Part shown: one piece after another, positions 1-64,000 of the stretch
How positions within the stretch are numbered: position 1 is the first letter of the stretch
Layout of the letters: each line of letters starts with the position of its first letter
Source of the DNA: Burkholderiaceae bacterium
Lineage (GTDB): Bacteria; Pseudomonadota; Gammaproteobacteria; Burkholderiales; Burkholderiaceae_C
Assembly (NCBI GenBank): GCA_965284495.1
Contig: OZ260105.1
Span: 260,049-324,048 of the forward strand
Direction of reading: 5' to 3'
Length of the DNA: 64,000 nucleotides
Made by a program: the position numbers and the translations under genes
Notes under the pieces: model-generated
The model's database searches: none
Told to the model about the DNA's origin: nothing
The model's input: the letters and a program-made list of their open reading frames with translations, nothing else

Positions 1-372
1 TTCGCCATCGACACGGTGGCCAGCGCCGCACCCCATGTGCGATCGGGCAAGTTGCGCGCACTGGCTATTGCGGGCAACGAGCGCGCCCGCGCCCTGCCAA
101 CAGTGCCCACCGTGCAAGAGCTGAAACTGCCGGAGGCCGCCTTTGACGGCTGGTACGCGGTGGCTGCCCCTGCGCGCACGCCCGCGCCCATCGTGGATAA
201 GCTGATGAAAGAAGTGGAGGCCGCCATGCGAGATGTCGCCCTCCAAGAACAAATCCGCGCCCAGGGCATGGAGCCTGTGTTTGTAGGCCCGAAAGCCATG
301 AATGCCGCCATGGAAGACGAGATCGGCCGCTACCGCGCGCTGGCCCACCGCGCGCAGATCGTGGTGGAGTGA
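1..372 (+). CDS. Bug/TctC tripartite tricarboxylate transporter substrate-binding protein, C-terminal part (5' truncated by window)
   Basis: Open frame from base 1; GKLRALAIAG..R...LP.VPT..E and W..V.APA.TP..IV..L motifs typical of the Bug C-terminus. Confidence 0.85.
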   Translation, partial: FAIDTVASAAPHVRSGKLRALAIAGNERARALPTVPTVQELKLPEAAFDGWYAVAAPARTPAPIVDKLMKEVEAAMRDVALQEQIRAQGMEPVFVGPKAMNAAMEDEIGRYRALAHRAQIVVE

Positions 373-391
373 CCCGAACAAGGAGAACACG

Positions 392-1807
392 ATGAACCGA
401 GAACAACTGATCAAGAACGTCCAACACTACTTCGACGACGGCCGCTTTGCGACTGACTTGCACCGCCGCGTGGCCTTGCGCACCGAAAGCGACACCGGGC
501 AAGTGCCCCCCACGCTGCGCACGTACCTGACCGACGAAATCGTGCCATGGCTGGAGCCTTTGGGTTTCGACTGCCAGGTGCTCGACAACCCCGATCCTAA
601 AGGCGGCCCCCTGCTTTTGGCGCGGCGCGTAGAAGACCCATCCCTGCCCACCGTGATGACCTATGGCCACGGCGACGTGGTCAACGGCCAGGACAGCCAA
701 TGGCGCGAAGGCCTTTCACCGTGGGAGCTGACCATCGAAGGCGACCGCTGGTATGGCCGTGGCACGGCCGACAACAAGGGCCAGCACACCGTCAGCCTCT
801 CTGCGCTGGCACACACGTTGCAAGCCCGCCAGGGCCGCTTGGGCTACAACGTGACGTTGCTGATGGAAATGGGCGAAGAAGCGGGCTCACCCGGCCTGGC
901 CGCCTTTTGCGAACAGCACCGCGACGCGCTGAAAGCCGACCTGTTTGTGGCCAGCGACGGCCCGCGCGTGAGCGCGGCACGCCCCACGCTCTTCCTCGGC
1001 TCGCGGGGCGCCATCAACTTCTCCCTCACTGTGCGCAGCCGCGACAAGGCCTACCACTCTGGCAACTGGGGCGGCGTGCTGGCCAACCCCGCCACCGTGC
1101 TCACACACGCCCTCACCACACTGGTAGACGCCAAGGGTCGCATTCTGGTCAGGGGCCTGCTGCCTCCGGCAGTGCCCGCCAAGCTGCGCACCGCCCTCCA
1201 AGACGTGGCCATTGGCACGGGTGCCGATGACCCCGCGCTGACACCCGGCTGGGGCGAACCGGGCCTCACGCCCGCCGAGCAACTGGTGGGCTGGAACACA
1301 CTGGAAGTATTGGCACTGGGCGCGGGCAATGCGCAGCGGCCGATCAATGCCATCCCTTCGCAAGCGGTCGCGCATTGCCAATTGCGCTTTGTGGTGGGCA
1401 CCGACTGGCACAACGTGGAAGCCATCGTGCGCGAACACCTGGACGCACACGGCTTCGCCGACGTGGCCATCACCGTGGGCATGGTGTGCGGCGCCACGCG
1501 GCTGGACCTGCACAACCCTTGGGTGGACTGGGCTCTGGCGTCGCTAGAGGCCAGCGCTGGGCAGCCCGCCACCTTGCTGCCCAACCTCGCCGGTTCTTTG
1601 CCCAACGACATCTTTGCGGACCAGCTGGGACTGCCCACGCTGTGGGTGCCCCACTCGTACCCGGCCTGCGCGCAACACGCGCCCAATGAGCACCTGCTCG
1701 GCTCCGTAGCGCGCGAAGGGCTGGCCGTTATGGCCGGGCTGTTCTGGGACCTGGGTGAGTCGCAGGGCACGCCTTGGAAGGAAGGCCGCATCAAGGCCGC
1801 TGCATAG
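392..1807 (+). CDS. M20/M25/M40 family metallopeptidase
   Basis: YGHGDVV, GRGTADNKGQH, EMGEE, HAPNEH metal-binding motifs; AGGAGA RBS at 381-386 before ATG 392. Confidence 0.9.
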   Translation: MNREQLIKNVQHYFDDGRFATDLHRRVALRTESDTGQVPPTLRTYLTDEIVPWLEPLGFDCQVLDNPDPKGGPLLLARRVEDPSLPTVMTYGHGDVVNGQDSQWREGLSPWELTIEGDRWYGRGTADNKGQHTVSLSALAHTLQARQGRLGYNVTLLMEMGEEAGSPGLAAFCEQHRDALKADLFVASDGPRVSAARPTLFLGSRGAINFSLTVRSRDKAYHSGNWGGVLANPATVLTHALTTLVDAKGRILVRGLLPPAVPAKLRTALQDVAIGTGADDPALTPGWGEPGLTPAEQLVGWNTLEVLALGAGNAQRPINAIPSQAVAHCQLRFVVGTDWHNVEAIVREHLDAHGFADVAITVGMVCGATRLDLHNPWVDWALASLEASAGQPATLLPNLAGSLPNDIFADQLGLPTLWVPHSYPACAQHAPNEHLLGSVAREGLAVMAGLFWDLGESQGTPWKEGRIKAAA

Positions 1808-1830
1808 GCGCCAGGCGTACTGGCCGACAT

Positions 1831-1859
1831 AAAAAAAAGGGGCTGTTCAGCCCCTTTTT
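1831..1859. terminator. Bidirectional intrinsic terminator
   Basis: AAAAAGGGGCT-GTTC-AGCCCCTTTTT between convergent genes. Confidence 0.8.
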
Positions 1860-1877
1860 GTTATCTAGCCGCAGCAC

Positions 1878-2939
1878 TCACAACGCCGGATCGCGCAGTT
1901 CCCATCGAATGGAATCAATCGCCTTGAGCACTTCGGGCGACAGCGTGGTGCCCCATGCCGCCAAGTCTTCATCGAGCTGTGCCACCGACGTCACGCCGAT
2001 GATGGTGCTGGCGACCTGCCACTTGGTGTAGCAGAAGGCCAGTGCCATCTGCGTGGGCGTCATGCCGTTGGCCCGGGCCAGTGCGTTGTAGCGGCGCGAG
2101 GCCTCCAGCGACTCGGGGCGGCCCCAGCGCTGCTTGCGCACCGATTCATACGACGAGATGCGCGCGCCCTTGGGCGCATCGGGGCCGGTGATGCCACTGT
2201 CGTCGTACTTGCCCGTCAGCAGGCCAAAGCCCAGGGGCGAGTAGGCCAGCAGCGACACGTTCAGCCGGTGGCAGGTTTCGTCCAGCGCGTTTTCCCAGGT
2301 GCGGTTGATCAGACAGTACGGGTTCTGCACCGTCGCCACCCGTGGCAAGCCATGTTGCTCGGCCAGGCGCACGAACTCGTGCACGCCGTAAGGCGTCTCG
2401 TTGGAGAGGCCGATGTAGCGCACCTTGCCCGCCTTCACCAAGCCCGCCAGCGCGTCCAGTTGGGCGTGGATGGGGGTCTCGGACGTTTCTTTGGCTGGGT
2501 CGTAATACAAGGCGCCAAAGGCGGGCACATGGCGCTCGGGCCAGTGGATCTGGTAGAGGTCGATCACGTCCGTCTGCAGCCGGCGCAGGCTGGCGTCGCA
2601 CGAGGCCACGATGTCAGCGGGCGCCATGCCTTTGGCTTCGCGCACCCAGGGCATGCCACGCGAGGGGCCCGCCACCTTGGTGGCCAACACCAGCTTTTCG
2701 CGTGCACCGGGGTTCTTGGAAAACCAGTTGCCGATGATGGTCTCGGTCGCGCCAAAGGTCTCGGCCTTGGCGGGCACCGAATACATCTCGGCCGTGTCGA
2801 TGAAGTTCACGCCGCGGTCCAGCGAATGGCTGAGGATGGCATGCGAATCGGCCTCGTTGACCTGCTCGCCGAAGGTCATGGTGCCCAGGCAAATAGGGGT
2901 GACATGCAGGTCACTCTGACCCAAGGGGACTTTGTTCAT
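1878..2939 (-). CDS. Aldo/keto reductase (Tas-like)
   Basis: CLGTMTFG, DTAEMY, LATKVAG, DLYQIHWP, YIGLSNET, LLAYSPLG motifs. Confidence 0.9.
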   Translation of the reverse strand: MNKVPLGQSDLHVTPICLGTMTFGEQVNEADSHAILSHSLDRGVNFIDTAEMYSVPAKAETFGATETIIGNWFSKNPGAREKLVLATKVAGPSRGMPWVREAKGMAPADIVASCDASLRRLQTDVIDLYQIHWPERHVPAFGALYYDPAKETSETPIHAQLDALAGLVKAGKVRYIGLSNETPYGVHEFVRLAEQHGLPRVATVQNPYCLINRTWENALDETCHRLNVSLLAYSPLGFGLLTGKYDDSGITGPDAPKGARISSYESVRKQRWGRPESLEASRRYNALARANGMTPTQMALAFCYTKWQVASTIIGVTSVAQLDEDLAAWGTTLSPEVLKAIDSIRWELRDPAL

Positions 2940-3164
2940 GCGGTAAAGACTCCAGTAGACAAGGAAAGAAACGCAGCAAAGCGCAAGAATGAAGATCGGC
3001 TGCCGGGCGGATGTGCGGAGCCTCGGGCAAGGATGTTACAAGCGAACGCGCGATGAGGTGCGCGAGGGGAAATGGGCGGACCAAACCCCAGGGCCAGCGC
3101 CGTGCCCAGCGTCAGAGAGTTGACGCAACCGACAAGCACCACAGCACATAAATATAAACAAAAA

Positions 3165-3214
3165 TGGCCTCTAGCGCTTACTGGTAAAGCGCTAGCAGCT
3201 ATGCTTTAAATAGC
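3165..3214 (+). repeat. Dispersed double-palindrome repeat (family A), reference copy
   Basis: TGGCCT-CTAGCGCTT-N7-AAGCGCTAG-CA-GCTAT-N7-ATAGC. Confidence 0.9.
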
Positions 3215-3299
3215 AAATGAACTCAATTCGACTCCACTCAATTCCATCCATTGGGCCCTCACCGAACAGCACGGAGCAGCACGGAGCACACCCGCGCCA

Positions 3300-4019
3300 T
3301 CACACCGTGAGGTAACGCGCCCACAGGCTGCGGTCAGCGTTCAGCGCGGCAGAGTCTCCTTGCCACACCACGCGCCCGCGTTCCAGGATCACATGGCGGT
3401 CGGCCAGGTCCACCAACCGGTGCACGTATTTGTCCACCACCAGAATGGTCTGCCCTGCGGCCTTGAGCATAGCCAAGCAGCGCCAGATTTCCTCGCGGAT
3501 CACAGGGGCCAGGCCTTCCGTGGCCTCGTCCAGGATGAGCAGGCGCGGGTTGGTGGACAGCGCGCGGCCAATGGCCAGCATCTGTTGCTCGCCACCCGAC
3601 AGCTGGTTGCCCAGGTTGTTTTGCCGCTCCTTCAGGCGCGGGAACAGGTTGTAGATGCGGTCAATGTCCCAGGCGTCACGCAGGCCGTTGCGGTTGTCTG
3701 CAAACGCTACCAGGTGCTCACGCACCGTGAGGTTGGGGAACACACGGCGCCCCTCGGGCACGATGGCCAGGCCCAGGCGGGCGATGGCGTCGCTTTGCAG
3801 CGCCCCGGTGGGCTGGCCTGCAAAACGAATCCCGCCCGCCGTGGGCCGCAGCGCACCCACCAGGGTCTTGATGGTGGTGCTTTTGCCCATGCCATTGCGG
3901 CCCAGCAGGGACACCACCTCGCCTGCGGCAATCTGCAGATCGATGCCAAACAGCACCTGGCTCACGCCATAGCCCGCCTCGACGGCCTGGCAACTCAACA
4001 GCGGCTCGGGCGCGGTCAT
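3300..4019 (-). CDS. Liv-type ABC transporter ATP-binding protein (LivF-like)
   Basis: Walker A GRNGMGKST, LSGGEQQMLA signature, LLILDE. Confidence 0.9.
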   Translation of the reverse strand: MTAPEPLLSCQAVEAGYGVSQVLFGIDLQIAAGEVVSLLGRNGMGKSTTIKTLVGALRPTAGGIRFAGQPTGALQSDAIARLGLAIVPEGRRVFPNLTVREHLVAFADNRNGLRDAWDIDRIYNLFPRLKERQNNLGNQLSGGEQQMLAIGRALSTNPRLLILDEATEGLAPVIREEIWRCLAMLKAAGQTILVVDKYVHRLVDLADRHVILERGRVVWQGDSAALNADRSLWARYLTV

Positions 4020-4774
4020 GCGGTGGTCTCCAGCGTTTCGGTGCCCAAGTACACGGCCTGCACCTCGGGGTGGTTGCGGATTTCATCGGGTGTGCCTGCT
4101 GTCAGCACACGGCCATACACCAGCACCGAGACGCGGTCGGCCAGGCGAAACACGGCCTCCATGTCGTGCTCGATCAGCAGCACGGCCATGTCCTTGCGCA
4201 GCGCCTCGATGAGCTGCACCATCTGCAGTGATTCGTCCGGCCCCATGCCCGCCATGGGCTCGTCCAGCAGCAGCAGTTTGGGGGCTGCGGCCAGGGCCAG
4301 CGCCACGTCCAGTGTGCGCTGCGCGCCATGCGGCAAAGCGCCCGCGGTCTCGTTCAGGCTGTGCTGCAGCCCCACCCGATCGGCCAGTTGCTCGGCCTTG
4401 GCGTACAGGTCACGCGCCTGCGCACGCGGCTGCACAAAGCGAAAGCTGGAGCCGCTGTGCGCCTGCACGGCCAGCAGCAGGTTGTCGCGCACGCTTTGCG
4501 CCGGGAAGATGCGCGTGACCTGAAAACAGCGCGACAGCCCGTGCGCCACGCGGCGGTGCATGGGCAGCGCGGTGATGTCCACGCCGTCCAGCACCACCCG
4601 CCCAGAGTCGGGCTTCAGCAGGCCCGATATCTGGTTGACCAGCGTCGTTTTTCCCGCCCCGTTGGGGCCAATCAGCGCGTGGATCTCGCCGCGCTCGACC
4701 GCCAGGCTGACGTGGTCGGTGGCCAGCAGGCCGCCAAAGCGCTTGACCAGGCCCTCGACTTGAAAGAGGCTCAT
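4016..4774 (-). CDS. Liv-type ABC transporter ATP-binding protein (LivG-like)
   Basis: True start MSLFQVEG (ATG 4774, overlapping livM stop); GPNGAGKTT, LLLLDEPMAGM, LIEHDM. Confidence 0.9.
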   Translation of the reverse strand: MSLFQVEGLVKRFGGLLATDHVSLAVERGEIHALIGPNGAGKTTLVNQISGLLKPDSGRVVLDGVDITALPMHRRVAHGLSRCFQVTRIFPAQSVRDNLLLAVQAHSGSSFRFVQPRAQARDLYAKAEQLADRVGLQHSLNETAGALPHGAQRTLDVALALAAAPKLLLLDEPMAGMGPDESLQMVQLIEALRKDMAVLLIEHDMEAVFRLADRVSVLVYGRVLTAGTPDEIRNHPEVQAVYLGTETLETTA

Positions 4775-5778
4775 CGGGTGCTCCTTGCACGCAGGTCGGC
4801 CAGCGCGGCCAGTCCCTTGGGCGCATACAGAGCGGTGACAATCAGCAGCGCACCCAGCGGCATGTGCCAATAGTCGGTGTTGAGCTTGAGAACTTCTTCC
4901 AGCGTCAGCCACACCGCAGCGCCTAGCGGCCCGCCCCAGCGACGGCCCAGGCCACCAATAACCACCATCACAATCAGCGTGGCCGACTGCGTCCAGTGCA
5001 TCATCGACGGGCTGACAAAGCTGTTGCCCGTGGCCAGAAACGCACCGGCCAGGCCTGCCACTGCACCGGCCAACACAAATGCCGTGAGCTGCAGCAAATA
5101 CACCGGGTAGCCCAGCGCACGCATGCGCGTTTCGTTGTCGCGGATGCCTGCCAGAGCTGCACCAAAACGCGACGCAGTGGCGCGGTCCAGCCACCACAGC
5201 ACCACGGCCACCAGCGCCAGCACCACCCAGTACAACGTGGATTCGTCGGCACTGTTGAGCCCCAGGCCCAGCAAGGGCCGCATGGGCAGGCTGTAGCCAT
5301 CGTCGCCGCCATAGCTGCGCAGCGACACAAACACGAAGTACAGCATCTGCGCAAAGGCCAGCGTGATCATGATGAAGTACACGCCCTTGGTGCGCAGCGA
5401 CACCGCGCCAATCACCACCGCAGCCAACGCGGCGAGCGCCATCGCAGCGCCCCACACCACCCAGGCAGATGTCACGCCCGCATCGGTCAACATGACCACC
5501 GCATAGGCCCCAACACCCACGAAACCGGCATGCCCCAACGCCACCATGCCGCCACACCCCATGATGAAGTTGAGGCTGGCGGCCGCCAGTGCAAACACCA
5601 GCACCCGGCGTACAAAGCCAATGTAAAAGTCCAGCCCCAGCGCTGATGCGATGGGCGGGAACACGGCCAGCGCCAACAAGACGATGAGCGGAACCACAGC
5701 CCCCATCCAGCGTGCTGATTGGGCACCGCGCACCGCAGAGGCGGTGGACAGAGAAGGTGAACTTGAAGCGACCGACAT
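4771..5778 (-). CDS. Liv-type ABC transporter permease (LivM-like)
   Basis: Multi-TM; G.VALGHAGF.GVGAY and AGIRDNE.RMRALG motifs. Confidence 0.85.
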   Translation of the reverse strand: MSVASSSPSLSTASAVRGAQSARWMGAVVPLIVLLALAVFPPIASALGLDFYIGFVRRVLVFALAAASLNFIMGCGGMVALGHAGFVGVGAYAVVMLTDAGVTSAWVVWGAAMALAALAAVVIGAVSLRTKGVYFIMITLAFAQMLYFVFVSLRSYGGDDGYSLPMRPLLGLGLNSADESTLYWVVLALVAVVLWWLDRATASRFGAALAGIRDNETRMRALGYPVYLLQLTAFVLAGAVAGLAGAFLATGNSFVSPSMMHWTQSATLIVMVVIGGLGRRWGGPLGAAVWLTLEEVLKLNTDYWHMPLGALLIVTALYAPKGLAALADLRARSTR

Positions 5779-5781
5779 CCG

Positions 5782-6702
5782 TCAGGCCCTCGCAGAAAAG
5801 AGCCCCGCGGGGCGGAAGGTCAGCACCGCAGCCATCAGTGCGTACATGGCCACCTCGGCAAACAGCGGCCCCAGGTCGGCCGCCAGCGCAGGCGGCAGCG
5901 TGGCACGCAGCAGCAGCGGCAAAAAGGCGCGGCCAATGGTGTCCACCAGGCCCACCAGCAGCGCCGCCACAAAGGCACCCCGCACCGAGCCAATGCCCCC
6001 AATGACGATGACCACCAGCGCAGGAATCAAGATGGATTCGCCCATGCCCACCTGCACGGCCATGATGGGCCCCATCAGCGCGCCTGCCAGGGCGGCAAGC
6101 GCAGCGCCCAGCAGAAAAATGCCGCTGAACACGCGCTTGACGCGAACGCCCATCAACTCGGCCATGGCCCGGTCAGACGCGCCCGCGCGCACCAGCATGC
6201 CCACGCGGCTGTGGTTGACCAGCAGGTACAACAACCCGGCCACCAGCACCCCGGCACCCAAAATGACCAGCCGGTACGACGGGTACGGCAAGCCCGCAAA
6301 CAGCTCCACCGGGCCCGCCAGTGCCGCAGGCGTGGGCGCCATCACGGGCGATGGGCCCCACACCATCTTCACGGCGTCGTCGGCCACCAAAATCACACCG
6401 AACGTGGCCAGCACCTGCGCCAGGTGGTCGCGCCCGTACAGGCGGCGCATCAGCGTCACCTCCAGCAGCACCGCCACCAGCATCGTGACCACCACGGCTA
6501 CCAGCACGGCGCCCGCAAATGAGCCGCTTTGCACATGCACCGTGGCTGCCACATACGCACCCACCATGAACAGTGAACCGTGCGACAGGTTCATCACGTC
6601 CATGATCCCAAAGACCAGCGTGAGGCCCGCAGCGATGAGAAACAGCATGAGCCCATAGCCCGCGCCATTGAGCAATTGCTCGAAGACAAGTATCGGATTC
6701 AT
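5782..6702 (-). CDS. Liv-type ABC transporter permease (LivH-like)
   Basis: LIAAGLTLVFGIMDVMNLSHG; GGIGSVRGA. Confidence 0.9.
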   Translation of the reverse strand: MNPILVFEQLLNGAGYGLMLFLIAAGLTLVFGIMDVMNLSHGSLFMVGAYVAATVHVQSGSFAGAVLVAVVVTMLVAVLLEVTLMRRLYGRDHLAQVLATFGVILVADDAVKMVWGPSPVMAPTPAALAGPVELFAGLPYPSYRLVILGAGVLVAGLLYLLVNHSRVGMLVRAGASDRAMAELMGVRVKRVFSGIFLLGAALAALAGALMGPIMAVQVGMGESILIPALVVIVIGGIGSVRGAFVAALLVGLVDTIGRAFLPLLLRATLPPALAADLGPLFAEVAMYALMAAVLTFRPAGLFSARA

Positions 6703-6805
6703 GAGGTGGCCGTCATGCGCAGATTAAGGTGCAGGTTAATTTCGGTATTCCAGTGCTCGATGCGCCGTCGTCGCTGTCCGTAAAAACTGGCGTTTCCCCG
6801 GCAAA

Positions 6806-6867
6806 GGGCCGCCCCGCCGCGCTGGCGGCGTCCCCCTCAGGGGGAAGGCGCGAAGCGCCTCAGGGGG
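6806..6867. repeat. GC-rich multi-hairpin REP-like element (family B)
   Basis: CGCCGC-GCTG-GCGGCG, CCCCCT-CA-GGGGG and GGCGC-GAA-GCGCC hairpins; CCTCAGGGGG occurs twice; a looser relative lies at ~13003-13026. Confidence 0.6.
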
Positions 6868-6870
6868 TTG

Positions 6871-8085
6871 TCAATTCTTCAACCCGCATTGCGACGAGTA
6901 CGCATCGCCATAGCCTTCCAGCACCGTCTTGAGCGTCTTGTTCGTCACGCGGCCTTCAGCGTTTTTGCCGATGGTGCGCAGGTAGAAGTTCTGCACCGGG
7001 AAATGGTTGTTGGCATAGCGGAAGCTGCCGCGCACCGATGCGAACTGCGCCTTGGCCAGGGCCTTTGTCAGCGCTTCCTTGTCGCTCACCTTGCCGCCCA
7101 CGGCCTTCACCGCAGCGTCCATGGCGGCAATCACGTCATAGGCTTGCGCGGCATACAGCGAGGGGTAGCGGCCTGCGTACTCTTTGCGGAACGCGGCTAC
7201 AAACGCCTTGTTGGCCGCGTTGTCCAGGTCGTGCGCCCAGTGGGTGGTGTTGAACAGGCCCAGCATGGGTTCGCCCACTGCGCCGATGATGTCCTCGTCG
7301 GCCGAGAACCCGCTGGTGACCAGCGTGATGTCTTTGGACAGGCCCGCACCCACAAACTGCTTGATGAAGTTGATGCCCATGGCCCCGGGCAAGAAGAAGT
7401 ACAGCGCATCGGGTTTGGCGGCGCGCAGTTGCGCCAGTTCGGTGGCGTAGTCCAGCTGGCCAACCTTGGTGTAGATCTCGTCGGCCACCACGCCCTTGTA
7501 CTTGCGCTTGAAGCCGGTGATGCTGTCCTTGCCCGCGGGGTAGTTGGGTGCCAGCACCACCATGCGGCCAAACTTCTGGTCGGCGGCAAACTGGCCTGCC
7601 GCTTCGTGGAACTGGTCGTTCTGGTAAGCCGTGCCAAAAAAGTACGCATTGCACCCGGCCCCGGCCAGCTGGCTAGGGCCTGCGTTGTTCGACAGGTAGG
7701 GCACCTTGGCGGCAAACAGCGAAGGCGCCACCGCCAACGCCACGTTGGATGCGATGGGGCCGGTAAACAGGTCGATCTTCTCGCGCTGCACAAAACGGTC
7801 TACCAACTGCTTGGCCTGGTCTGGGCTGCCCGCCATGTCGGTCTGCACAAACTCGACCGGCTGCCCCCCGAGCTTGCCACCCAGTTGCTTGATGGCCAGC
7901 GCAAAACCATCACGCGCCTCGGCCCCCGGGCCCGCGAAGGGGCCCGAGATGTCGAGCGCAATACCCACCTTGATGGGCCCGGACTGCGCGATGGCAGACA
8001 GGGAGGTGCAGGCTGCAAAGGCGGCCAGTGCCGTCACGCGTGCAAAGGATTGCACACGAAAAAATGAGCGAAATTTGTGAGCCAT
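6871..8085 (-). CDS. Liv-type ABC substrate-binding protein (aromatic-acid-binding class likely)
   Basis: Start MAHKF at 8085 with AAGGA RBS; signal peptide then IKVGIALDISGPFA; the first ~134 aa of the track ORF are a shadow of the ferredoxin gene. Confidence 0.85.
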   Translation of the reverse strand: MAHKFRSFFRVQSFARVTALAAFAACTSLSAIAQSGPIKVGIALDISGPFAGPGAEARDGFALAIKQLGGKLGGQPVEFVQTDMAGSPDQAKQLVDRFVQREKIDLFTGPIASNVALAVAPSLFAAKVPYLSNNAGPSQLAGAGCNAYFFGTAYQNDQFHEAAGQFAADQKFGRMVVLAPNYPAGKDSITGFKRKYKGVVADEIYTKVGQLDYATELAQLRAAKPDALYFFLPGAMGINFIKQFVGAGLSKDITLVTSGFSADEDIIGAVGEPMLGLFNTTHWAHDLDNAANKAFVAAFRKEYAGRYPSLYAAQAYDVIAAMDAAVKAVGGKVSDKEALTKALAKAQFASVRGSFRYANNHFPVQNFYLRTIGKNAEGRVTNKTLKTVLEGYGDAYSSQCGLKN

Positions 8086-8158
8086 CTTCAGTCCTTGTCT
8101 AACAACGTTCAAGAGAAAATCCGGTGCCACCTTTGCGGCGCATGCACCACAACGTGCG

Positions 8159-8506
8159 CTACACCCCCACTTCAACCCGCCCCGCCACCACGCGCACCGC
8201 AAACGTGCGCACCGCTTCGGTGACGGGCGCCTTGCACGGAGCGCCCGTGCGGATGTCGAAGGTGCCCTGATGCAAGGGACATTCCACGCAGCCGTCTTCC
8301 ACATACCCATCGGACAACTTGGCAGCGCCGTGGGTGCACAGGTCGTGCAGCGCGTACAGGCCCTCGCCATCGCGGAACACCGCCACGGGCAGGCCGCCGA
8401 CCACCACGGGCCAGACAGCACCGTCCGGAAAGTCATCGGGTTCGCCCACGTCGTGCCACGCGGCAGCGGGGGCCTCGGGGGTTTCAAGTTCTTTTTGTGT
8501 TTGCAT
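8159..8506 (-). CDS. andAb: Rieske [2Fe-2S] ferredoxin of ring-hydroxylating dioxygenase (AndAb-like)
   Basis: CTH...CPLH Rieske ligands; position in cluster. Confidence 0.8.
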   Translation of the reverse strand: MQTQKELETPEAPAAAWHDVGEPDDFPDGAVWPVVVGGLPVAVFRDGEGLYALHDLCTHGAAKLSDGYVEDGCVECPLHQGTFDIRTGAPCKAPVTEAVRTFAVRVVAGRVEVGV

Positions 8507-8514
8507 GGGGGGCC

Positions 8515-9060
8515 TCAGATGGGAGTGGAAAGCAAGGTAGCAACGCGCGAGGTGTCGTACACCACGCGCTTGCTCCGGTAGCGCCACTCGCCGCCGTGTT
8601 GCACCACCTCGTCCAGATAGGTGCCGGCCTGGTACACGCTAGAGTCGCCCGCCTGGTTGGTGATGACCACGATGTAGCTTGACTGCGTGTGCACCACACC
8701 ATCCACCACCGACGTGATCACCAAGCCCGAGGTGCTGTGGCGGTACACGTGGTCTTCAAAGATGTTGGCGTTGCGCAGCGAAAGCACGCGGTCGCGCAGC
8801 ATGCCGGCGTTGCGGCAATACATGATGGGCGCAGGGAAGCCTGCGTCGAAGTTCTCTTTGGGGATGATTTCGTAGCGGCCCTCTTCCACAAAGAAGCCGG
8901 GCCAGTCCTCCAGCCGGTTGTTGTCCAGCGCGCTCACGTAGCGGTGCTGCAGCTCCAGCAGCTCGGTCCATAGCTGCAAGCGTTCTTGCCGGGCCATGGG
9001 CTGCAAGGTGTTGGGGTTCGTGGGGGCGATGGCGGTGGTGGGGGGGGTGGGGGCGTTCAT
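8515..9060 (-). CDS. andAd: Ring-hydroxylating dioxygenase small subunit (AndAd-like)
   Basis: Y..ALD...LEDWP.FF...G.Y.IIP.EN and LRDRV.SLR motifs. Confidence 0.75.
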   Translation of the reverse strand: MNAPTPPTTAIAPTNPNTLQPMARQERLQLWTELLELQHRYVSALDNNRLEDWPGFFVEEGRYEIIPKENFDAGFPAPIMYCRNAGMLRDRVLSLRNANIFEDHVYRHSTSGLVITSVVDGVVHTQSSYIVVITNQAGDSSVYQAGTYLDEVVQHGGEWRYRSKRVVYDTSRVATLLSTPI

Positions 9061-9073
9061 CGCATGCTGTCCT

Positions 9074-10354
9074 TCAATAGCCCATCAACTTTTGGTAGCC
9101 CACCCAGAAGCGGCGGATCAGGTTTTCGGTGATCACGGTGTCGTGCTGCTCGGGCGCTTCGCGCGCCATGGCGATGTAAGAATGCTTGTCGCCGTCGCGC
9201 GCGGTGCCGCGCTGCACCAGCTCGGTGGCCTCGGTGTCTTCCATCGAGATGTAGCCCGCAGGCCCCACCAGGTTGGCCTGCAGCAGGCGCAGCTCACGCA
9301 TCTCGGGCGTGTCGTCTTCGTATCCAAAAAAGTGAAACACCAGCTCAAAACTGCTGGGGCCCTTGGGCAGCAGCTGGCGCGCCACCAGCGTGTTGTGGAT
9401 CTGCTGCACCACCAACTGCGGAAAGATCGGCTGGATGTGGTTGGTGGTCATCTCTTCGAACTCTTTGATCTGCCCCAGCAGCGCGGGTTCTTCGAGCGCG
9501 AATCCCTCGTCCATGGAGCGGATGTTCTGCGCGCTATAGGCCGCGGCGGTGTCCGTCTCTACGTCAGGCTTGGTCACGGTGATGATGCTGTGCAGGCCGT
9601 GGTTGGCATCCGGAATGGAGCGCGCCTTCATCCCCACGCGGAAGATGTTGAAGGTGGTGTGGAACAGGTGCAGCAGGCTGGCGTGGTAGGGGTCCTTGAC
9701 GTTCTCGAAGTACAGCTTCCAGTTCGACTTGGAGTACTGACGCGTGCAGCCGAGGTAGACGATGGGCTTGTGGAAGATGCGGTCGATCCAGGGGCGCATC
9801 TGCTCGCCCAGGTATTCGGGCAGCGGCGGCGTTTCGTCGCTGAAGGTGGCGAACAGCAGGCCCTTGTAGCTGTCCACCCGTAGTTTTTGCAGGCCGTGCT
9901 CTTCGGTCTTGAAGTCCTTGGGCATGCCCACCATGCCCTTCTGGCCACGGCGAAACGGCACGCCCTGCAGGTCGCCGTTGGCGGCAAAGCTCCACTGGTG
10001 GTACACGCAGGTGTGGCTGGCGGCGTTGCCGCGCTTTTCGCGGCACACCATGGCACCCCGGTGGGCACAGCGGTTGACCCAGCAGGCCAGGCCTTCGGGG
10101 GTGCGGGTGACGACCACGGGCGTGTCGCCAACGAAGGTGGATTTGAAATCGCCCACGTTGGTGATCTCGGCCTCCAGCCCCAGAAAACTCCACACCGGGC
10201 CACGATAAATGCGCTCCTGTTCGCGGTCGTAAACCTCCTGCGAACTTAACACCCTGTAGGGCACCTTGGAGCCATCGGGCTGCGGAAAATGCACCTGCCG
10301 CTGCGCCTTGAGCGAGACGGGTGGCGCAACGGCGACAACGGTGGTTTCAGACAT
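9074..10354 (-). CDS. andAc: Anthranilate 1,2-dioxygenase large subunit, three-component Burkholderia DBO1 type
   Basis: Rieske CAHRG/CVYHQW; Fe ligands YHASLLH and EDTEA; long stretches (NWKLY.ENVKDPYHAS.LHLFHTTFNIFRVGMKARSIPDANHGLHSIITVTK, FWVGYQKLMGY) match AndAc as I recall it. Confidence 0.8.
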   Translation of the reverse strand: MSETTVVAVAPPVSLKAQRQVHFPQPDGSKVPYRVLSSQEVYDREQERIYRGPVWSFLGLEAEITNVGDFKSTFVGDTPVVVTRTPEGLACWVNRCAHRGAMVCREKRGNAASHTCVYHQWSFAANGDLQGVPFRRGQKGMVGMPKDFKTEEHGLQKLRVDSYKGLLFATFSDETPPLPEYLGEQMRPWIDRIFHKPIVYLGCTRQYSKSNWKLYFENVKDPYHASLLHLFHTTFNIFRVGMKARSIPDANHGLHSIITVTKPDVETDTAAAYSAQNIRSMDEGFALEEPALLGQIKEFEEMTTNHIQPIFPQLVVQQIHNTLVARQLLPKGPSSFELVFHFFGYEDDTPEMRELRLLQANLVGPAGYISMEDTEATELVQRGTARDGDKHSYIAMAREAPEQHDTVITENLIRRFWVGYQKLMGY

Positions 10355-10526
10355 GGGCTTGACCTCGTCGATTGGATTGCCTCCATGCTAGAAAAGACCG
10401 CCCTGCCGCGCTATCCAGTATCGGCACACCAGGTGCCACGCCTGTCCGGTTCTTGCAAATGTTCGGGTGCGCTGCCAAGGCATGCGGGCATGCGCATTTC
10501 GTGTGCGTCTTCATGCCCGCGCACGC

Positions 10527-10638
10527 ACAACCCAAAACCCGAAAAGCCAAAAACCCAAAAACCCAAAAACCCAAAAACCCACAACCCACAACCCAAAAAC
10601 CCGAAACCCAAAACCCGAAACCCAAAAAGCGAAAAAGC
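10527..10638. repeat. Degenerate 7-8-nt tandem repeat (A/C/G)AAA(A)CCC, 15 units
   Basis: Units acaaccc, aaaaccc, gaaaagcc, 4x aaaaaccc, 2x acaaccc, aaaaaccc, gaaaccc, aaaaccc, gaaaccc, aaaaagc, gaaaaagc. Confidence 0.95.
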
Positions 10639-10645
10639 AGAGGCC

Positions 10646-11668
10646 CTAACTACCCACCGTCTGGCTCGGCAATTCTCCAAAGCGCTCGCGGTAGTAGCTG
10701 GAGAACCGCCCCAGATGTCCAAACCCAAACTCCAGCGCAGCGTCGGTCACGCAGTGGCCTGGCCGTTCGCGCAGGCGCGCACGCACGGCATCCAGGCGCA
10801 TGTTGCGAAGCAAAGTCATGGGCGATTCGCCGTGGTAGCGCTGGCACAGCATGCTCAGGCCCCGCACGCTCACCCCGGCTGCGCGCGCCAGGTCGTCCAG
10901 CGCTACGGGCGCACACAGGCGGCTGCGCATGTAGGCATCCAGCTTGTCCAGGCGGCGCAGATCACCGCCCGCTGCGCTGCCCACCACTCGTTCGTCCTGT
11001 TCGTCGTTTGGGGCCTGTGCGGTCGGTATCGCAGCGACGCCCTGCGCACAAGAGGCCAGGAACAACGCCACATTGCTTTCCATATGGTCCACCCAGCGCG
11101 CGTGCGCGGTGCTCTCCACCGTCTGCTGGCTCACATGCAACAGCGACTGCATCAAGAAATGCCATTGCTGCCCCTGCACTGCAGACAGGGGAAGCAATGG
11201 CTGAGCAAAGGTGGTGTCGCCCACCAGCAATTGAGGCGCCCATGCGCGCAGCAACTGGCACGGCACTTTCAGGATGAGCTGGCGCGCACCCTGCTGCCAG
11301 CGCATGTGCAGGTTGTGCCGCGGCGCGATCAATGCCGCAGCGCCTGCGGGCAAGCGGATGGGCACGCCATCGGACACCATTTCAGCCACGCCCGACAGAG
11401 ACAGGTGCACCAGCACAAAGTCATCAAACGGGCGCGGGCGGATCTCGACCTCCGCACCGTATTGCAGCATGAACAACTGCAATTGGCGGATGCGCACCTT
11501 GGACAACGAGGTGTCCACCGCACCACTGCACCATTTCAGACCGTGGTCCGAAAACTCCCGGGCCACCAGGTCGTGCGAGTCCACCCGCACGTCCGACGTG
11601 AACACCGGCCGCCGTTGTAGCGCCGAAAGGTCCAGGGACAAGGAGGGCAAGGGAGCCATCAGAAACAA
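10646..11668 (-). CDS. andR: AraC/XylS family regulator (AndR-like)
   Basis: AraC_binding_2-type N-terminus; C-terminal double HTH (LARAAGVSVRGL; ALEFGFGHLGRFSSYYRERFGELPS); upstream of andAc. Confidence 0.75.
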   Translation of the reverse strand: MFLMAPLPSLSLDLSALQRRPVFTSDVRVDSHDLVAREFSDHGLKWCSGAVDTSLSKVRIRQLQLFMLQYGAEVEIRPRPFDDFVLVHLSLSGVAEMVSDGVPIRLPAGAAALIAPRHNLHMRWQQGARQLILKVPCQLLRAWAPQLLVGDTTFAQPLLPLSAVQGQQWHFLMQSLLHVSQQTVESTAHARWVDHMESNVALFLASCAQGVAAIPTAQAPNDEQDERVVGSAAGGDLRRLDKLDAYMRSRLCAPVALDDLARAAGVSVRGLSMLCQRYHGESPMTLLRNMRLDAVRARLRERPGHCVTDAALEFGFGHLGRFSSYYRERFGELPSQTVGS

Positions 11669-11965
11669 ACCTCAACAGGGGTGTGGGCGCAGCACATTCA
11701 GCGATGGACTGCTTTGATTTGCATCAAAACAGCAATTTCCGTACCCAGGGCGCGTAGCACGACTGCACCACCATCGCCCCCATCGCCCCAATCGCTGCGT
11801 CCATCAACCTCCTTTGGCGCCAGCCACCTGTGCGACACGCCGCCCCTGCAGCAGGCACCTGCACAAGTAACATGGCAGCCACACCCGATGCCGCCTCGCC
11901 CTGCTTGCTGAAGCCCGGTGTCGGCGTGCATCCTTGATCCCCACTTGCCACACCCGCAATCCTTC

Positions 11966-12874
11966 ATGTACGCACCCCGCAAACCCTCCCGCAGCAGCAC
12001 CCTGGCACTGCGCCACCTGAACTACCACGTGCGCCACTGGGGGCCAGAACAGAGCGACCTGCCCCCGCTGGTCCTGGTGCATGGGTGGATGGATGTGAGT
12101 GCCTCGTACCAGTTCACAGTGGACGCGCTGCAGCAAGAGCGGCGCATCATCGCGCCCGACTGGCGCGGCTTCGGACTCACGTCCAGCGCGCAGGCCGACC
12201 ACTACTTTTTTGCCGACTACCTGGCCGACCTGGATTTACTGCTCGACCACTACGCCCCAGGCCAGACCGTCGACCTGGTGGGCCACAGCATGGGCGGCAA
12301 CGTGGCCATGATGTATGCGGGCGTGAGGCCCGAGCGCGTGCGCAAGCTCATCAACCTGGAAGGCTTCGGCCTGCCCGCCACGCGGCCCGCGCAGGCGCCC
12401 ACCCGCTACGCGAAGTGGATCGACGAGATCAAGCAACTGCACCAGGGCGACAAAGCCCTGAAGACCTACGACAGCGCCGACGGCGTGGCCCGCCGCCTCA
12501 TGAAGACCAACCCGCGCCTGTCCGAAGACAAGGCCCAATGGCTGGCACAGCACTGGGCACGGCCCAACGCGCAGGGCCTGTGGGAGATCCTGGGGGACCC
12601 TGCTCACAAGATCACCAGCGCGCAGCTCTTTCGCGCAGACGAAGCCCTGGCCATCTACGAGCGCATCACCGCGCCCGTGCTGGCCGTCGAAGCCAGCGGT
12701 GACAGCCTGAGCCAGTGGTGGAGCGGCAAGTACACGCTGGACGAATACCACCAGCGACTGACCCACGTGCGCACCTGCCGGACCGCCGTGGTGCACGAAG
12801 CGGGCCACATGCTGCACCACGACCAGCCCGAACAGGTAGCACAGCTGATCGAGCAGTTTCTGAACGAAGCGTGA
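11966..12874 (+). CDS. Alpha/beta fold hydrolase
   Basis: HGW, PDWRGFG, GHSMGG nucleophile elbow, GHMLHHDQP. Confidence 0.9.
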   Translation: MYAPRKPSRSSTLALRHLNYHVRHWGPEQSDLPPLVLVHGWMDVSASYQFTVDALQQERRIIAPDWRGFGLTSSAQADHYFFADYLADLDLLLDHYAPGQTVDLVGHSMGGNVAMMYAGVRPERVRKLINLEGFGLPATRPAQAPTRYAKWIDEIKQLHQGDKALKTYDSADGVARRLMKTNPRLSEDKAQWLAQHWARPNAQGLWEILGDPAHKITSAQLFRADEALAIYERITAPVLAVEASGDSLSQWWSGKYTLDEYHQRLTHVRTCRTAVVHEAGHMLHHDQPEQVAQLIEQFLNEA

Positions 12875-12913
12875 CTGCATTCGAACGACCTTGGGATGAA
12901 ATTTGAATGAAAT

Positions 12914-12960
12914 TGGCATCTAGCGCTTATGCAGCAAGCGCTGTTAGCTATTATTTTTGA
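12914..12960 (+). repeat. Family A repeat copy
   Basis: TGGCAT-CTAGCGCTT-N7-AAGCGCTGT-TA-GCTAT; shares the 5' extension ATTTGAATGAAAT with the 55645 copy. Confidence 0.85.
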
Positions 12961-13095
12961 CATTTCATCTGCAGGACATCTGTGTTTGAGAACGCCGCAG
13001 ACGCGGCATCAGCCCCGCCAGGGGGCATTGATAGGGCTCTGCCCCATCCCATGAGAAAATTGCTGGTTATTCCACCAAACACCCAGGACAAAATC

Positions 13096-14200
13096 ATGGA
13101 CGCAGAACGTATCAACAGCATTGGCAACACCCTCTCCGACCTGACCGTGCGAACGCAAGAGTTACGGAGGTATCTTTGACTTCGATGCTAAATTTGAACG
13201 CCTGCGCACAGTAAACGCGTCGCTGGAAGACCCTTCGGTCTGGAACGATCCGAAGAAAGCCCAAGAGCTGGGCAAAGAAAAGAAGTCGCTGGATGGCGTT
13301 GTATTGACGCTGGAAAAGCTCACGCATGAGCTGGCCGACAACACCGAGCTCTATGACATGAGCAAGGAAGAAGGCGACGAGGCCGGCCTGATGGTCATCG
13401 AGGCCGAAACCGCCAAGCTCAAGCCCGAGATCGAACAGCTCGAGTTTCGCCGCATGTTCCGCATGGAGGCCGACCCGCTCAACTGCTTTATCGACATCCA
13501 GGCGGGTGCCGGCGGCACTGAGGCCTGCGACTGGGCCAGCATGCTGCTGCGCCAGTACCTCAAATACGCCGAACGCAAGGGCTTCAAGACCACGGTCGAA
13601 GAAGAAACCCCGGGCGACGTGGCCGGACTCAAGAGCGCCACGATCAAGGTCGAGGGCGAATACGCATACGGCTTGCTGCGCACTGAAACGGGTGTGCACC
13701 GCTTGGTGCGCAAGAGCCCGTTCGATTCTTCCGGCGGGCGCCACACCTCGTTTGCATCGTTGTTCGTCTACCCCGAGATCGACGATTCCATCGAGATCAA
13801 CATCAACCCGGCGGACGTGCGCACCGACACCTATCGCGCATCCGGCGCGGGCGGACAGCACATCAACAAAACCGACTCGGCCGTGCGCCTGACCCACATG
13901 CCCACCGGCATCGTGGTGCAGTGCCAGGACGGCCGCAGCCAGCACGGCAACCGCGACATCGCGTGGCAGCGCCTGCGTTCCAAGCTGTACGACTTTGAGA
14001 TGCGCAAACGCCAGGAAGAAGCGCAGAAGCTGGAAGACACCAAGACCGACGTGGGCTGGGGCCATCAGATTCGAAGCTACGTGCTGGACAACAGCCGCAT
14101 CAAGGATCTGCGCACCAACGTCGAAATCTCGGCCACGCAGAAGGTGCTCGATGGCGATCTTGATGCCTTCATCGAAGCTTCCTTGAAGCAAGGCGTCTAA
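13096..14200 (+). CDS. prfB: Peptide chain release factor 2 with programmed +1 frameshift
   Basis: MDAERIN...RRYL, then CTT TGA C at 13174-13180 with internal SD GGAGG at 13166-13170; SPF and GGQ motifs in the +1 frame. Confidence 0.97.
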
Positions 14201-14203
14201 GCC

Positions 14204-14890
14204 ATGCAGATGCGGACGCGTACCGCCGCCATCATCTTCGACATGGACGGCACCATGATCGACTCCATGCCCTGGCATGCGCAGGCGTGGGTCGAATTTG
14301 CGCGCCGCCGGGGCATGAACATCGACGTGCCCGACCTGATGGCGCGCACCACGGGCCGCAACGGCACCGAGTGCATTGTCGAGTTGTTGGGCCGCGCCGT
14401 ATCGAGGGAGGAGGCCGACGCCCTCACGCACGAGAAAGAAACCATTTACCGCGAGCTGTTTGCCCCCCGCTTCGCCGAAGTGGCGGGCTTTCGCCAGTTT
14501 GCGGCGCAGGTGCATGGGCGCGGGCTGAAGGTGGCAGTGGGCACGGCGGGCGACATCGGCAACGTGGAGTTTGCGCTGGGCCACCTGGGCCTGGAACCTG
14601 CCCCGCTGGCGATCGTGCGCGGCGATGAAGGCTTACCGGGCAAACCGCAACCCGCCATTTTTCTCGAAGCTGCGCGCCGCATTGCCGCAGCGCCCGAACA
14701 CTGCATCGTTTTTGAAGACGCGCCGTTCGGCATCGAGGCCGCACGCCGCGCAGGCATGCGTGCCGTCGCCATCTGCAGCACCCACACGCCTGAGCAATTG
14801 GCCGGGCCACATGTGCTGGCCGCTGTGCGCGACTACACCGAACTCATGAACACCGACTTTCTGGAGAGCATCCATGTTGCAACTGCATAA
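14204..14890 (+). CDS. HAD family phosphatase (beta-PGM/CbbY-like)
   Basis: FDMDGT motif I, GKPQP, FEDAPFG. Confidence 0.85.
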   Translation: MQMRTRTAAIIFDMDGTMIDSMPWHAQAWVEFARRRGMNIDVPDLMARTTGRNGTECIVELLGRAVSREEADALTHEKETIYRELFAPRFAEVAGFRQFAAQVHGRGLKVAVGTAGDIGNVEFALGHLGLEPAPLAIVRGDEGLPGKPQPAIFLEAARRIAAAPEHCIVFEDAPFGIEAARRAGMRAVAICSTHTPEQLAGPHVLAAVRDYTELMNTDFLESIHVATA

Positions 14891-17645
14891 CGCAGACGGA
14901 AGCGGAGACAGCGCCGGCCCAGCCGCCGCCATCCGCCGCGAGGACTACACCGCCCCCGCCTACTGGATCGACAGTGTCGAGCTGACCTTCGACCTGGACC
15001 CCAACAAGACCCGCGTGCTCAACCGCATGACGCTGCGCCGCAACCCCGACGTGGCCGCGCAGCCGCTCAAACTGGACGGTGACGACCTGAACCTGGCGCG
15101 TGTGCTGGTCAACGGCCAGGGCACCTCGTTCAAGATGGAAGGCTCGCGCCTGGTGCTGGAGAACTTGCCGACTATTGAAGAGAACGGCGCCGAGCCCTTC
15201 GCGCTGGAAATTTTTACCACCTGCTGCCCCGCCAAAAACACACAGCTGATGGGGCTGTACGTGAGCCAGGGCACGTTTTTCACGCAGTGCGAGGCCGAGG
15301 GCTTTCGCCGCATCACATACTTTCTGGACCGCCCTGATGTGATGGCCAGCTACACCGTCACGCTGCGCGCAGACAAGGCCCAGTACCCGGTGCTGCTTTC
15401 CAACGGCAATCTGGTGGACAGCGGCGCGCTGGAAGACGGCCCCAATGGAGCCAGGCATTTCGCCAAGTGGGTCGATCCGCACAAAAAGCCGTGCTACCTG
15501 TTCGCCCTGGTGGCAGGCAAGCTGGTGGCACGCGAACAGAAGATCAAAAGCCGATCGGGGACCGACCACCTGCTGCAGGTGTACGTGCGCCCCGGCGACC
15601 TGGGCAAGACCGAACACGCGATGAACTCGCTGATGTACAGCGTGGCGTGGGATGAAGCCCGTTTTGGCCTGCCGCTGGACCTGGAGCGCTTCATGATCGT
15701 CGCGACCAGCGACTTCAACATGGGCGCCATGGAGAACAAGGGGCTGAACATCTTCAACACGAAGTACGTTCTGGCCAGCGAGTCCACCGCCACCGACACC
15801 GACTTTGGCAACATCGAAAGCGTGGTCGGCCACGAGTACTTTCACAACTGGACGGGCAACCGCGTCACCTGCCGCGACTGGTTCCAGTTGAGCCTGAAGG
15901 AAGGCCTCACGGTGTTCCGCGATCAGGAGTTCAGCATGGACCTGGCGGGCAGCCCGTCGGCCCGCGCCGTCAAGCGCATCGAAGACGTGCGCGTTCTGCG
16001 CACTGCACAGTTCCCCGAAGACGCAGGCCCCATGGCCCACCCGGTGCGGCCGGACAGCTATGTCGAGATCAACAACTTCTACACCGTCACCATCTACGAA
16101 AAGGGTGCCGAGGTAGTGCGCATGCAGCACAACCTGGTGGGCCGCGACGGTTTTGCCAAGGGTATGAAGCTGTACTTCGAGCGCCACGACGGCCAAGCCG
16201 TGACCTGCGACGATTTTGTTCAAGCCATCGCAGATGCGAATCCAGGCAGCCCGCTCACGCAGCACCTTGCACAGTTCAAGCGGTGGTACAGCCAGGCCGG
16301 CACGCCCCGCGTGCGAGCCTCAGGCCACTATGACGCAGCTACCCGCTGCTATGCCCTCACGTTGTCGCAAAGTTGCGCAGCAACGCCCGGCCAGAGCGAC
16401 AAGCTGCCTTTTGTCATCCCCGTGGAACTGGGCTTGGTCGACGCCAGCACCGGAGCCGCCCTGCCCTTGCACCTTGCAGGAGAAGACGCGGCGATAGAAA
16501 CCACATCGCGCGTTGTGGTGCTCACAGAAGCGTCGCAGACGCTGACCTTCACCAACCTGGATGCCGAGCCGGTGCCTTCTGTGCTGCGCGGCTTCAGTGC
16601 CCCCGTGGTGCTGGACATCGAGTACACCGACGCCCAGTTGCTCACGCTGCTGGCGCACGACACAGACGCTTTCAACCGCTGGGAGGCAGGGCAGCGTCTG
16701 GCGCTCCGAACCGCTATCAATGTAATAGCTAATAGCGCACAGGGGACAAGCGCTAGCGGCCGTTTTGAACATGAAATTCTGCCTGCAGAGCTTGTCGCCG
16801 CCATGCGCGCCGTGCTGCGCAACCCCGCGCTGGATTCGGCCTACAAAGAGCTGGTGCTCACCCTGCCGTCTGAAACCTACATTGCCGAGCAACTCGACGT
16901 GGTGGACCCACAGCGCATTCACGCCGTGCGCGAGGCCATGCGCGAAGAGCTGGCGCTGTCGCTGCAGGCCGACTGGGAATGGGCCTGGGACCAAAACCAG
17001 GACACCGGTGGCTACAGCCCCGACCCCGTGTCTTCAGGTCGCCGCGCGCTCAGCGGTCTGGCACTGCACATGCTGTGCATTGCCGCGCAGAAGACAGGCG
17101 ATGAGGTCTGGCCCGGGAAGGCGTATCAACGCTTCAAGGTGGCCAGCAACATGACCGACCGCTTCAACGCCCTGACGGCCCTCGTGGCCAGCGGCAGCGA
17201 GCTGGCGGCACCCGCGCTCGCTCGTTTCCACGCCCTGTTCAAGGACGAACCCCTGGTCATCGACAAGTGGTTTGCGCTACAGGCTGGCGCGCCAGACCAT
17301 GGCGGCAACGTGCTGCCCGCCGTACGCCAGCTCATGGCGCACCCGGACTTCAGCCTCAAGAACCCCAACCGCGCACGCAGCGTGATCTTCAGCTACTGCA
17401 GCGCCAACCCCGGTGCGTTCCACCGGTCGGATGCAGCGGGTTACGCGTACTGGAGCGACCGAGTGATCGAGCTGGACGCCATCAACCCCCAAGTCGCTGC
17501 ACGCCTTGCACGCGCGCTGGACCGCTGGAAGAAGCTGGCCGAACCCTGGCGCACCTCCGCGCGCGAAGCGATTACCCGCGTGGCCGCCAAGCCCACCCTC
17601 TCGAACGACGTGCGCGAGGTTGTGACCCGCGCGCTGGCTGATTAA
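14874..17645 (+). CDS. pepN: Aminopeptidase N (M1)
   Basis: GAMENK, HEYFH...E zinc motif, C-terminal NPNR.RS and NPQVAARL. Confidence 0.97.
16713..16778 (-). repeat. Family A repeat copy inside the pepN coding frame
   Basis: GCTAT-N7-ATAGC-TAATAGCGCA-N7-AAGCGCTAGCGGCC on + strand; encodes [22 protein letters not shown] with AT-rich codons. Confidence 0.85.
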
Positions 17646-17668
17646 CTTACGACAAAGAAGAGACCGAC

Positions 17669-18676
17669 ATGGCAAAAAGCATCAGCCTGACCCGCTACCT
17701 TGTTGAACAGCAACGGGTGGACGGCCTCATCCCATCCCAATTGCGCCTGCTGCTGGAAGTAGTGGCCCGCGCCTGCAAAAGCATCAGCCACGCTGTGAAC
17801 AAAGGCGCGCTGGGCGGTGTGCTGGGCACAGCGACCAGCGAAAACGTGCAGGGCGAAATCCAGAAAAAGCTCGACATCATCGCCAACGAAGTGCTGATCG
17901 AAGCCAACGAATGGGGCGGCCATCTGGCGGCGATGGCATCAGAAGAAATGGACGGCATCTACCTGGTGCCCAACCGCTATCCGCAAGGCGAATACCTGCT
18001 GCTGTTCGACCCCCTCGATGGCTCGTCCAACATCGACGTGAACGTGAGCATCGGCACCATCTTCAGCGTACTCAAAAAGCCAGACGACGACCGCGGCGTG
18101 GAGGAAGGCGACTTTCTGCAACCCGGCACCCAGCAAGTGGCCGCCGGCTATTGCATCTACGGCCCGCAGACCACCTTGGTGCTCACCGTGGGCGACGGCG
18201 TCGCCATGTTCACGCTCGACCGCGAACAGGGCTCCTTCGTGTTGACCGAAGAGAACATCCGCATTCCCGAGGACACCAAGGAATTCGCGATCAACATGAG
18301 CAACATGCGCCATTGGGACGAGCCCGTAAAGCGCTACATCGACGAATGCCTGCAGGGCAAGGAAGGCCCACGCGGCAAGGACTTCAACATGCGCTGGATT
18401 GCCAGCATGGTGGCCGACGTGCACCGCATCCTGACCCGTGGCGGCGTCTTCATGTACCCCTGGGACAAACGCGAGCCCAACAAGCCTGGCAAACTGCGCC
18501 TGATGTACGAAGCCAACCCCATGGGCTGGCTGGTGGAGCAGGCCGGAGGCGCCGCCACCAACGGTAAACAACGCATCATGGACATCCAGCCCACCCAACT
18601 GCACGAACGTGTGAGCGTCATCCTGGGCTCAAAGAATGAGGTTGAGCGAGTGACCAGTTACCATTCCACGCTATAA
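17669..18676 (+). CDS. fbp: Class 1 fructose-1,6-bisphosphatase
   Basis: [24 protein letters not shown]. Confidence 0.97.
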
Positions 18677-18687
18677 TCCAAGGCTAA

Positions 18688-18763
18688 GCCGGTGTAGCTC
18701 AGTCGGTAGAGCAGCTCATTCGTAATGAGAAGGTCGGGTGTTCGATTCATCTCTCCGGCACCA
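18688..18763 (+). tRNA. tRNA-Thr(CGT)
   Basis: 76-nt cloverleaf; anticodon arm GCTCA-TT-CGT-AA-TGAGA; TTCGA T-loop; CCA end; TATAAT at 18672-18677 upstream. Confidence 0.97.
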
Positions 18764-18774
18764 AATCAGCAAAG

Positions 18775-18808
18775 GAAACCCCGCTATCTAAAACGTAGCG
18801 GGGTTTTT
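18775..18808 (+). terminator. Intrinsic terminator downstream of tRNA-Thr (element-borne)
   Basis: AAACCCCGCTA-loop-TAGCGGGGTTTTT. Confidence 0.8.
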
Positions 18809-18822
18809 CTATTGGTGTTGCT

Positions 18823-18841
18823 TGTAGGCAATCTGTAGGCA
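18823..18841 (+). repeat. Putative integrase arm-type sites, left
   Basis: TGTAGGCAATCTGTAGGCA (TGTAGGCA twice, 11-bp period), identical to 25449-25467. Confidence 0.8.
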
Positions 18842-18905
18842 AACGGGCGAAATCTGCTGGGACTGAACGTGCGTTGAAGACGACACCAAAGACCAGCACG
18901 CCACG

Positions 18906-19172
18906 TCATCGATGGCGACTTTCATAGCTTCCGTCTGAGTTTTTCTTCAAGCAGGCCCACGAGAATGCCTGCCCAGAGTTGCGCGCGTTGATGCTGTTGA
19001 ACTCTGCTATGGCTGCAGTACGGCATTCATCGAGTGATGAGAAGTCACCCGAGACGTGCCACTTCTCCGCGCCTCCTTCTCGCCAGCCAATCTCGGCGGC
19101 ATATTTGCCCCCGAATTCGCATCCGGCGAGCAGCGCATAAGCGGCGCAGAGGAATATAGCCTTTCTCCTCAT
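18906..19172 (-). CDS. Small lipoprotein of unknown function (88 aa)
   Basis: MRRK...LLAG-C lipobox; ATG overlaps the upstream stop (ATGA). Confidence 0.7.
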   Translation of the reverse strand: MRRKAIFLCAAYALLAGCEFGGKYAAEIGWREGGAEKWHVSGDFSSLDECRTAAIAEFNSINARNSGQAFSWACLKKNSDGSYESRHR

Positions 19173-26858: not shown

Positions 26859-27293
26859 TCAGTTCAGGGAAAGCAAGGCGCGAATTTCAAATAATTCTTT
26901 GCGCACAGCATTGGAGTCCAGAGCAAAGTTCGTTGCATCTATAGAAAGGTCGCGCGCTGAATCCAGCAACATACTAGGGAGTTCAAATTCGGCTGAGCCA
27001 TCGGTGTCTTCAGATGCCCCGTCATCGCGTGCCGGGTGGACCAGCTCTTGGAGCCGGTTGCGGGCCCCGCTGATGGTGAAGCCCTGGTCATACAGAAGGT
27101 CCCGTATGCGGCGAATCATGAGCACCTCGTGGTGCTGGTAATACCGCCGATTACCGCGACGTTTCATGGGACGCAACTGCGTGAATTCTTGCTCCCAATA
27201 GCGCAGCACATGCGGCTTCACGCCGCACAACTCAGCGACCTCACCGATCGTGAAGTAGCGCTTGGCGGGAATGGAAGGAAGCGTGGTGCCCAT
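26859..27293 (-). CDS. MerR family regulator (ihfA-associated)
   Basis: YFTIGEVAELCGVKPHVLRYWE. Confidence 0.9.
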   Translation of the reverse strand: MGTTLPSIPAKRYFTIGEVAELCGVKPHVLRYWEQEFTQLRPMKRRGNRRYYQHHEVLMIRRIRDLLYDQGFTISGARNRLQELVHPARDDGASEDTDGSAEFELPSMLLDSARDLSIDATNFALDSNAVRKELFEIRALLSLN

Positions 27294-27390
27294 GGAATCC
27301 AGATTCAGACGGGAAAGCCGACAAGGTTACTGCAGTCGTGCAAAACCCGCCAGCCACTCAAACACATTTGGTCACCAAATCGCCACAAAC

Positions 27391-27717
27391 TCACGTTGAG
27401 ACAGCGGTCTGAATTTGTTCCTTGAGCTTGCTGCTGGCGTGAAAAGTCACGACCCGGCGGGCCTTGATGGGAATAGCTTCACCCGTGCGCGGATTGCGCC
27501 CAGGGCGAGGTGCCTTGGTGCGAATCTGGAAATTTCCAAAGCCTGACAATTTGACGTCTTTGCCTTCGACCAAACTTTGCGCGATAAGGTCGAAAAACGC
27601 GTCGATCATGTCTTTGGATTCGCGCTTGTTCAACCCGATCTGATCGAACAACAGATCGGCCAACAACGCTTTGGTTAGCGCGGGAGTTTCCAGGCTTTCA
27701 ACTGCAAATTCGATCAC
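27391..27717 (-). CDS. ihfA: Integration host factor alpha
   Basis: GTG start after AGGGAG; [19 protein letters not shown]. Confidence 0.95.
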
Positions 27718-27742
27718 GGCATCACTCCCTTGAACATCGTCT

Positions 27743-30190
27743 TCAAACACGCAGCTTAGCGCCCGTGCGCTGTGCCAATTGACCCACGACCGCTTGCACA
27801 GCAGCATCAATTTCGGCCTCCGTCAGGGTAGCGTCTTCGCTGCCCAGCGTCAGGCGCACAGCCAGGCTCTTTTCGCCTTGCGCCAATCCGCCCGAAGGTG
27901 CAACCTCACCCGCGCGCAAAGCCTTAGGTCGGTACACATCGAACAGCACAGCTGCACGCAGCATGGTGCCCGGCACGGCCGCACGCACGGACGCCATGAT
28001 CTCGGCATGGGTGACACGCTCGGCCACCACCATAGCGAGATCGCGTTCAACCGCTTGGTGCTTGGCCACAGGTGTGAACTCTGGCACTACCCGCAGCAGT
28101 ACCGCGTCCAATTCGAGTTCGAACATGACCGGAGCCTGCGGCAGATCCCAGGACTGGCGCCACTGTGGATGCAACTCGCCCACAAAACCGATGGCACGCC
28201 CGTCCAGCAGCACGTGCGCGCAGCGGCCGGGGTGCATCGCTGGATGGGTGGCGGGCTCGAAGGTGGCGTTCAACGGAGCCAACAAGGCCTCTACGTCACC
28301 CTTCACATCAAAAAAGTCGATGCCCTGATCTTTGCGGCCCCACTGCAGCGCGTCGTTCGGCCCGTACGCCAACCCGGATACGCGCATGGGTTGGTCAAAA
28401 CCCTCCACCGTGGTGTCAGTATTGCTCACGCTGGCGTCGCGCAAGAACACACGCCCCAGCTCGAACACACGCACACGCTCTGCCTTACGGTCGAGGTTGA
28501 ACTTCAAAACCTGTAGCAATGACCCCAGCAATGTCGAGCGCATGACGCTCATTTGGCTTGCAATGGGGTTGAGCAGCTTGATGGGTTGCGCATTGGCAGC
28601 CAGTTCGTGCTCCCAACGCTCTTCCACAAAACTGAAGTTGATCGTCTCCTGGTACCCCAGACCTGCCAGCGAACGGCGCACCGCAAACGGGCTGCGCGTG
28701 GCTTCGAGCGCCAGCTTGGGGCTAATGGGGGCCAGCGGCGGCGTAGTGGGCAAGTTGTTGTAGCCCACCATCCGCGCGACTTCTTCGATCAGATCTTCTT
28801 CGATCGTGAGGTCAAAACGGTAGGCTGGTGGCACGACGGTGAGGGTGCCCTCGCCCTGCGCCACAGTAAGCCCGAGGCGCTCGAGCGCATCCAGGCACTG
28901 CGCCTGCGTCAGCGGCATGCCAATCACCTTGGCAGCGCGTGCGACACGCAACGTGACAGGCTTCGTTTCTGGCAGGTTGACCACTTGGTCATCCATGGGG
29001 CCACACAGGGTGTCGGGCGTGCCGCAGATATCCATGACGAGCTGCGTGATGCGCTCGATGTGCTCCACCGTGAGGCTCGGGTCCACACCCCGCTCGAAGC
29101 GATGGCCCGCGTCGGTAGAGAAATTGAAGCGGCGCGAGCGGCCTGCTACCGCCTTCGGCCACCAGAAGGCTGCTTCGATGTAGATGTGTTTCGTGTCGTC
29201 CGACACAGCCGTGGCGTCCCCCCCCATGATGCCGGCAAGCGACTCCACCTGAACGTCGTCGGCGATCACTCCCACTTTGTCGTCCAAAGTCACGGTCGTG
29301 CCATTGAGCAGCTTGAGTTGCTCGCCGGGCTTGCCCCAGCGCACATCCAGACCCCCGTGGATCTTGTCCAGATCAAAAATATGCGATGGGCGGCCCAGCT
29401 CAAACATCACGTAGTTCGAGATGTCTACCAGCGGTGACACGCCACGCTGACCGCAGCGGGCCAGGCGATCCAACATCCACTGCGGGGTGGCTGCACGCGT
29501 GTTCACGTTGCGCACAATGCGACCCGAGAAGCGTCCGCACAGGTCGGTCGCGCTCACCTTCACGGCCAGCTTGTCAGGCAGCTGCGCAACTACAGCGGGG
29601 AAAGACGGCTGCTGCAGGGGGGCGCCTGTGAGTGCAGACACTTCCCGCGCGATGCCGTACACGCTGAGGCAATGCGCCAGATTGGGCGTGAGCTTCAACG
29701 TGAACAGCGTGTCGTCCAGGTTCAGGTGCGCACGGATATCCTGGCCGACGGGCGCGGAGGCATCCAGCTCCAGCAAACCACCATGGTCTTCCGACAATTT
29801 GAGTTCGCGGGCCGAGCACAACATGCCCTGGCTTTCCACACCGCGCAGTTTGCCCACCTTGATGAGGAAGGGCTTGCCGTCTTCACCTGGTGGCAGTTCG
29901 GCGCCCACCATGGCACACGGCACCTTGATACCCACGCGGGCATTCGGCGCGCCGCAGACGATGTTGAGCAAAGCGCCCTGCCCTACATCGACCTGGCACA
30001 CGCGCAGACGGTCGGCATCGGGGTGTTGCACTGCCTCTTTGATCTCGCCCACAACGATGCGGGTAAACGGCGGCGCCACGGGCCGCAGTTCTTCGACCTC
30101 CAGACCCGCCATGGTCAGCGTGTCGGCCAGTTCTTGGGTGGTCAGCGGTGGATTGCAGAATTCGCGCAACCAGGACTCAGGGAATTGCAT
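27743..30190 (-). CDS. pheT: Phenylalanyl-tRNA synthetase beta
   Basis: [34 protein letters not shown]. Confidence 0.97.
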
Positions 30191-30210
30191 AGGAAACTTC
30201 TTTGGCGTTA

Positions 30211-30255
30211 GCTCTTAAAAATATAGCTGGCTGCGCTTTTCAGTAAACGTTTTCA
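30211..30255 (-). repeat. Family A repeat copy (degenerate)
   Basis: GCTCT-N7-ATAGC-TGG-CTGCGCTT-N7-AACGTTTT on + strand. Confidence 0.65.
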
Positions 30256-30286
30256 ATATCAAATAGCATTGAAATCCAATGAAATA

Positions 30287-30310
30287 AAGCGCTAGCAGCT
30301 CACTTTTTTG
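30287..30310 (+). repeat. Family A half copy
   Basis: AAGCGCTAGCAGCT. Confidence 0.65.
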
Positions 30311-30312
30311 CG

Positions 30313-31365
30313 TTACTGAAACTGCGACAGGAAGCGGATGTCGCCATCAAAGAACAAACGCAGATCGTTGACGCCGTAGCGCAGCATGGTCAGGCGGTCA
30401 GGCCCCATGCCGAACGCAAAGCCGATGTAATTTTCGGGGTCAAGGCCCATATTGCGCACCACATTGGGGTGCACTTGGCCCGAACCCGCCACTTCCAGCC
30501 AGCGACCTGCCAGCGGGCCGGTCTGGAACTGGATGTCGATCTCGGCGCTGGGCTCGGTGAAGGGGAAGAAGCTGGGGCGAAAGCGCAGCACCAGATCGTC
30601 GCTTTCAAAGAACGTGCGGCAAAAATCCGTGAAGATGACCTTCAGATCCTTGAAGCTCACGTTCTCGCCAATCCACAGGCCTTCGCACTGGTGAAACATG
30701 GGCGAGTGTGTCGCGTCGCTGTCCACACGGTATGTGCGGCCGGGCGCAATGACGCGAATCTCGGGCATGGGCTGGCCCGCATCTAAAGCAGCGCGGTGCT
30801 TTTTGACATGCTGCACCGCATGGCGGATCTGCATCGGGCTGGTGTGCGTGCGCAGCAGATTGGGGGCGGTGGCAGTGCCGCCCTCCACATAAAACGTGTC
30901 GTGCATGGATCGCGCAGGGTGGTCCTCGGGCGTATTCAGTGCGGTGAAATTGAACCAGTCGGTCTCGATCTCGGGGCCCTGGGCCACGTCAAAACCCATG
31001 GAGCCAAAGATGCCCTCGATGCGTTCGAGCGTGAGCGACACAGGGTGCAGACCGCCCTGACCGCGCTGGCGGCCCGGCAAGCTCACGTCGAGCGCCTCGG
31101 CCTTGAGTTGTACCTGCAACTCGGCATCGGCCAAGGCTTGGCGCCGGGCCGTCAATGCGGCTTCAATGGCTTGCTTGGTGACGTTGATGGCAGCGCCGCG
31201 GGATTTTTTTTCCTCGACGGAAAGCTGCGCCATGCCCTTCATGAGCTCGGTCACGCGGCCCGACTTGCCGAGAAACTGCGCCTTGGCATTTTCCAGATCA
31301 GCAGGGGTGGCGCTTTGGGCAAACAGTTGCGTCGCGCTTTCGACCAGGGAATCCAACTCGTTCAT
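30313..31365 (-). CDS. pheS: Phenylalanyl-tRNA synthetase alpha
   Basis: [29 protein letters not shown]. Confidence 0.97.
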
Positions 31366-31402
31366 ATCGACTCTTGAAAATGAACAAGGGCTAGTGCCTT
31401 TT

Positions 31403-31452
31403 CAAGCTCTAGCCCTTGTTGTTATTGCGCAAGAAGCTATCCAAAAGATAGC
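31403..31452 (+). repeat. Family A repeat copy; its left arm also forms a 12-bp hairpin with 31383-31394
   Basis: CTAGCCCTT-N7-TTGCGCAAG-AA-GCTAT-N7-ATAGC; AACAAGGGCTAG/CTAGCCCTTGTT. Confidence 0.75.
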
Positions 31453-31466
31453 TTCTCATCGTGAAC

Positions 31467-31826
31467 TCAAGCAGCCAGCTTGGCCTTGACTTGGTTGACG
31501 ATGCTGCCAAAGGCAGCCTTGTCGTGCACTGCGAGGTCGGCCAGCATCTTGCGGTCGATCTCGATGGATGCCTTCTTCAGGCCGTTGGCGAACTGGCTGT
31601 AGGTCAGGCCCAGTTCACGGGCAGCGGCGTTGATACGGGCGATCCACAACTGGCGGAACACGCGCTTCTTGGTGCGGCGGTCACGGTAGGCATATTGCCC
31701 AGCCTTCATTACCGCCTGTTTGGCGATACGGTAGACATTACCGCGGCGACCACGGAAACCCTTAGCGAGGGCGAGAACTTTCTTGTGACGGGCACGGGCC
31801 GTTACACCACGTTTGACGCGAGGCAT
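31467..31826 (-). CDS. rplT: 50S ribosomal protein L20
   Basis: [16 protein letters not shown]. Confidence 0.98.
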
Positions 31827-31852
31827 ATTAAATCTCCTTGTTCGTCAGTAAA

Positions 31853-32056
31853 TTAAACGCCCATACCGGGCAGCATCTGTGAAATCGAGGCCATATTGGT
31901 CTCGTGCACAGCGACTGCACCACGCAGGTGGCGCTTGTTCTTGGTGGTCTTCTTGGTCAAGATGTGACGCTTGAAGGCTTGACCGCGCTTGACGGTGCCA
32001 CCGGGACGAACGCGGAAACGTTTTTTCGCGCTGCTCTTGGTCTTCATTTTGGGCAT
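31853..32056 (-). CDS. rpmI: 50S ribosomal protein L35
   Basis: [14 protein letters not shown]. Confidence 0.98.
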
Positions 32057-32236
32057 GTGAATGCTCCTTTTCGTTGTGCTCGTGAGGCGTTTGCAAACCG
32101 ATCTGCAAACTTGTTGGCCCCGAGCCACTTTTATCGAAGGGCTTTCGCCCCTCGTTCGACAATGCCAAAGCACCGTCTCTGACCGTTCCACCCTCGCAGG
32201 CGGACCGATCAAATTCTCAAATCAATTGACTCAACC

Positions 32237-32839
32237 TCAAGCAGCGCTGCCTGCGGACGACGCGCCTTCCGCAGCGGGCTTCGCAGCGGAGGGCTTTTTA
32301 CGGCCGGGGGCAATCATCATGATCATCTGGCGGCCTTCCAGCTTGGGAAACTGCTCGATGAGGATGGTGTCGCCCAGTTCATCGCGAATGCGATTGAGCA
32401 GGGCCAGTCCCAATTCCTGGTGCGTGATTTCACGGCCGCGGAACCGCAACGTGATCTTGCACTTGTCACCATCCGCCAGAAAGCGGCGGATGTTGCGCAT
32501 CTTGATGTTGTAGTCGCCATCGTCCGTACCGGGCCGGAACTTGACTTCCTTGATCTCGATGACCGTTTGCTTGGCCTTGGCTTCGGCAGCACGCTTTTGC
32601 TCTTGGTACTTGAACTTGCCGTAGTCCATCAAGCGGCATACGGGTGGGTTCGCTGTGGCAGCGATTTCCACCAGATCCACGTCCAACTCGCCTGCCATGC
32701 GCAGGGCTTCCATCAGACTGACAACGCCCAAAGGTTCATTCTCAGGACCGGAAAGTCGAACTTCCGGGGCCATGATTTCACGGTTCAGGCGGTGCTTGCG
32801 CTCTTCACGGTGGCGACGATCACGAAATTCAGTAGCGAT
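32237..32839 (-). CDS. infC: Translation initiation factor IF-3, non-canonical ATC start
   Basis: Frame extends upstream of the track ATG: AAGGA-N8-ATC GCT ACT GAA TTT CGT; [17 protein letters not shown]. Confidence 0.9.
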
Positions 32840-32862
32840 GGCTATCTTCCTTCAATCAAATT

Positions 32863-32915
32863 ACTACAAACTTTGTAGCTACAACCGCACAGCTGGCAAG
32901 CGCCAAAGCAAGTTT
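32863..32915 (-). repeat. Family A repeat copy (degenerate) between thrS and infC
   Basis: ACTAC-N7-GTAGC-TAC-AACCGCAC-N7-AAGCGCCAA on + strand. Confidence 0.65.
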
Positions 32916-32925
32916 TCAACAAAAA

Positions 32926-34845
32926 TCAGGCTTTGGTGGCGATGTCTTGGGCGATCAGCTCAGCGAACGCTTCAACGGACATCACGCCGAGGTCACGATT
33001 GCCCCGGCCGCGCACTGCGACGGCTCCTGCGGCCTTTTCCTTGTCGCCCGCGACGAGGATGTACGGCAGCTTTTGCAACGAATGCTCACGTATTTTATAC
33101 GTAATCTTCTCATTGCGCAGATCGACCGCCACCCTAAGGTCTTGATTCGGCAGCGCTTTTTGCAGTTTTTCAGCAATTTCGCGACAGTAATCGGCCTGTG
33201 CGTCCGTGATGTTCAGCACCGCCACCTGCACCGGAGCGAGCCAAGCGGGGAACGCTCCCGCGTAGTGCTCGATCAACATGCCGATGAAACGCTCCATGCT
33301 GCCTACGGTGGCGCGGTGCAGCATCAGGGGGCGCTTGCGGCTGCCGTCCTCGGCCACGTATTCGGCGTCCAGGCGTTCGGGCAGGTTGGGGTCAATCTGC
33401 ATCGTGCCGCACTGCCACTGCCGTCCCAGCGCGTCCTTCAGCGTGTACTCGATCTTGGGGCCGTAGAACGCACCCTCGCCTTCGGCGATCTCAAATTCAC
33501 ACCCTGAATGGCGCAGGCCATCCATCAGCGCCTTCTCGGCGCGGTCCCACGACTCATCCGTGCCGATGCGCGCCTCAGGCCGCGTGGCCACCTTGTAGAT
33601 GATGTTGGTGAAACCAAAGTCCTTGTAGACCTTCTGTACCAGCGCCGTGTAGTTGGCGCACTCTTCCAACACCTGCTCTTCGGTGCAGAAGATGTGACCA
33701 TCGTCCTGCGTGAAGCCGCGCACGCGCATGATGCCGTGCAGGCCGCCGGTGGGCTCGTTGCGGTGGCAGGCACCAAATTCACCGTAGCGCAGCGGCAGGT
33801 CGCGGTAGCTCTTGATGCCCTGCTTGTAAATGAGAACGTGACCCGGGCAGTTCATCGGCTTGAGCGCGTACTCGCGTTTTTCCGATTCGGTCGTGAACAT
33901 GTTGTCGCGGTACTTGTCCCAGTGACCCGTCTTTTCCCACAGGCTCTTGTCCAGGATCTGCGGACCCTTGACCTCTTGGTAGCCGTTGTTGCGGTACACG
34001 CGGCGCATGTACTGCTCCACTTCCTGCCACAGCGCCCAGCCTTTTGGGTGCCAAAAAACGGTACCGGGTGAATGCTCGTCCATGTGGAACAAGTCCAGCT
34101 CCCGACCCAGCTTGCGGTGGTCGCGCTTTTCCGCCTCTTCCAGCATGGTGAGGTACTGCTGCAGCTCTTCCTTGGACGTCCAGGCGGTTCCGTAGATGCG
34201 CTGAAGCATCTCGTTGCGGTGGTCGCCGCGCCAGTAGGCGCCTGCAACCTTCATCAGCTTGAAGAACTTGAGCTTGCCCGTGCTCGGTACGTGGGGGCCG
34301 CGGCACAGGTCCTCAAAATTACCCTCGCGGTACAAGCTCACGTCTTCATTGCTGGGGATGCTGGCAATGATCTCAGCCTTGTAGTGCTCGCCTTGCGCCT
34401 TGAAATGAGCCACGGCCTCATCGCGCGGCAGCACGCGGCGCACCACGGGCTCATCCTTGGCTGCCAGCTCGGTCATGCGCTTTTCAATGGCCACCAAGTC
34501 TTCAGGCGTGAAGGGGCGCTTGTAAGCAAAGTCGTAGAAAAAACCGTTTTCGATCACCGGGCCGATGGTCACCTGCGCCTCGGGGAACAGCTCCTTGACG
34601 GCGTAGGCCAACAAGTGAGCGGTGGAGTGGCGAATGACCTCCAGACCATCCGCATCCTTGGCCGTGATGATCGACAGCGGGCTGTCCGCCGTGATCTGGT
34701 AGCTGGTGTCCACCACTTTGCCATCGATCTTGCCTGCCAGGGCCGCCTTGGCCAGGCCAGCGCCAATGGAGGCAGCCACTTCGGCCACGGTGACAGGGCC
34801 GGGAAATTCGCGTTGCGAGCCGTCGGGGAGCGTGATGTGAATCAT
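32926..34845 (-). CDS. thrS: Threonyl-tRNA synthetase
   Basis: [39 protein letters not shown]. Confidence 0.98.
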
Positions 34846-34915
34846 GGGAGTAACTCTTTCTTTTTCAATCGTGCGATCGGTGATCGTGCAATGGGAGCGG
34901 GCACGCGCCAGGCCC

Positions 34916-34949
34916 AAAAACAAAAAAGCGCGGAACGGGTCCGCGCTTT
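34916..34949 (-). terminator. Attenuator terminator in the thrS leader
   Basis: AAAGCGCGGA-CCCGT-TCCGCGCTTT followed by TTTGTTTTT on the - strand. Confidence 0.85.
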
Positions 34950-34992
34950 CTGGAAGAGGTGTGCAATCTCGTGCAGGCGCGAACAGCCAGCC

Positions 34993-35034
34993 TTAGCGGC
35001 CGGTAAACATCTCCGATGTAGTTCGCGGTGTCAT
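34993..35034 (-). CDS. Putative Thr-rich leader peptide MTPRTTSEMFTGR
   Basis: 13 codons, 4 Thr (ACA, ACT, ACA, ACC); GAAAGG upstream; overlaps attenuator region 1. Confidence 0.75.
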   Translation of the reverse strand: MTPRTTSEMFTGR

Positions 35035-35094
35035 AACCAGATTGCCTTTCTCGCTCTTGTGCAGTGAATTTGCTCGCATTTTAACCCTGCCGCC

Positions 35095-35128
35095 AACAAA
35101 AAAGCCCGAAGCAGCGGCTTCGGGCTTT
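35095..35128 (-). terminator. aceA terminator
   Basis: AAAGCCCGAAGC-N4-GCTTCGGGCTTT followed by T-run on the - strand. Confidence 0.85.
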
Positions 35129-35177
35129 CGTCCGGTGGATTTTGCGCCACACCCAAGCGGCGCAAAAGTCACGCAGA

Positions 35178-36509
35178 TCAGTGGAACTGCTCTTCTTCGG
35201 TCGAACCCGTCAGGGCCTTCACGGAGGACGAACCACCCTGGATCACCGTGGTCACGTCGTCGAAGTAGCCTGCGCCCACTTCCTGCTGGTGCGACACAAA
35301 CGTGTAGCCCTTGTCGCGTGCTGCAAATTCTGGCTCTTGCACCATGTTCACGTAATGCTTCATGCCTTCGCCGTTGGCGTATGCATGGGCGAACTGGAAC
35401 GTGTTGAACCAGTTGATATGGATACCGGCCAGCGTGATGAACTGGTACTTGTAGCCCAGTGCCGACAGGTCTTCCTGGAAGGACGCGATCTGCGTGTCGT
35501 TCAAATTCTTCTTCCAGTTGAACGAAGGTGAGCAGTTGTACGACAGCAGCTTGCCAGGGCAGGCAGCGTGCACAGCCTGGGCAAACTCACGGGCAAAGCC
35601 GATGTCTGGCACGCCGGTTTCGCACCACACCAGGTCGGCGTAGGGGGCGTAGGCCACGCCACGGCTGATGGCTTGCTCCAGGCCGTTCTTGACGCGGTAG
35701 AAGCCTTCTTGCGTGCGCTCGCCGGTCAGGAAAGGCTTGTCGTTGGCGTCGTGGTCAGACGTGATCAGGTTGGCGGCTTCGGCATCGGTGCGGGCCAGCA
35801 CGATAGTGGACACGCCCATCACGTCGGCTGCAAAACGGGCGGAAATCAGCTTTTCGCAGGCTTCATGCGTAGGCACCAGCACCTTGCCACCCATGTGGCC
35901 GCACTTCTTTACGGCAGCCAGCTGGTCTTCAAAGTGAACACCTGCAGCGCCCGACTGGATCATGTTCTTCATCAGTTCGAAGGCGTTCAAGACGCCGCCG
36001 AAACCAGCTTCTGCATCGGCCACGATGGGCAGGAAGTAGTCGATGAATTCCTTGTCGCCGGGGTTGATGCCACGGCCCCACTGGATTTCGTCAGCGCGCT
36101 TGAAGGTGTTGTTGATGCGGCGAACCATGGTGGGCACCGAGTCATACGCATACAGCGACTGGTCGGGGTACATGGTTTCGGACGTGTTGCCGTCCGCGGC
36201 GACTTGCCAGCCCGACAGGTACACAGCCTCCAGGCCAGCCTTGGCTTGCTGCATGGCTTGACCAGCAGAGATGGCGCCGAATGCGTTGACGTAGCCCTTC
36301 TTGGCGCCGCCGTTGATCTTGTCCCACAGCTTTTCAGCGCCGCGCTTGGCCAAGGTGTGCTCAATCGGCAGCGAGCCGCGCAGACGAACCACGTCGGCAG
36401 CGGAGTAACCGCGCTTCACACCCTTCCAGCGGGGGTTCTGGGCCCAGTCTTTTTCCAGGGCGGCAATTTGCTGTTCACGGCTCAGTTGTTCGTTGAGAGA
36501 TTGGGGCAT
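35178..36509 (-). CDS. aceA: Isocitrate lyase
   Basis: KKCGHMGGK active-site loop, [20 protein letters not shown]. Confidence 0.98.
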
Positions 36510-36578
36510 GAGGTCACTCCAGAAGGTTGGTTGAAAACGCCGGGCTGCTTGTGTGCTGCCCTTGGGGACAACTTTAAG

Positions 36579-36620
36579 TCTTCTATAAGAGTTGCACAAG
36601 CTCTTATGTCTTATAGAAGA
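36579..36620. promoter_or_regulatory. Operator upstream of aceA (12-bp inverted repeat; SdhR-like GntR box)
   Basis: TCTTCTATAAGA-N18-TCTTATAGAAGA; contains TCTTATGTCTTATAGAAGA at 36602-36620. Confidence 0.65.
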
Positions 36621-36780
36621 GATAAATTTTTCCCTTTAAAAACAAGCACTTAACCACGCAATTTCTCAATACAGAAATTGATTTCTCATATCGAGAAAAA
36701 ATGCGGCAATGCAACATCTATCGCATTCCGCATTGCAAAAACGTGTTTTTGTATTGTGAGAAAAAACACGGGCAAGCCGC

Positions 36781-37185
36781 CTACCCTGCCTTGACCCAAT
36801 CACCATGCGCAATACGCTCGGCAGACTCCACATACCGAGGGTTGATTTCATACACGAGGCACGGCGTGGCATGACCTTGCACGTCGACCATCACTTCGCG
36901 TTTGCTGTACTCGTCTGTGGGGTTCTCCCCAAGGTCTTCGATGCCATCCAGAACGGCCTCCAGAGCGGAGTCAATGGCATACACCTCGCCCTGCACCCAC
37001 TGGTCACCGCCCAAAGTCATACCGGGATAAGGCCCCAGGTGATAAAGAATGCCGGCGACCTGCGCCAGCCCCACAAACCGCGCAGCAGGCTGCAACCGCG
37101 TAATGTCGTTGCTGCAGCCCTCGCGCAATGTGCCATACACAAACACACACCGCGGCGACTGAGGAAACTGGGATTCATCGGGCAT
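36781..37185 (-). CDS. Gamma-glutamylcyclotransferase (AIG2-like)
   Basis: VFVYGTLREG, YPG, V.GEVY, LDGIE. Confidence 0.9.
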   Translation of the reverse strand: MPDESQFPQSPRCVFVYGTLREGCSNDITRLQPAARFVGLAQVAGILYHLGPYPGMTLGGDQWVQGEVYAIDSALEAVLDGIEDLGENPTDEYSKREVMVDVQGHATPCLVYEINPRYVESAERIAHGDWVKAG

Positions 37186-37221
37186 GATGCGCACTCTTTT
37201 TGTTGACCAGCGCCCAGTCTA

Positions 37222-38178
37222 GTGAAACCGCCGAACCGTCTCTTCGCCTATGCGTGCCTCGCGCTCAGCATGTCACTCGTGGGCTGCTACGTAGCGCTTT
37301 CCAAGCCGCTGGCGGCAGTGCTACCCGTGTTTCTGCTGGCGTGGATGCGTTTTGGCATTGGCGGGCTGGCCATGCTCCATTGGCTAAAAAAGCCGATAGA
37401 CGAACCACCCCTCACGCCGCAAACCAAACGCTTGCTGTTTCTGGAATCGTTTCTGGGCAACTTTCTGTTCACCATCTGCATGATCTATGGCGTGAGCCTG
37501 ACCGATGCCGTCTCGGCCGGTGTGACCATGGCATCGATCCCGGCAGCAGTTGCCTTGATGGGCTGGGCGTTTCTGGGCGAGCGGGTGGCGCCGCGCACGT
37601 GGGCTGCCGTGGTGTGCGCTGTAGGGGGAGTTGCCTTGTTCTCACTATCAAAACCAGAGCACACTGCGCATGCTGCACAAGCGCTAGGTGCCAAAAACAC
37701 TCAAAACATGGCATGGCTCGGTCAGTTGCTGCTGGTAGGGGCCGTGATCTGCGAAGCGGCCTATACCGTAATCGGCAAGAAGCTCACGGGAAGCCTGGGG
37801 CCCAAACGCATCACCTCGCTCATCAACCTGTGGGGGTTTGCGCTGACAACGCCTTTTGGGCTGTACCTGGCGCTGGATTTTGACTTTGCCGCGGTCGGCT
37901 GGGGCACCTGGATGCTGCTGCTTTTCTATGCCATGGCGGCCTGCATGTGGACGGTCTGGCTGTGGATGACAGGGCTCAAGGCCGTTCCGGCAGCCCAAGG
38001 TGGGGTTTTCTCGGTCATGTTGCCCGTAAGCGCGGCGCTGGTAGGCGTGCTGCTACTGGGCGAATCCCTCACCGCCATGCAACTGGTGGCGTTTGCCATC
38101 GCCCTGGCCAGCGTGTTGCTGGCCACCCTGCCCTCACGCGCTGCGATGCGTGTGGGCCGAAAGAACCGGGCGGGCTGA
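37222..38178 (+). CDS. EamA/DMT family transporter
   Basis: ~10 TM helices in two repeats; WMRFGIG, EAAYTVIGKKL. Confidence 0.85.
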   Translation: MKPPNRLFAYACLALSMSLVGCYVALSKPLAAVLPVFLLAWMRFGIGGLAMLHWLKKPIDEPPLTPQTKRLLFLESFLGNFLFTICMIYGVSLTDAVSAGVTMASIPAAVALMGWAFLGERVAPRTWAAVVCAVGGVALFSLSKPEHTAHAAQALGAKNTQNMAWLGQLLLVGAVICEAAYTVIGKKLTGSLGPKRITSLINLWGFALTTPFGLYLALDFDFAAVGWGTWMLLLFYAMAACMWTVWLWMTGLKAVPAAQGGVFSVMLPVSAALVGVLLLGESLTAMQLVAFAIALASVLLATLPSRAAMRVGRKNRAG

Positions 38179-38231
38179 CCCCAGCGTTTAGCGCAAAGCA
38201 CTGCCTCTTTCGGGCGAGCGGCCCCGCCCGT

Positions 38232-38744
38232 TCACGCGGACAGCGCCTGCGCGCTCACCACGATCCCGTCCGCGTCGGCGTACAGCCAATCCCCGGGGCG
38301 AACCCACACGCCCTGGATCTGCACCGCCACATCGCGCTGGCCCTCGTTGCGCTTTTCGGTCGGCAACGGCATCAGTGCCAGCGCGCGGATGCCGACAGCA
38401 GCCGCATTGAGCTCGGTCACGTCGCGCACGCACCCGTCCACCACAATGCCAGCCCAACCGTTGCGCGCGGCGGCGGCGGCCAGGTTGCCACCCACCAGCG
38501 CGCGGCGCAGGGATGCGCCACCGTCCACCACCAGCACGCGGCCGTCGCCCGGGGAGTCCACCGCAGCCTTTACCAGGGTGTTGTCCTCGTAGCACTTCAC
38601 CGTGCTGACCGGGCCTGCGAAGCTGACCACACCACCGAACGACTGAAACACCGGAGGCAGGACGCGAAACGCGCCGCTGATATCGCCCTTGTGGGTATCG
38701 CAAAAGTCGCAGGTGCTGAACGCGGGAAGAGACGTGGAGGTCAT
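38232..38744 (-). CDS. rraA: RraA/HMG-aldolase family protein
   Basis: TVKCYEDNT, VLVVDGG, AL.GGNL, GWAGIVVDGCVRD. Confidence 0.85.
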   Translation of the reverse strand: MTSTSLPAFSTCDFCDTHKGDISGAFRVLPPVFQSFGGVVSFAGPVSTVKCYEDNTLVKAAVDSPGDGRVLVVDGGASLRRALVGGNLAAAAARNGWAGIVVDGCVRDVTELNAAAVGIRALALMPLPTEKRNEGQRDVAVQIQGVWVRPGDWLYADADGIVVSAQALSA

Positions 38745-39155
38745 TGCACGGGGCCTTTCAGACAATAAAAACGAAGATAAAGATAGAAGCGGAAGCTTGC
38801 AAACCGCTGCAAGCCCCACGCACGGGGCGGCCGACGGTTCGCTTTCACTGATTGTTGCGCAGCGCTGCAGGTGGACGACACGAAAACAAGGGGCCGAACG
38901 CAAGCGCACAACCCCAAAACCCACAGCCACCCTTTTAAACGCCAAAACGCAGCGCCTCTGCACATGATTTGTCAAGATTGGCGCGGCTCCTGGGCGACTT
39001 GGGGCGGGCTGCGCGGCTCCACAGCTACAAATCGAGGCAAAAAAAGCGGTTTCTCCCTTGGAAACGCGTTTTTTTCCCAGTAGCATCGGCCTGCCAGAGA
39101 GACAGCCTCGTTTTCGCTGGTGAAAAAAATCTACTTCCAACAAGGAACACCCAAC

Positions 39156-39488
39156 ATGGCAACTGCAAAAAAAGCTCCGGCAAAGACAGCAACGGCAGCC
39201 AAGGCGCCCGCCACCTCGGCCGCTGCACCCGCCAAGAAGCGCACCCCTAACGCCGCCTTCATGAAGGCGCTCACGCCCAGCCCCGCGCTGGCCGCTGTGG
39301 TGGGCTCGGCTCCGCTGCCGCGCACGGAGATCATCAGCAAGCTGTGGGTCTACATCAAGGCCAACAACCTGCAGGATGCCGCCAACAAGCGCAACATCAA
39401 CGCAGACGCCAAGCTCAAGGAGCTGTTCGGCAAGCCCCAGGTGTCGATGTTTGAACTGGCTGGCCTGATCGGCAAGCACGTCAAATAA
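39156..39488 (+). CDS. Stand-alone SWIB/MDM2-domain protein with Ala/Lys-rich N-tail
   Basis: LPRTEIISKLWVYIKANNLQDAANKRNINADAKL. Confidence 0.9.
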   Translation: MATAKKAPAKTATAAKAPATSAAAPAKKRTPNAAFMKALTPSPALAAVVGSAPLPRTEIISKLWVYIKANNLQDAANKRNINADAKLKELFGKPQVSMFELAGLIGKHVK

Positions 39489-39513
39489 GACGCACGACGC
39501 GCTGCACTTGCTG

Positions 39514-39545
39514 CAAAAAAGAACCGGCTCTGGCCGGTTTTTTTT
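39514..39545 (+). terminator. Intrinsic terminator
   Basis: AACCGG-CTCTGG-CCGGTT followed by T-run. Confidence 0.75.
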
Positions 39546-39588
39546 CGTCGGTACTGCCCGGAATGTGTGGCGCGACAACATCAATACA

Positions 39589-39607
39589 AATGAGAATGAC
39601 CCGCATT
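39589..39607. promoter_or_regulatory. Fur box upstream of the TonB-dependent receptor
   Basis: AATGAGAATGACCCGCATT, 9-1-9 Fur-like. Confidence 0.7.
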
Positions 39608-39707
39608 CGATGTAACATAACGCTGCACGACGAAGCACAGCCATGTTGATCTAGCCACTGCCTTTCGCCAGCTCAAGGCGCCACTGCGCGCCACTCGCAC
39701 ACACCCA

Positions 39708-41975
39708 TTGACGGAGGCCACCTTGGCAAAATCACGCGCTCAGCGCCGCAGCTCCGTGCTGCGCTCTAACACTTCCTCTGCTTCCATCACACCCGCCGCA
39801 CCCGCGCGAGCAATGGCTTCTGAAAGAGCATTTTTGCCGCTGGGCGCGCTGATGCTGGCGGCATCGGTGGGCGCCATGGCGCAGACCAGCACGCCAGAAA
39901 CCACCATGTCCACCGTGACCGTGAAGGAAGCTGCTGAAGTCCAGGGCAAGGACACCCTGCTGCTCAAGAAAACCACGGTCGGCAAGGGCAACCAAGACAT
40001 CAAGGACATTCCCCAGTCCGTGACGGTGTTCACCGAAAAACTGATGAACGACCGCAACCAGGACGACTTCCGCGAAGTGCTGCGCACTACGGCGGGGGTG
40101 ACCTTCCAGTCCGGCGAAACCGGCGAGGAAGACGTGCGCATGCGTGGCTTCTCGCTGGGCTTGGCGGGTGACATCTACGTGGACGGCATGAAAGACGCGC
40201 CGCTGATCGAACGCGACACCTTCAACAACGACCGCATTGAAGTGCTGAAGGGCTCGGCGTCGATGCTCTTCGGCAAGGGTTCCACCGGCGGCGTGGTCAA
40301 CCAGGTCAACAAGTACCCACTGCTGATCGACCAGCACGAAGCCGGCTACACCTTTGGCACGGGCCAGTTCCACCGCGCCACGGGCGACTTCAACTTCAAG
40401 ACCGGCGAAAACTCGGCCTTCCGCCTGAACGCCATGGTGCAGGAGTACGACAACTACGGCGCCAAGCAGGACAAGCGCGGCATTGCGCCCACCTTCGCCT
40501 GGGGCATCGGTACGCGCGACGAGTTCTCGATCGGGCTGTACTACCTCGAATCCAAGGGTCGCCCGCTGTACAACCACCCCTGGCGCGTGGTCGGCGGCAA
40601 GATCAACACGCCACTGGATGCCCGCAATTACTACGGTCTGGCCAGCGACCACAACAACACCACGTCGCAGTACGTCACGCTGGGCCACATCCACCGCTTT
40701 GACGACAACGGAGAGCTGACCACACGCCTGCGCTATGGCCAGTACGAGCGCGACCTGCTGGCCAGCACCATCGGCTTCCAGAACGGCAACATCACGCTGG
40801 GCCAGATCAATGGCAGCACCGCGCTGACCCGTGGCTCCAAGGGTCGCCTGGGCGAGAGCGAAGTGCTGCAAGTGCAAAGCGACTACAACAACACCTTCAA
40901 CTGGGGTGGCAGAAAGCATGCCGTGCTGGCAGGCGTCGATTACTACGACGACGATGCCAAGCGCAACCAGAACTACGCCAACACCACGCCGCGCCCCAAC
41001 ACCACCGTGGGCTCGCCCAACGATGGCGCGTGGGTGGCCGATGGCCGTGCACCGGTGCAATGGAACACGTTCACCTCGCGCAACCTGGGCCTGTATTTGC
41101 AAGACACTGTCTCGCTCAACGACACCTTGAAGCTGGTGGGCGGCTTGCGCTATGACAACTTCAAGGCCTCTTACAAGAACGCCACCGGGGCTCTGAGCAA
41201 CTCCCGCTCCGACAGCTTGGTCAGCCCCCGCGTAGGCGTGTTGTTCCAGCCCACCGAGCTGACCTCGTACTACGTGTCCTATGGCACCTCGTACAACACC
41301 TCGGGCGACACGTACCAGTTCGGCAACCCGGGCAACACCACGTCGCGATCGGCCAACACTGACCCCGAAAAGAGCCGCAACGTCGAGATTGGCGGCAAGT
41401 TCGAGCTGTTTGAGCGCCGCGCCCTGCTGGGTGTGGCTGCGTTCTACAGCCAGAAGTACAACGAGCGCAACACCGACCCCGACACCGCAGCTGCACAAGA
41501 GCTGCTGTCCGGCAAGCGCCACGCCACCGGCATGGAATTCAACCTTGCAGGCCGCCTTACGCCCAAGTGGGAACTGTTCGCCAACCACACCTGGATTCCT
41601 GCGGCCAAGATCGACAGCAGCAACGTGGCGCTGGCGGCCAATGGCGGCGGCGCACAGGTGCAGGGCGACCGCCCAGGCCTCACGCCCAAGCACAGCGGCA
41701 GCGTGTGGAGCACCTATGCAGTCACCTCCAAAGTGCGCATGGGCGCGGGCGTGACGTACCGCAGCAAGCAAAACCCCGAAGGTTCGCGCGCTGTGACCGC
41801 CAGTGGCTTCGCGGTGATGGACGCCATGGTCGAGTACGCGTTCGACGACAAGACCACGCTGAAGCTCAACGTCAACAACCTGTTTGACCGCACGTATGCG
41901 GACGGCCTGTACCGCGGTTTTTACACGCCGGGCACGGCGCGTTCCGTGCAGGTGTCGCTGAAGACGCGCTTCTGA
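39708..41975 (+). CDS. TonB-dependent siderophore receptor (Fiu/PiuA-like); exact start uncertain
   Basis: Plug motifs (IPQSVTV, RIEVLKGSASMLFG), NLFDRTY, C-terminal F. Confidence 0.9.
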   Translation: MTEATLAKSRAQRRSSVLRSNTSSASITPAAPARAMASERAFLPLGALMLAASVGAMAQTSTPETTMSTVTVKEAAEVQGKDTLLLKKTTVGKGNQDIKDIPQSVTVFTEKLMNDRNQDDFREVLRTTAGVTFQSGETGEEDVRMRGFSLGLAGDIYVDGMKDAPLIERDTFNNDRIEVLKGSASMLFGKGSTGGVVNQVNKYPLLIDQHEAGYTFGTGQFHRATGDFNFKTGENSAFRLNAMVQEYDNYGAKQDKRGIAPTFAWGIGTRDEFSIGLYYLESKGRPLYNHPWRVVGGKINTPLDARNYYGLASDHNNTTSQYVTLGHIHRFDDNGELTTRLRYGQYERDLLASTIGFQNGNITLGQINGSTALTRGSKGRLGESEVLQVQSDYNNTFNWGGRKHAVLAGVDYYDDDAKRNQNYANTTPRPNTTVGSPNDGAWVADGRAPVQWNTFTSRNLGLYLQDTVSLNDTLKLVGGLRYDNFKASYKNATGALSNSRSDSLVSPRVGVLFQPTELTSYYVSYGTSYNTSGDTYQFGNPGNTTSRSANTDPEKSRNVEIGGKFELFERRALLGVAAFYSQKYNERNTDPDTAAAQELLSGKRHATGMEFNLAGRLTPKWELFANHTWIPAAKIDSSNVALAANGGGAQVQGDRPGLTPKHSGSVWSTYAVTSKVRMGAGVTYRSKQNPEGSRAVTASGFAVMDAMVEYAFDDKTTLKLNVNNLFDRTYADGLYRGFYTPGTARSVQVSLKTRF

Positions 41976-41980
41976 CGTTC

Positions 41981-42036
41981 GATGTATTGATGCGTTGATG
42001 CGTTGATGCGTTGATGCGTTGATGCGTTGATGTTCT
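41981..42036. repeat. 8-nt tandem repeat GATGCGTT x5 plus 2 degenerate units
   Basis: Perfect units at 41989-42028, starting just after the receptor stop codon. Confidence 0.95.
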
Positions 42037-42083
42037 GACGAAACGGCTCCGCCCCTTCACTGGGGCGGAGTCACAATCGCACC

Positions 42084-42776
42084 ATGTTTTTGCACATCAA
42101 AGAAGTCTTGACAGCCGAAGAGGTTGCGCTCTTTCGGCAGCAGCTCTGGGCAGCGAATGCGCCCTGGATCGACGGCGCCCGCAGTGCAGGTGGACAGGCG
42201 GTGCACCAGAAGAACAACCGGCAACTGGCGCAAGGCAGCGAGCTGTCCGCCCAGCTGCAAGGGATGGTGAAGGCGGCACTGAATCGCAACGCCCTGTTCT
42301 TTTCGGCGGCCCTGCCGCGCCGCATTTACAACCCGCTGTTCAACCAATACGGCGACGACTCCAACTTTTACGGCAACCATGTGGACAGCGCCGTCATGCA
42401 CTCCAAAGCAGACAACTGCTGGGTGCGCAGCGACTTGTCCTGCACGCTGTTCCTGACCCCGCCGGAAGACTATGACGGCGGTGAGCTGGTCATCTGCGAC
42501 GCGATGGGCGAAAAACGCATCAAGCTGCCAGCGGGCGACCTGATCCTGTACCCCAGCAGCACGGTGCACCAGGTTTCACCGGTCACGCGCGGCCACCGCA
42601 TCAGCAGTTTCTTCTGGGTAGAGAGCATGGTGCGCGGGCTGGAGCAGCGCCAGTTGCTGTTCGACATGGACATGTCGCTGCTCAGGCTGCGCCAGGCGCA
42701 TGGCGAAAAAGAAGCCTCGGTCATCGCGCTATCGGGCACCTACCACAACCTGTTGCGCATGTGGGCCGATGTCTGA
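42084..42776 (+). CDS. piuC: PKHD-type Fe(II)/2-oxoglutarate dioxygenase (PiuC/YbiX)
   Basis: FYGNHVD, DLSCTLFL, YDGGEL, LHQV-type H, SFFWVES, HNLLRMW. Confidence 0.85.
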   Translation: MFLHIKEVLTAEEVALFRQQLWAANAPWIDGARSAGGQAVHQKNNRQLAQGSELSAQLQGMVKAALNRNALFFSAALPRRIYNPLFNQYGDDSNFYGNHVDSAVMHSKADNCWVRSDLSCTLFLTPPEDYDGGELVICDAMGEKRIKLPAGDLILYPSSTVHQVSPVTRGHRISSFFWVESMVRGLEQRQLLFDMDMSLLRLRQAHGEKEASVIALSGTYHNLLRMWADV

Positions 42777-42811
42777 GATGGCACACCGGCCACACCATTC
42801 GCTCATTTTTC

Positions 42812-42856
42812 AATAGCACCTCGCGCTTACCAAATAAGCGCCAGCTGCTATTTTGC
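42812..42856 (-). repeat. Family A variant copy abutting the next start codon
   Basis: ATAGCACCTCGCGCTT-N7-AAGCGCCAGCTGCTAT. Confidence 0.7.
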
Positions 42857-42860
42857 TTGT

Positions 42861-44009
42861 ATGACCCACACTCCCGCGCGGCAAAAACTACCGTCCAACA
42901 TCGCTACCCTGGCCGACCACGAGTTGCAGGCGCGCCAGCATCTGGACGACAACGCCTGGGCCTACTTCAGCGGCGGTGCTGGCGACGAGATCACCCTGCG
43001 CGCCAACCGCAGCGCCTGGGATGCCCTTCCCCTGTGGCCCCGTGTGCTGCGGCCGTTGGCGGGCGGCCATACCCGGGTGGACCTGCTGGGCCGCACGCTG
43101 GCGCATCCCATTCTGCTGGCGCCCGTCGCTTTTCAGCGCCTGGCCCATCCCGACGGCGAACTGGCCATGGCATACGCTGCCGCCGCTCTGGGCGCGGGCA
43201 TTGTGCTCAGCACCCAGGCCAGCGTGTCGCTGGAGGCGGTTGCCCAAGCGGTGCAGCCCGACCCGGGCCGTGGCCCGTTGTGGTTTCAGCTGTACCTGCA
43301 GCACGACCGCGGCTTTACCCAGGCACTGGTGCAGCGCGCCGAATCCGCCGGTTACGAGGCCCTGGTGCTCACCGTGGACGCCCCCACCAGCGGCGTGCGC
43401 GACCGCGAAAGGCGCGCCGGGTTCAGGCTGCCGCCCGGTATCGGTCCCGTCAACCTTGTTGGCCTGCCAACGCCGCCATCGCCCCCATCACCCCCCTTGC
43501 AACCCAGCCAGAGCGCCCTGTTTGACGGGCTGCTGCGGCATGCCCCGACCTGGGACGACATTGCCTGGCTGCAGTCCATCACACGGTTGCCAGTGCTGCT
43601 CAAGGGCGTGATGCATCCGGGCGACGCGCGCCAGGGGGTGTCTTTGGGTGTCGCCGGCCTTATCGTTTCCAACCACGGCGGCCGTACGCTGGATACCAGC
43701 CCCAGCACCGCCAGCGCGCTGCCGCGTGTGGCAGATGCTGTGGCGGGTGCAGTGCCCGTGCTGGTCGACGGCGGCATCCGCCGTGGCACCGACGTGCTCA
43801 AGGCCATGGCGCTCGGCGCGTCGGCCGTGCTGGTGGGGCGGCCTGCGGTGTGGGGCCTGGCCAATGCGGGCGCAGCTGGCGTAGCGAATGTGCTGCGCCT
43901 TCTACGCGACGAGCTGGAAATCGCCATGGCGCTCACGGGTTGCGCCACGCTGGCCGATGCGTCACCCGCGCTGCTGGACCTTGAGGCAGCGCGCGGCCAG
44001 CGGTGGTGA
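42861..44009 (+). CDS. FMN-dependent alpha-hydroxy acid oxidase/dehydrogenase
   Basis: WFQLY, LTVD, LKGV, SNHGGRTLD, DGGIRRGTDVLKA.ALGA. Confidence 0.92.
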   Translation: MTHTPARQKLPSNIATLADHELQARQHLDDNAWAYFSGGAGDEITLRANRSAWDALPLWPRVLRPLAGGHTRVDLLGRTLAHPILLAPVAFQRLAHPDGELAMAYAAAALGAGIVLSTQASVSLEAVAQAVQPDPGRGPLWFQLYLQHDRGFTQALVQRAESAGYEALVLTVDAPTSGVRDRERRAGFRLPPGIGPVNLVGLPTPPSPPSPPLQPSQSALFDGLLRHAPTWDDIAWLQSITRLPVLLKGVMHPGDARQGVSLGVAGLIVSNHGGRTLDTSPSTASALPRVADAVAGAVPVLVDGGIRRGTDVLKAMALGASAVLVGRPAVWGLANAGAAGVANVLRLLRDELEIAMALTGCATLADASPALLDLEAARGQRW

Positions 44010-44049
44010 GGCTTTCTCGCGTTTTCTCCCTGCTGATAGAAGTGATTTA

Positions 44050-44079
44050 TTGCAAATGCGATGGATTCGTATTTATAAT
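44050..44079 (+). promoter_or_regulatory. bfd promoter with overlapping Fur-like box
   Basis: TTGCAA-N18-TATAAT; AATGCGATGGATTCGTATT at 44055-44073. Confidence 0.65.
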
Positions 44080-44120
44080 GAACCTCATTCCTTCAACAGC
44101 CAGCCACACTGCCTGCCGCC

Positions 44121-44393
44121 ATGATCGTCTGCGTTTGCCGCCGGATTTCTGACCGTGAGATTGCACGCCATGCCCGCGCTGGCATGAGCTTTGACGAAAT
44201 CCAGTTTGAACTGGGCGTGGCCACCCAATGCGGGTGCTGCGAAAGCTGCGCCCGCGACGTGGTCGCGCAGTGCAGTGCATCGCGCCCGGTGGCCGCCCTG
44301 CGCAACGAGGCCGCACCGCAAACGATCCAGCTTGCCAGCTCCATTTTGGAAAGCAAGTCATGGAACTCCTCTCTACACTCGCAGGCAGCCTGA
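44121..44393 (+). CDS. bfd: Bacterioferritin-associated ferredoxin
   Basis: MIVCVC...CGCC [2Fe-2S] ligands. Confidence 0.9.
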   Translation: MIVCVCRRISDREIARHARAGMSFDEIQFELGVATQCGCCESCARDVVAQCSASRPVAALRNEAAPQTIQLASSILESKSWNSSLHSQAA

Positions 44394-44446
44394 TCCTCGT
44401 CGCAGGCTCGGCCTGGTGGATCTTCCGCAAATAATTAAGGTCTTTT

Positions 44447-44496
44447 TGGCCTCTAGCGCTTATTTCATAAGCGCTAGCAGCTATCATTTTTATGTC
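44447..44496 (+). repeat. Family A repeat copy overlapping the tonB start
   Basis: TGGCCT-CTAGCGCTT-N7-AAGCGCTAG-CA-GCTAT-N7-ATGTC. Confidence 0.9.
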
Positions 44497-45181
44497 TCAG
44501 CCTGATCGTTTCGCGTCCCCCGGGGGCGTCAGTCGCAATGCCGTGATCGTGGGCTCTGTGGTGGCATTGCACGTGGCTGGCATCTGGGCCTTGCAGTCCG
44601 GTCTGCTGCGCAAAGCCGCCGAAGTCATCGTGCCTGCCGAGCTGTTGAGCGAATTCATCGCCCCGCCAGCCCCCCCCAAGGTCACCCCCCCACCGCCAGC
44701 GCCACCCCCACCGCCCAAGCCAGCGCCCAAAGTAGCGCCGCGCCCGGCCCCGATGCCCGTGGCCATCACCGACCCGACACCTGCGCCCAATGCCCCCACC
44801 GGCATCACCACGCCGCAGCCGCCTGCGCCGCCCATCGAGGCCCCGGCAGCGCCTCCAGCTCCGGCCCCTGCACCACCAGCCCCACCCGCGCCGCCGCGGA
44901 TCGAGCTGCCGTCCAGCGACGCTGCCTATCTGAACAACCCCAAGCCCGGCTACCCCGCCATCAGCAAACGCATGGGCGAGCAGGGCAAAGTGGTGCTACG
45001 TGTGCTGATTGGCACCGACGGCTTGCCGCAAAAGGTAGAAATCAGCAAGTCCAGCGGTTTTGACCGGCTGGACCGCCAGGCGCAGGAGGCGGTCATGCGC
45101 TGGCGCTTCGTGGCCGGCAAACGCAATGGCGTGCCTGAGACCATGTGGAACCTGGTCCCTGTCAACTTTGTTCTCGAATAA
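44492..45181 (+). CDS. tonB: TonB energy transducer
   Basis: N-terminal TM, Pro-rich linker, PGYP...GEQGKV.LRV..SSGF.RLD. Confidence 0.92.
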   Translation: MSQPDRFASPGGVSRNAVIVGSVVALHVAGIWALQSGLLRKAAEVIVPAELLSEFIAPPAPPKVTPPPPAPPPPPKPAPKVAPRPAPMPVAITDPTPAPNAPTGITTPQPPAPPIEAPAAPPAPAPAPPAPPAPPRIELPSSDAAYLNNPKPGYPAISKRMGEQGKVVLRVLIGTDGLPQKVEISKSSGFDRLDRQAQEAVMRWRFVAGKRNGVPETMWNLVPVNFVLE

Positions 45182-45219
45182 TCAATTCACGCATATCACT
45201 GCATTTAGGGGAGTTTTTC

Positions 45220-45939
45220 ATGGAATCGCAATTCGGCATCGCCAACGTCTGGATCCAGGGTGACTTTGTCACCCGCGCCGTCGCCATCCTGCTGCTGGCC
45301 ATGTCGCTGGCCTCGTGGATCGTCATCCTCATCAAGACGCTGGACATCATCAAGTTCAAAAAACACGCCCGCGCCGCCAAGGACTTCTGGCACAGCGAAG
45401 ACTTTGCCGCAGGCCTGACCAAGCTGGGCACCGACCCGACCAACCCCTTCCGGCACCTGGCACTGGAAGGCCGCGAAGCCACCGCCCACCACCGCAACAC
45501 CAAGGCGCATCTGCACGATGCACTGGACGTGAGCGACTGGGTGACGCGCTGCCTGCGCAACTGCATTGATGAGTTCACGGCGCGCCTGCAGTCGGGCCTC
45601 GCCATCCTGGCCTCGGTGGGCTCCACCGCGCCGTTCATCGGCCTGTTCGGCACGGTGTGGGGCATCTACCATGCGCTGCTGGCCATTGGCACCTCAGGCC
45701 AGTCCACCATCGACAAGGTGGCCGGGCCGATTGGCGAGGCGCTGATCATGACCGCGCTGGGCCTGGCTGTCGCCATCCCGGCCGTGCTGGGCTACAACGC
45801 GCTGGTGCGTGGCAACAAGTCCATCCTGGGCGGCCTCAACAGCTTTGCGCACGACCTGCACGCCTACTTTGTGACCGGCGCCCGCGTGAATGCCGGTGGC
45901 GAACAAGGCAAGGTGGTGCCCATGAAGAAAGGCGGCTAA
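45220..45939 (+). CDS. exbB: ExbB (MotA/TolQ family)
   Basis: LASVGSTAPFIGLFGTVWGI, EALIMTALGLAVAIPA. Confidence 0.9.
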   Translation: MESQFGIANVWIQGDFVTRAVAILLLAMSLASWIVILIKTLDIIKFKKHARAAKDFWHSEDFAAGLTKLGTDPTNPFRHLALEGREATAHHRNTKAHLHDALDVSDWVTRCLRNCIDEFTARLQSGLAILASVGSTAPFIGLFGTVWGIYHALLAIGTSGQSTIDKVAGPIGEALIMTALGLAVAIPAVLGYNALVRGNKSILGGLNSFAHDLHAYFVTGARVNAGGEQGKVVPMKKGG

Positions 45940-45942
45940 GCC

Positions 45943-46353
45943 ATGGCCTTTGGAACCCAAGACGACGCCGATGAGGTGATGAACGAAATCAACATGACCC
46001 CCCTGGTGGACGTCATGCTGGTGTTGCTCATCATCTTCATCATCACGGTGCCGGTGATGAAACACTCGGTGAACGTGGACCTGCCCCGCGCCACCAACCA
46101 GGTCGAAGACATCAAGCCCGAAACCGTGCGGCTGTCCGTGGCGGCCGACGGCAAGTACTACTGGAACGAGTCGCAGGTGACGGACGAAGAGCTGCTGCCC
46201 CGCCTGCAAGCCGAAGCCGTCAAGGAGCCCCAGCCCGACCTGCATATCCGCGGCGACAAGGAAGTGCGCTACGAACGCGTGGCCCAGGCCATGGCCGCCG
46301 CCCAGCGTGCCGGGGTGCGCAAGATCGGTTTTGTGACCGACCCGGCGCCCTGA
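45943..46353 (+). CDS. exbD: ExbD
   Basis: EINMTPLVDVMLVLLIIF. Confidence 0.92.
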   Translation: MAFGTQDDADEVMNEINMTPLVDVMLVLLIIFIITVPVMKHSVNVDLPRATNQVEDIKPETVRLSVAADGKYYWNESQVTDEELLPRLQAEAVKEPQPDLHIRGDKEVRYERVAQAMAAAQRAGVRKIGFVTDPAP

Positions 46354-46590
46354 TTTTCTTGCAAGGCGCGACCCATCCCCTGCCCGGCCAGCCACCCGCT
46401 GACCGGGCAGTTCGCGTTTTGGGACGGGGTTGGGGCGAATCTGCCGTTGAAAGGCCACACCGGCACCGCAGACGCGTCGCCAGACCCACAAAGTGCCAAA
46501 CGACGACCTGCCAACCGACCTGATGAACGTTCCGAAAAACGCCCTGATAAACGCGCGGAAAAAAAGAACAAAAAGAAACAGAAAAACCGC

Positions 46591-46619
46591 TTGACCTGTT
46601 ATTGCGAATCGTTATCATT
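46591..46619 (+). promoter_or_regulatory. hemP promoter with Fur box
   Basis: A-rich UP-like tract, TTGACC-N16-TATCAT; ATTGCGAATCGTTATCATT at 46601-46619. Confidence 0.75.
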
Positions 46620-46655
46620 AGCAAAACGCACTGCAACGCAACAGGAAAACTCTTC

Positions 46656-46898
46656 ATGCAAGCCACACTGACCGCCGCCTCGCTCCTGCGTAATGTCCCA
46701 CCCGTCCCATCCGATCTGCCGGTGTCTCAAGCGACCTCACACACCTCCCAGCCCGCCGAAGCATTGGCGGTAGCAGTAGCGGGTGCCGTAGACAGCAGCG
46801 CACTGCTTCAAGGCCAAAAAGCGGTCGCCATCAGCCACAACGGCTCGGTGTACCGCCTGCAAGCCACCAAGCTGGGCAAGCTCATCCTGACCAAGTAA
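46656..46898 (+). CDS. hemP: Hemin uptake protein HemP
   Basis: SSALLQG...V.I.HNG..Y.L..TKLGKLILTK. Confidence 0.9.
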   Translation: MQATLTAASLLRNVPPVPSDLPVSQATSHTSQPAEALAVAVAGAVDSSALLQGQKAVAISHNGSVYRLQATKLGKLILTK

Positions 46899-47090
46899 TT
46901 AGTTTCTTCACTACAGCACTTGGCTCCAAGTTTCATCGTGGGGCGACTCCCGGGCTTGCACCAAGCTCGAAAGGGTCGTTTTTGCCAGCCAACGGGTTCG
47001 CCCGCGTAGCCAGGCTTTTTTTCTGACCAGACATCCTCGCCCCAGGATTCATTGACCACAAAAAAACCGGCCACTAAGCCGGTTTTTTTG
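46899..47090 (+). ncRNA. Structured hemP 3' UTR, candidate iron-regulated sRNA
   Basis: Several hairpins, including CGGG-TTCG-CCCG, between the hemP stop and the terminator. Confidence 0.4.
47060..47090. terminator. Bidirectional terminator
   Basis: AAAAAAACCGGC-CACTAA-GCCGGTTTTTTT. Confidence 0.85.
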
Positions 47091-47120
47091 TTTGTTGCGC
47101 CCAAGAACTTCAAGCCATTT

Positions 47121-47170
47121 TGGCCTCTAGCGCTTGATGAGCAAGCGCTAGCAGCTATCAGTTCAATAGT
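47121..47170 (+). repeat. Family A repeat copy
   Basis: TGGCCT-CTAGCGCTT-N7-AAGCGCTAG-CA-GCTAT-N7-ATAGT. Confidence 0.9.
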
Positions 47171-47194
47171 AGCCGCTTGTGTAAGCTGCCCAGC

Positions 47195-47602
47195 TCACAG
47201 CCCCAGAGCGGCGATGCCGGCGCGTGCAATCTGCGCGTCTTCGGTGGATTTGACGCCGCTCACGCCCACAGCGCCCAGGCACTGGCCGTCTTTCATGATC
47301 GGCACGCCGCCTTCGAGCAACCCGTCGATCCCGGGAGCGCTCAGGAAGGACATGCGTCCACCGTTGACCACGTCCTCATACACCTTGCTCTCGCGTCGCC
47401 CCAGGGCGGCTGTGCGGGCCTTGGAGGGGGCGATGTGGGACGACACTGCCGCCGCGCCATCCAGGCGCTGCAGCCACAGCAGGTGGCCGCCGTCGTCGAC
47501 GATGGCAATGGTCACGGCCCAGTGGTTCTTGAGGGCTTCGGCTTCGGCTGCGGCGGCCACTGCCTTGACGTCGGCGAGTTCGAGTTCGGGTTTGGTTTTC
47601 AT
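47195..47602 (-). CDS. GlcG/HbpS family heme-binding protein
   Basis: VTIAIVDDGG, KARTAA, EGGVPI, GAVGVSG. Confidence 0.88.
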   Translation of the reverse strand: MKTKPELELADVKAVAAAAEAEALKNHWAVTIAIVDDGGHLLWLQRLDGAAAVSSHIAPSKARTAALGRRESKVYEDVVNGGRMSFLSAPGIDGLLEGGVPIMKDGQCLGAVGVSGVKSTEDAQIARAGIAALGL

Positions 47603-47842
47603 GGATTGATCCAGAGGATGGAGAGAAGACTTAGAAAGAAGAAGTGCCGGGCTGCCGACAGGCCACCCCGAAACGACAATCGGCAAGCATAGCGACATCT
47701 CACACGCCCTTCACCCCCACCCAGGGCGAAAGAACCCTCACCAAAAGTAGGTGACCGGACGCGGTTATTGCCATGCCAGACACCGTCACCAACTAAAATT
47801 TGCGGTGTCTGCGCTGTGCAGGCCAACAAGGAGAGACACAAG

Positions 47843-48538
47843 ATGAATGACAACGTCACCACCCTGGGCCACTCTGCGGGCTATGGCATCTCGCAGGAAG
47901 AGCGCCACAAGGTGCTTCGCAATACCTACTGGCTGCTCGCACTGAGCATGCTTCCCACCGTGCTGGGCGCCTGGGTTGGCGTGGCCACCGGTATCACCCG
48001 CTCACTGAGCGGCGGCATCGGCCTGATCGTGTTCCTCGGCGGCGCGTTCGGTTTCATGTATGCCATCGAAAAGACCAAGCGCTCGGCAGCCGGCGTGCCG
48101 GTGCTGCTGGCGTTCACGTTCTTCATGGGCCTGATGCTGTCGCGCATGATTGCCATGGTGCTGGGGTTCAAGAACGGCTCTGACCTGATCATGACGGCGT
48201 TTGCGGGCACGGCAGGCGTGTTCTTCGTGATGGCCAGCCTGGCCAGCGTGATCAAGCGTGATCTGTCGGGCATGGGCAAGTGGTTGACGGTGGGCGCGCT
48301 GGTGCTCATGGTGGGCGCAGTCATCAACATCTTCGTGGGCTCTACAGCCGGCATGATGGCGATCTCGGTGGCTGCCATCGGTATCTTCAGCGCCTTCATG
48401 CTGTATGACCTCAAGCGCATTCTGGACGGTGGCGAAACCAACTACATCAGCGCTACGCTGGCTTTGTACCTGAGCGTTTTCAACGTGTTCCAGAGCCTGC
48501 TGGCACTGCTGGGCATCATGGGTGGCGAGCGCGACTGA
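47843..48538 (+). CDS. yccA: Bax inhibitor-1/YccA family membrane protein
   Basis: VLRNTY.LL, 7 TM helices, YISAT.ALYL. Confidence 0.85.
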   Translation: MNDNVTTLGHSAGYGISQEERHKVLRNTYWLLALSMLPTVLGAWVGVATGITRSLSGGIGLIVFLGGAFGFMYAIEKTKRSAAGVPVLLAFTFFMGLMLSRMIAMVLGFKNGSDLIMTAFAGTAGVFFVMASLASVIKRDLSGMGKWLTVGALVLMVGAVINIFVGSTAGMMAISVAAIGIFSAFMLYDLKRILDGGETNYISATLALYLSVFNVFQSLLALLGIMGGERD

Positions 48539-48565
48539 CCGTTGCACAGACCCCCGTTCTCCGTC

Positions 48566-48590
48566 AAAAGGCTCCTTCGGGAGCCTTTTT
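48566..48590 (+). terminator. Intrinsic terminator with UUCG loop
   Basis: AAAAGGCTCC-TTCG-GGAGCCTTTTT. Confidence 0.9.
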
Positions 48591-48651
48591 CTTGGGCGCT
48601 CCACAGGGTCAAGCCTCAATAGAACGGGCCACGTGCCGATAATGCAAGTAC

Positions 48652-49026
48652 ATGTATCGCAACAACCCTTCCACCGTGCTGCGTCTGCTGGCCGTCTCTG
48701 GCGTGCTGCTGCTGGCCGCGTGCGACAAAATTCCTGGCATGGGCCCGGACCCGCGCGTTGCGCAGCGCGATGAAGAAGCCAAGGCCATTGGCGGTGCCTG
48801 CCGCCATGCGCTGCGGGGGCTGGAAGACTGCTACACCTTGAACCCCAAAGCCGCCAAGGCCTCGGTTTTTGCGGGCTGGAAGGACATGGACGCGTACATG
48901 CGCGAAAACAAGCTCGAAGGCACCCCGTCGGTGCTGGGGAAAGCCGAGAAGCCAGAGCGTGCTGAAAAATCCACCGACATCGAGACCGAAACACGCGACC
49001 CGGCTAGCAGTCGCAACCGCAGCTGA
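48652..49026 (+). CDS. Hypothetical lipoprotein
   Basis: LLAA-C lipobox; IGGACRHALRGLEDCY. Confidence 0.7.
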   Translation: MYRNNPSTVLRLLAVSGVLLLAACDKIPGMGPDPRVAQRDEEAKAIGGACRHALRGLEDCYTLNPKAAKASVFAGWKDMDAYMRENKLEGTPSVLGKAEKPERAEKSTDIETETRDPASSRNRS

Positions 49027-49200
49027 TTGCTTCGAATCGCATCGCCCACGGTCGGCGTCACCCAAACATTCCTTCGCGGCAGGCGAATACTGCACAGTGC
49101 GTGCCGCCGCTTTTGGAACACCGATAAGGATTTGCCTTCCATCGGATAACTGGGCGGGAAGCCGCAGACGGTGCCGTAGCACGGCACGGCGCACCAACGA

Positions 49201-49249
49201 CGTTTGACGTTTGGCGTTTGGCGTTTGGCGTTTGGCGTTGGACGTTTGA
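49201..49249. repeat. 7-nt tandem repeat CGTTTGG, 7 units (4 perfect)
   Basis: Lies immediately 3' of the rlmD stop. Confidence 0.95.
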
Positions 49250-49262
49250 AGGCAAAGCCGTA

Positions 49263-50723
49263 TCAGACCCGGTCAAATACCGCCATGCTCTCCACGTGGG
49301 CGGTGTGCGGGAACATGTTCACCATGCCTGCCGCCGTGCACTGGTAGCCTGCTGAATGCACGAGCAGCCCTGCATCACGGGCCAGCGTGGCGGGGTTGCA
49401 GCTCACGTAAACGATGCGCTTGGGCGGCGTCCAGCCCTCGGCGCCAGCGGGCGACGGGCCTGCACCTTCCGCCCCGATGCGGGCCTGCTCCAAATCGGCC
49501 AGCGCCTGAACGAGCGCGAAGGCACCTTCGCGCGGTGGGTCCACCAGCCACTTGTCGGCCGACCCATCGGCCACCAGCATCTCAGGGGTCATCTCAAACA
49601 AATTACGCGCTACAAAATCAGTAGCTGCTAGCGCTTTATGGCCCTGCGCTACAGCCTGATTCAACGCATAGTTTTCGCGTGAACGGACCACCAGGGCTTC
49701 GCTGCCCTCAATGCCCAGCACCTCGCGCGCCTGGGTCGCCAGCGGCAAGGTGAAATTGCCCAGGCCGCAGAACCAGTCGATCACGCGCTCGTCGGCCTTT
49801 ACATCCAGCAAACGCAGCGCACGCGAGACCAGCACACGGTTGATGTGCGGGTTCACCTGCGTGAAGTCGGTGGGCTTGAACGGCATGGTGATGCCGAAAT
49901 CGGGCAAGGCATACGACAAGGTTTCGCCGCCTTCGTCCAGCAGCTTTACGGTATCCGGTCCTTTGGGCTGTAGCCACCATTGCGCGTTGTGCTCTGCGGC
50001 AAAGGCGCGCAACTGGGCGATGTCGTCCGCGCTCAGGGGTTCTAGGTGGCGCAGCACCAGCGCAGTCACTGTGTCGCCGCAGGCCAGTTCGATCTGCGGA
50101 CAGGTGTCACGTGCGTCCATGCCGGCAATCAGCGCCCGCAGGGGCATCAGCATGGCGTCGACATGGGGCGGCAGCACAGGGCACTGCTGCATGTCGGCCA
50201 CATAGCGGCTTTTGCGCTCATGAAAACCTACCAGCACCTGGCCTTTTTTGATCACATGGCGTACCGACAGGCGGGCGCGGTAGCGGTAGCCCCAGGCTGG
50301 CCCTTCGATGGGGCGCAGCATGGTCTGGGCCTTGACCTTGCCCAGGTGCCAGAGGTTGTCTTCCAGCACCCGCTGCTTGACGGCTACCTGGGCGCCCACA
50401 TGCAGATGCTGCATCTTGCAGCCGCCACACGCACCCGCGTGCAAGCCAAAGTGCGGGCAACCCGGGCGCACGCGCTGCGACGATTCACGGTGAATCGCGA
50501 GCAGGCTGGCCTGCTCCCAGTTGTTCTTTTTGCGGTGGGTGTTGGCGGTGACCAGCTCAAACGGCAGGGCGCCGTCGATAAAAATGACCTTGCCGTCCGG
50601 CTTGCGGGCGACGCCTTGGGCGTCCAAATCCATGGACTGCACCTGCAGCCAGCCCTCGGGCAGGTCCGAGGCTTCCTGTGCGGTGGGTTCAAACGAGGGG
50701 GATAGTTCTTTGGGTGCGCTCAT
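49263..50723 (-). CDS. rlmD: 23S rRNA (U1939)-methyltransferase
   Basis: CPHF...CGGC.MQH 4Fe-4S cluster, [36 protein letters not shown]. Confidence 0.92.
49609..49663 (-). repeat. Family A repeat copy inside the rlmD coding frame
   Basis: - strand CTGTAGCGCAG-N7-AAGCGCTAG-CA-GCTAC-N7-GTAGC; encodes [18 protein letters not shown]. Confidence 0.85.
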
Positions 50724-50782
50724 CCCCCGATTGTCTCAGGCCCGGGACCGCATCGACCCGGGGCTGGACGGCATCCGAAGGA

Positions 50783-51076
50783 TCAGCCCCGGTCAGCGCG
50801 GGCGGGGCGGCCGCCCATACCACGTTGCGCAGACGCAAGTGGCAGTCTGTTGATGGCGACGTCGCATCCGTGGTTGTCGGGGGAGAACACGAGCGTGGAG
50901 CCCGGCGCCACCAGGGGCAGGGTCTCGTGGATCTGGCGAGACATGTCCACTGGCGGTTCGGGCGCGCGGTAGACGATGTCCTTGTCGGGGCCGTAAACCA
51001 AGTAACACGAGGCGGCAGCCGACTGGCTGAAAAGGGCCGCCACCAGGGCAGCAGCAGCGTATGGGAAGGCGGTCAT
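50783..51076 (-). CDS. Hypothetical secreted protein
   Basis: Signal peptide; CYLVYGPD...VYRAPEPPVDMS. Confidence 0.6.
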   Translation of the reverse strand: MTAFPYAAAALVAALFSQSAAASCYLVYGPDKDIVYRAPEPPVDMSRQIHETLPLVAPGSTLVFSPDNHGCDVAINRLPLASAQRGMGGRPARADRG

Positions 51077-51189
51077 GGTTCTTCTCCTCAATCTGACGAA
51101 TCTGCAGCCGATTATGCGGGCTTATGCCACGCGAGCCAATGCGGCTGTGGCTTTCAAGCCGCCTTGTGGCGCTGCCACGGCCTCAGCGC

Positions 51190-51663
51190 TCAGCGCAGAT
51201 GCAAGTGATTGGTGTGCTTGACCTCTTCCATCACCGCGTAGGTGCGTGTTTCACGCACGCCCGGCAGCTGCCACAGCACGTTGCCTGCAAACAGGCGGTA
51301 GGCGTTCATATCGGCCGAGCGGGTCTTGAGCAGGTAGTCAAAGCCGCCCGCCACCATGTGGCATTCCATTATCTCCGGGTGCACCTGCACGGCGGCCTTG
51401 AACTGGTCGAACACGTTGGGCGTGGTGCGGTCGAGCAGCACCTCCACAAACACCAGCATGCCTGCGCCCAGTATCAAAGGGTTCAGCCGCGCCTCGTAAC
51501 CCAGGATGAAGCCATCGCGCGTGAGGCGTTGCACGCGCGCCAGCACGGCCGTGGGTGACAGCGCTACGGCCTCGGCCAGTTTGAGGTTGGCAATGCGACC
51601 ATCCCCTTGCAGGATTGACAGGATCTTGCGGTCGATTCGGTCGATATCGGGATCTGCTTGCAT
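51190..51663 (-). CDS. putR: Lrp/AsnC family regulator (PutR-like)
   Basis: IDRIDRKIL..LQ.DGRI, ECHMVAGGFDYLLK; divergent from putA. Confidence 0.8.
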   Translation of the reverse strand: MQADPDIDRIDRKILSILQGDGRIANLKLAEAVALSPTAVLARVQRLTRDGFILGYEARLNPLILGAGMLVFVEVLLDRTTPNVFDQFKAAVQVHPEIMECHMVAGGFDYLLKTRSADMNAYRLFAGNVLWQLPGVRETRTYAVMEEVKHTNHLHLR

Positions 51664-51789
51664 TTTGAATAGTCATTAGTTCGGCGCCACCTGCAATTTT
51701 CGAACATTTATTCAGCGTCAGTCCAAGGATCATTGGCAACAACGCGCCAAACAAGCTTTTGGCCCACAAATCCACCGAAAGACACCGCC

Positions 51790-54700
51790 ATGACGCAGCC
51801 CACCGCCCTGCCCTCTGCTCCGTTCGCCGACTTTGCCCCCCGCACGCCGCTCGCAAGCCCGCTGCGCACTGCCATCACCGCAGCCACCCGCCGCCCCGAG
51901 CCAGAGGCACTGGCCCCGCTGCTGGCACAGGCGCGCCTGCCACAAGAACACGCCGCATCGGCCGAGCAACTGGCCCTGCGCATTGCCAAGGCGCTGCGCG
52001 AACGCAAGGCAAGCTCTGGGCGCGCGGGCATCGTGCAGGGCCTTCTGCAAGAGTTCTCGCTGTCGTCGCAAGAAGGCGTGGCGCTGATGTGCCTGGCTGA
52101 GGCGCTGCTGCGCATCCCCGACAAGGCCACGCGTGACGCGCTGATCCGCGACAAAATCAGCCACGGCCAGTGGGATGCCCACCTGGGCAAGAGCCCGTCG
52201 CTCTTCGTCAACGCTGCCACCTGGGGCCTGCTGATCACCGGCAAGCTGGTGGCCACGCACAGCGAAGGCAACCTGGGTAACTCGCTGGGGCGCCTGATCG
52301 GCAGGGGCGGCGAGCCCCTGATCCGCAAAGGCGTGGACATGGCCATGCGCATGATGGGCGAGCAGTTTGTGACTGGCGAGACCATTGACGAAGCCCTGCG
52401 CAACGCCCGCACCGTGGAGGCCGAGGGCTTTCGCTATTCGTACGACATGCTGGGCGAGGCCGCGCTGACCAGCGCGGATGCGCAGCGCTACTACCAGTCC
52501 TACGAGAAGGCCATCCATGCGATTGGCAAGGCCTCTGCCGGGCGCGGCATTTACGAAGGGCCGGGCATCTCCATCAAGCTCTCGGCCTTGCACCCCCGCT
52601 ACAGCCGTGCACAGTTCGGCCGCGTGATGGACGGGCTGTACCCGCTGGTGTTGCGCCTGACCGCGCTGGCCAAGCAGTACGACATTGGCCTGAACATCGA
52701 CGCCGAAGAAGCCGACCGGCTGGAGCTGTCGCTGGACCTGCTCGAGCGCCTGTGCCATGAGCCCACCCTGGCGGGCTGGAACGGCATTGGCTTTGTGATC
52801 CAGGCCTATCAAAAGCGCTGCCCCTTCGTCATCGACTACGTGGTGGACCTGGCCCGCCGCAGCCAGCGCCGCCTGATGGTGCGCCTGGTCAAGGGCGCCT
52901 ATTGGGACAGCGAAATCAAGCGCGCCCAGGTCGATGGCATGGAAGACTACCCCGTGTACACCCGCAAGGTGCACACCGACATTTCGTACATCGCCTGCGC
53001 AAAGAAGCTGCTGGCCGCGCCCGAGGCCGTGTACCCCCAGTTCGCCACGCACAACGCCGAAACCCTGGCCACCATCTACCAAATGGCCGGCAGCAACTAC
53101 TACCCCGGCCAGTACGAGTTCCAGTGCCTGCACGGCATGGGCGAGCCCTTGTACGAGCAAGTGGTGGGCGCTATCACTGCCGGCAAGCTCGGCCGCCCGT
53201 GCCGTATCTACGCCCCCGTGGGCACGCACGAAACCCTGCTGGCCTACCTGGTGCGCCGCCTGCTGGAGAACGGTGCCAACACCTCGTTCGTGAACCGCAT
53301 TGCCGACGAGACCATTGCGCTGGACGAGTTGGTGAAAAGCCCCGTGCAGGTGGTGGACCAACAAACCGCGGTGCAGGGCACCGCTGGCATGCCTCACCCA
53401 CGCATCCCACTGCCAGCGGCGCTGTATGGTGCCCACCGCGCCAATTCACGCGGGCTGGACCTGTCGAACGAAAACACGCTGACTGAACTGACAGCCGCCC
53501 TGCAAGCCACGGCCACCGATGCCTGGACAGCGGCTCCCCTGATGGGCACCGATGCGCCCGCAGGCCCTACCCAGCCCGTGCGCAACCCGGCCGACCACAG
53601 CGATGTGGTGGGCAACGTACAAGAGGCCACCACCGCCGACGTGGACCAGGCCCTGGCCCACGCCCAGGCCGCCGCAGCCCCCTGGGCCGCTACGCCACCT
53701 GCCGAGCGTGCCGCCGCCCTGTTGCGCACTGCCGACCTGCTGGAAGCCCGCATGCAACCCCTGCTGGGCCTGCTGATGCGCGAAGCCGGCAAAAGCGCCA
53801 GCAACGCCGTGGCCGAGGTGCGCGAAGCCGTGGATTTTCTGCGCTACTACGCGGCCCAGGTGCAAAGCACCTTCGACAACGCCACCCACATCCCGCTGGG
53901 CCCGGTGGCCTGCATCAGCCCCTGGAACTTCCCGCTCGCCATCTTCATGGGCCAGGTAGCAGCGGCGCTGGCCGCAGGCAACCCCGTGCTGGCCAAGCCC
54001 GCTGAGCAAACCCCGCTGATCGCCGCCGAGGCCGTGCGCCTGCTGTGGGAGGCCGGTGTGCCCCGCGCCGCCGTGCAACTGCTGCCCGGCCAGGGCGAAA
54101 CCGTGGGTGCCCGCCTGATTGGCGACGCCCGCGTGATGGGCGTGATGTTCACCGGCTCTACCGAAGTGGCGCGCATCCTGCAGCGCATCTTGGCCGGGCG
54201 GCTGGATGCAGCAGGCCGCCCCATCCCGCTGATTGCCGAGACCGGTGGACAGAACGCGATGATCGTGGACTCGTCCGCCCTGGTCGAGCAGGTGGTGGGC
54301 GACGCCGTGTCGTCGGCCTTCGACAGCGCAGGCCAGCGCTGCTCTGCCCTGCGCGTGCTGTGCGTGCAAAGCGACGCTGCCGATCGCGTGGTCGAGATGC
54401 TGCAAGGCGCCATGGGCGAGCTGCGTGTGGGCAACCCCGGCGCGCTGCGCGTGGATGTGGGCCCGGTGATCGATGCCGAAGCGCAGGCGGGCATCACCCA
54501 ACACATCGAGACATTAAGGCCAAGGGCCATCGCGTGTTCCAGCACCCTAACCATGTCTCGGCTGCCAGCGCAGAGGGCACCTTTGTGCCCCCCACGCTGA
54601 TCGAGCTGAATCACATCGGCGAGCTGCAGCGCGAGGTCTTCGGCCCCGTGCTGCACCTGGTGCGCTACGCCCGCAACGACCTGGACCAGTTGCTCGACCA

Positions 54701-55547
54701 GATCAACGACACCGGCTACGGCCTGACGCAGGGCGTGCACACCCGCATCGACGAAACCATTGCCCGTGTGGTGAACCGCGCCCACGCAGGCAACGTGTAC
54801 GTGAACCGCAACATGGTGGGCGCCGTGGTCGGCGTGCAGCCGTTTGGGGGTGAAGGTCTGTCGGGCACTGGTCCCAAGGCGGGTGGGCCGCTGTACCTGC
54901 TGCGCCTGTTGTCGGAACGCCCGGCCGATGCGCTGGCGCGCACCTTTGCTGACGCCGACCGCACCACGCCCCCCGAGGACACACAGCGCGACCGCCTTCT
55001 GGCACCGCTCGCCACCCTGCAGCAATGGGCGCAGAGCCAAGGCAATGCAACACTGACCAGCACCTGCCAGCGCTTTGCCCAGCAAACCCAGAGCGGCACC
55101 GCCCGCACCCTGCCCGGCCCCACCGGCGAGCGCAACGTCTACACCCTGGCCCCGCGCGCCCGCGTGCTGTGCGTCACCCAGAACACGGACGAGTTGCTGA
55201 CGCAAACCGCCGCCGTGCTCGCCACCGGCGGCACAGCACTGTGGCCCAGTACCCAAGCGAGTCTGCGTGCCAAGCTGCCCACCCCGGTGCAGGCCCAGAT
55301 CGCACTGCACGACAACGCACTGGACGACGGCTCTTTAGCACTGGACGCAGTGCTTCACCATGGCGACGCCACATCGCTGCAGACCGTGTGCGCCACCCTC
55401 GCCCGGCGCGCCGGGCCCATCGTCGGCGTGACAGCGCTGCCGTCAGGCGCCGTCGATGTCCCGCTGGAACGCCTGCTGATCGAGCGAGCATTGAGCGTGA
55501 ACACAGCGGCCGCGGGGGGCAACGCCAGCTTGATGACGATTGGATGA
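51790..55547 (+). pseudogene. putA: Bifunctional proline dehydrogenase/P5C dehydrogenase with an apparent 1-nt deletion at ~54514-54516
   Basis: PRODH motifs (RLVKGAYWD, FATHN) and ALDH motifs (ETGGQN, GQRCSALR) in frame 1; EVFGPVLH, QPFGG and the C-terminal domain continue in the -1 frame after ACA TT|AAG GCC. Confidence 0.85.
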
Positions 55548-55644
55548 GTGCCGCGGTACCGGACGAACCTGTTCGCGATTCGCAGCCTCTGGCAGGTCGT
55601 CAACACGTTCTAAGGTCGCCAACCTCTGAAAATTTGAATGAAAT

Positions 55645-55694
55645 TGGCCTCTAGCGCTTATTGGTAAAGCGCTAGCAGCTATCCATTCAATAGC
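55645..55694 (+). repeat. Family A repeat copy
   Basis: TGGCCT-CTAGCGCTT-N7-AAGCGCTAG-CA-GCTAT-N7-ATAGC. Confidence 0.92.
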
Positions 55695-55697
55695 ATC

Positions 55698-56768
55698 TCA
55701 AGACGAGGATGCCAGCGGCAGATTGAGCAGCAGATTCTGCGGCTTGATGCGCACCAGACCACCCGCATCGGTGGCCAGCCCCAGGTACACCGGCTTGCCC
55801 GCCACGTCGGCGCGCATCTCGGCAGGGTTGGAAAAAGTCAGCGTGAACAGGCTGACCAGGCGCTGCATGCGGTCAGCCTCCACCACGCGGTCCTCGTACA
55901 GGTCATTGAGGATGGCGGTGGACTCCACATCCAGCCCCACATGCCAGCGCCACGCATTGTCAGTAATCTGGTGCGCGGGCTCGATCACCACTTGCACCCC
56001 CAGAAAGTGCGCAACCCAGCGCTCCAGCACCCGGGCCAACGACTTCAAACCGGATCGCGCGCGCGTCATCTTGAAGGTCAGCCCGTGGCTCAAGTCCTGC
56101 GTCAGCTCATGGGTCAGGTCCAGCAGAAACCGGTAGCGGCCGCTGTCCTGCCAATACTGAGACGCGTTGTCGGCGCCAAGGACTTGCAGGTCGATGCGCG
56201 GCTGCAGTGCGCCACTTTCCAACAGCAACCGCCCCACATCGCCCAGGCCCGCGGTTTCGTTGAGCATGTCCAGCGTGCCGCGGTCACCGGCCAGCATCTG
56301 CCCGTCCTGCAGGGTGACGCGCTGAGGCCGAAACAGCAGCTCGGCGGCGCGGGCTTCTGTGGCATCGTTGCAATCGTCCAGCAGGTTGCGCAGCATCGCC
56401 TGCACCATCGCGTCGATGAACACGGCCGGGACGTTGATGGCACCACCGCGCATGAGCTGCAGGTAATAGGCCTCCAGAGTGCCAGCGCTCTGTAACGCAT
56501 CGCGAAAACGCAGAAATACCGTGTAGTTCTCGCGGGCGTCATCGTCCTCGATGGCGGCTAGTTCGCCCGCAGCAACCACACGCGAGGGTTGTACCGCCAG
56601 AGACTCATGCAGTGCGATCTCGGCCGCGCACGACTCGGGCACCAACGCCAGCTCAGGACGAGCCAATACCCCTTGCAAATAGCCATCAGTGGGCACCAGC
56701 CAGCCCCGCGCGTTGCGGTTCAACGCATGAAAGCCGCAGTGGGGCCAGAAGTCATTGGCAAGTGTCAT
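55698..56768 (-). CDS. Conserved hypothetical protein (DUF6352-like)
   Basis: DFWP.CG...L.RPEL, W.W.VGLD.E.T..LN.LY, KPVYL.LA, KPQNLLLNLP pattern as I recall it for this family. Confidence 0.6.
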   Translation of the reverse strand: MTLANDFWPHCGFHALNRNARGWLVPTDGYLQGVLARPELALVPESCAAEIALHESLAVQPSRVVAAGELAAIEDDDARENYTVFLRFRDALQSAGTLEAYYLQLMRGGAINVPAVFIDAMVQAMLRNLLDDCNDATEARAAELLFRPQRVTLQDGQMLAGDRGTLDMLNETAGLGDVGRLLLESGALQPRIDLQVLGADNASQYWQDSGRYRFLLDLTHELTQDLSHGLTFKMTRARSGLKSLARVLERWVAHFLGVQVVIEPAHQITDNAWRWHVGLDVESTAILNDLYEDRVVEADRMQRLVSLFTLTFSNPAEMRADVAGKPVYLGLATDAGGLVRIKPQNLLLNLPLASSS

Positions 56769-56802
56769 GGAACTTTGGCTCGCTTCAACGGTGGTAGCCA
56801 GC

Positions 56803-64000: not shown

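Follow-up and report, generated by a model that had tools for sequence, protein, structure and literature searches.

A candidate REP-type repeat family of Comamonadaceae and a RAYT-like gene that may be its partner

Results

A palindromic element recurs across a 64-kb window

The window, a 64,000-nucleotide stretch from a Burkholderiaceae bacterium (GCA_965284495.1 OZ260105.1:260049-324048), contains 12-13 copies of a palindromic element, lying in spacers such as those of the pheT-pheS-rplT and bfd-tonB-exbB-exbD regions and within genes such as pepN and rlmD. The element comprises an A/T-rich left flank, TGGCCT, two arms arranged as CTAGCGCTT-N7-AAGCGCTAG (hairpin 1) and CAGCTAT-N7-RKAGY (hairpin 2), ~70 bp in all. 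Searching with the hairpin-1 pattern at ≤3 mismatches returned 8 matches where shuffles predicted 0.02, and a covariance model, trained on imperfect copies from elsewhere but with 4 window copies also in its training set, detected 12 window loci at E<0.01. The motif is present at every position listed in the original prediction, and the half copy at 30287 is real (right arm only, nhmmer E=0.007); those at 30211, 31403 and 32863 are decayed relics, and one copy, at 37640-37711, had been missed. The copies are as follows:

3147-3218, + strand: full copy with a perfect core, CTAGCGCTT-ACTGGTA-AAGCGCTAG-CAGCTAT-GCTTTAA-ATAGC (72.9 bits, E=1e-20), between the start of an aldo-keto reductase gene (2939, - strand) and the stop of an ABC ATPase gene (3300, - strand), antisense to both
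12896-12967, + strand: full copy, right arm with 2 mismatches (62.6 bits), beginning 22 nt past an alpha/beta-hydrolase stop (12874), upstream of prfB
16709-16780, - strand: in-frame copy inside pepN (aminopeptidase N, 14874-17645), a 22-residue peptide at residues 612-633 (56.3 bits)
30207-30254, - strand: decayed relic in the pheT-pheS spacer, hairpin 2 and left arm remaining (E=0.0056)
30262-30310, + strand: half copy, A/T-rich left flank abutting right arm AAGCGCTAGCAGCT, left arm and loop lost (nhmmer E=0.0069)
31385-31456, + strand: decayed copy in the pheS-rplT spacer, CTAGCCCTT-GTTGTTA-TTGCGCAAG-AAGCTAT-CCAAAAG-ATAGC (25.6 bits, E=7e-6)
32859-32930, - strand: decayed copy in the infC-thrS spacer (23.1 bits, E=4e-5)
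37640-37711, - strand: partial copy in a gene for an EamA-family transporter (37222-38178), within the linker that follows EamA repeat 1 (38.3 bits, E=7e-10)
42797-42868, - strand: degenerate copy between a PKHD-type hydroxylase stop (42776) and an FMN-dependent dehydrogenase start (42861) (45.3 bits)
44429-44500, + strand: perfect-core copy, intercistronic in a bfd - small ORF - tonB - exbB - exbD cluster, from 4 nt past the small-ORF stop as far as the tonB ATG (44492) (60.8 bits)
47103-47174, + strand: perfect-core copy between convergent hemP (stop 46898) and an HbpS-like gene (stop 47195) (71.8 bits)
49605-49676, - strand: in-frame copy inside rlmD/rumA (49263-50723, - strand), a 22-residue peptide (56.4 bits)
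55627-55698, + strand: best window copy, core and hairpin 2 perfect (81.1 bits, E=3e-23; predicted RNA fold -24 to -26 kcal/mol on either strand), between putA and a convergent DUF6352 gene (stop 55698, 2 nt from the end of the element)

The 9-mer arm occurs 13 times in the window, always within element copies. Inverted 9-mer pairs with A/T-rich flanks lying 3' of genes recall the inverted DUS/USS pairs found downstream of Neisseria and Haemophilus genes, and the copies might then be paired DNA-uptake signals. Uptake signals, however, are mostly singletons, at about one per kb, so that 13 of 13 occurrences inside element copies contradict this reading and leave it scarcely credible.

Element architecture resembles that of a GTAG-type REP on the reverse strand

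A position matrix built from 123 copies set the limits of conservation at about -22 and +46 relative to the first arm, giving an element of roughly 68 bp rather than the ~50 bp first proposed. The constant 7-nt spacing that had been predicted is borne out: 119 of the 121 exact-arm matches listed have a first spacer of 7 nt and the remaining two of 6 nt, with 3-12 nt allowed. Hairpin 2 likewise has its conserved AGY block at a fixed distance; its complete form, GCTAY-N7-RTAGY, is found in 45 of 125 copies (an N8 version in 2), and nearly every hairpin-2 match adjoins a core, with no population of solo hairpin-2 units. Spacer sequence, held to vary freely, instead has a consensus, ATCCATC (36/107), and a minority form that is its reverse complement, GATGGAT (14/107). 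The copies are AT-rich in a GC-rich genome, as had been noted (35-50% G+C in the window copies, 62% for the whole window). ORFs cross the element in four of the six frames, and its association with T-tracts is weak (p=0.03).

Read on the reverse strand, the left-hand TGGCC of the matrix becomes a CCA tail, and the order RTAG, stem-loop, CCA resembles the layout of GTAG-type REPs. The tail is part of the consensus, the relevant positions being conserved in 59-89% of copies. The ATAG/GTAG tag, however, is separated by 3 nt from the perfect stem, is able to pair with the flank on the other side and doubles as a hairpin-2 arm. With a stem of 9 perfect base pairs, or 12-15 once mismatches are allowed, and a 7-nt loop, the unit is a short imperfect palindrome of the REP kind. 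Stable hairpins are predicted to form in either orientation (RNA folds of -21 to -27 kcal/mol on both strands).

Compensatory change between arms had also been proposed but is not supported. In alignment A1, comprising 58 imperfect copies and used for pairing, covariation and AGCT conservation, we found no covariation above shuffled expectation under either a two-hairpin or an extended-stem model, and pairing itself did not exceed that expectation. Nor did the left flank covary with loop 2 (outer helix). AGCT (columns 51-54) is invariant in all 58 copies, and the outer stem pairs are less conserved.

The element as a whole forms a long imperfect palindrome, AAATTG..GCYK-CTAGCGCTT / AAGCGCTAG-MRGC..CAATTT. 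Arms and flanks could be read as terminal inverted repeats, making the element a MITE mobilised by the DDE transposase of an insertion sequence, and MITEs have been reported in Polaromonas (PMC10969869). We consider this highly improbable: the element is asymmetric, with the AGCTAT tag on one side only, 1.9 Mb of flanking DNA showed no related insertion sequence, and no direct-repeat signal indicative of target-site duplication rose above shuffled pairings in the flanks (best z=2.9 over ~380 register tests).

The family is abundant and confined to Comamonadaceae among named matches

In the organism's own sequencing run, 167 contigs match the element, and the summed depth over it (~24,000, against ~92 for single-copy sequence) suggests ~260 copies in this Acidovorax genome, above the ~100 per genome that marks a high-copy REP and in agreement with the predicted hundreds. 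Collection scans returned at least 113 and at least 120 loci; all named ones among the matches listed belong to Comamonadaceae, as do all three plasmids, out of 72,556, that carry the element. No Rfam family matched over the window at gathering thresholds and none of relevance matched a single copy at E<=10, while a full-text literature search with 12-15-mers of the element returned cloning primers only. The REP catalogue of PMC3733652 has no Acidovorax or Comamonas entry and includes Polaromonas only under the CGTC type, unrelated to the element. With no match to a characterised REP or Rfam family in these sources, the family appears to be undescribed, of an already known REP kind.

Copies lie 3' of genes and are transcribed

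Gene context was assigned with our own GC3-based gene caller. Among 115 intergenic copies, 39 lie between convergent and 74 between tandem genes (32 sense, 42 antisense, hence no strand preference), and only 2 in divergent gaps, for which the share of intergenic base pairs predicts ~24; copies stand a median of 17 nt from a facing stop codon. Copies are thus mostly extragenic, near 3' ends, between convergent or co-directional genes, as REPs are, and GTAG and CGTC REPs show the same pattern (PMC3733652). The inverted doublets (REPINs, BIMEs) that typify RAYT systems are rare: only about 3 of 190 copies have another one less than 200 bp away. In a relative, metatranscriptome contigs extend from bfd through the element and tonB into exbB, the extra depth over the element stemming from other loci. 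Element copies are transcribed, their sites being 3' UTRs or gaps between cistrons.

Such placement could also be that of an RNA element without dedicated mobility, namely bidirectional terminators, 3'-end protectors or processing sites spread by recombination or duplication. The proximity of stop codons, avoidance of divergent promoter regions, presence within operon RNA and strong folds predicted on both strands all fit, as does G-U-compatible variation in the + reading (52-68, GC 37/GU 16; 56-64, UA 25/UG 21; 20-54, GU 39/AU 11). However, the consensus stem is followed by no U-tract on either strand (CAGCTATCAATTT on one, AGGCCAATTTGA on the other), so the copies are not classical intrinsic terminators, which upholds the earlier view of something more than a plain terminator. 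Covariation is absent, Rfam offers no match even at E<=10, sense and antisense copies are about equal, and a copying mechanism is needed to account for ~260 nearly identical units of 68 bp whose unpaired flanks are conserved. Taken together, these points make a purely RNA-level element improbable.

A nucleoid-organising site, the other origin proposed beside a RAYT-spread REP, is not supported: intergenic DNA at 3' ends is where copies are confined, plasmids have almost none, and copy orientation is only weakly linked to local GC skew (p=0.04 by Mann-Whitney, 0.11 by Fisher). The RAYT-spread REP is the favoured candidate, given the RTAG-stem-loop-stem-CCA order, the invariant AGCT, the REP-like context and the RAYT-like gene with its abutting copy described below.

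Twenty-one of 189 copies fall inside called ORFs, and about a dozen of these were checked against Pfam or solved structures; in-frame copies occur in pepN, rlmD and the EamA-family gene of the window, and in tex, earP, anmK, an ECH_2 gene and others. The peptide encoded by the pepN copy is found in most Acidovorax PepN orthologues, and RlmD has 8 residues more than E. coli RumA at the position of its copy, which is conserved in L081. These intragenic copies are ancient. Intragenic copies occur in several REP families (PMC3733652).

Copies are mostly old, alike in orientation at orthologous sites and slowly decaying

Comparison of filled with empty orthologous sites had been suggested, and all 25 comparisons were filled on both sides; the lone exception, L011, looks like a deletion of the core, at a site (42797) where L006 carries a perfect copy. 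All-against-all flank mapping revealed no empty site or recent insertion among the orthologous comparisons, and no clean joint between presence and absence emerged from metagenome contigs of close relatives. The 44429 copy has orthologous copies in L081, L011 and L006, the 47103 copy a perfect one in L081, and L116 carries partial copies in the same pheT-pheS spacer. Comparison of L041 with the window met a synteny break. The hydrolase-prfB site is the one unbiased orthologous site: the 12896 copy has orthologues in three other Acidovorax species, and every one of the four lineages decays in its own way. Most copies are old and vertically inherited and undergo slow decay; a number have become fixed as in-frame parts of proteins.

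A recombinase-type site with a 7-bp core, as once envisaged, is not supported: we saw no recombinase association, copies are single hairpins, and orientation differs in 0 of 25 orthologous pairs.

Across genera, orthologous copies are identical in stems and CAGCTAY at 25 of 25 positions, for example in Comamonas kerstersii L070 against Simplicispira L080 and in A. facilis L018 against Paenacidovorax L100, with identity falling to ~50% in loops and outer flanks. Over 24 orthologous pairs, regional identity is 0.92-0.94 for the stems and 0.57 for the loop, and 0.55-0.60 beyond the element; these figures are inflated because loci were chosen for perfect stems.

This pattern could point to a recognition site maintained by the host through purifying selection, in which a conserved Comamonadaceae protein (perhaps a nucleoid protein or topoisomerase, perhaps a factor that binds or processes RNA) binds the palindrome as duplex, cruciform or RNA hairpin, dispersal being ancient and the Y1 gene described below irrelevant. 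Beyond the stem identity, the conservation of sequence rather than pairing, the fixed spacer length and the lack of recent insertions among orthologous comparisons would all be accommodated. We nevertheless regard it as unlikely. Besides the selection for perfect stems, the hydrolase-prfB copies decay differently by lineage, many window copies are relics or halves, and a 16-bp distance between half-site centres is a poor match for a simple dimer; the limitation of copies to intergenic DNA at 3' ends, whichever way they point, resembles tolerated insertions, not placed sites.

A single-copy Y1 transposase gene is a candidate RAYT partner

The original prediction had called for a RAYT gene flanked by copies. 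A metagenome scan identified a Y1_Tnp gene on an element-bearing contig, all named homologues of which are from Comamonadaceae. These score 75-84 bits on the NCBIfam REP_Tyr_transpos model (NF047646, cut-off 80) and at most 22 bits on the IS200 model, and the HUH and YxxxNP motifs of the protein align with those of E. coli RayT at an overall identity of only 23%. The gene, of 230 aa, is single-copy and syntenic between a methyltransferase gene and gltB, the order aroB-dGTPase-DUF1415-MTase-Y1-gltB being kept in Acidovorax, Giesbergeria and Rhodoferax. Directly 3' of its stop, the covariance model placed an element copy in each of these three genera (E=3e-12, 1e-6 and 1e-5, respectively), and in Giesbergeria a further copy 5' of the gene. 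The abutting copy is a single orthologous locus, and by chance ~6% of genes would have a downstream copy.

An abutting copy was found, but the hairpin that brackets the gene is a different, low-copy one, AATTGGGGTCAGACCCCAATT, which could be the true substrate of the enzyme. We treat the Y1 gene as a candidate RAYT partner with putative activity on element DNA. A search with E. coli RayT as query gave no match in the first 0.92 Mb searched; with just 23% identity between the query and the Comamonadaceae protein, this null result is misleading. No RAYT was found on any Comamonadaceae plasmid. A second Y1 family (L218) was rejected as a partner: it has its own inverted repeats and does not adjoin the element. 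Against the candidate, Nunvar et al. 2010 found the Thauera RAYT to have no counterpart in other betaproteobacteria.

Discussion

We propose, with moderate confidence, that the element is a REP-type family specific to Comamonadaceae, seeded by a candidate RAYT and located at 3' ends as REPs are. The unit would be read opposite to the consensus first proposed, as an RTAGCT(G) tag, a 9-bp stem, a 7-nt loop and an (AGG)CCA tail, with the A/T-rich flank and a weak second hairpin overlapping the tag completing the ~68-bp element. The hairpin would form in single-stranded DNA and, together with the tag, would serve as substrate for a domesticated HUH/Y1 transposase of the RAYT type, for which the 230-aa Y1 protein encoded between the methyltransferase gene and gltB is the candidate. 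This enzyme would have seeded copies into non-essential DNA immediately 3' of genes, where, by analogy with E. coli and Pseudomonas REPs, the hairpins may buffer mRNA 3' ends or modulate read-through.

Alternatively, the element may not be selfish, or be so no longer, and may instead act as family-wide genome punctuation under selection, bound at ~260 gene ends and co-opted repeatedly as a ~21-residue insert of housekeeping proteins. A conserved Comamonadaceae protein may recognise the CTAGCGCTT-N7-AAGCGCTAG hairpin and AGCT tag; the domesticated Y1 enzyme might itself play this part, binding or nicking the DNA instead of transposing it. Such punctuation would explain why stems are perfect at orthologous sites of different genera, why the loop keeps its length but not its sequence, and why no recent insertion was seen; we hold it to be an unlikely account.

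To our knowledge, nearly all that is established about REP-RAYT systems comes from Gammaproteobacteria. A Comamonadaceae REP with a RAYT-like gene, if true, would extend the model of a vertically inherited repeat and domesticated transposase to a large environmental and plant-associated lineage, and would offer a clean test system, with a sharply defined tag and hairpin, single copies and one candidate enzyme. If copies are conserved in place, the family also bears on whether REPs are parasites or host tools. It explains a recurrent feature, rich in AT and in CTAG, at which assemblies break and gene callers are misled, marks inserts of ~21 residues that are specific to the lineage in PepN, RlmD, Tex, EarP and further proteins, and constitutes a family-specific marker whose orthologous copies are usable for typing.

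Among known systems, the element most resembles GTAG REPs and REPINs with their RAYTs (E. coli REP/BIME-RayT, Pseudomonas GTAG-1, Stenotrophomonas SMAG), with which it shares hundreds of copies 3' of genes in convergent and tandem gaps and sequence conservation at family level; a putative RTAG tag, 5' of a stem-loop with an imperfect foot, and a putative CCA tail add to the likeness, as does the candidate partner, a single-copy syntenic Y1 transposase gene with an adjacent copy. It differs from them in an unrelated, CTAG-rich stem, a loop fixed at 7 nt, three mismatch-prone pairs that part tag from perfect stem, a length of ~68 bp owing to conserved A/T-rich flanks and a second mini-hairpin, and copies that are nearly all singletons rather than inverted doublets; its candidate enzyme, 23% identical to E. 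coli RayT, lies at the family cut-off and is bracketed by a different hairpin. We know of no dedicated transposase for CGTC REPs, as for the element. CGTC REPs include the only Comamonadaceae entry of their catalogue, Polaromonas naphthalenivorans, and resemble the element in 8-9-bp stems, a CCA tail, a REP-like context and, in some species, intragenic copies (Di Nocera et al. 2013); the element, in contrast, lacks the CGTC tag, has a loop of 7 nt rather than 4-5 nt and a stem that does not start with A-T pairs.

Neisseria Correia elements and other bacterial MITEs are likewise short, abundant, intergenic and co-transcribed, with long inverted symmetry, whereas the element has no detectable target-site duplication and termini unlike those of a known insertion sequence. 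Rickettsia palindromic elements also occur in frame in housekeeping genes, encode a recurrent peptide and persist in orthologues, but are ~100-150 bp long, have no sequence relationship to the element and belong to a parasite of the Alphaproteobacteria; genes contain about half of the RPE-1 copies but only ~10% of copies of the element.

Anatomy of the repeat and its copies in the window

Allowing up to 3 mismatches, the core CTAGCGCTT-N7-AAGCGCTAG matches the window 8 times, against 0.02 matches expected from dinucleotide shuffles. A covariance model trained on 58 imperfect copies detected 12 loci at E<0.01, with a half copy at 30287 as the thirteenth. The original prediction had named twelve positions, and the motif is present at all of them; the minus-strand copy at 37640 had been overlooked.

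Copies in the window (covariance model)
3147, 12896, 44429, 47103 and 55627, plus strand: perfect or near-perfect core copies
16709, 37640, 42797 and 49605, minus strand: further copies
30207, 31385 and 32859: relic copies

A profile of 123 exact-core copies is conserved from about -22 to +46, counted from the first arm, so the unit measures ~68 bp and not the ~50 bp first proposed, with the consensus AAAWTTTnAGTCAAATTGGCCT - CTAGCGCTT - ATCCATC - AAGCGCTAG - CAGCTAT-N7-RKAGY. As first noted, the elements are AT-rich in a GC-rich genome (35-50% G+C in the window copies vs 62% for the window). Two fixed 7-nt spacers had also been proposed. In a scan of one genome per species that permitted 3-12 nt, the first spacer is 7 nt long in 119/121 matches and 6 nt in the remaining 2, and in the second hairpin a conserved AGY likewise lies at a constant distance; the complete GCTAY-N7-RTAGY hairpin, however, occurs in only 45 of 125 copies (an N8 version in 2). 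The loop sequence varies, but not at random as had been supposed: among 107 oriented copies, 36 carry an ATCCATC-like loop and 14 its reverse complement, GATGGAT.

Compensatory change, claimed at first, was not borne out. Across the 58 imperfect copies, pairing percentage, double changes and covariation score equalled the shuffled expectation under both a two-hairpin and an extended 15-bp-stem model, and a search for outer-helix covariation in the element copies found none. Conservation in this set peaks at the GCGC cores and at AGCT (columns 51-54). The copies look like the products of independent decay from one palindromic master sequence.

On the opposite strand, the element reads RTAGCT(G), stem, 7-nt loop, stem, (AGG)CCA. 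This is the same tag-hairpin-tail arrangement as the published layout of GTAG REPs (PMC3733652), in agreement with the ATAG/GTAG noticed earlier ahead of the hairpin on that strand. Compared with Rfam and REP catalogues, as the original prediction had proposed, the element belongs to no Rfam family and is absent from the main REP catalogue (PMC3733652), and the searchable literature gave no sequence match. It is apparently an undescribed REP-type family.

Abundance and host range

By its sequence, the window is assigned to the genus Acidovorax; two Acidovorax-type metagenome-assembled genomes match it at ~92% identity, and the PepN that it encodes shares 92% with the best hits in that genus. 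We mapped the organism's own sequencing run to one 70-nt copy, which matched 167 contigs. Their summed depth of ~24,000, over ~92 for single-copy contigs, suggests ~260 copies per genome, in keeping with the hundreds extrapolated from the window. Two scans of sequence collections returned at least 113 and at least 120 loci, and the named ones among the matches listed were all Comamonadaceae: Acidovorax, Paenacidovorax, Simplicispira, Giesbergeria, Extensimonas, Comamonas, Polaromonas, Rhodoferax/Albidiferax and Verminephrobacter. Of 72,556 plasmids, 3 carry the element, each from Comamonadaceae.

Gene context, folding and transcription

Context was classified for 189 copies using our own GC3-based gene caller. 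Convergent-gene intervals hold 39 copies and tandem-gene intervals 74 (32 sense, 42 antisense), while only 2 lie between divergent genes, where ~24 were expected from the intergenic bp share at the same loci (binomial p ~1e-9). The facing stop codon lies a median of 17 nt from the element. REPs have been described with the same context (PMC3733652). The consensus stem lacks a following U-tract on either strand; the copies are therefore not classical terminators, as had been anticipated. Predicted RNA folds of both strands reach -21 to -27 kcal/mol (z -2.5 to -4.8). Metatranscriptome contigs of a relative cover without a break the stretch that starts in bfd, crosses the element and tonB and ends in exbB, these being assembled contigs in which DNA carry-over is possible; surplus depth over the element itself stems from other loci. 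We infer that the element may have an RNA-level role at gene ends.

Between bfd and tonB lies a small ORF, MELLSTLAGSLILVAGSAWWIFRK (window 44355-44428), which is kept in three related genomes, and a Fur-box-like sequence is found 5' of bfd, near window 44070-44100.

Copies inside genes

Of the copies in the window, three are embedded in frame in real genes.

In-frame copies in the window
pepN: residues 612-633
rlmD/rumA: residues 350-371, where the protein is 8 residues longer than E. coli RumA
EamA transporter gene: inter-repeat linker

Outside the window, Pfam architectures place intragenic copies in tex, earP (twice), anmK and an ECH_2 hydrolase gene. Linkers in a biotin carboxylase, in FdhA-like and in NuoF-like proteins hold further copies, and one lies in a GspD signal-peptide region. 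In Acidovorax defluvii (locus L096, 3283-3347), the signal peptide of the secretin GspD appears to have its hydrophobic core (FALNAIAACALLASASGQIHAQ) encoded by a copy. The antisense frame yields the recurrent peptide IAASAYPSSASGQ.D, and two open sense frames yield LASSA..SASSYQ and ALA..GQALAAIK, also recurrent; on either strand the two CTAGs block the third frame. The tetranucleotide CTAG is strongly under-represented across the window (39 observed vs 221 expected from base composition), and 11 of the 39 lie within element copies.

Most Acidovorax orthologues of PepN contain the element peptide, one clade being 7 residues shorter at that point, and the ECH_2 segment keeps a constant length in 120/120 closest homologues. 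By these comparisons the intragenic copies are old. They resemble Rickettsia palindromic elements in function but not by descent.

Age and mobility

Flanks of every copy were mapped onto all other loci, giving 25 orthologous comparisons. A contrast of filled with empty sites had been envisaged, but essentially all comparisons were filled on both sides, cross-genus pairs included. The lone exception is locus L011, which at the position corresponding to window 42797 still has the outer A/T flank and appears to have lost the core by deletion. The 25 comparisons gave no evidence of recent insertion, and no target-site duplication was found at element copies.

Identity in 24 orthologous pairs (loci were picked for perfect stems, which inflates the figures)
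Stems: 0.92-0.94
CAGCTAT: 0.94
Loop 1: 0.57
Outside the element: 0.55-0.60

Stem identity across genera speaks for the main rival reading, in which the element is a host-selected protein site instead of a RAYT-dispersed REP, but the ascertainment of these loci weakens that evidence. At the hydrolase-prfB site, the sole unbiased one (four species, fetched through pepN), decay differs in every lineage. The tonB-site copies of the window (44453-44477) and L011 (2758-2819) are identical at 57/57 positions outside the loop and differ at 7/7 loop positions (ATTTCAT vs GCCCAGC), which hints that the loop was replaced as a unit, by conversion between copies or by re-insertion.

A candidate transposase

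We infer that the element was probably dispersed by a RAYT-like Y1 enzyme, whose substrate would be the single-stranded hairpin together with the tag. E. coli RayT found no match in 0.92 Mb of element-flanking DNA. In a second sample, of metagenomes, it weakly matched a protein that Pfam assigns to Y1_Tnp (50 bits). On NCBIfam REP_Tyr_transpos this protein reaches 75.7 bits (cut-off 80), and the IS200 model gives it only 17. Homologues of 229-236 aa are 66-89% identical to the query, and those named at source are all Comamonadaceae (Acidovorax, Alicycliphilus, Ramlibacter, Rhodoferax, Giesbergeria). Their scores on the RAYT model range from 75 to 84 bits, 2/7 being above the cut-off of 80, and they share 23% identity with E. 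coli RayT over an alignment covering the HUH and YxxxNP motifs.

Single-copy, vertically inherited behaviour is the defining mark that separates RAYTs from insertion-sequence transposases. The Y1 gene behaves in this RAYT-like manner, since one neighbourhood, aroB-dGTPase-DUF1415-methyltransferase-Y1-gltB, is conserved across Acidovorax, Giesbergeria and Rhodoferax. In the covariance model, an element copy directly follows the Y1 stop codon in Rhodoferax (E=2.7e-12), Acidovorax (1.2e-6) and Giesbergeria (1.3e-5), these three representing a single orthologous locus; the match 3' of the gene in A. carolinensis is weak (E=0.08), and Giesbergeria has an additional copy just 5' of the gene. As a candidate for the RAYT gene flanked by copies that had been proposed, it has its 3' copy in three genera at this one locus, and gene and copy together are bracketed by a different, conserved hairpin, AATTGG(GG)TCAGA/AATCTGA(CC)CCAATT. 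This hairpin is low-copy (3 matches in 1.9 Mb) and may mark the ends of an ancestral mobile unit.

Bracketing hairpin in loci of relatives
L238/L240/L242/L243: around 3930-4000 and 4800-4880
L152: 2760-2790 and 3690-3720

A second Y1/RAYT-like family (locus L218, 3080-4159, minus strand) encodes a longer protein of 359 aa, which ends in a helix-turn-helix similar to sigma-70 region 4. Inverted repeats of its own (GGCAAAAGGCAAGACCTGACCC) flank the gene; no element copy adjoins it, a perfect one lying ~700 bp off, and it was rejected as the element's partner.

Other features of the window

A perfect 51-nt direct repeat (18716-18766 = 25597-25647) delimits a ~6.9-kb island integrated at tRNA-Thr(CGT), window 18688-25647, with a G+C content below its surroundings.

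Features of the tRNA-Thr(CGT) island
20942-22111, minus strand: Mob_Pre-like relaxase
23412-23477, minus strand: int-alpA RNA
24118-25431, minus strand: tyrosine integrase

The putA frame (window 51733-55547) is broken: ORF 51733-54600 terminates inside the aldehyde dehydrogenase domain, and reading resumes in 54045-55547. Because relatives' contigs from four metagenome runs carry an additional C after window 54515 (every contig in three runs), we read the window putA as shifted in frame by 1 nt, through a sequencing error or because it is a pseudogene. Two 8-nt tandem repeat arrays were also observed, one of CCCAAAAM-like units 5' of an AraC-type regulator gene (window 10507-10650) and one of GATGCGTT x7 directly 3' of the stop of a TonB-dependent receptor gene (window 41981-42036).

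Follow-up and report, generated by a model that had tools for sequence, protein, structure and literature searches.

The stretch upstream of thrS in the DNA analysed here (a window of 64,000 nucleotides from a Burkholderiaceae genome) is probably a classical ribosome-mediated transcription attenuator, controlling thrS by sensing the supply of charged tRNA-Thr. As far as sequence can tell, this reading, already put forward in the original prediction, is supported by a small upstream ORF (uORF), mutually exclusive helices, an intrinsic terminator, placement of the uORF stop codon and conservation. All features described below lie on the minus strand.

Locus and anatomy of the thrS leader

Genes of the minus strand are arranged in the order aceA (isocitrate lyase), leader, thrS, infC, rplT, pheS and pheT. 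The proposed regulated gene, thrS (32926-34845), was recognized by its translation as coding for threonine--tRNA ligase (NCBIfam TIGR00418, 723 bits). The window belongs to an Acidovorax, and its ThrRS shares 98% identity with the enzyme of A. facilis DSM 649. The leader sits in a 330-nt gap between the end of aceA (35178) and the ATG of thrS (34845). Upstream of it, at about 35125-35095, aceA has a terminator-like hairpin of its own.

From reading of the sequence, the putative -10 element of the leader/thrS promoter is TAAAAT at 35083-35078, and transcription would start near 35071, about 35-37 nt before the uORF. The position is kept in relatives: equally far 5' of the AAGAGCG block, they have TAAAAT, TAGAAT or GAAT-type hexamers; a promoter scan of the window did not call TAAAAT at 35083-35078. 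The 5' block AAGAGCGAGAAAGGC (35044-35058) is near-invariant across families and extends beyond the element as originally delimited. It contains what is probably the Shine-Dalgarno (SD) sequence of the uORF, AAAGG, 10 nt before AUG. This spacing is long, which counts against the attenuator reading. A spacer to GGTTATG whose length ranges between 4 and 6 nt shows that the block is non-coding. Variable spacer length likewise rules out an in-frame upstream extension of the uORF (KSEKGNLV-MTPR...).

The uORF MTPRTTSEMFTGR (34993-35034) consists of 13 codons, with ATG at 35034-35032 and the stop TAA at 34995-34993. It reads ATG ACA CCG CGA ACT ACA TCG GAG ATG TTT ACC GGC CGC TAA. Threonine is encoded by codons 2, 5, 6 and 11 (ACA 35031-29, ACT 35022-20, ACA 35019-17 and ACC 35004-02). 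The uORF that had been proposed, including its four threonine codons, was thereby confirmed base for base.

Region 1, CCGCGAACUAC (35018-35028, core CGCGAAC at 35027-35021), overlaps uORF codons 3-6. It is followed by a hairpin of the minimum free energy (MFE) fold, CCGGCC-GCUAA-GGCUGG (34987-35003), that holds the uORF stop within its loop. Region 2, GUUCGCGC(CUG) (34974-34984, with GTTCGCG(C) at 34984-34977), can have region 1 or region 3 as its partner. In the folded OFF state, GCCU immediately 3' of region 2 can take AGGC of the 5' block as its partner, a pairing that RNAalifold predicts. Region 3 (34939-34949) includes the terminator 5' arm AAAGCGCGGA (34949-34940) along with GCGCGGAC at 34946-34939. 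Region 4 (34916-34934) consists of the terminator 3' arm UCCGCGCUUU / TCCGCGCTTT (34934-34925) and the subsequent U-tract UUUUUUGUUUUU. Both regions were found by terminator scan and by folding; the scan describes a 10-bp GC-rich stem, a CCCGT loop and a T6-G-T5 run to 34916.

The ATG of thrS is located 70 nt past the terminator U-tract. The stretch from attenuator to thrS ATG is just 11-30 nt in most other lineages, compared with 70 nt in the window. These 70 nt show no conservation outside Acidovorax. A GGGC...GCCC hairpin (GGGCCUGGCGCGUGCCC) within 34846-34915, between attenuator and thrS ATG, is kept in Acidovorax relatives only.

Alternative folds and the proposed switch

Folding recovered all three alternative structures that had been drawn, namely 1:2, 2:3 and 3:4. 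In the MFE structure of the whole leader, 1:2 is combined with the terminator. The pairing of CGCGAAC with GTTCGCG(C) is present there at exactly the positions expected; the energy of the 1:2 domain, which encloses a small hairpin as well as the stop-codon hairpin, is -22.6 kcal/mol (z = -2.4). The 10-bp terminator with its U-tract, likewise anticipated and retrieved by the terminator scan, folds at -17.7 kcal/mol (z = -4.6). Masking of region 1 in the absence of region 4 makes the expected 2:3 antiterminator (about -16 kcal/mol) the MFE structure; in it, the helix GUUCGCGC:GCGCGGAC is extended by CUG:CAG. With region 4 present, the terminator is narrowly favoured over 2:3. The terminator has an equilibrium advantage of about 1.7 kcal/mol over the antiterminator, so that the switch has to work kinetically. 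As modelled, the three states are energetically balanced in the manner of kinetic attenuators.

Pairing outside regions 1 to 4 is less consistent. GCAAUCU from the spacer after the SD block pairs with AGAUUGC (34970-34964) in the MFE fold of the window, and across 24 relatives only 49% of cells of this long-range helix pair. Duplex energies of the 5' block with downstream pyrimidine tracts are on average no better than those of shuffles (mean z = -0.66); in some lineages, e.g. Massilia and Noviherbaspirillum, this pairing is strong.

The following course of events can be proposed. A ribosome would load on the leader and translate MTPRTT... If Thr-tRNA-Thr is scarce, owing to threonine starvation or low ThrRS activity, the ribosome would stall with codon 2, 5 or 6 in its A site. 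These codons are located within or beside region 1, and region 1 (CCGCGAACUAC), together with the SD side of the leader, would be covered by the stalled ribosome. At 26 nt or more past the leading edge of the ribosome, region 2 (GUUCGCGC) would stay free and capture region 3 (GCGCGGAC) once the latter is made. Formation of 2:3 would block the terminator, and RNA polymerase would read into thrS. If Thr-tRNA-Thr is plentiful, the ribosome would reach the stop codon, found close before region 2, and occlude or unwind region 2; the 3:4 terminator would then form and transcription would end near 34917-34922. In the absence of translation, 1:2 would form, leaving 3:4 again free to terminate. Ribosome footprint sizes used for this stall geometry are general knowledge. 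Footprints on this leader, kinetic competition, promoter and in vivo response are components that we infer.

Threonine starvation, the signal named in the original prediction, is kept in this scheme. The quantity sensed would nevertheless be charged tRNA-Thr, and the switch would therefore report ThrRS insufficiency as well as threonine starvation. Sensing of this kind would give homeostatic feedback on ThrRS. One prediction is that ThrRS inhibitors or threonine limitation induce thrS in bacteria possessing the leader. Such a leader could also serve as a compact model of attenuation, having regulatory codons inside region 1 and the stop codon inside or beside region 2.

Conservation, coding signal and covariation

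The thrS loci from genomes of 80 Burkholderiales species were compared. A uORF starting with MTPRT is present 120-190 nt 5' of thrS in about 55 of these 80 genomes. The shared nucleotide layout consists of AAGAGCGAGAAAGGC, 4-6 variable nt, GGUUAUGACACCGCGAACUAC and, further on, AAGCGCGG-loop-CCGCGCUUUUUU. A covariance model (R1) was built from 24 close relatives. Its only match in the 64-kb window (156.8 bits) spans 34921-35061, so that the element reaches further 5' than first delimited. Full-length matches directly upstream of thrS were obtained in 57 of the 80 genomes. Matching groups include Comamonadaceae, the Rubrivivax/Roseateles/Piscinibacter group, Massilia and Noviherbaspirillum; Ralstonia matches weakly.

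Metagenome contigs were scanned with an exact pattern for the 21-nt uORF start, which yielded at least 120 contigs. Among the matches listed, every contig with at least 220 nt downstream (104/104) has thrS 121-190 nt after the uORF ATG, and the element is thus, among these matches, tied exclusively to thrS. Upstream of the leader, aceA, a tRNA-Val gene or some other gene is found, depending on the genome. To judge from these sequences, conservation of the leader is far more than expected by chance. The window sequence was also found in Logan contigs of related organisms, where metatranscriptome depth is patchy and 3' ends are not resolved. Among RNA-seq data sought for the strain and its relatives, including Paracidovorax avenae and Piscinibacter sakaiensis, no run with usable reads turned up.

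Coding properties of the uORF were evaluated in an unbiased genome set of 51 distinct uORFs. Codon 1 is ATG in all of them (one further relative outside the set has GTG), codon 2 is ACA in 50, and codon 3 is CCG in 51. Codon 4 is CGA in 45 cases and CGG in six; this variation aside, region 1 is invariant in the 51 genome leaders. Codon 5 is ACU in 44 and ACG in seven. Threonine occupies codon 6 in 34 of the 51 uORFs (ACA 15, ACG 11, ACC 8) and codon 7 in 21. After codon 4, ACN triplets make up 152/572 (27%) in frame, compared with 12/521 (2.3%) and 14/521 (2.7%) in the other frames. The metagenome pattern fixed codons 1-6, and threonine statistics were there taken from codon 7 onward. In this part of 147 unique leaders, threonine is the commonest residue (16.6%); by position, it reaches 44% at codon 7 and 24% at codon 11 and falls to a few percent past codon 12. 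Most leaders have uORFs of 11-14 codons. The threonine signal is short, with 4 of 13 codons and no long run in the window and with only two threonines in some relatives.

The leader uses rare codons (ACA, CGA, ACU, ACA), since the neighbouring genes seldom use ACA, ACU and CGA: in six of them, ACA and ACU each account for 4.8% of threonine codons, and CGA for 1.8% of arginine codons. Rare codons are a recognised hallmark of leader peptides (PMC2836559).

Codons 2-6 are under constraint as RNA, too. AACUAC pairs with GUAGU/GUU of region 2. This hexanucleotide is also the complement of GUAGU(U/C), a motif in which the uORF UAG stop is often included and which occurs in 60 of 147 leaders (12.7 expected). 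With codons 2, 5 and part of 6 under such constraint, threonine identity is confounded with RNA pairing. Clean evidence of coding selection is therefore provided only by variable threonine codons from position 6 on.

Region 2 appears in relatives as CCGCGC, UCGCGC or CCGCGG at constant position. Over 147 leaders, the median distance from the first base of the stop codon to the start of region 2 is 4 nt (IQR 1-9.5), a position at which a terminating ribosome would mask it; in the window, it begins 9 nt after the uORF stop codon. In the 24 close relatives, the seven core pairs of 1:2 are invariant and paired in every sequence, and 2:3 is 96.9% paired and also invariant. Of the cells of the stop-codon hairpin, 93% pair, and three of its pairs are compensated. 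The figure for the terminator is 92.5%, with AU, CG or UA as top pair.

A wider set of 94 distinct sequences was aligned to the covariance model. In this set, 88.6% of cells pair (21-51% with partners slid), and changes on both sides amount to 94 cells, compared with 31.7 +/- 4.3 in shuffles, of which 0/500 reach the observed value; since alignments are fitted to the model and sequences are related, these covariation numbers overstate independence. Compensated pairs comprise 6/6 of the stop-codon hairpin and six of the terminator. Pairing amounts to 92% and 76% in the two segments of 1:2 and to 81% in the 2:3 helix (18-51% when slid), whose covariation is weak. In three sequences, the synonymous change CGA>CGG in codon 4 has a U>C counterpart in region 2. 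A pair between the base following GCGCGG of region 3 and the region-2 flank is present in 67% of leaders, compared with 42 +/- 4.6% after permutation. Conservation and covariation across Burkholderiales had been named as a check in the original prediction: threonine codons are conserved and both the stop-codon hairpin and the terminator covary, whereas 1:2 and 2:3 are conserved with little covariation. The latter is due to both cores being almost invariant.

Alternative explanations and related systems

We regard it as unlikely that the leader is a composite device with a second activity. In such a device, the 5' block, the MTPR codons and the GCGCGG/CCGCGC hairpin would be bound by a trans-acting factor (ThrRS or other), or the terminated leader RNA of ~150 nt would act in trans as a small RNA. 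The latter behaviour is described for the leader RNA rnTrpL in Sinorhizobium (PMC6614838). About a dozen lineages without the uORF (Limnohabitans, Polaromonas, some Rhodoferax) keep the AAGCGCGG-loop-CCGCGCUUUUUU hairpin (GCGCGG/CCGCGC) 11-45 nt before the thrS ATG, so that the hairpin may have a function of its own, apart from the uORF. The uORF-less loci are L003, L004, L016, L017, L021, L029, L031, L032, L034, L050, L058 and L067 (last ~100-145 nt before thrS). Several of them contain an inverted repeat with covarying arms around conserved GGCGTAAAAT, after which conserved AGCGTTT could pair with AAGCGC of the hairpin.

Slightly less likely again, the uORF may be a general sensor of translation status, not specific for threonine. 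Stalling or slow initiation at invariant MTPR(T), brought about by rare CGA/ACA/ACU codons, the Pro-Arg context, antibiotics or low ribosome capacity, would then relieve termination in an operon of translation genes. MTPRT is in fact invariant as peptide and as nucleotides, its codons are rare, and genes downstream are thrS, infC, rplT and pheST. However, nucleotide invariance of MTPR is explained by pairing needs with regions 2 and 3. Further, a general sensor does not agree with threonine codons that are enriched past the invariant part, with synonymous variation and in frame only, nor with linkage to thrS alone among the matches listed.

Autoregulation by a protein is an improbable explanation. 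Here, ThrRS or another RNA-binding protein would attach to leader or hairpin and thereby affect termination; the analogue is the E. coli thrS operator, which mimics the tRNA-Thr anticodon arm. The 5' block and terminator stem are unusually conserved for mere SD and terminator roles, the hairpin persists in lineages without uORF, and 26 of 72 hairpin loops end in GU. Yet the loops range from 3 to 7 nt and there is no conserved NGU in a 7-nt anticodon-like loop. CUGGUUA before AUG is no better candidate: its positions 32/33 are variable and it has no flanking stem. Frame-specific threonine enrichment is left unexplained, too. A tRNA-Thr anticodon mimic bound by ThrRS is in particular unlikely, as loops of the conserved hairpin vary in size (3-7 nt) and sequence.

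It is very improbable that the element has no regulatory function and represents a constitutive partial terminator or insulator between aceA and thrS along with a chance small ORF. Retention of the hairpin alone right after aceA in uORF-less lineages would suit an insulator. On the contrary, aceA already has its own terminator, and the uORF, its frame, length and threonine codons are kept in 57/80 genomes and at least 104 metagenome contigs, whichever gene is upstream. Finally, a T-box-like riboswitch binding uncharged tRNA-Thr directly is effectively refuted: UGGU and ACCGCG in the leader are faintly like the T-box consensus GGGUGGNACCGCG, but there is no Rfam match (RF00230) at E <= 10 in 30000-38000, the stretch of only about 37 nt 5' of AUG leaves no room for Stem I and specifier loop, and reading-frame signals point to translation.

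Among known systems, the thrS leader, read as an attenuator, resembles pheM-pheST more than the E. coli thrS operator. Enterobacterial aaRS operons controlled by attenuation comprise pheST (pheM leader) and trpS2 (bioRxiv 10.64898/2026.09.09.750475). The 1:2/2:3/3:4 logic had been ascribed to biosynthetic attenuators; it is present in the thrS leader, but it is not confined to biosynthetic operons, since pheST and trpS2 use attenuation. As in pheM-pheST of E. coli and Salmonella, a short leader peptide rich in the cognate residue and an intrinsic terminator precede the aaRS gene (bioRxiv 10.64898/2026.09.09.750475). Charged tRNA is sensed there, with feedback on synthetase activity, and the thrS-infC-rpmI-rplT-pheST neighbourhood is the same. 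Part of this parallel reportedly comes from work of Springer and Fayat. The two differ in residue (Phe there, Thr here), gene and sequence. Unlike in pheM-pheST, regulatory codons begin here at codons 2 and 5 and are directly overlapped by region 1.

As read here, the element operates in the manner of thrL or trpL. The thrL leader (Rfam RF00506, Thr_leader) shares a threonine-rich leader peptide, the 1:2/2:3/3:4 logic and a terminator. It differs in regulating thrABC biosynthesis in Enterobacteria and in having runs of Thr and Ile; its peptide contains 8 Thr and 4 Ile among 21 residues. In a permissive Rfam scan of 30000-38000, RF00506 gave no match on the leader, and a RyhB-like match to the leader terminator was below threshold. 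A sub-threshold Thr_leader match falls on the aceA terminator (35096-35169; 21.4 bits, gathering threshold 55, E = 1.8) and looks like chance resemblance of a GC hairpin with U-tract.

A thrL-thrS leader has been reported in Streptomyces lividans, where a small ORF with threonine codons upstream of thrS was interpreted as attenuator (PMC8079986). Its sequence is unrelated (MKRVRPFLETTPGFVPAR), the transcript is leaderless and there is no clear intrinsic terminator (PMC8079986), whereas the terminator described here is canonical and its family is deeply conserved. The translational operator of E. coli thrS and the T-box of Bacillus thrS similarly couple thrS expression to tRNA-Thr charging or ThrRS level. 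Their mechanisms are different: ThrRS binds at the RBS in the former, and tRNA is bound directly in the latter. An operator stem-loop of the E. coli type (7-nt loop, NGU, by the thrS RBS) is absent from the leader, where the conserved hairpin has variable loops of 3-7 nt.

If the attenuator reading is true, a large bacterial order regulates ThrRS by a third route, beside the E. coli tRNA-mimic operator and the Gram-positive T-box. This would be a clear case of convergent solutions to one homeostatic problem. No Rfam family describes the thrS leader. A literature search found neither a betaproteobacterial thrS attenuator nor MTPRTT; a 2010 comparison of attenuation in aaRS operons could contain such a prediction. 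The MTPRT leader (about 140 nt) may accordingly be seen as an unannotated, sharply defined RNA family and a candidate for Rfam and genome annotation.

Variant leaders occur in several relatives. A Polaromonas MAG (L010:2328-2472) contains a decaying copy of the leader, in which AUG is now AUA (GGCUAUAACACCGCGAAUUGG) and a U-run occurs early; region 2 and the terminator are kept. Variant uORFs are found in L060, L063 (Ralstonia), L079 (Bordetella), L062, L068, L069 and L074, their peptides being MIQAPRTTTASERQ, ..ARTTTSSPR, MLTTARTTLNTHTV, MTARTFTEV.., MRLFRTTSTGS and MLRTRFTDG. Most of them retain the Arg-Thr-Thr core CGAACUAC and a similar terminator, and L068 and L074 retain only CGAACU. A tRNA-Val(GAC) gene is located just upstream in Ralstonia, L068, L069 and L074, and also in L070, where no uORF was found. 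In Ralstonia, the terminator lies about 155 nt before thrS.

Leaders of Massilia, Noviherbaspirillum and a Burkholderiales MAG (L072, L073, L076) have no region 2 of CCGCGC type. Instead, a pyrimidine tract immediately 5' of the terminator pairs over ~15 bp with the 5' block UAAGAGCGAGAAAGG, and the uORF end (GCUAGUCG) repeats the terminator loop (GCUAGUCC). The scheme of alternative pairing thus seems to differ from that of the window.

Further observations concern genes downstream of thrS. No Phe-rich pheM leader of E. coli type is evident before pheS in the window. The rplT-pheS spacer (31366-31466) contains two hairpins, GAAGCUAUC/GAUAGCUUC and ACAAGGGCUAG/CUAGCCCUUGU, the second of which is followed by UCAUUUU. 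A 16-codon ORF (MRSYLLDSFLRNNNKG) with a single Phe is also found there. The infC frame runs 24 codons 5' of its first ATG (32773), to AUA (32845-32843) or to AUC two codons further on (both within 32837-32845), with GAAGGAAG before them. The IF3 profile match to the ORF beginning with ATG starts at profile position 13. The start codon of infC is likely to be non-canonical, as known for this gene.
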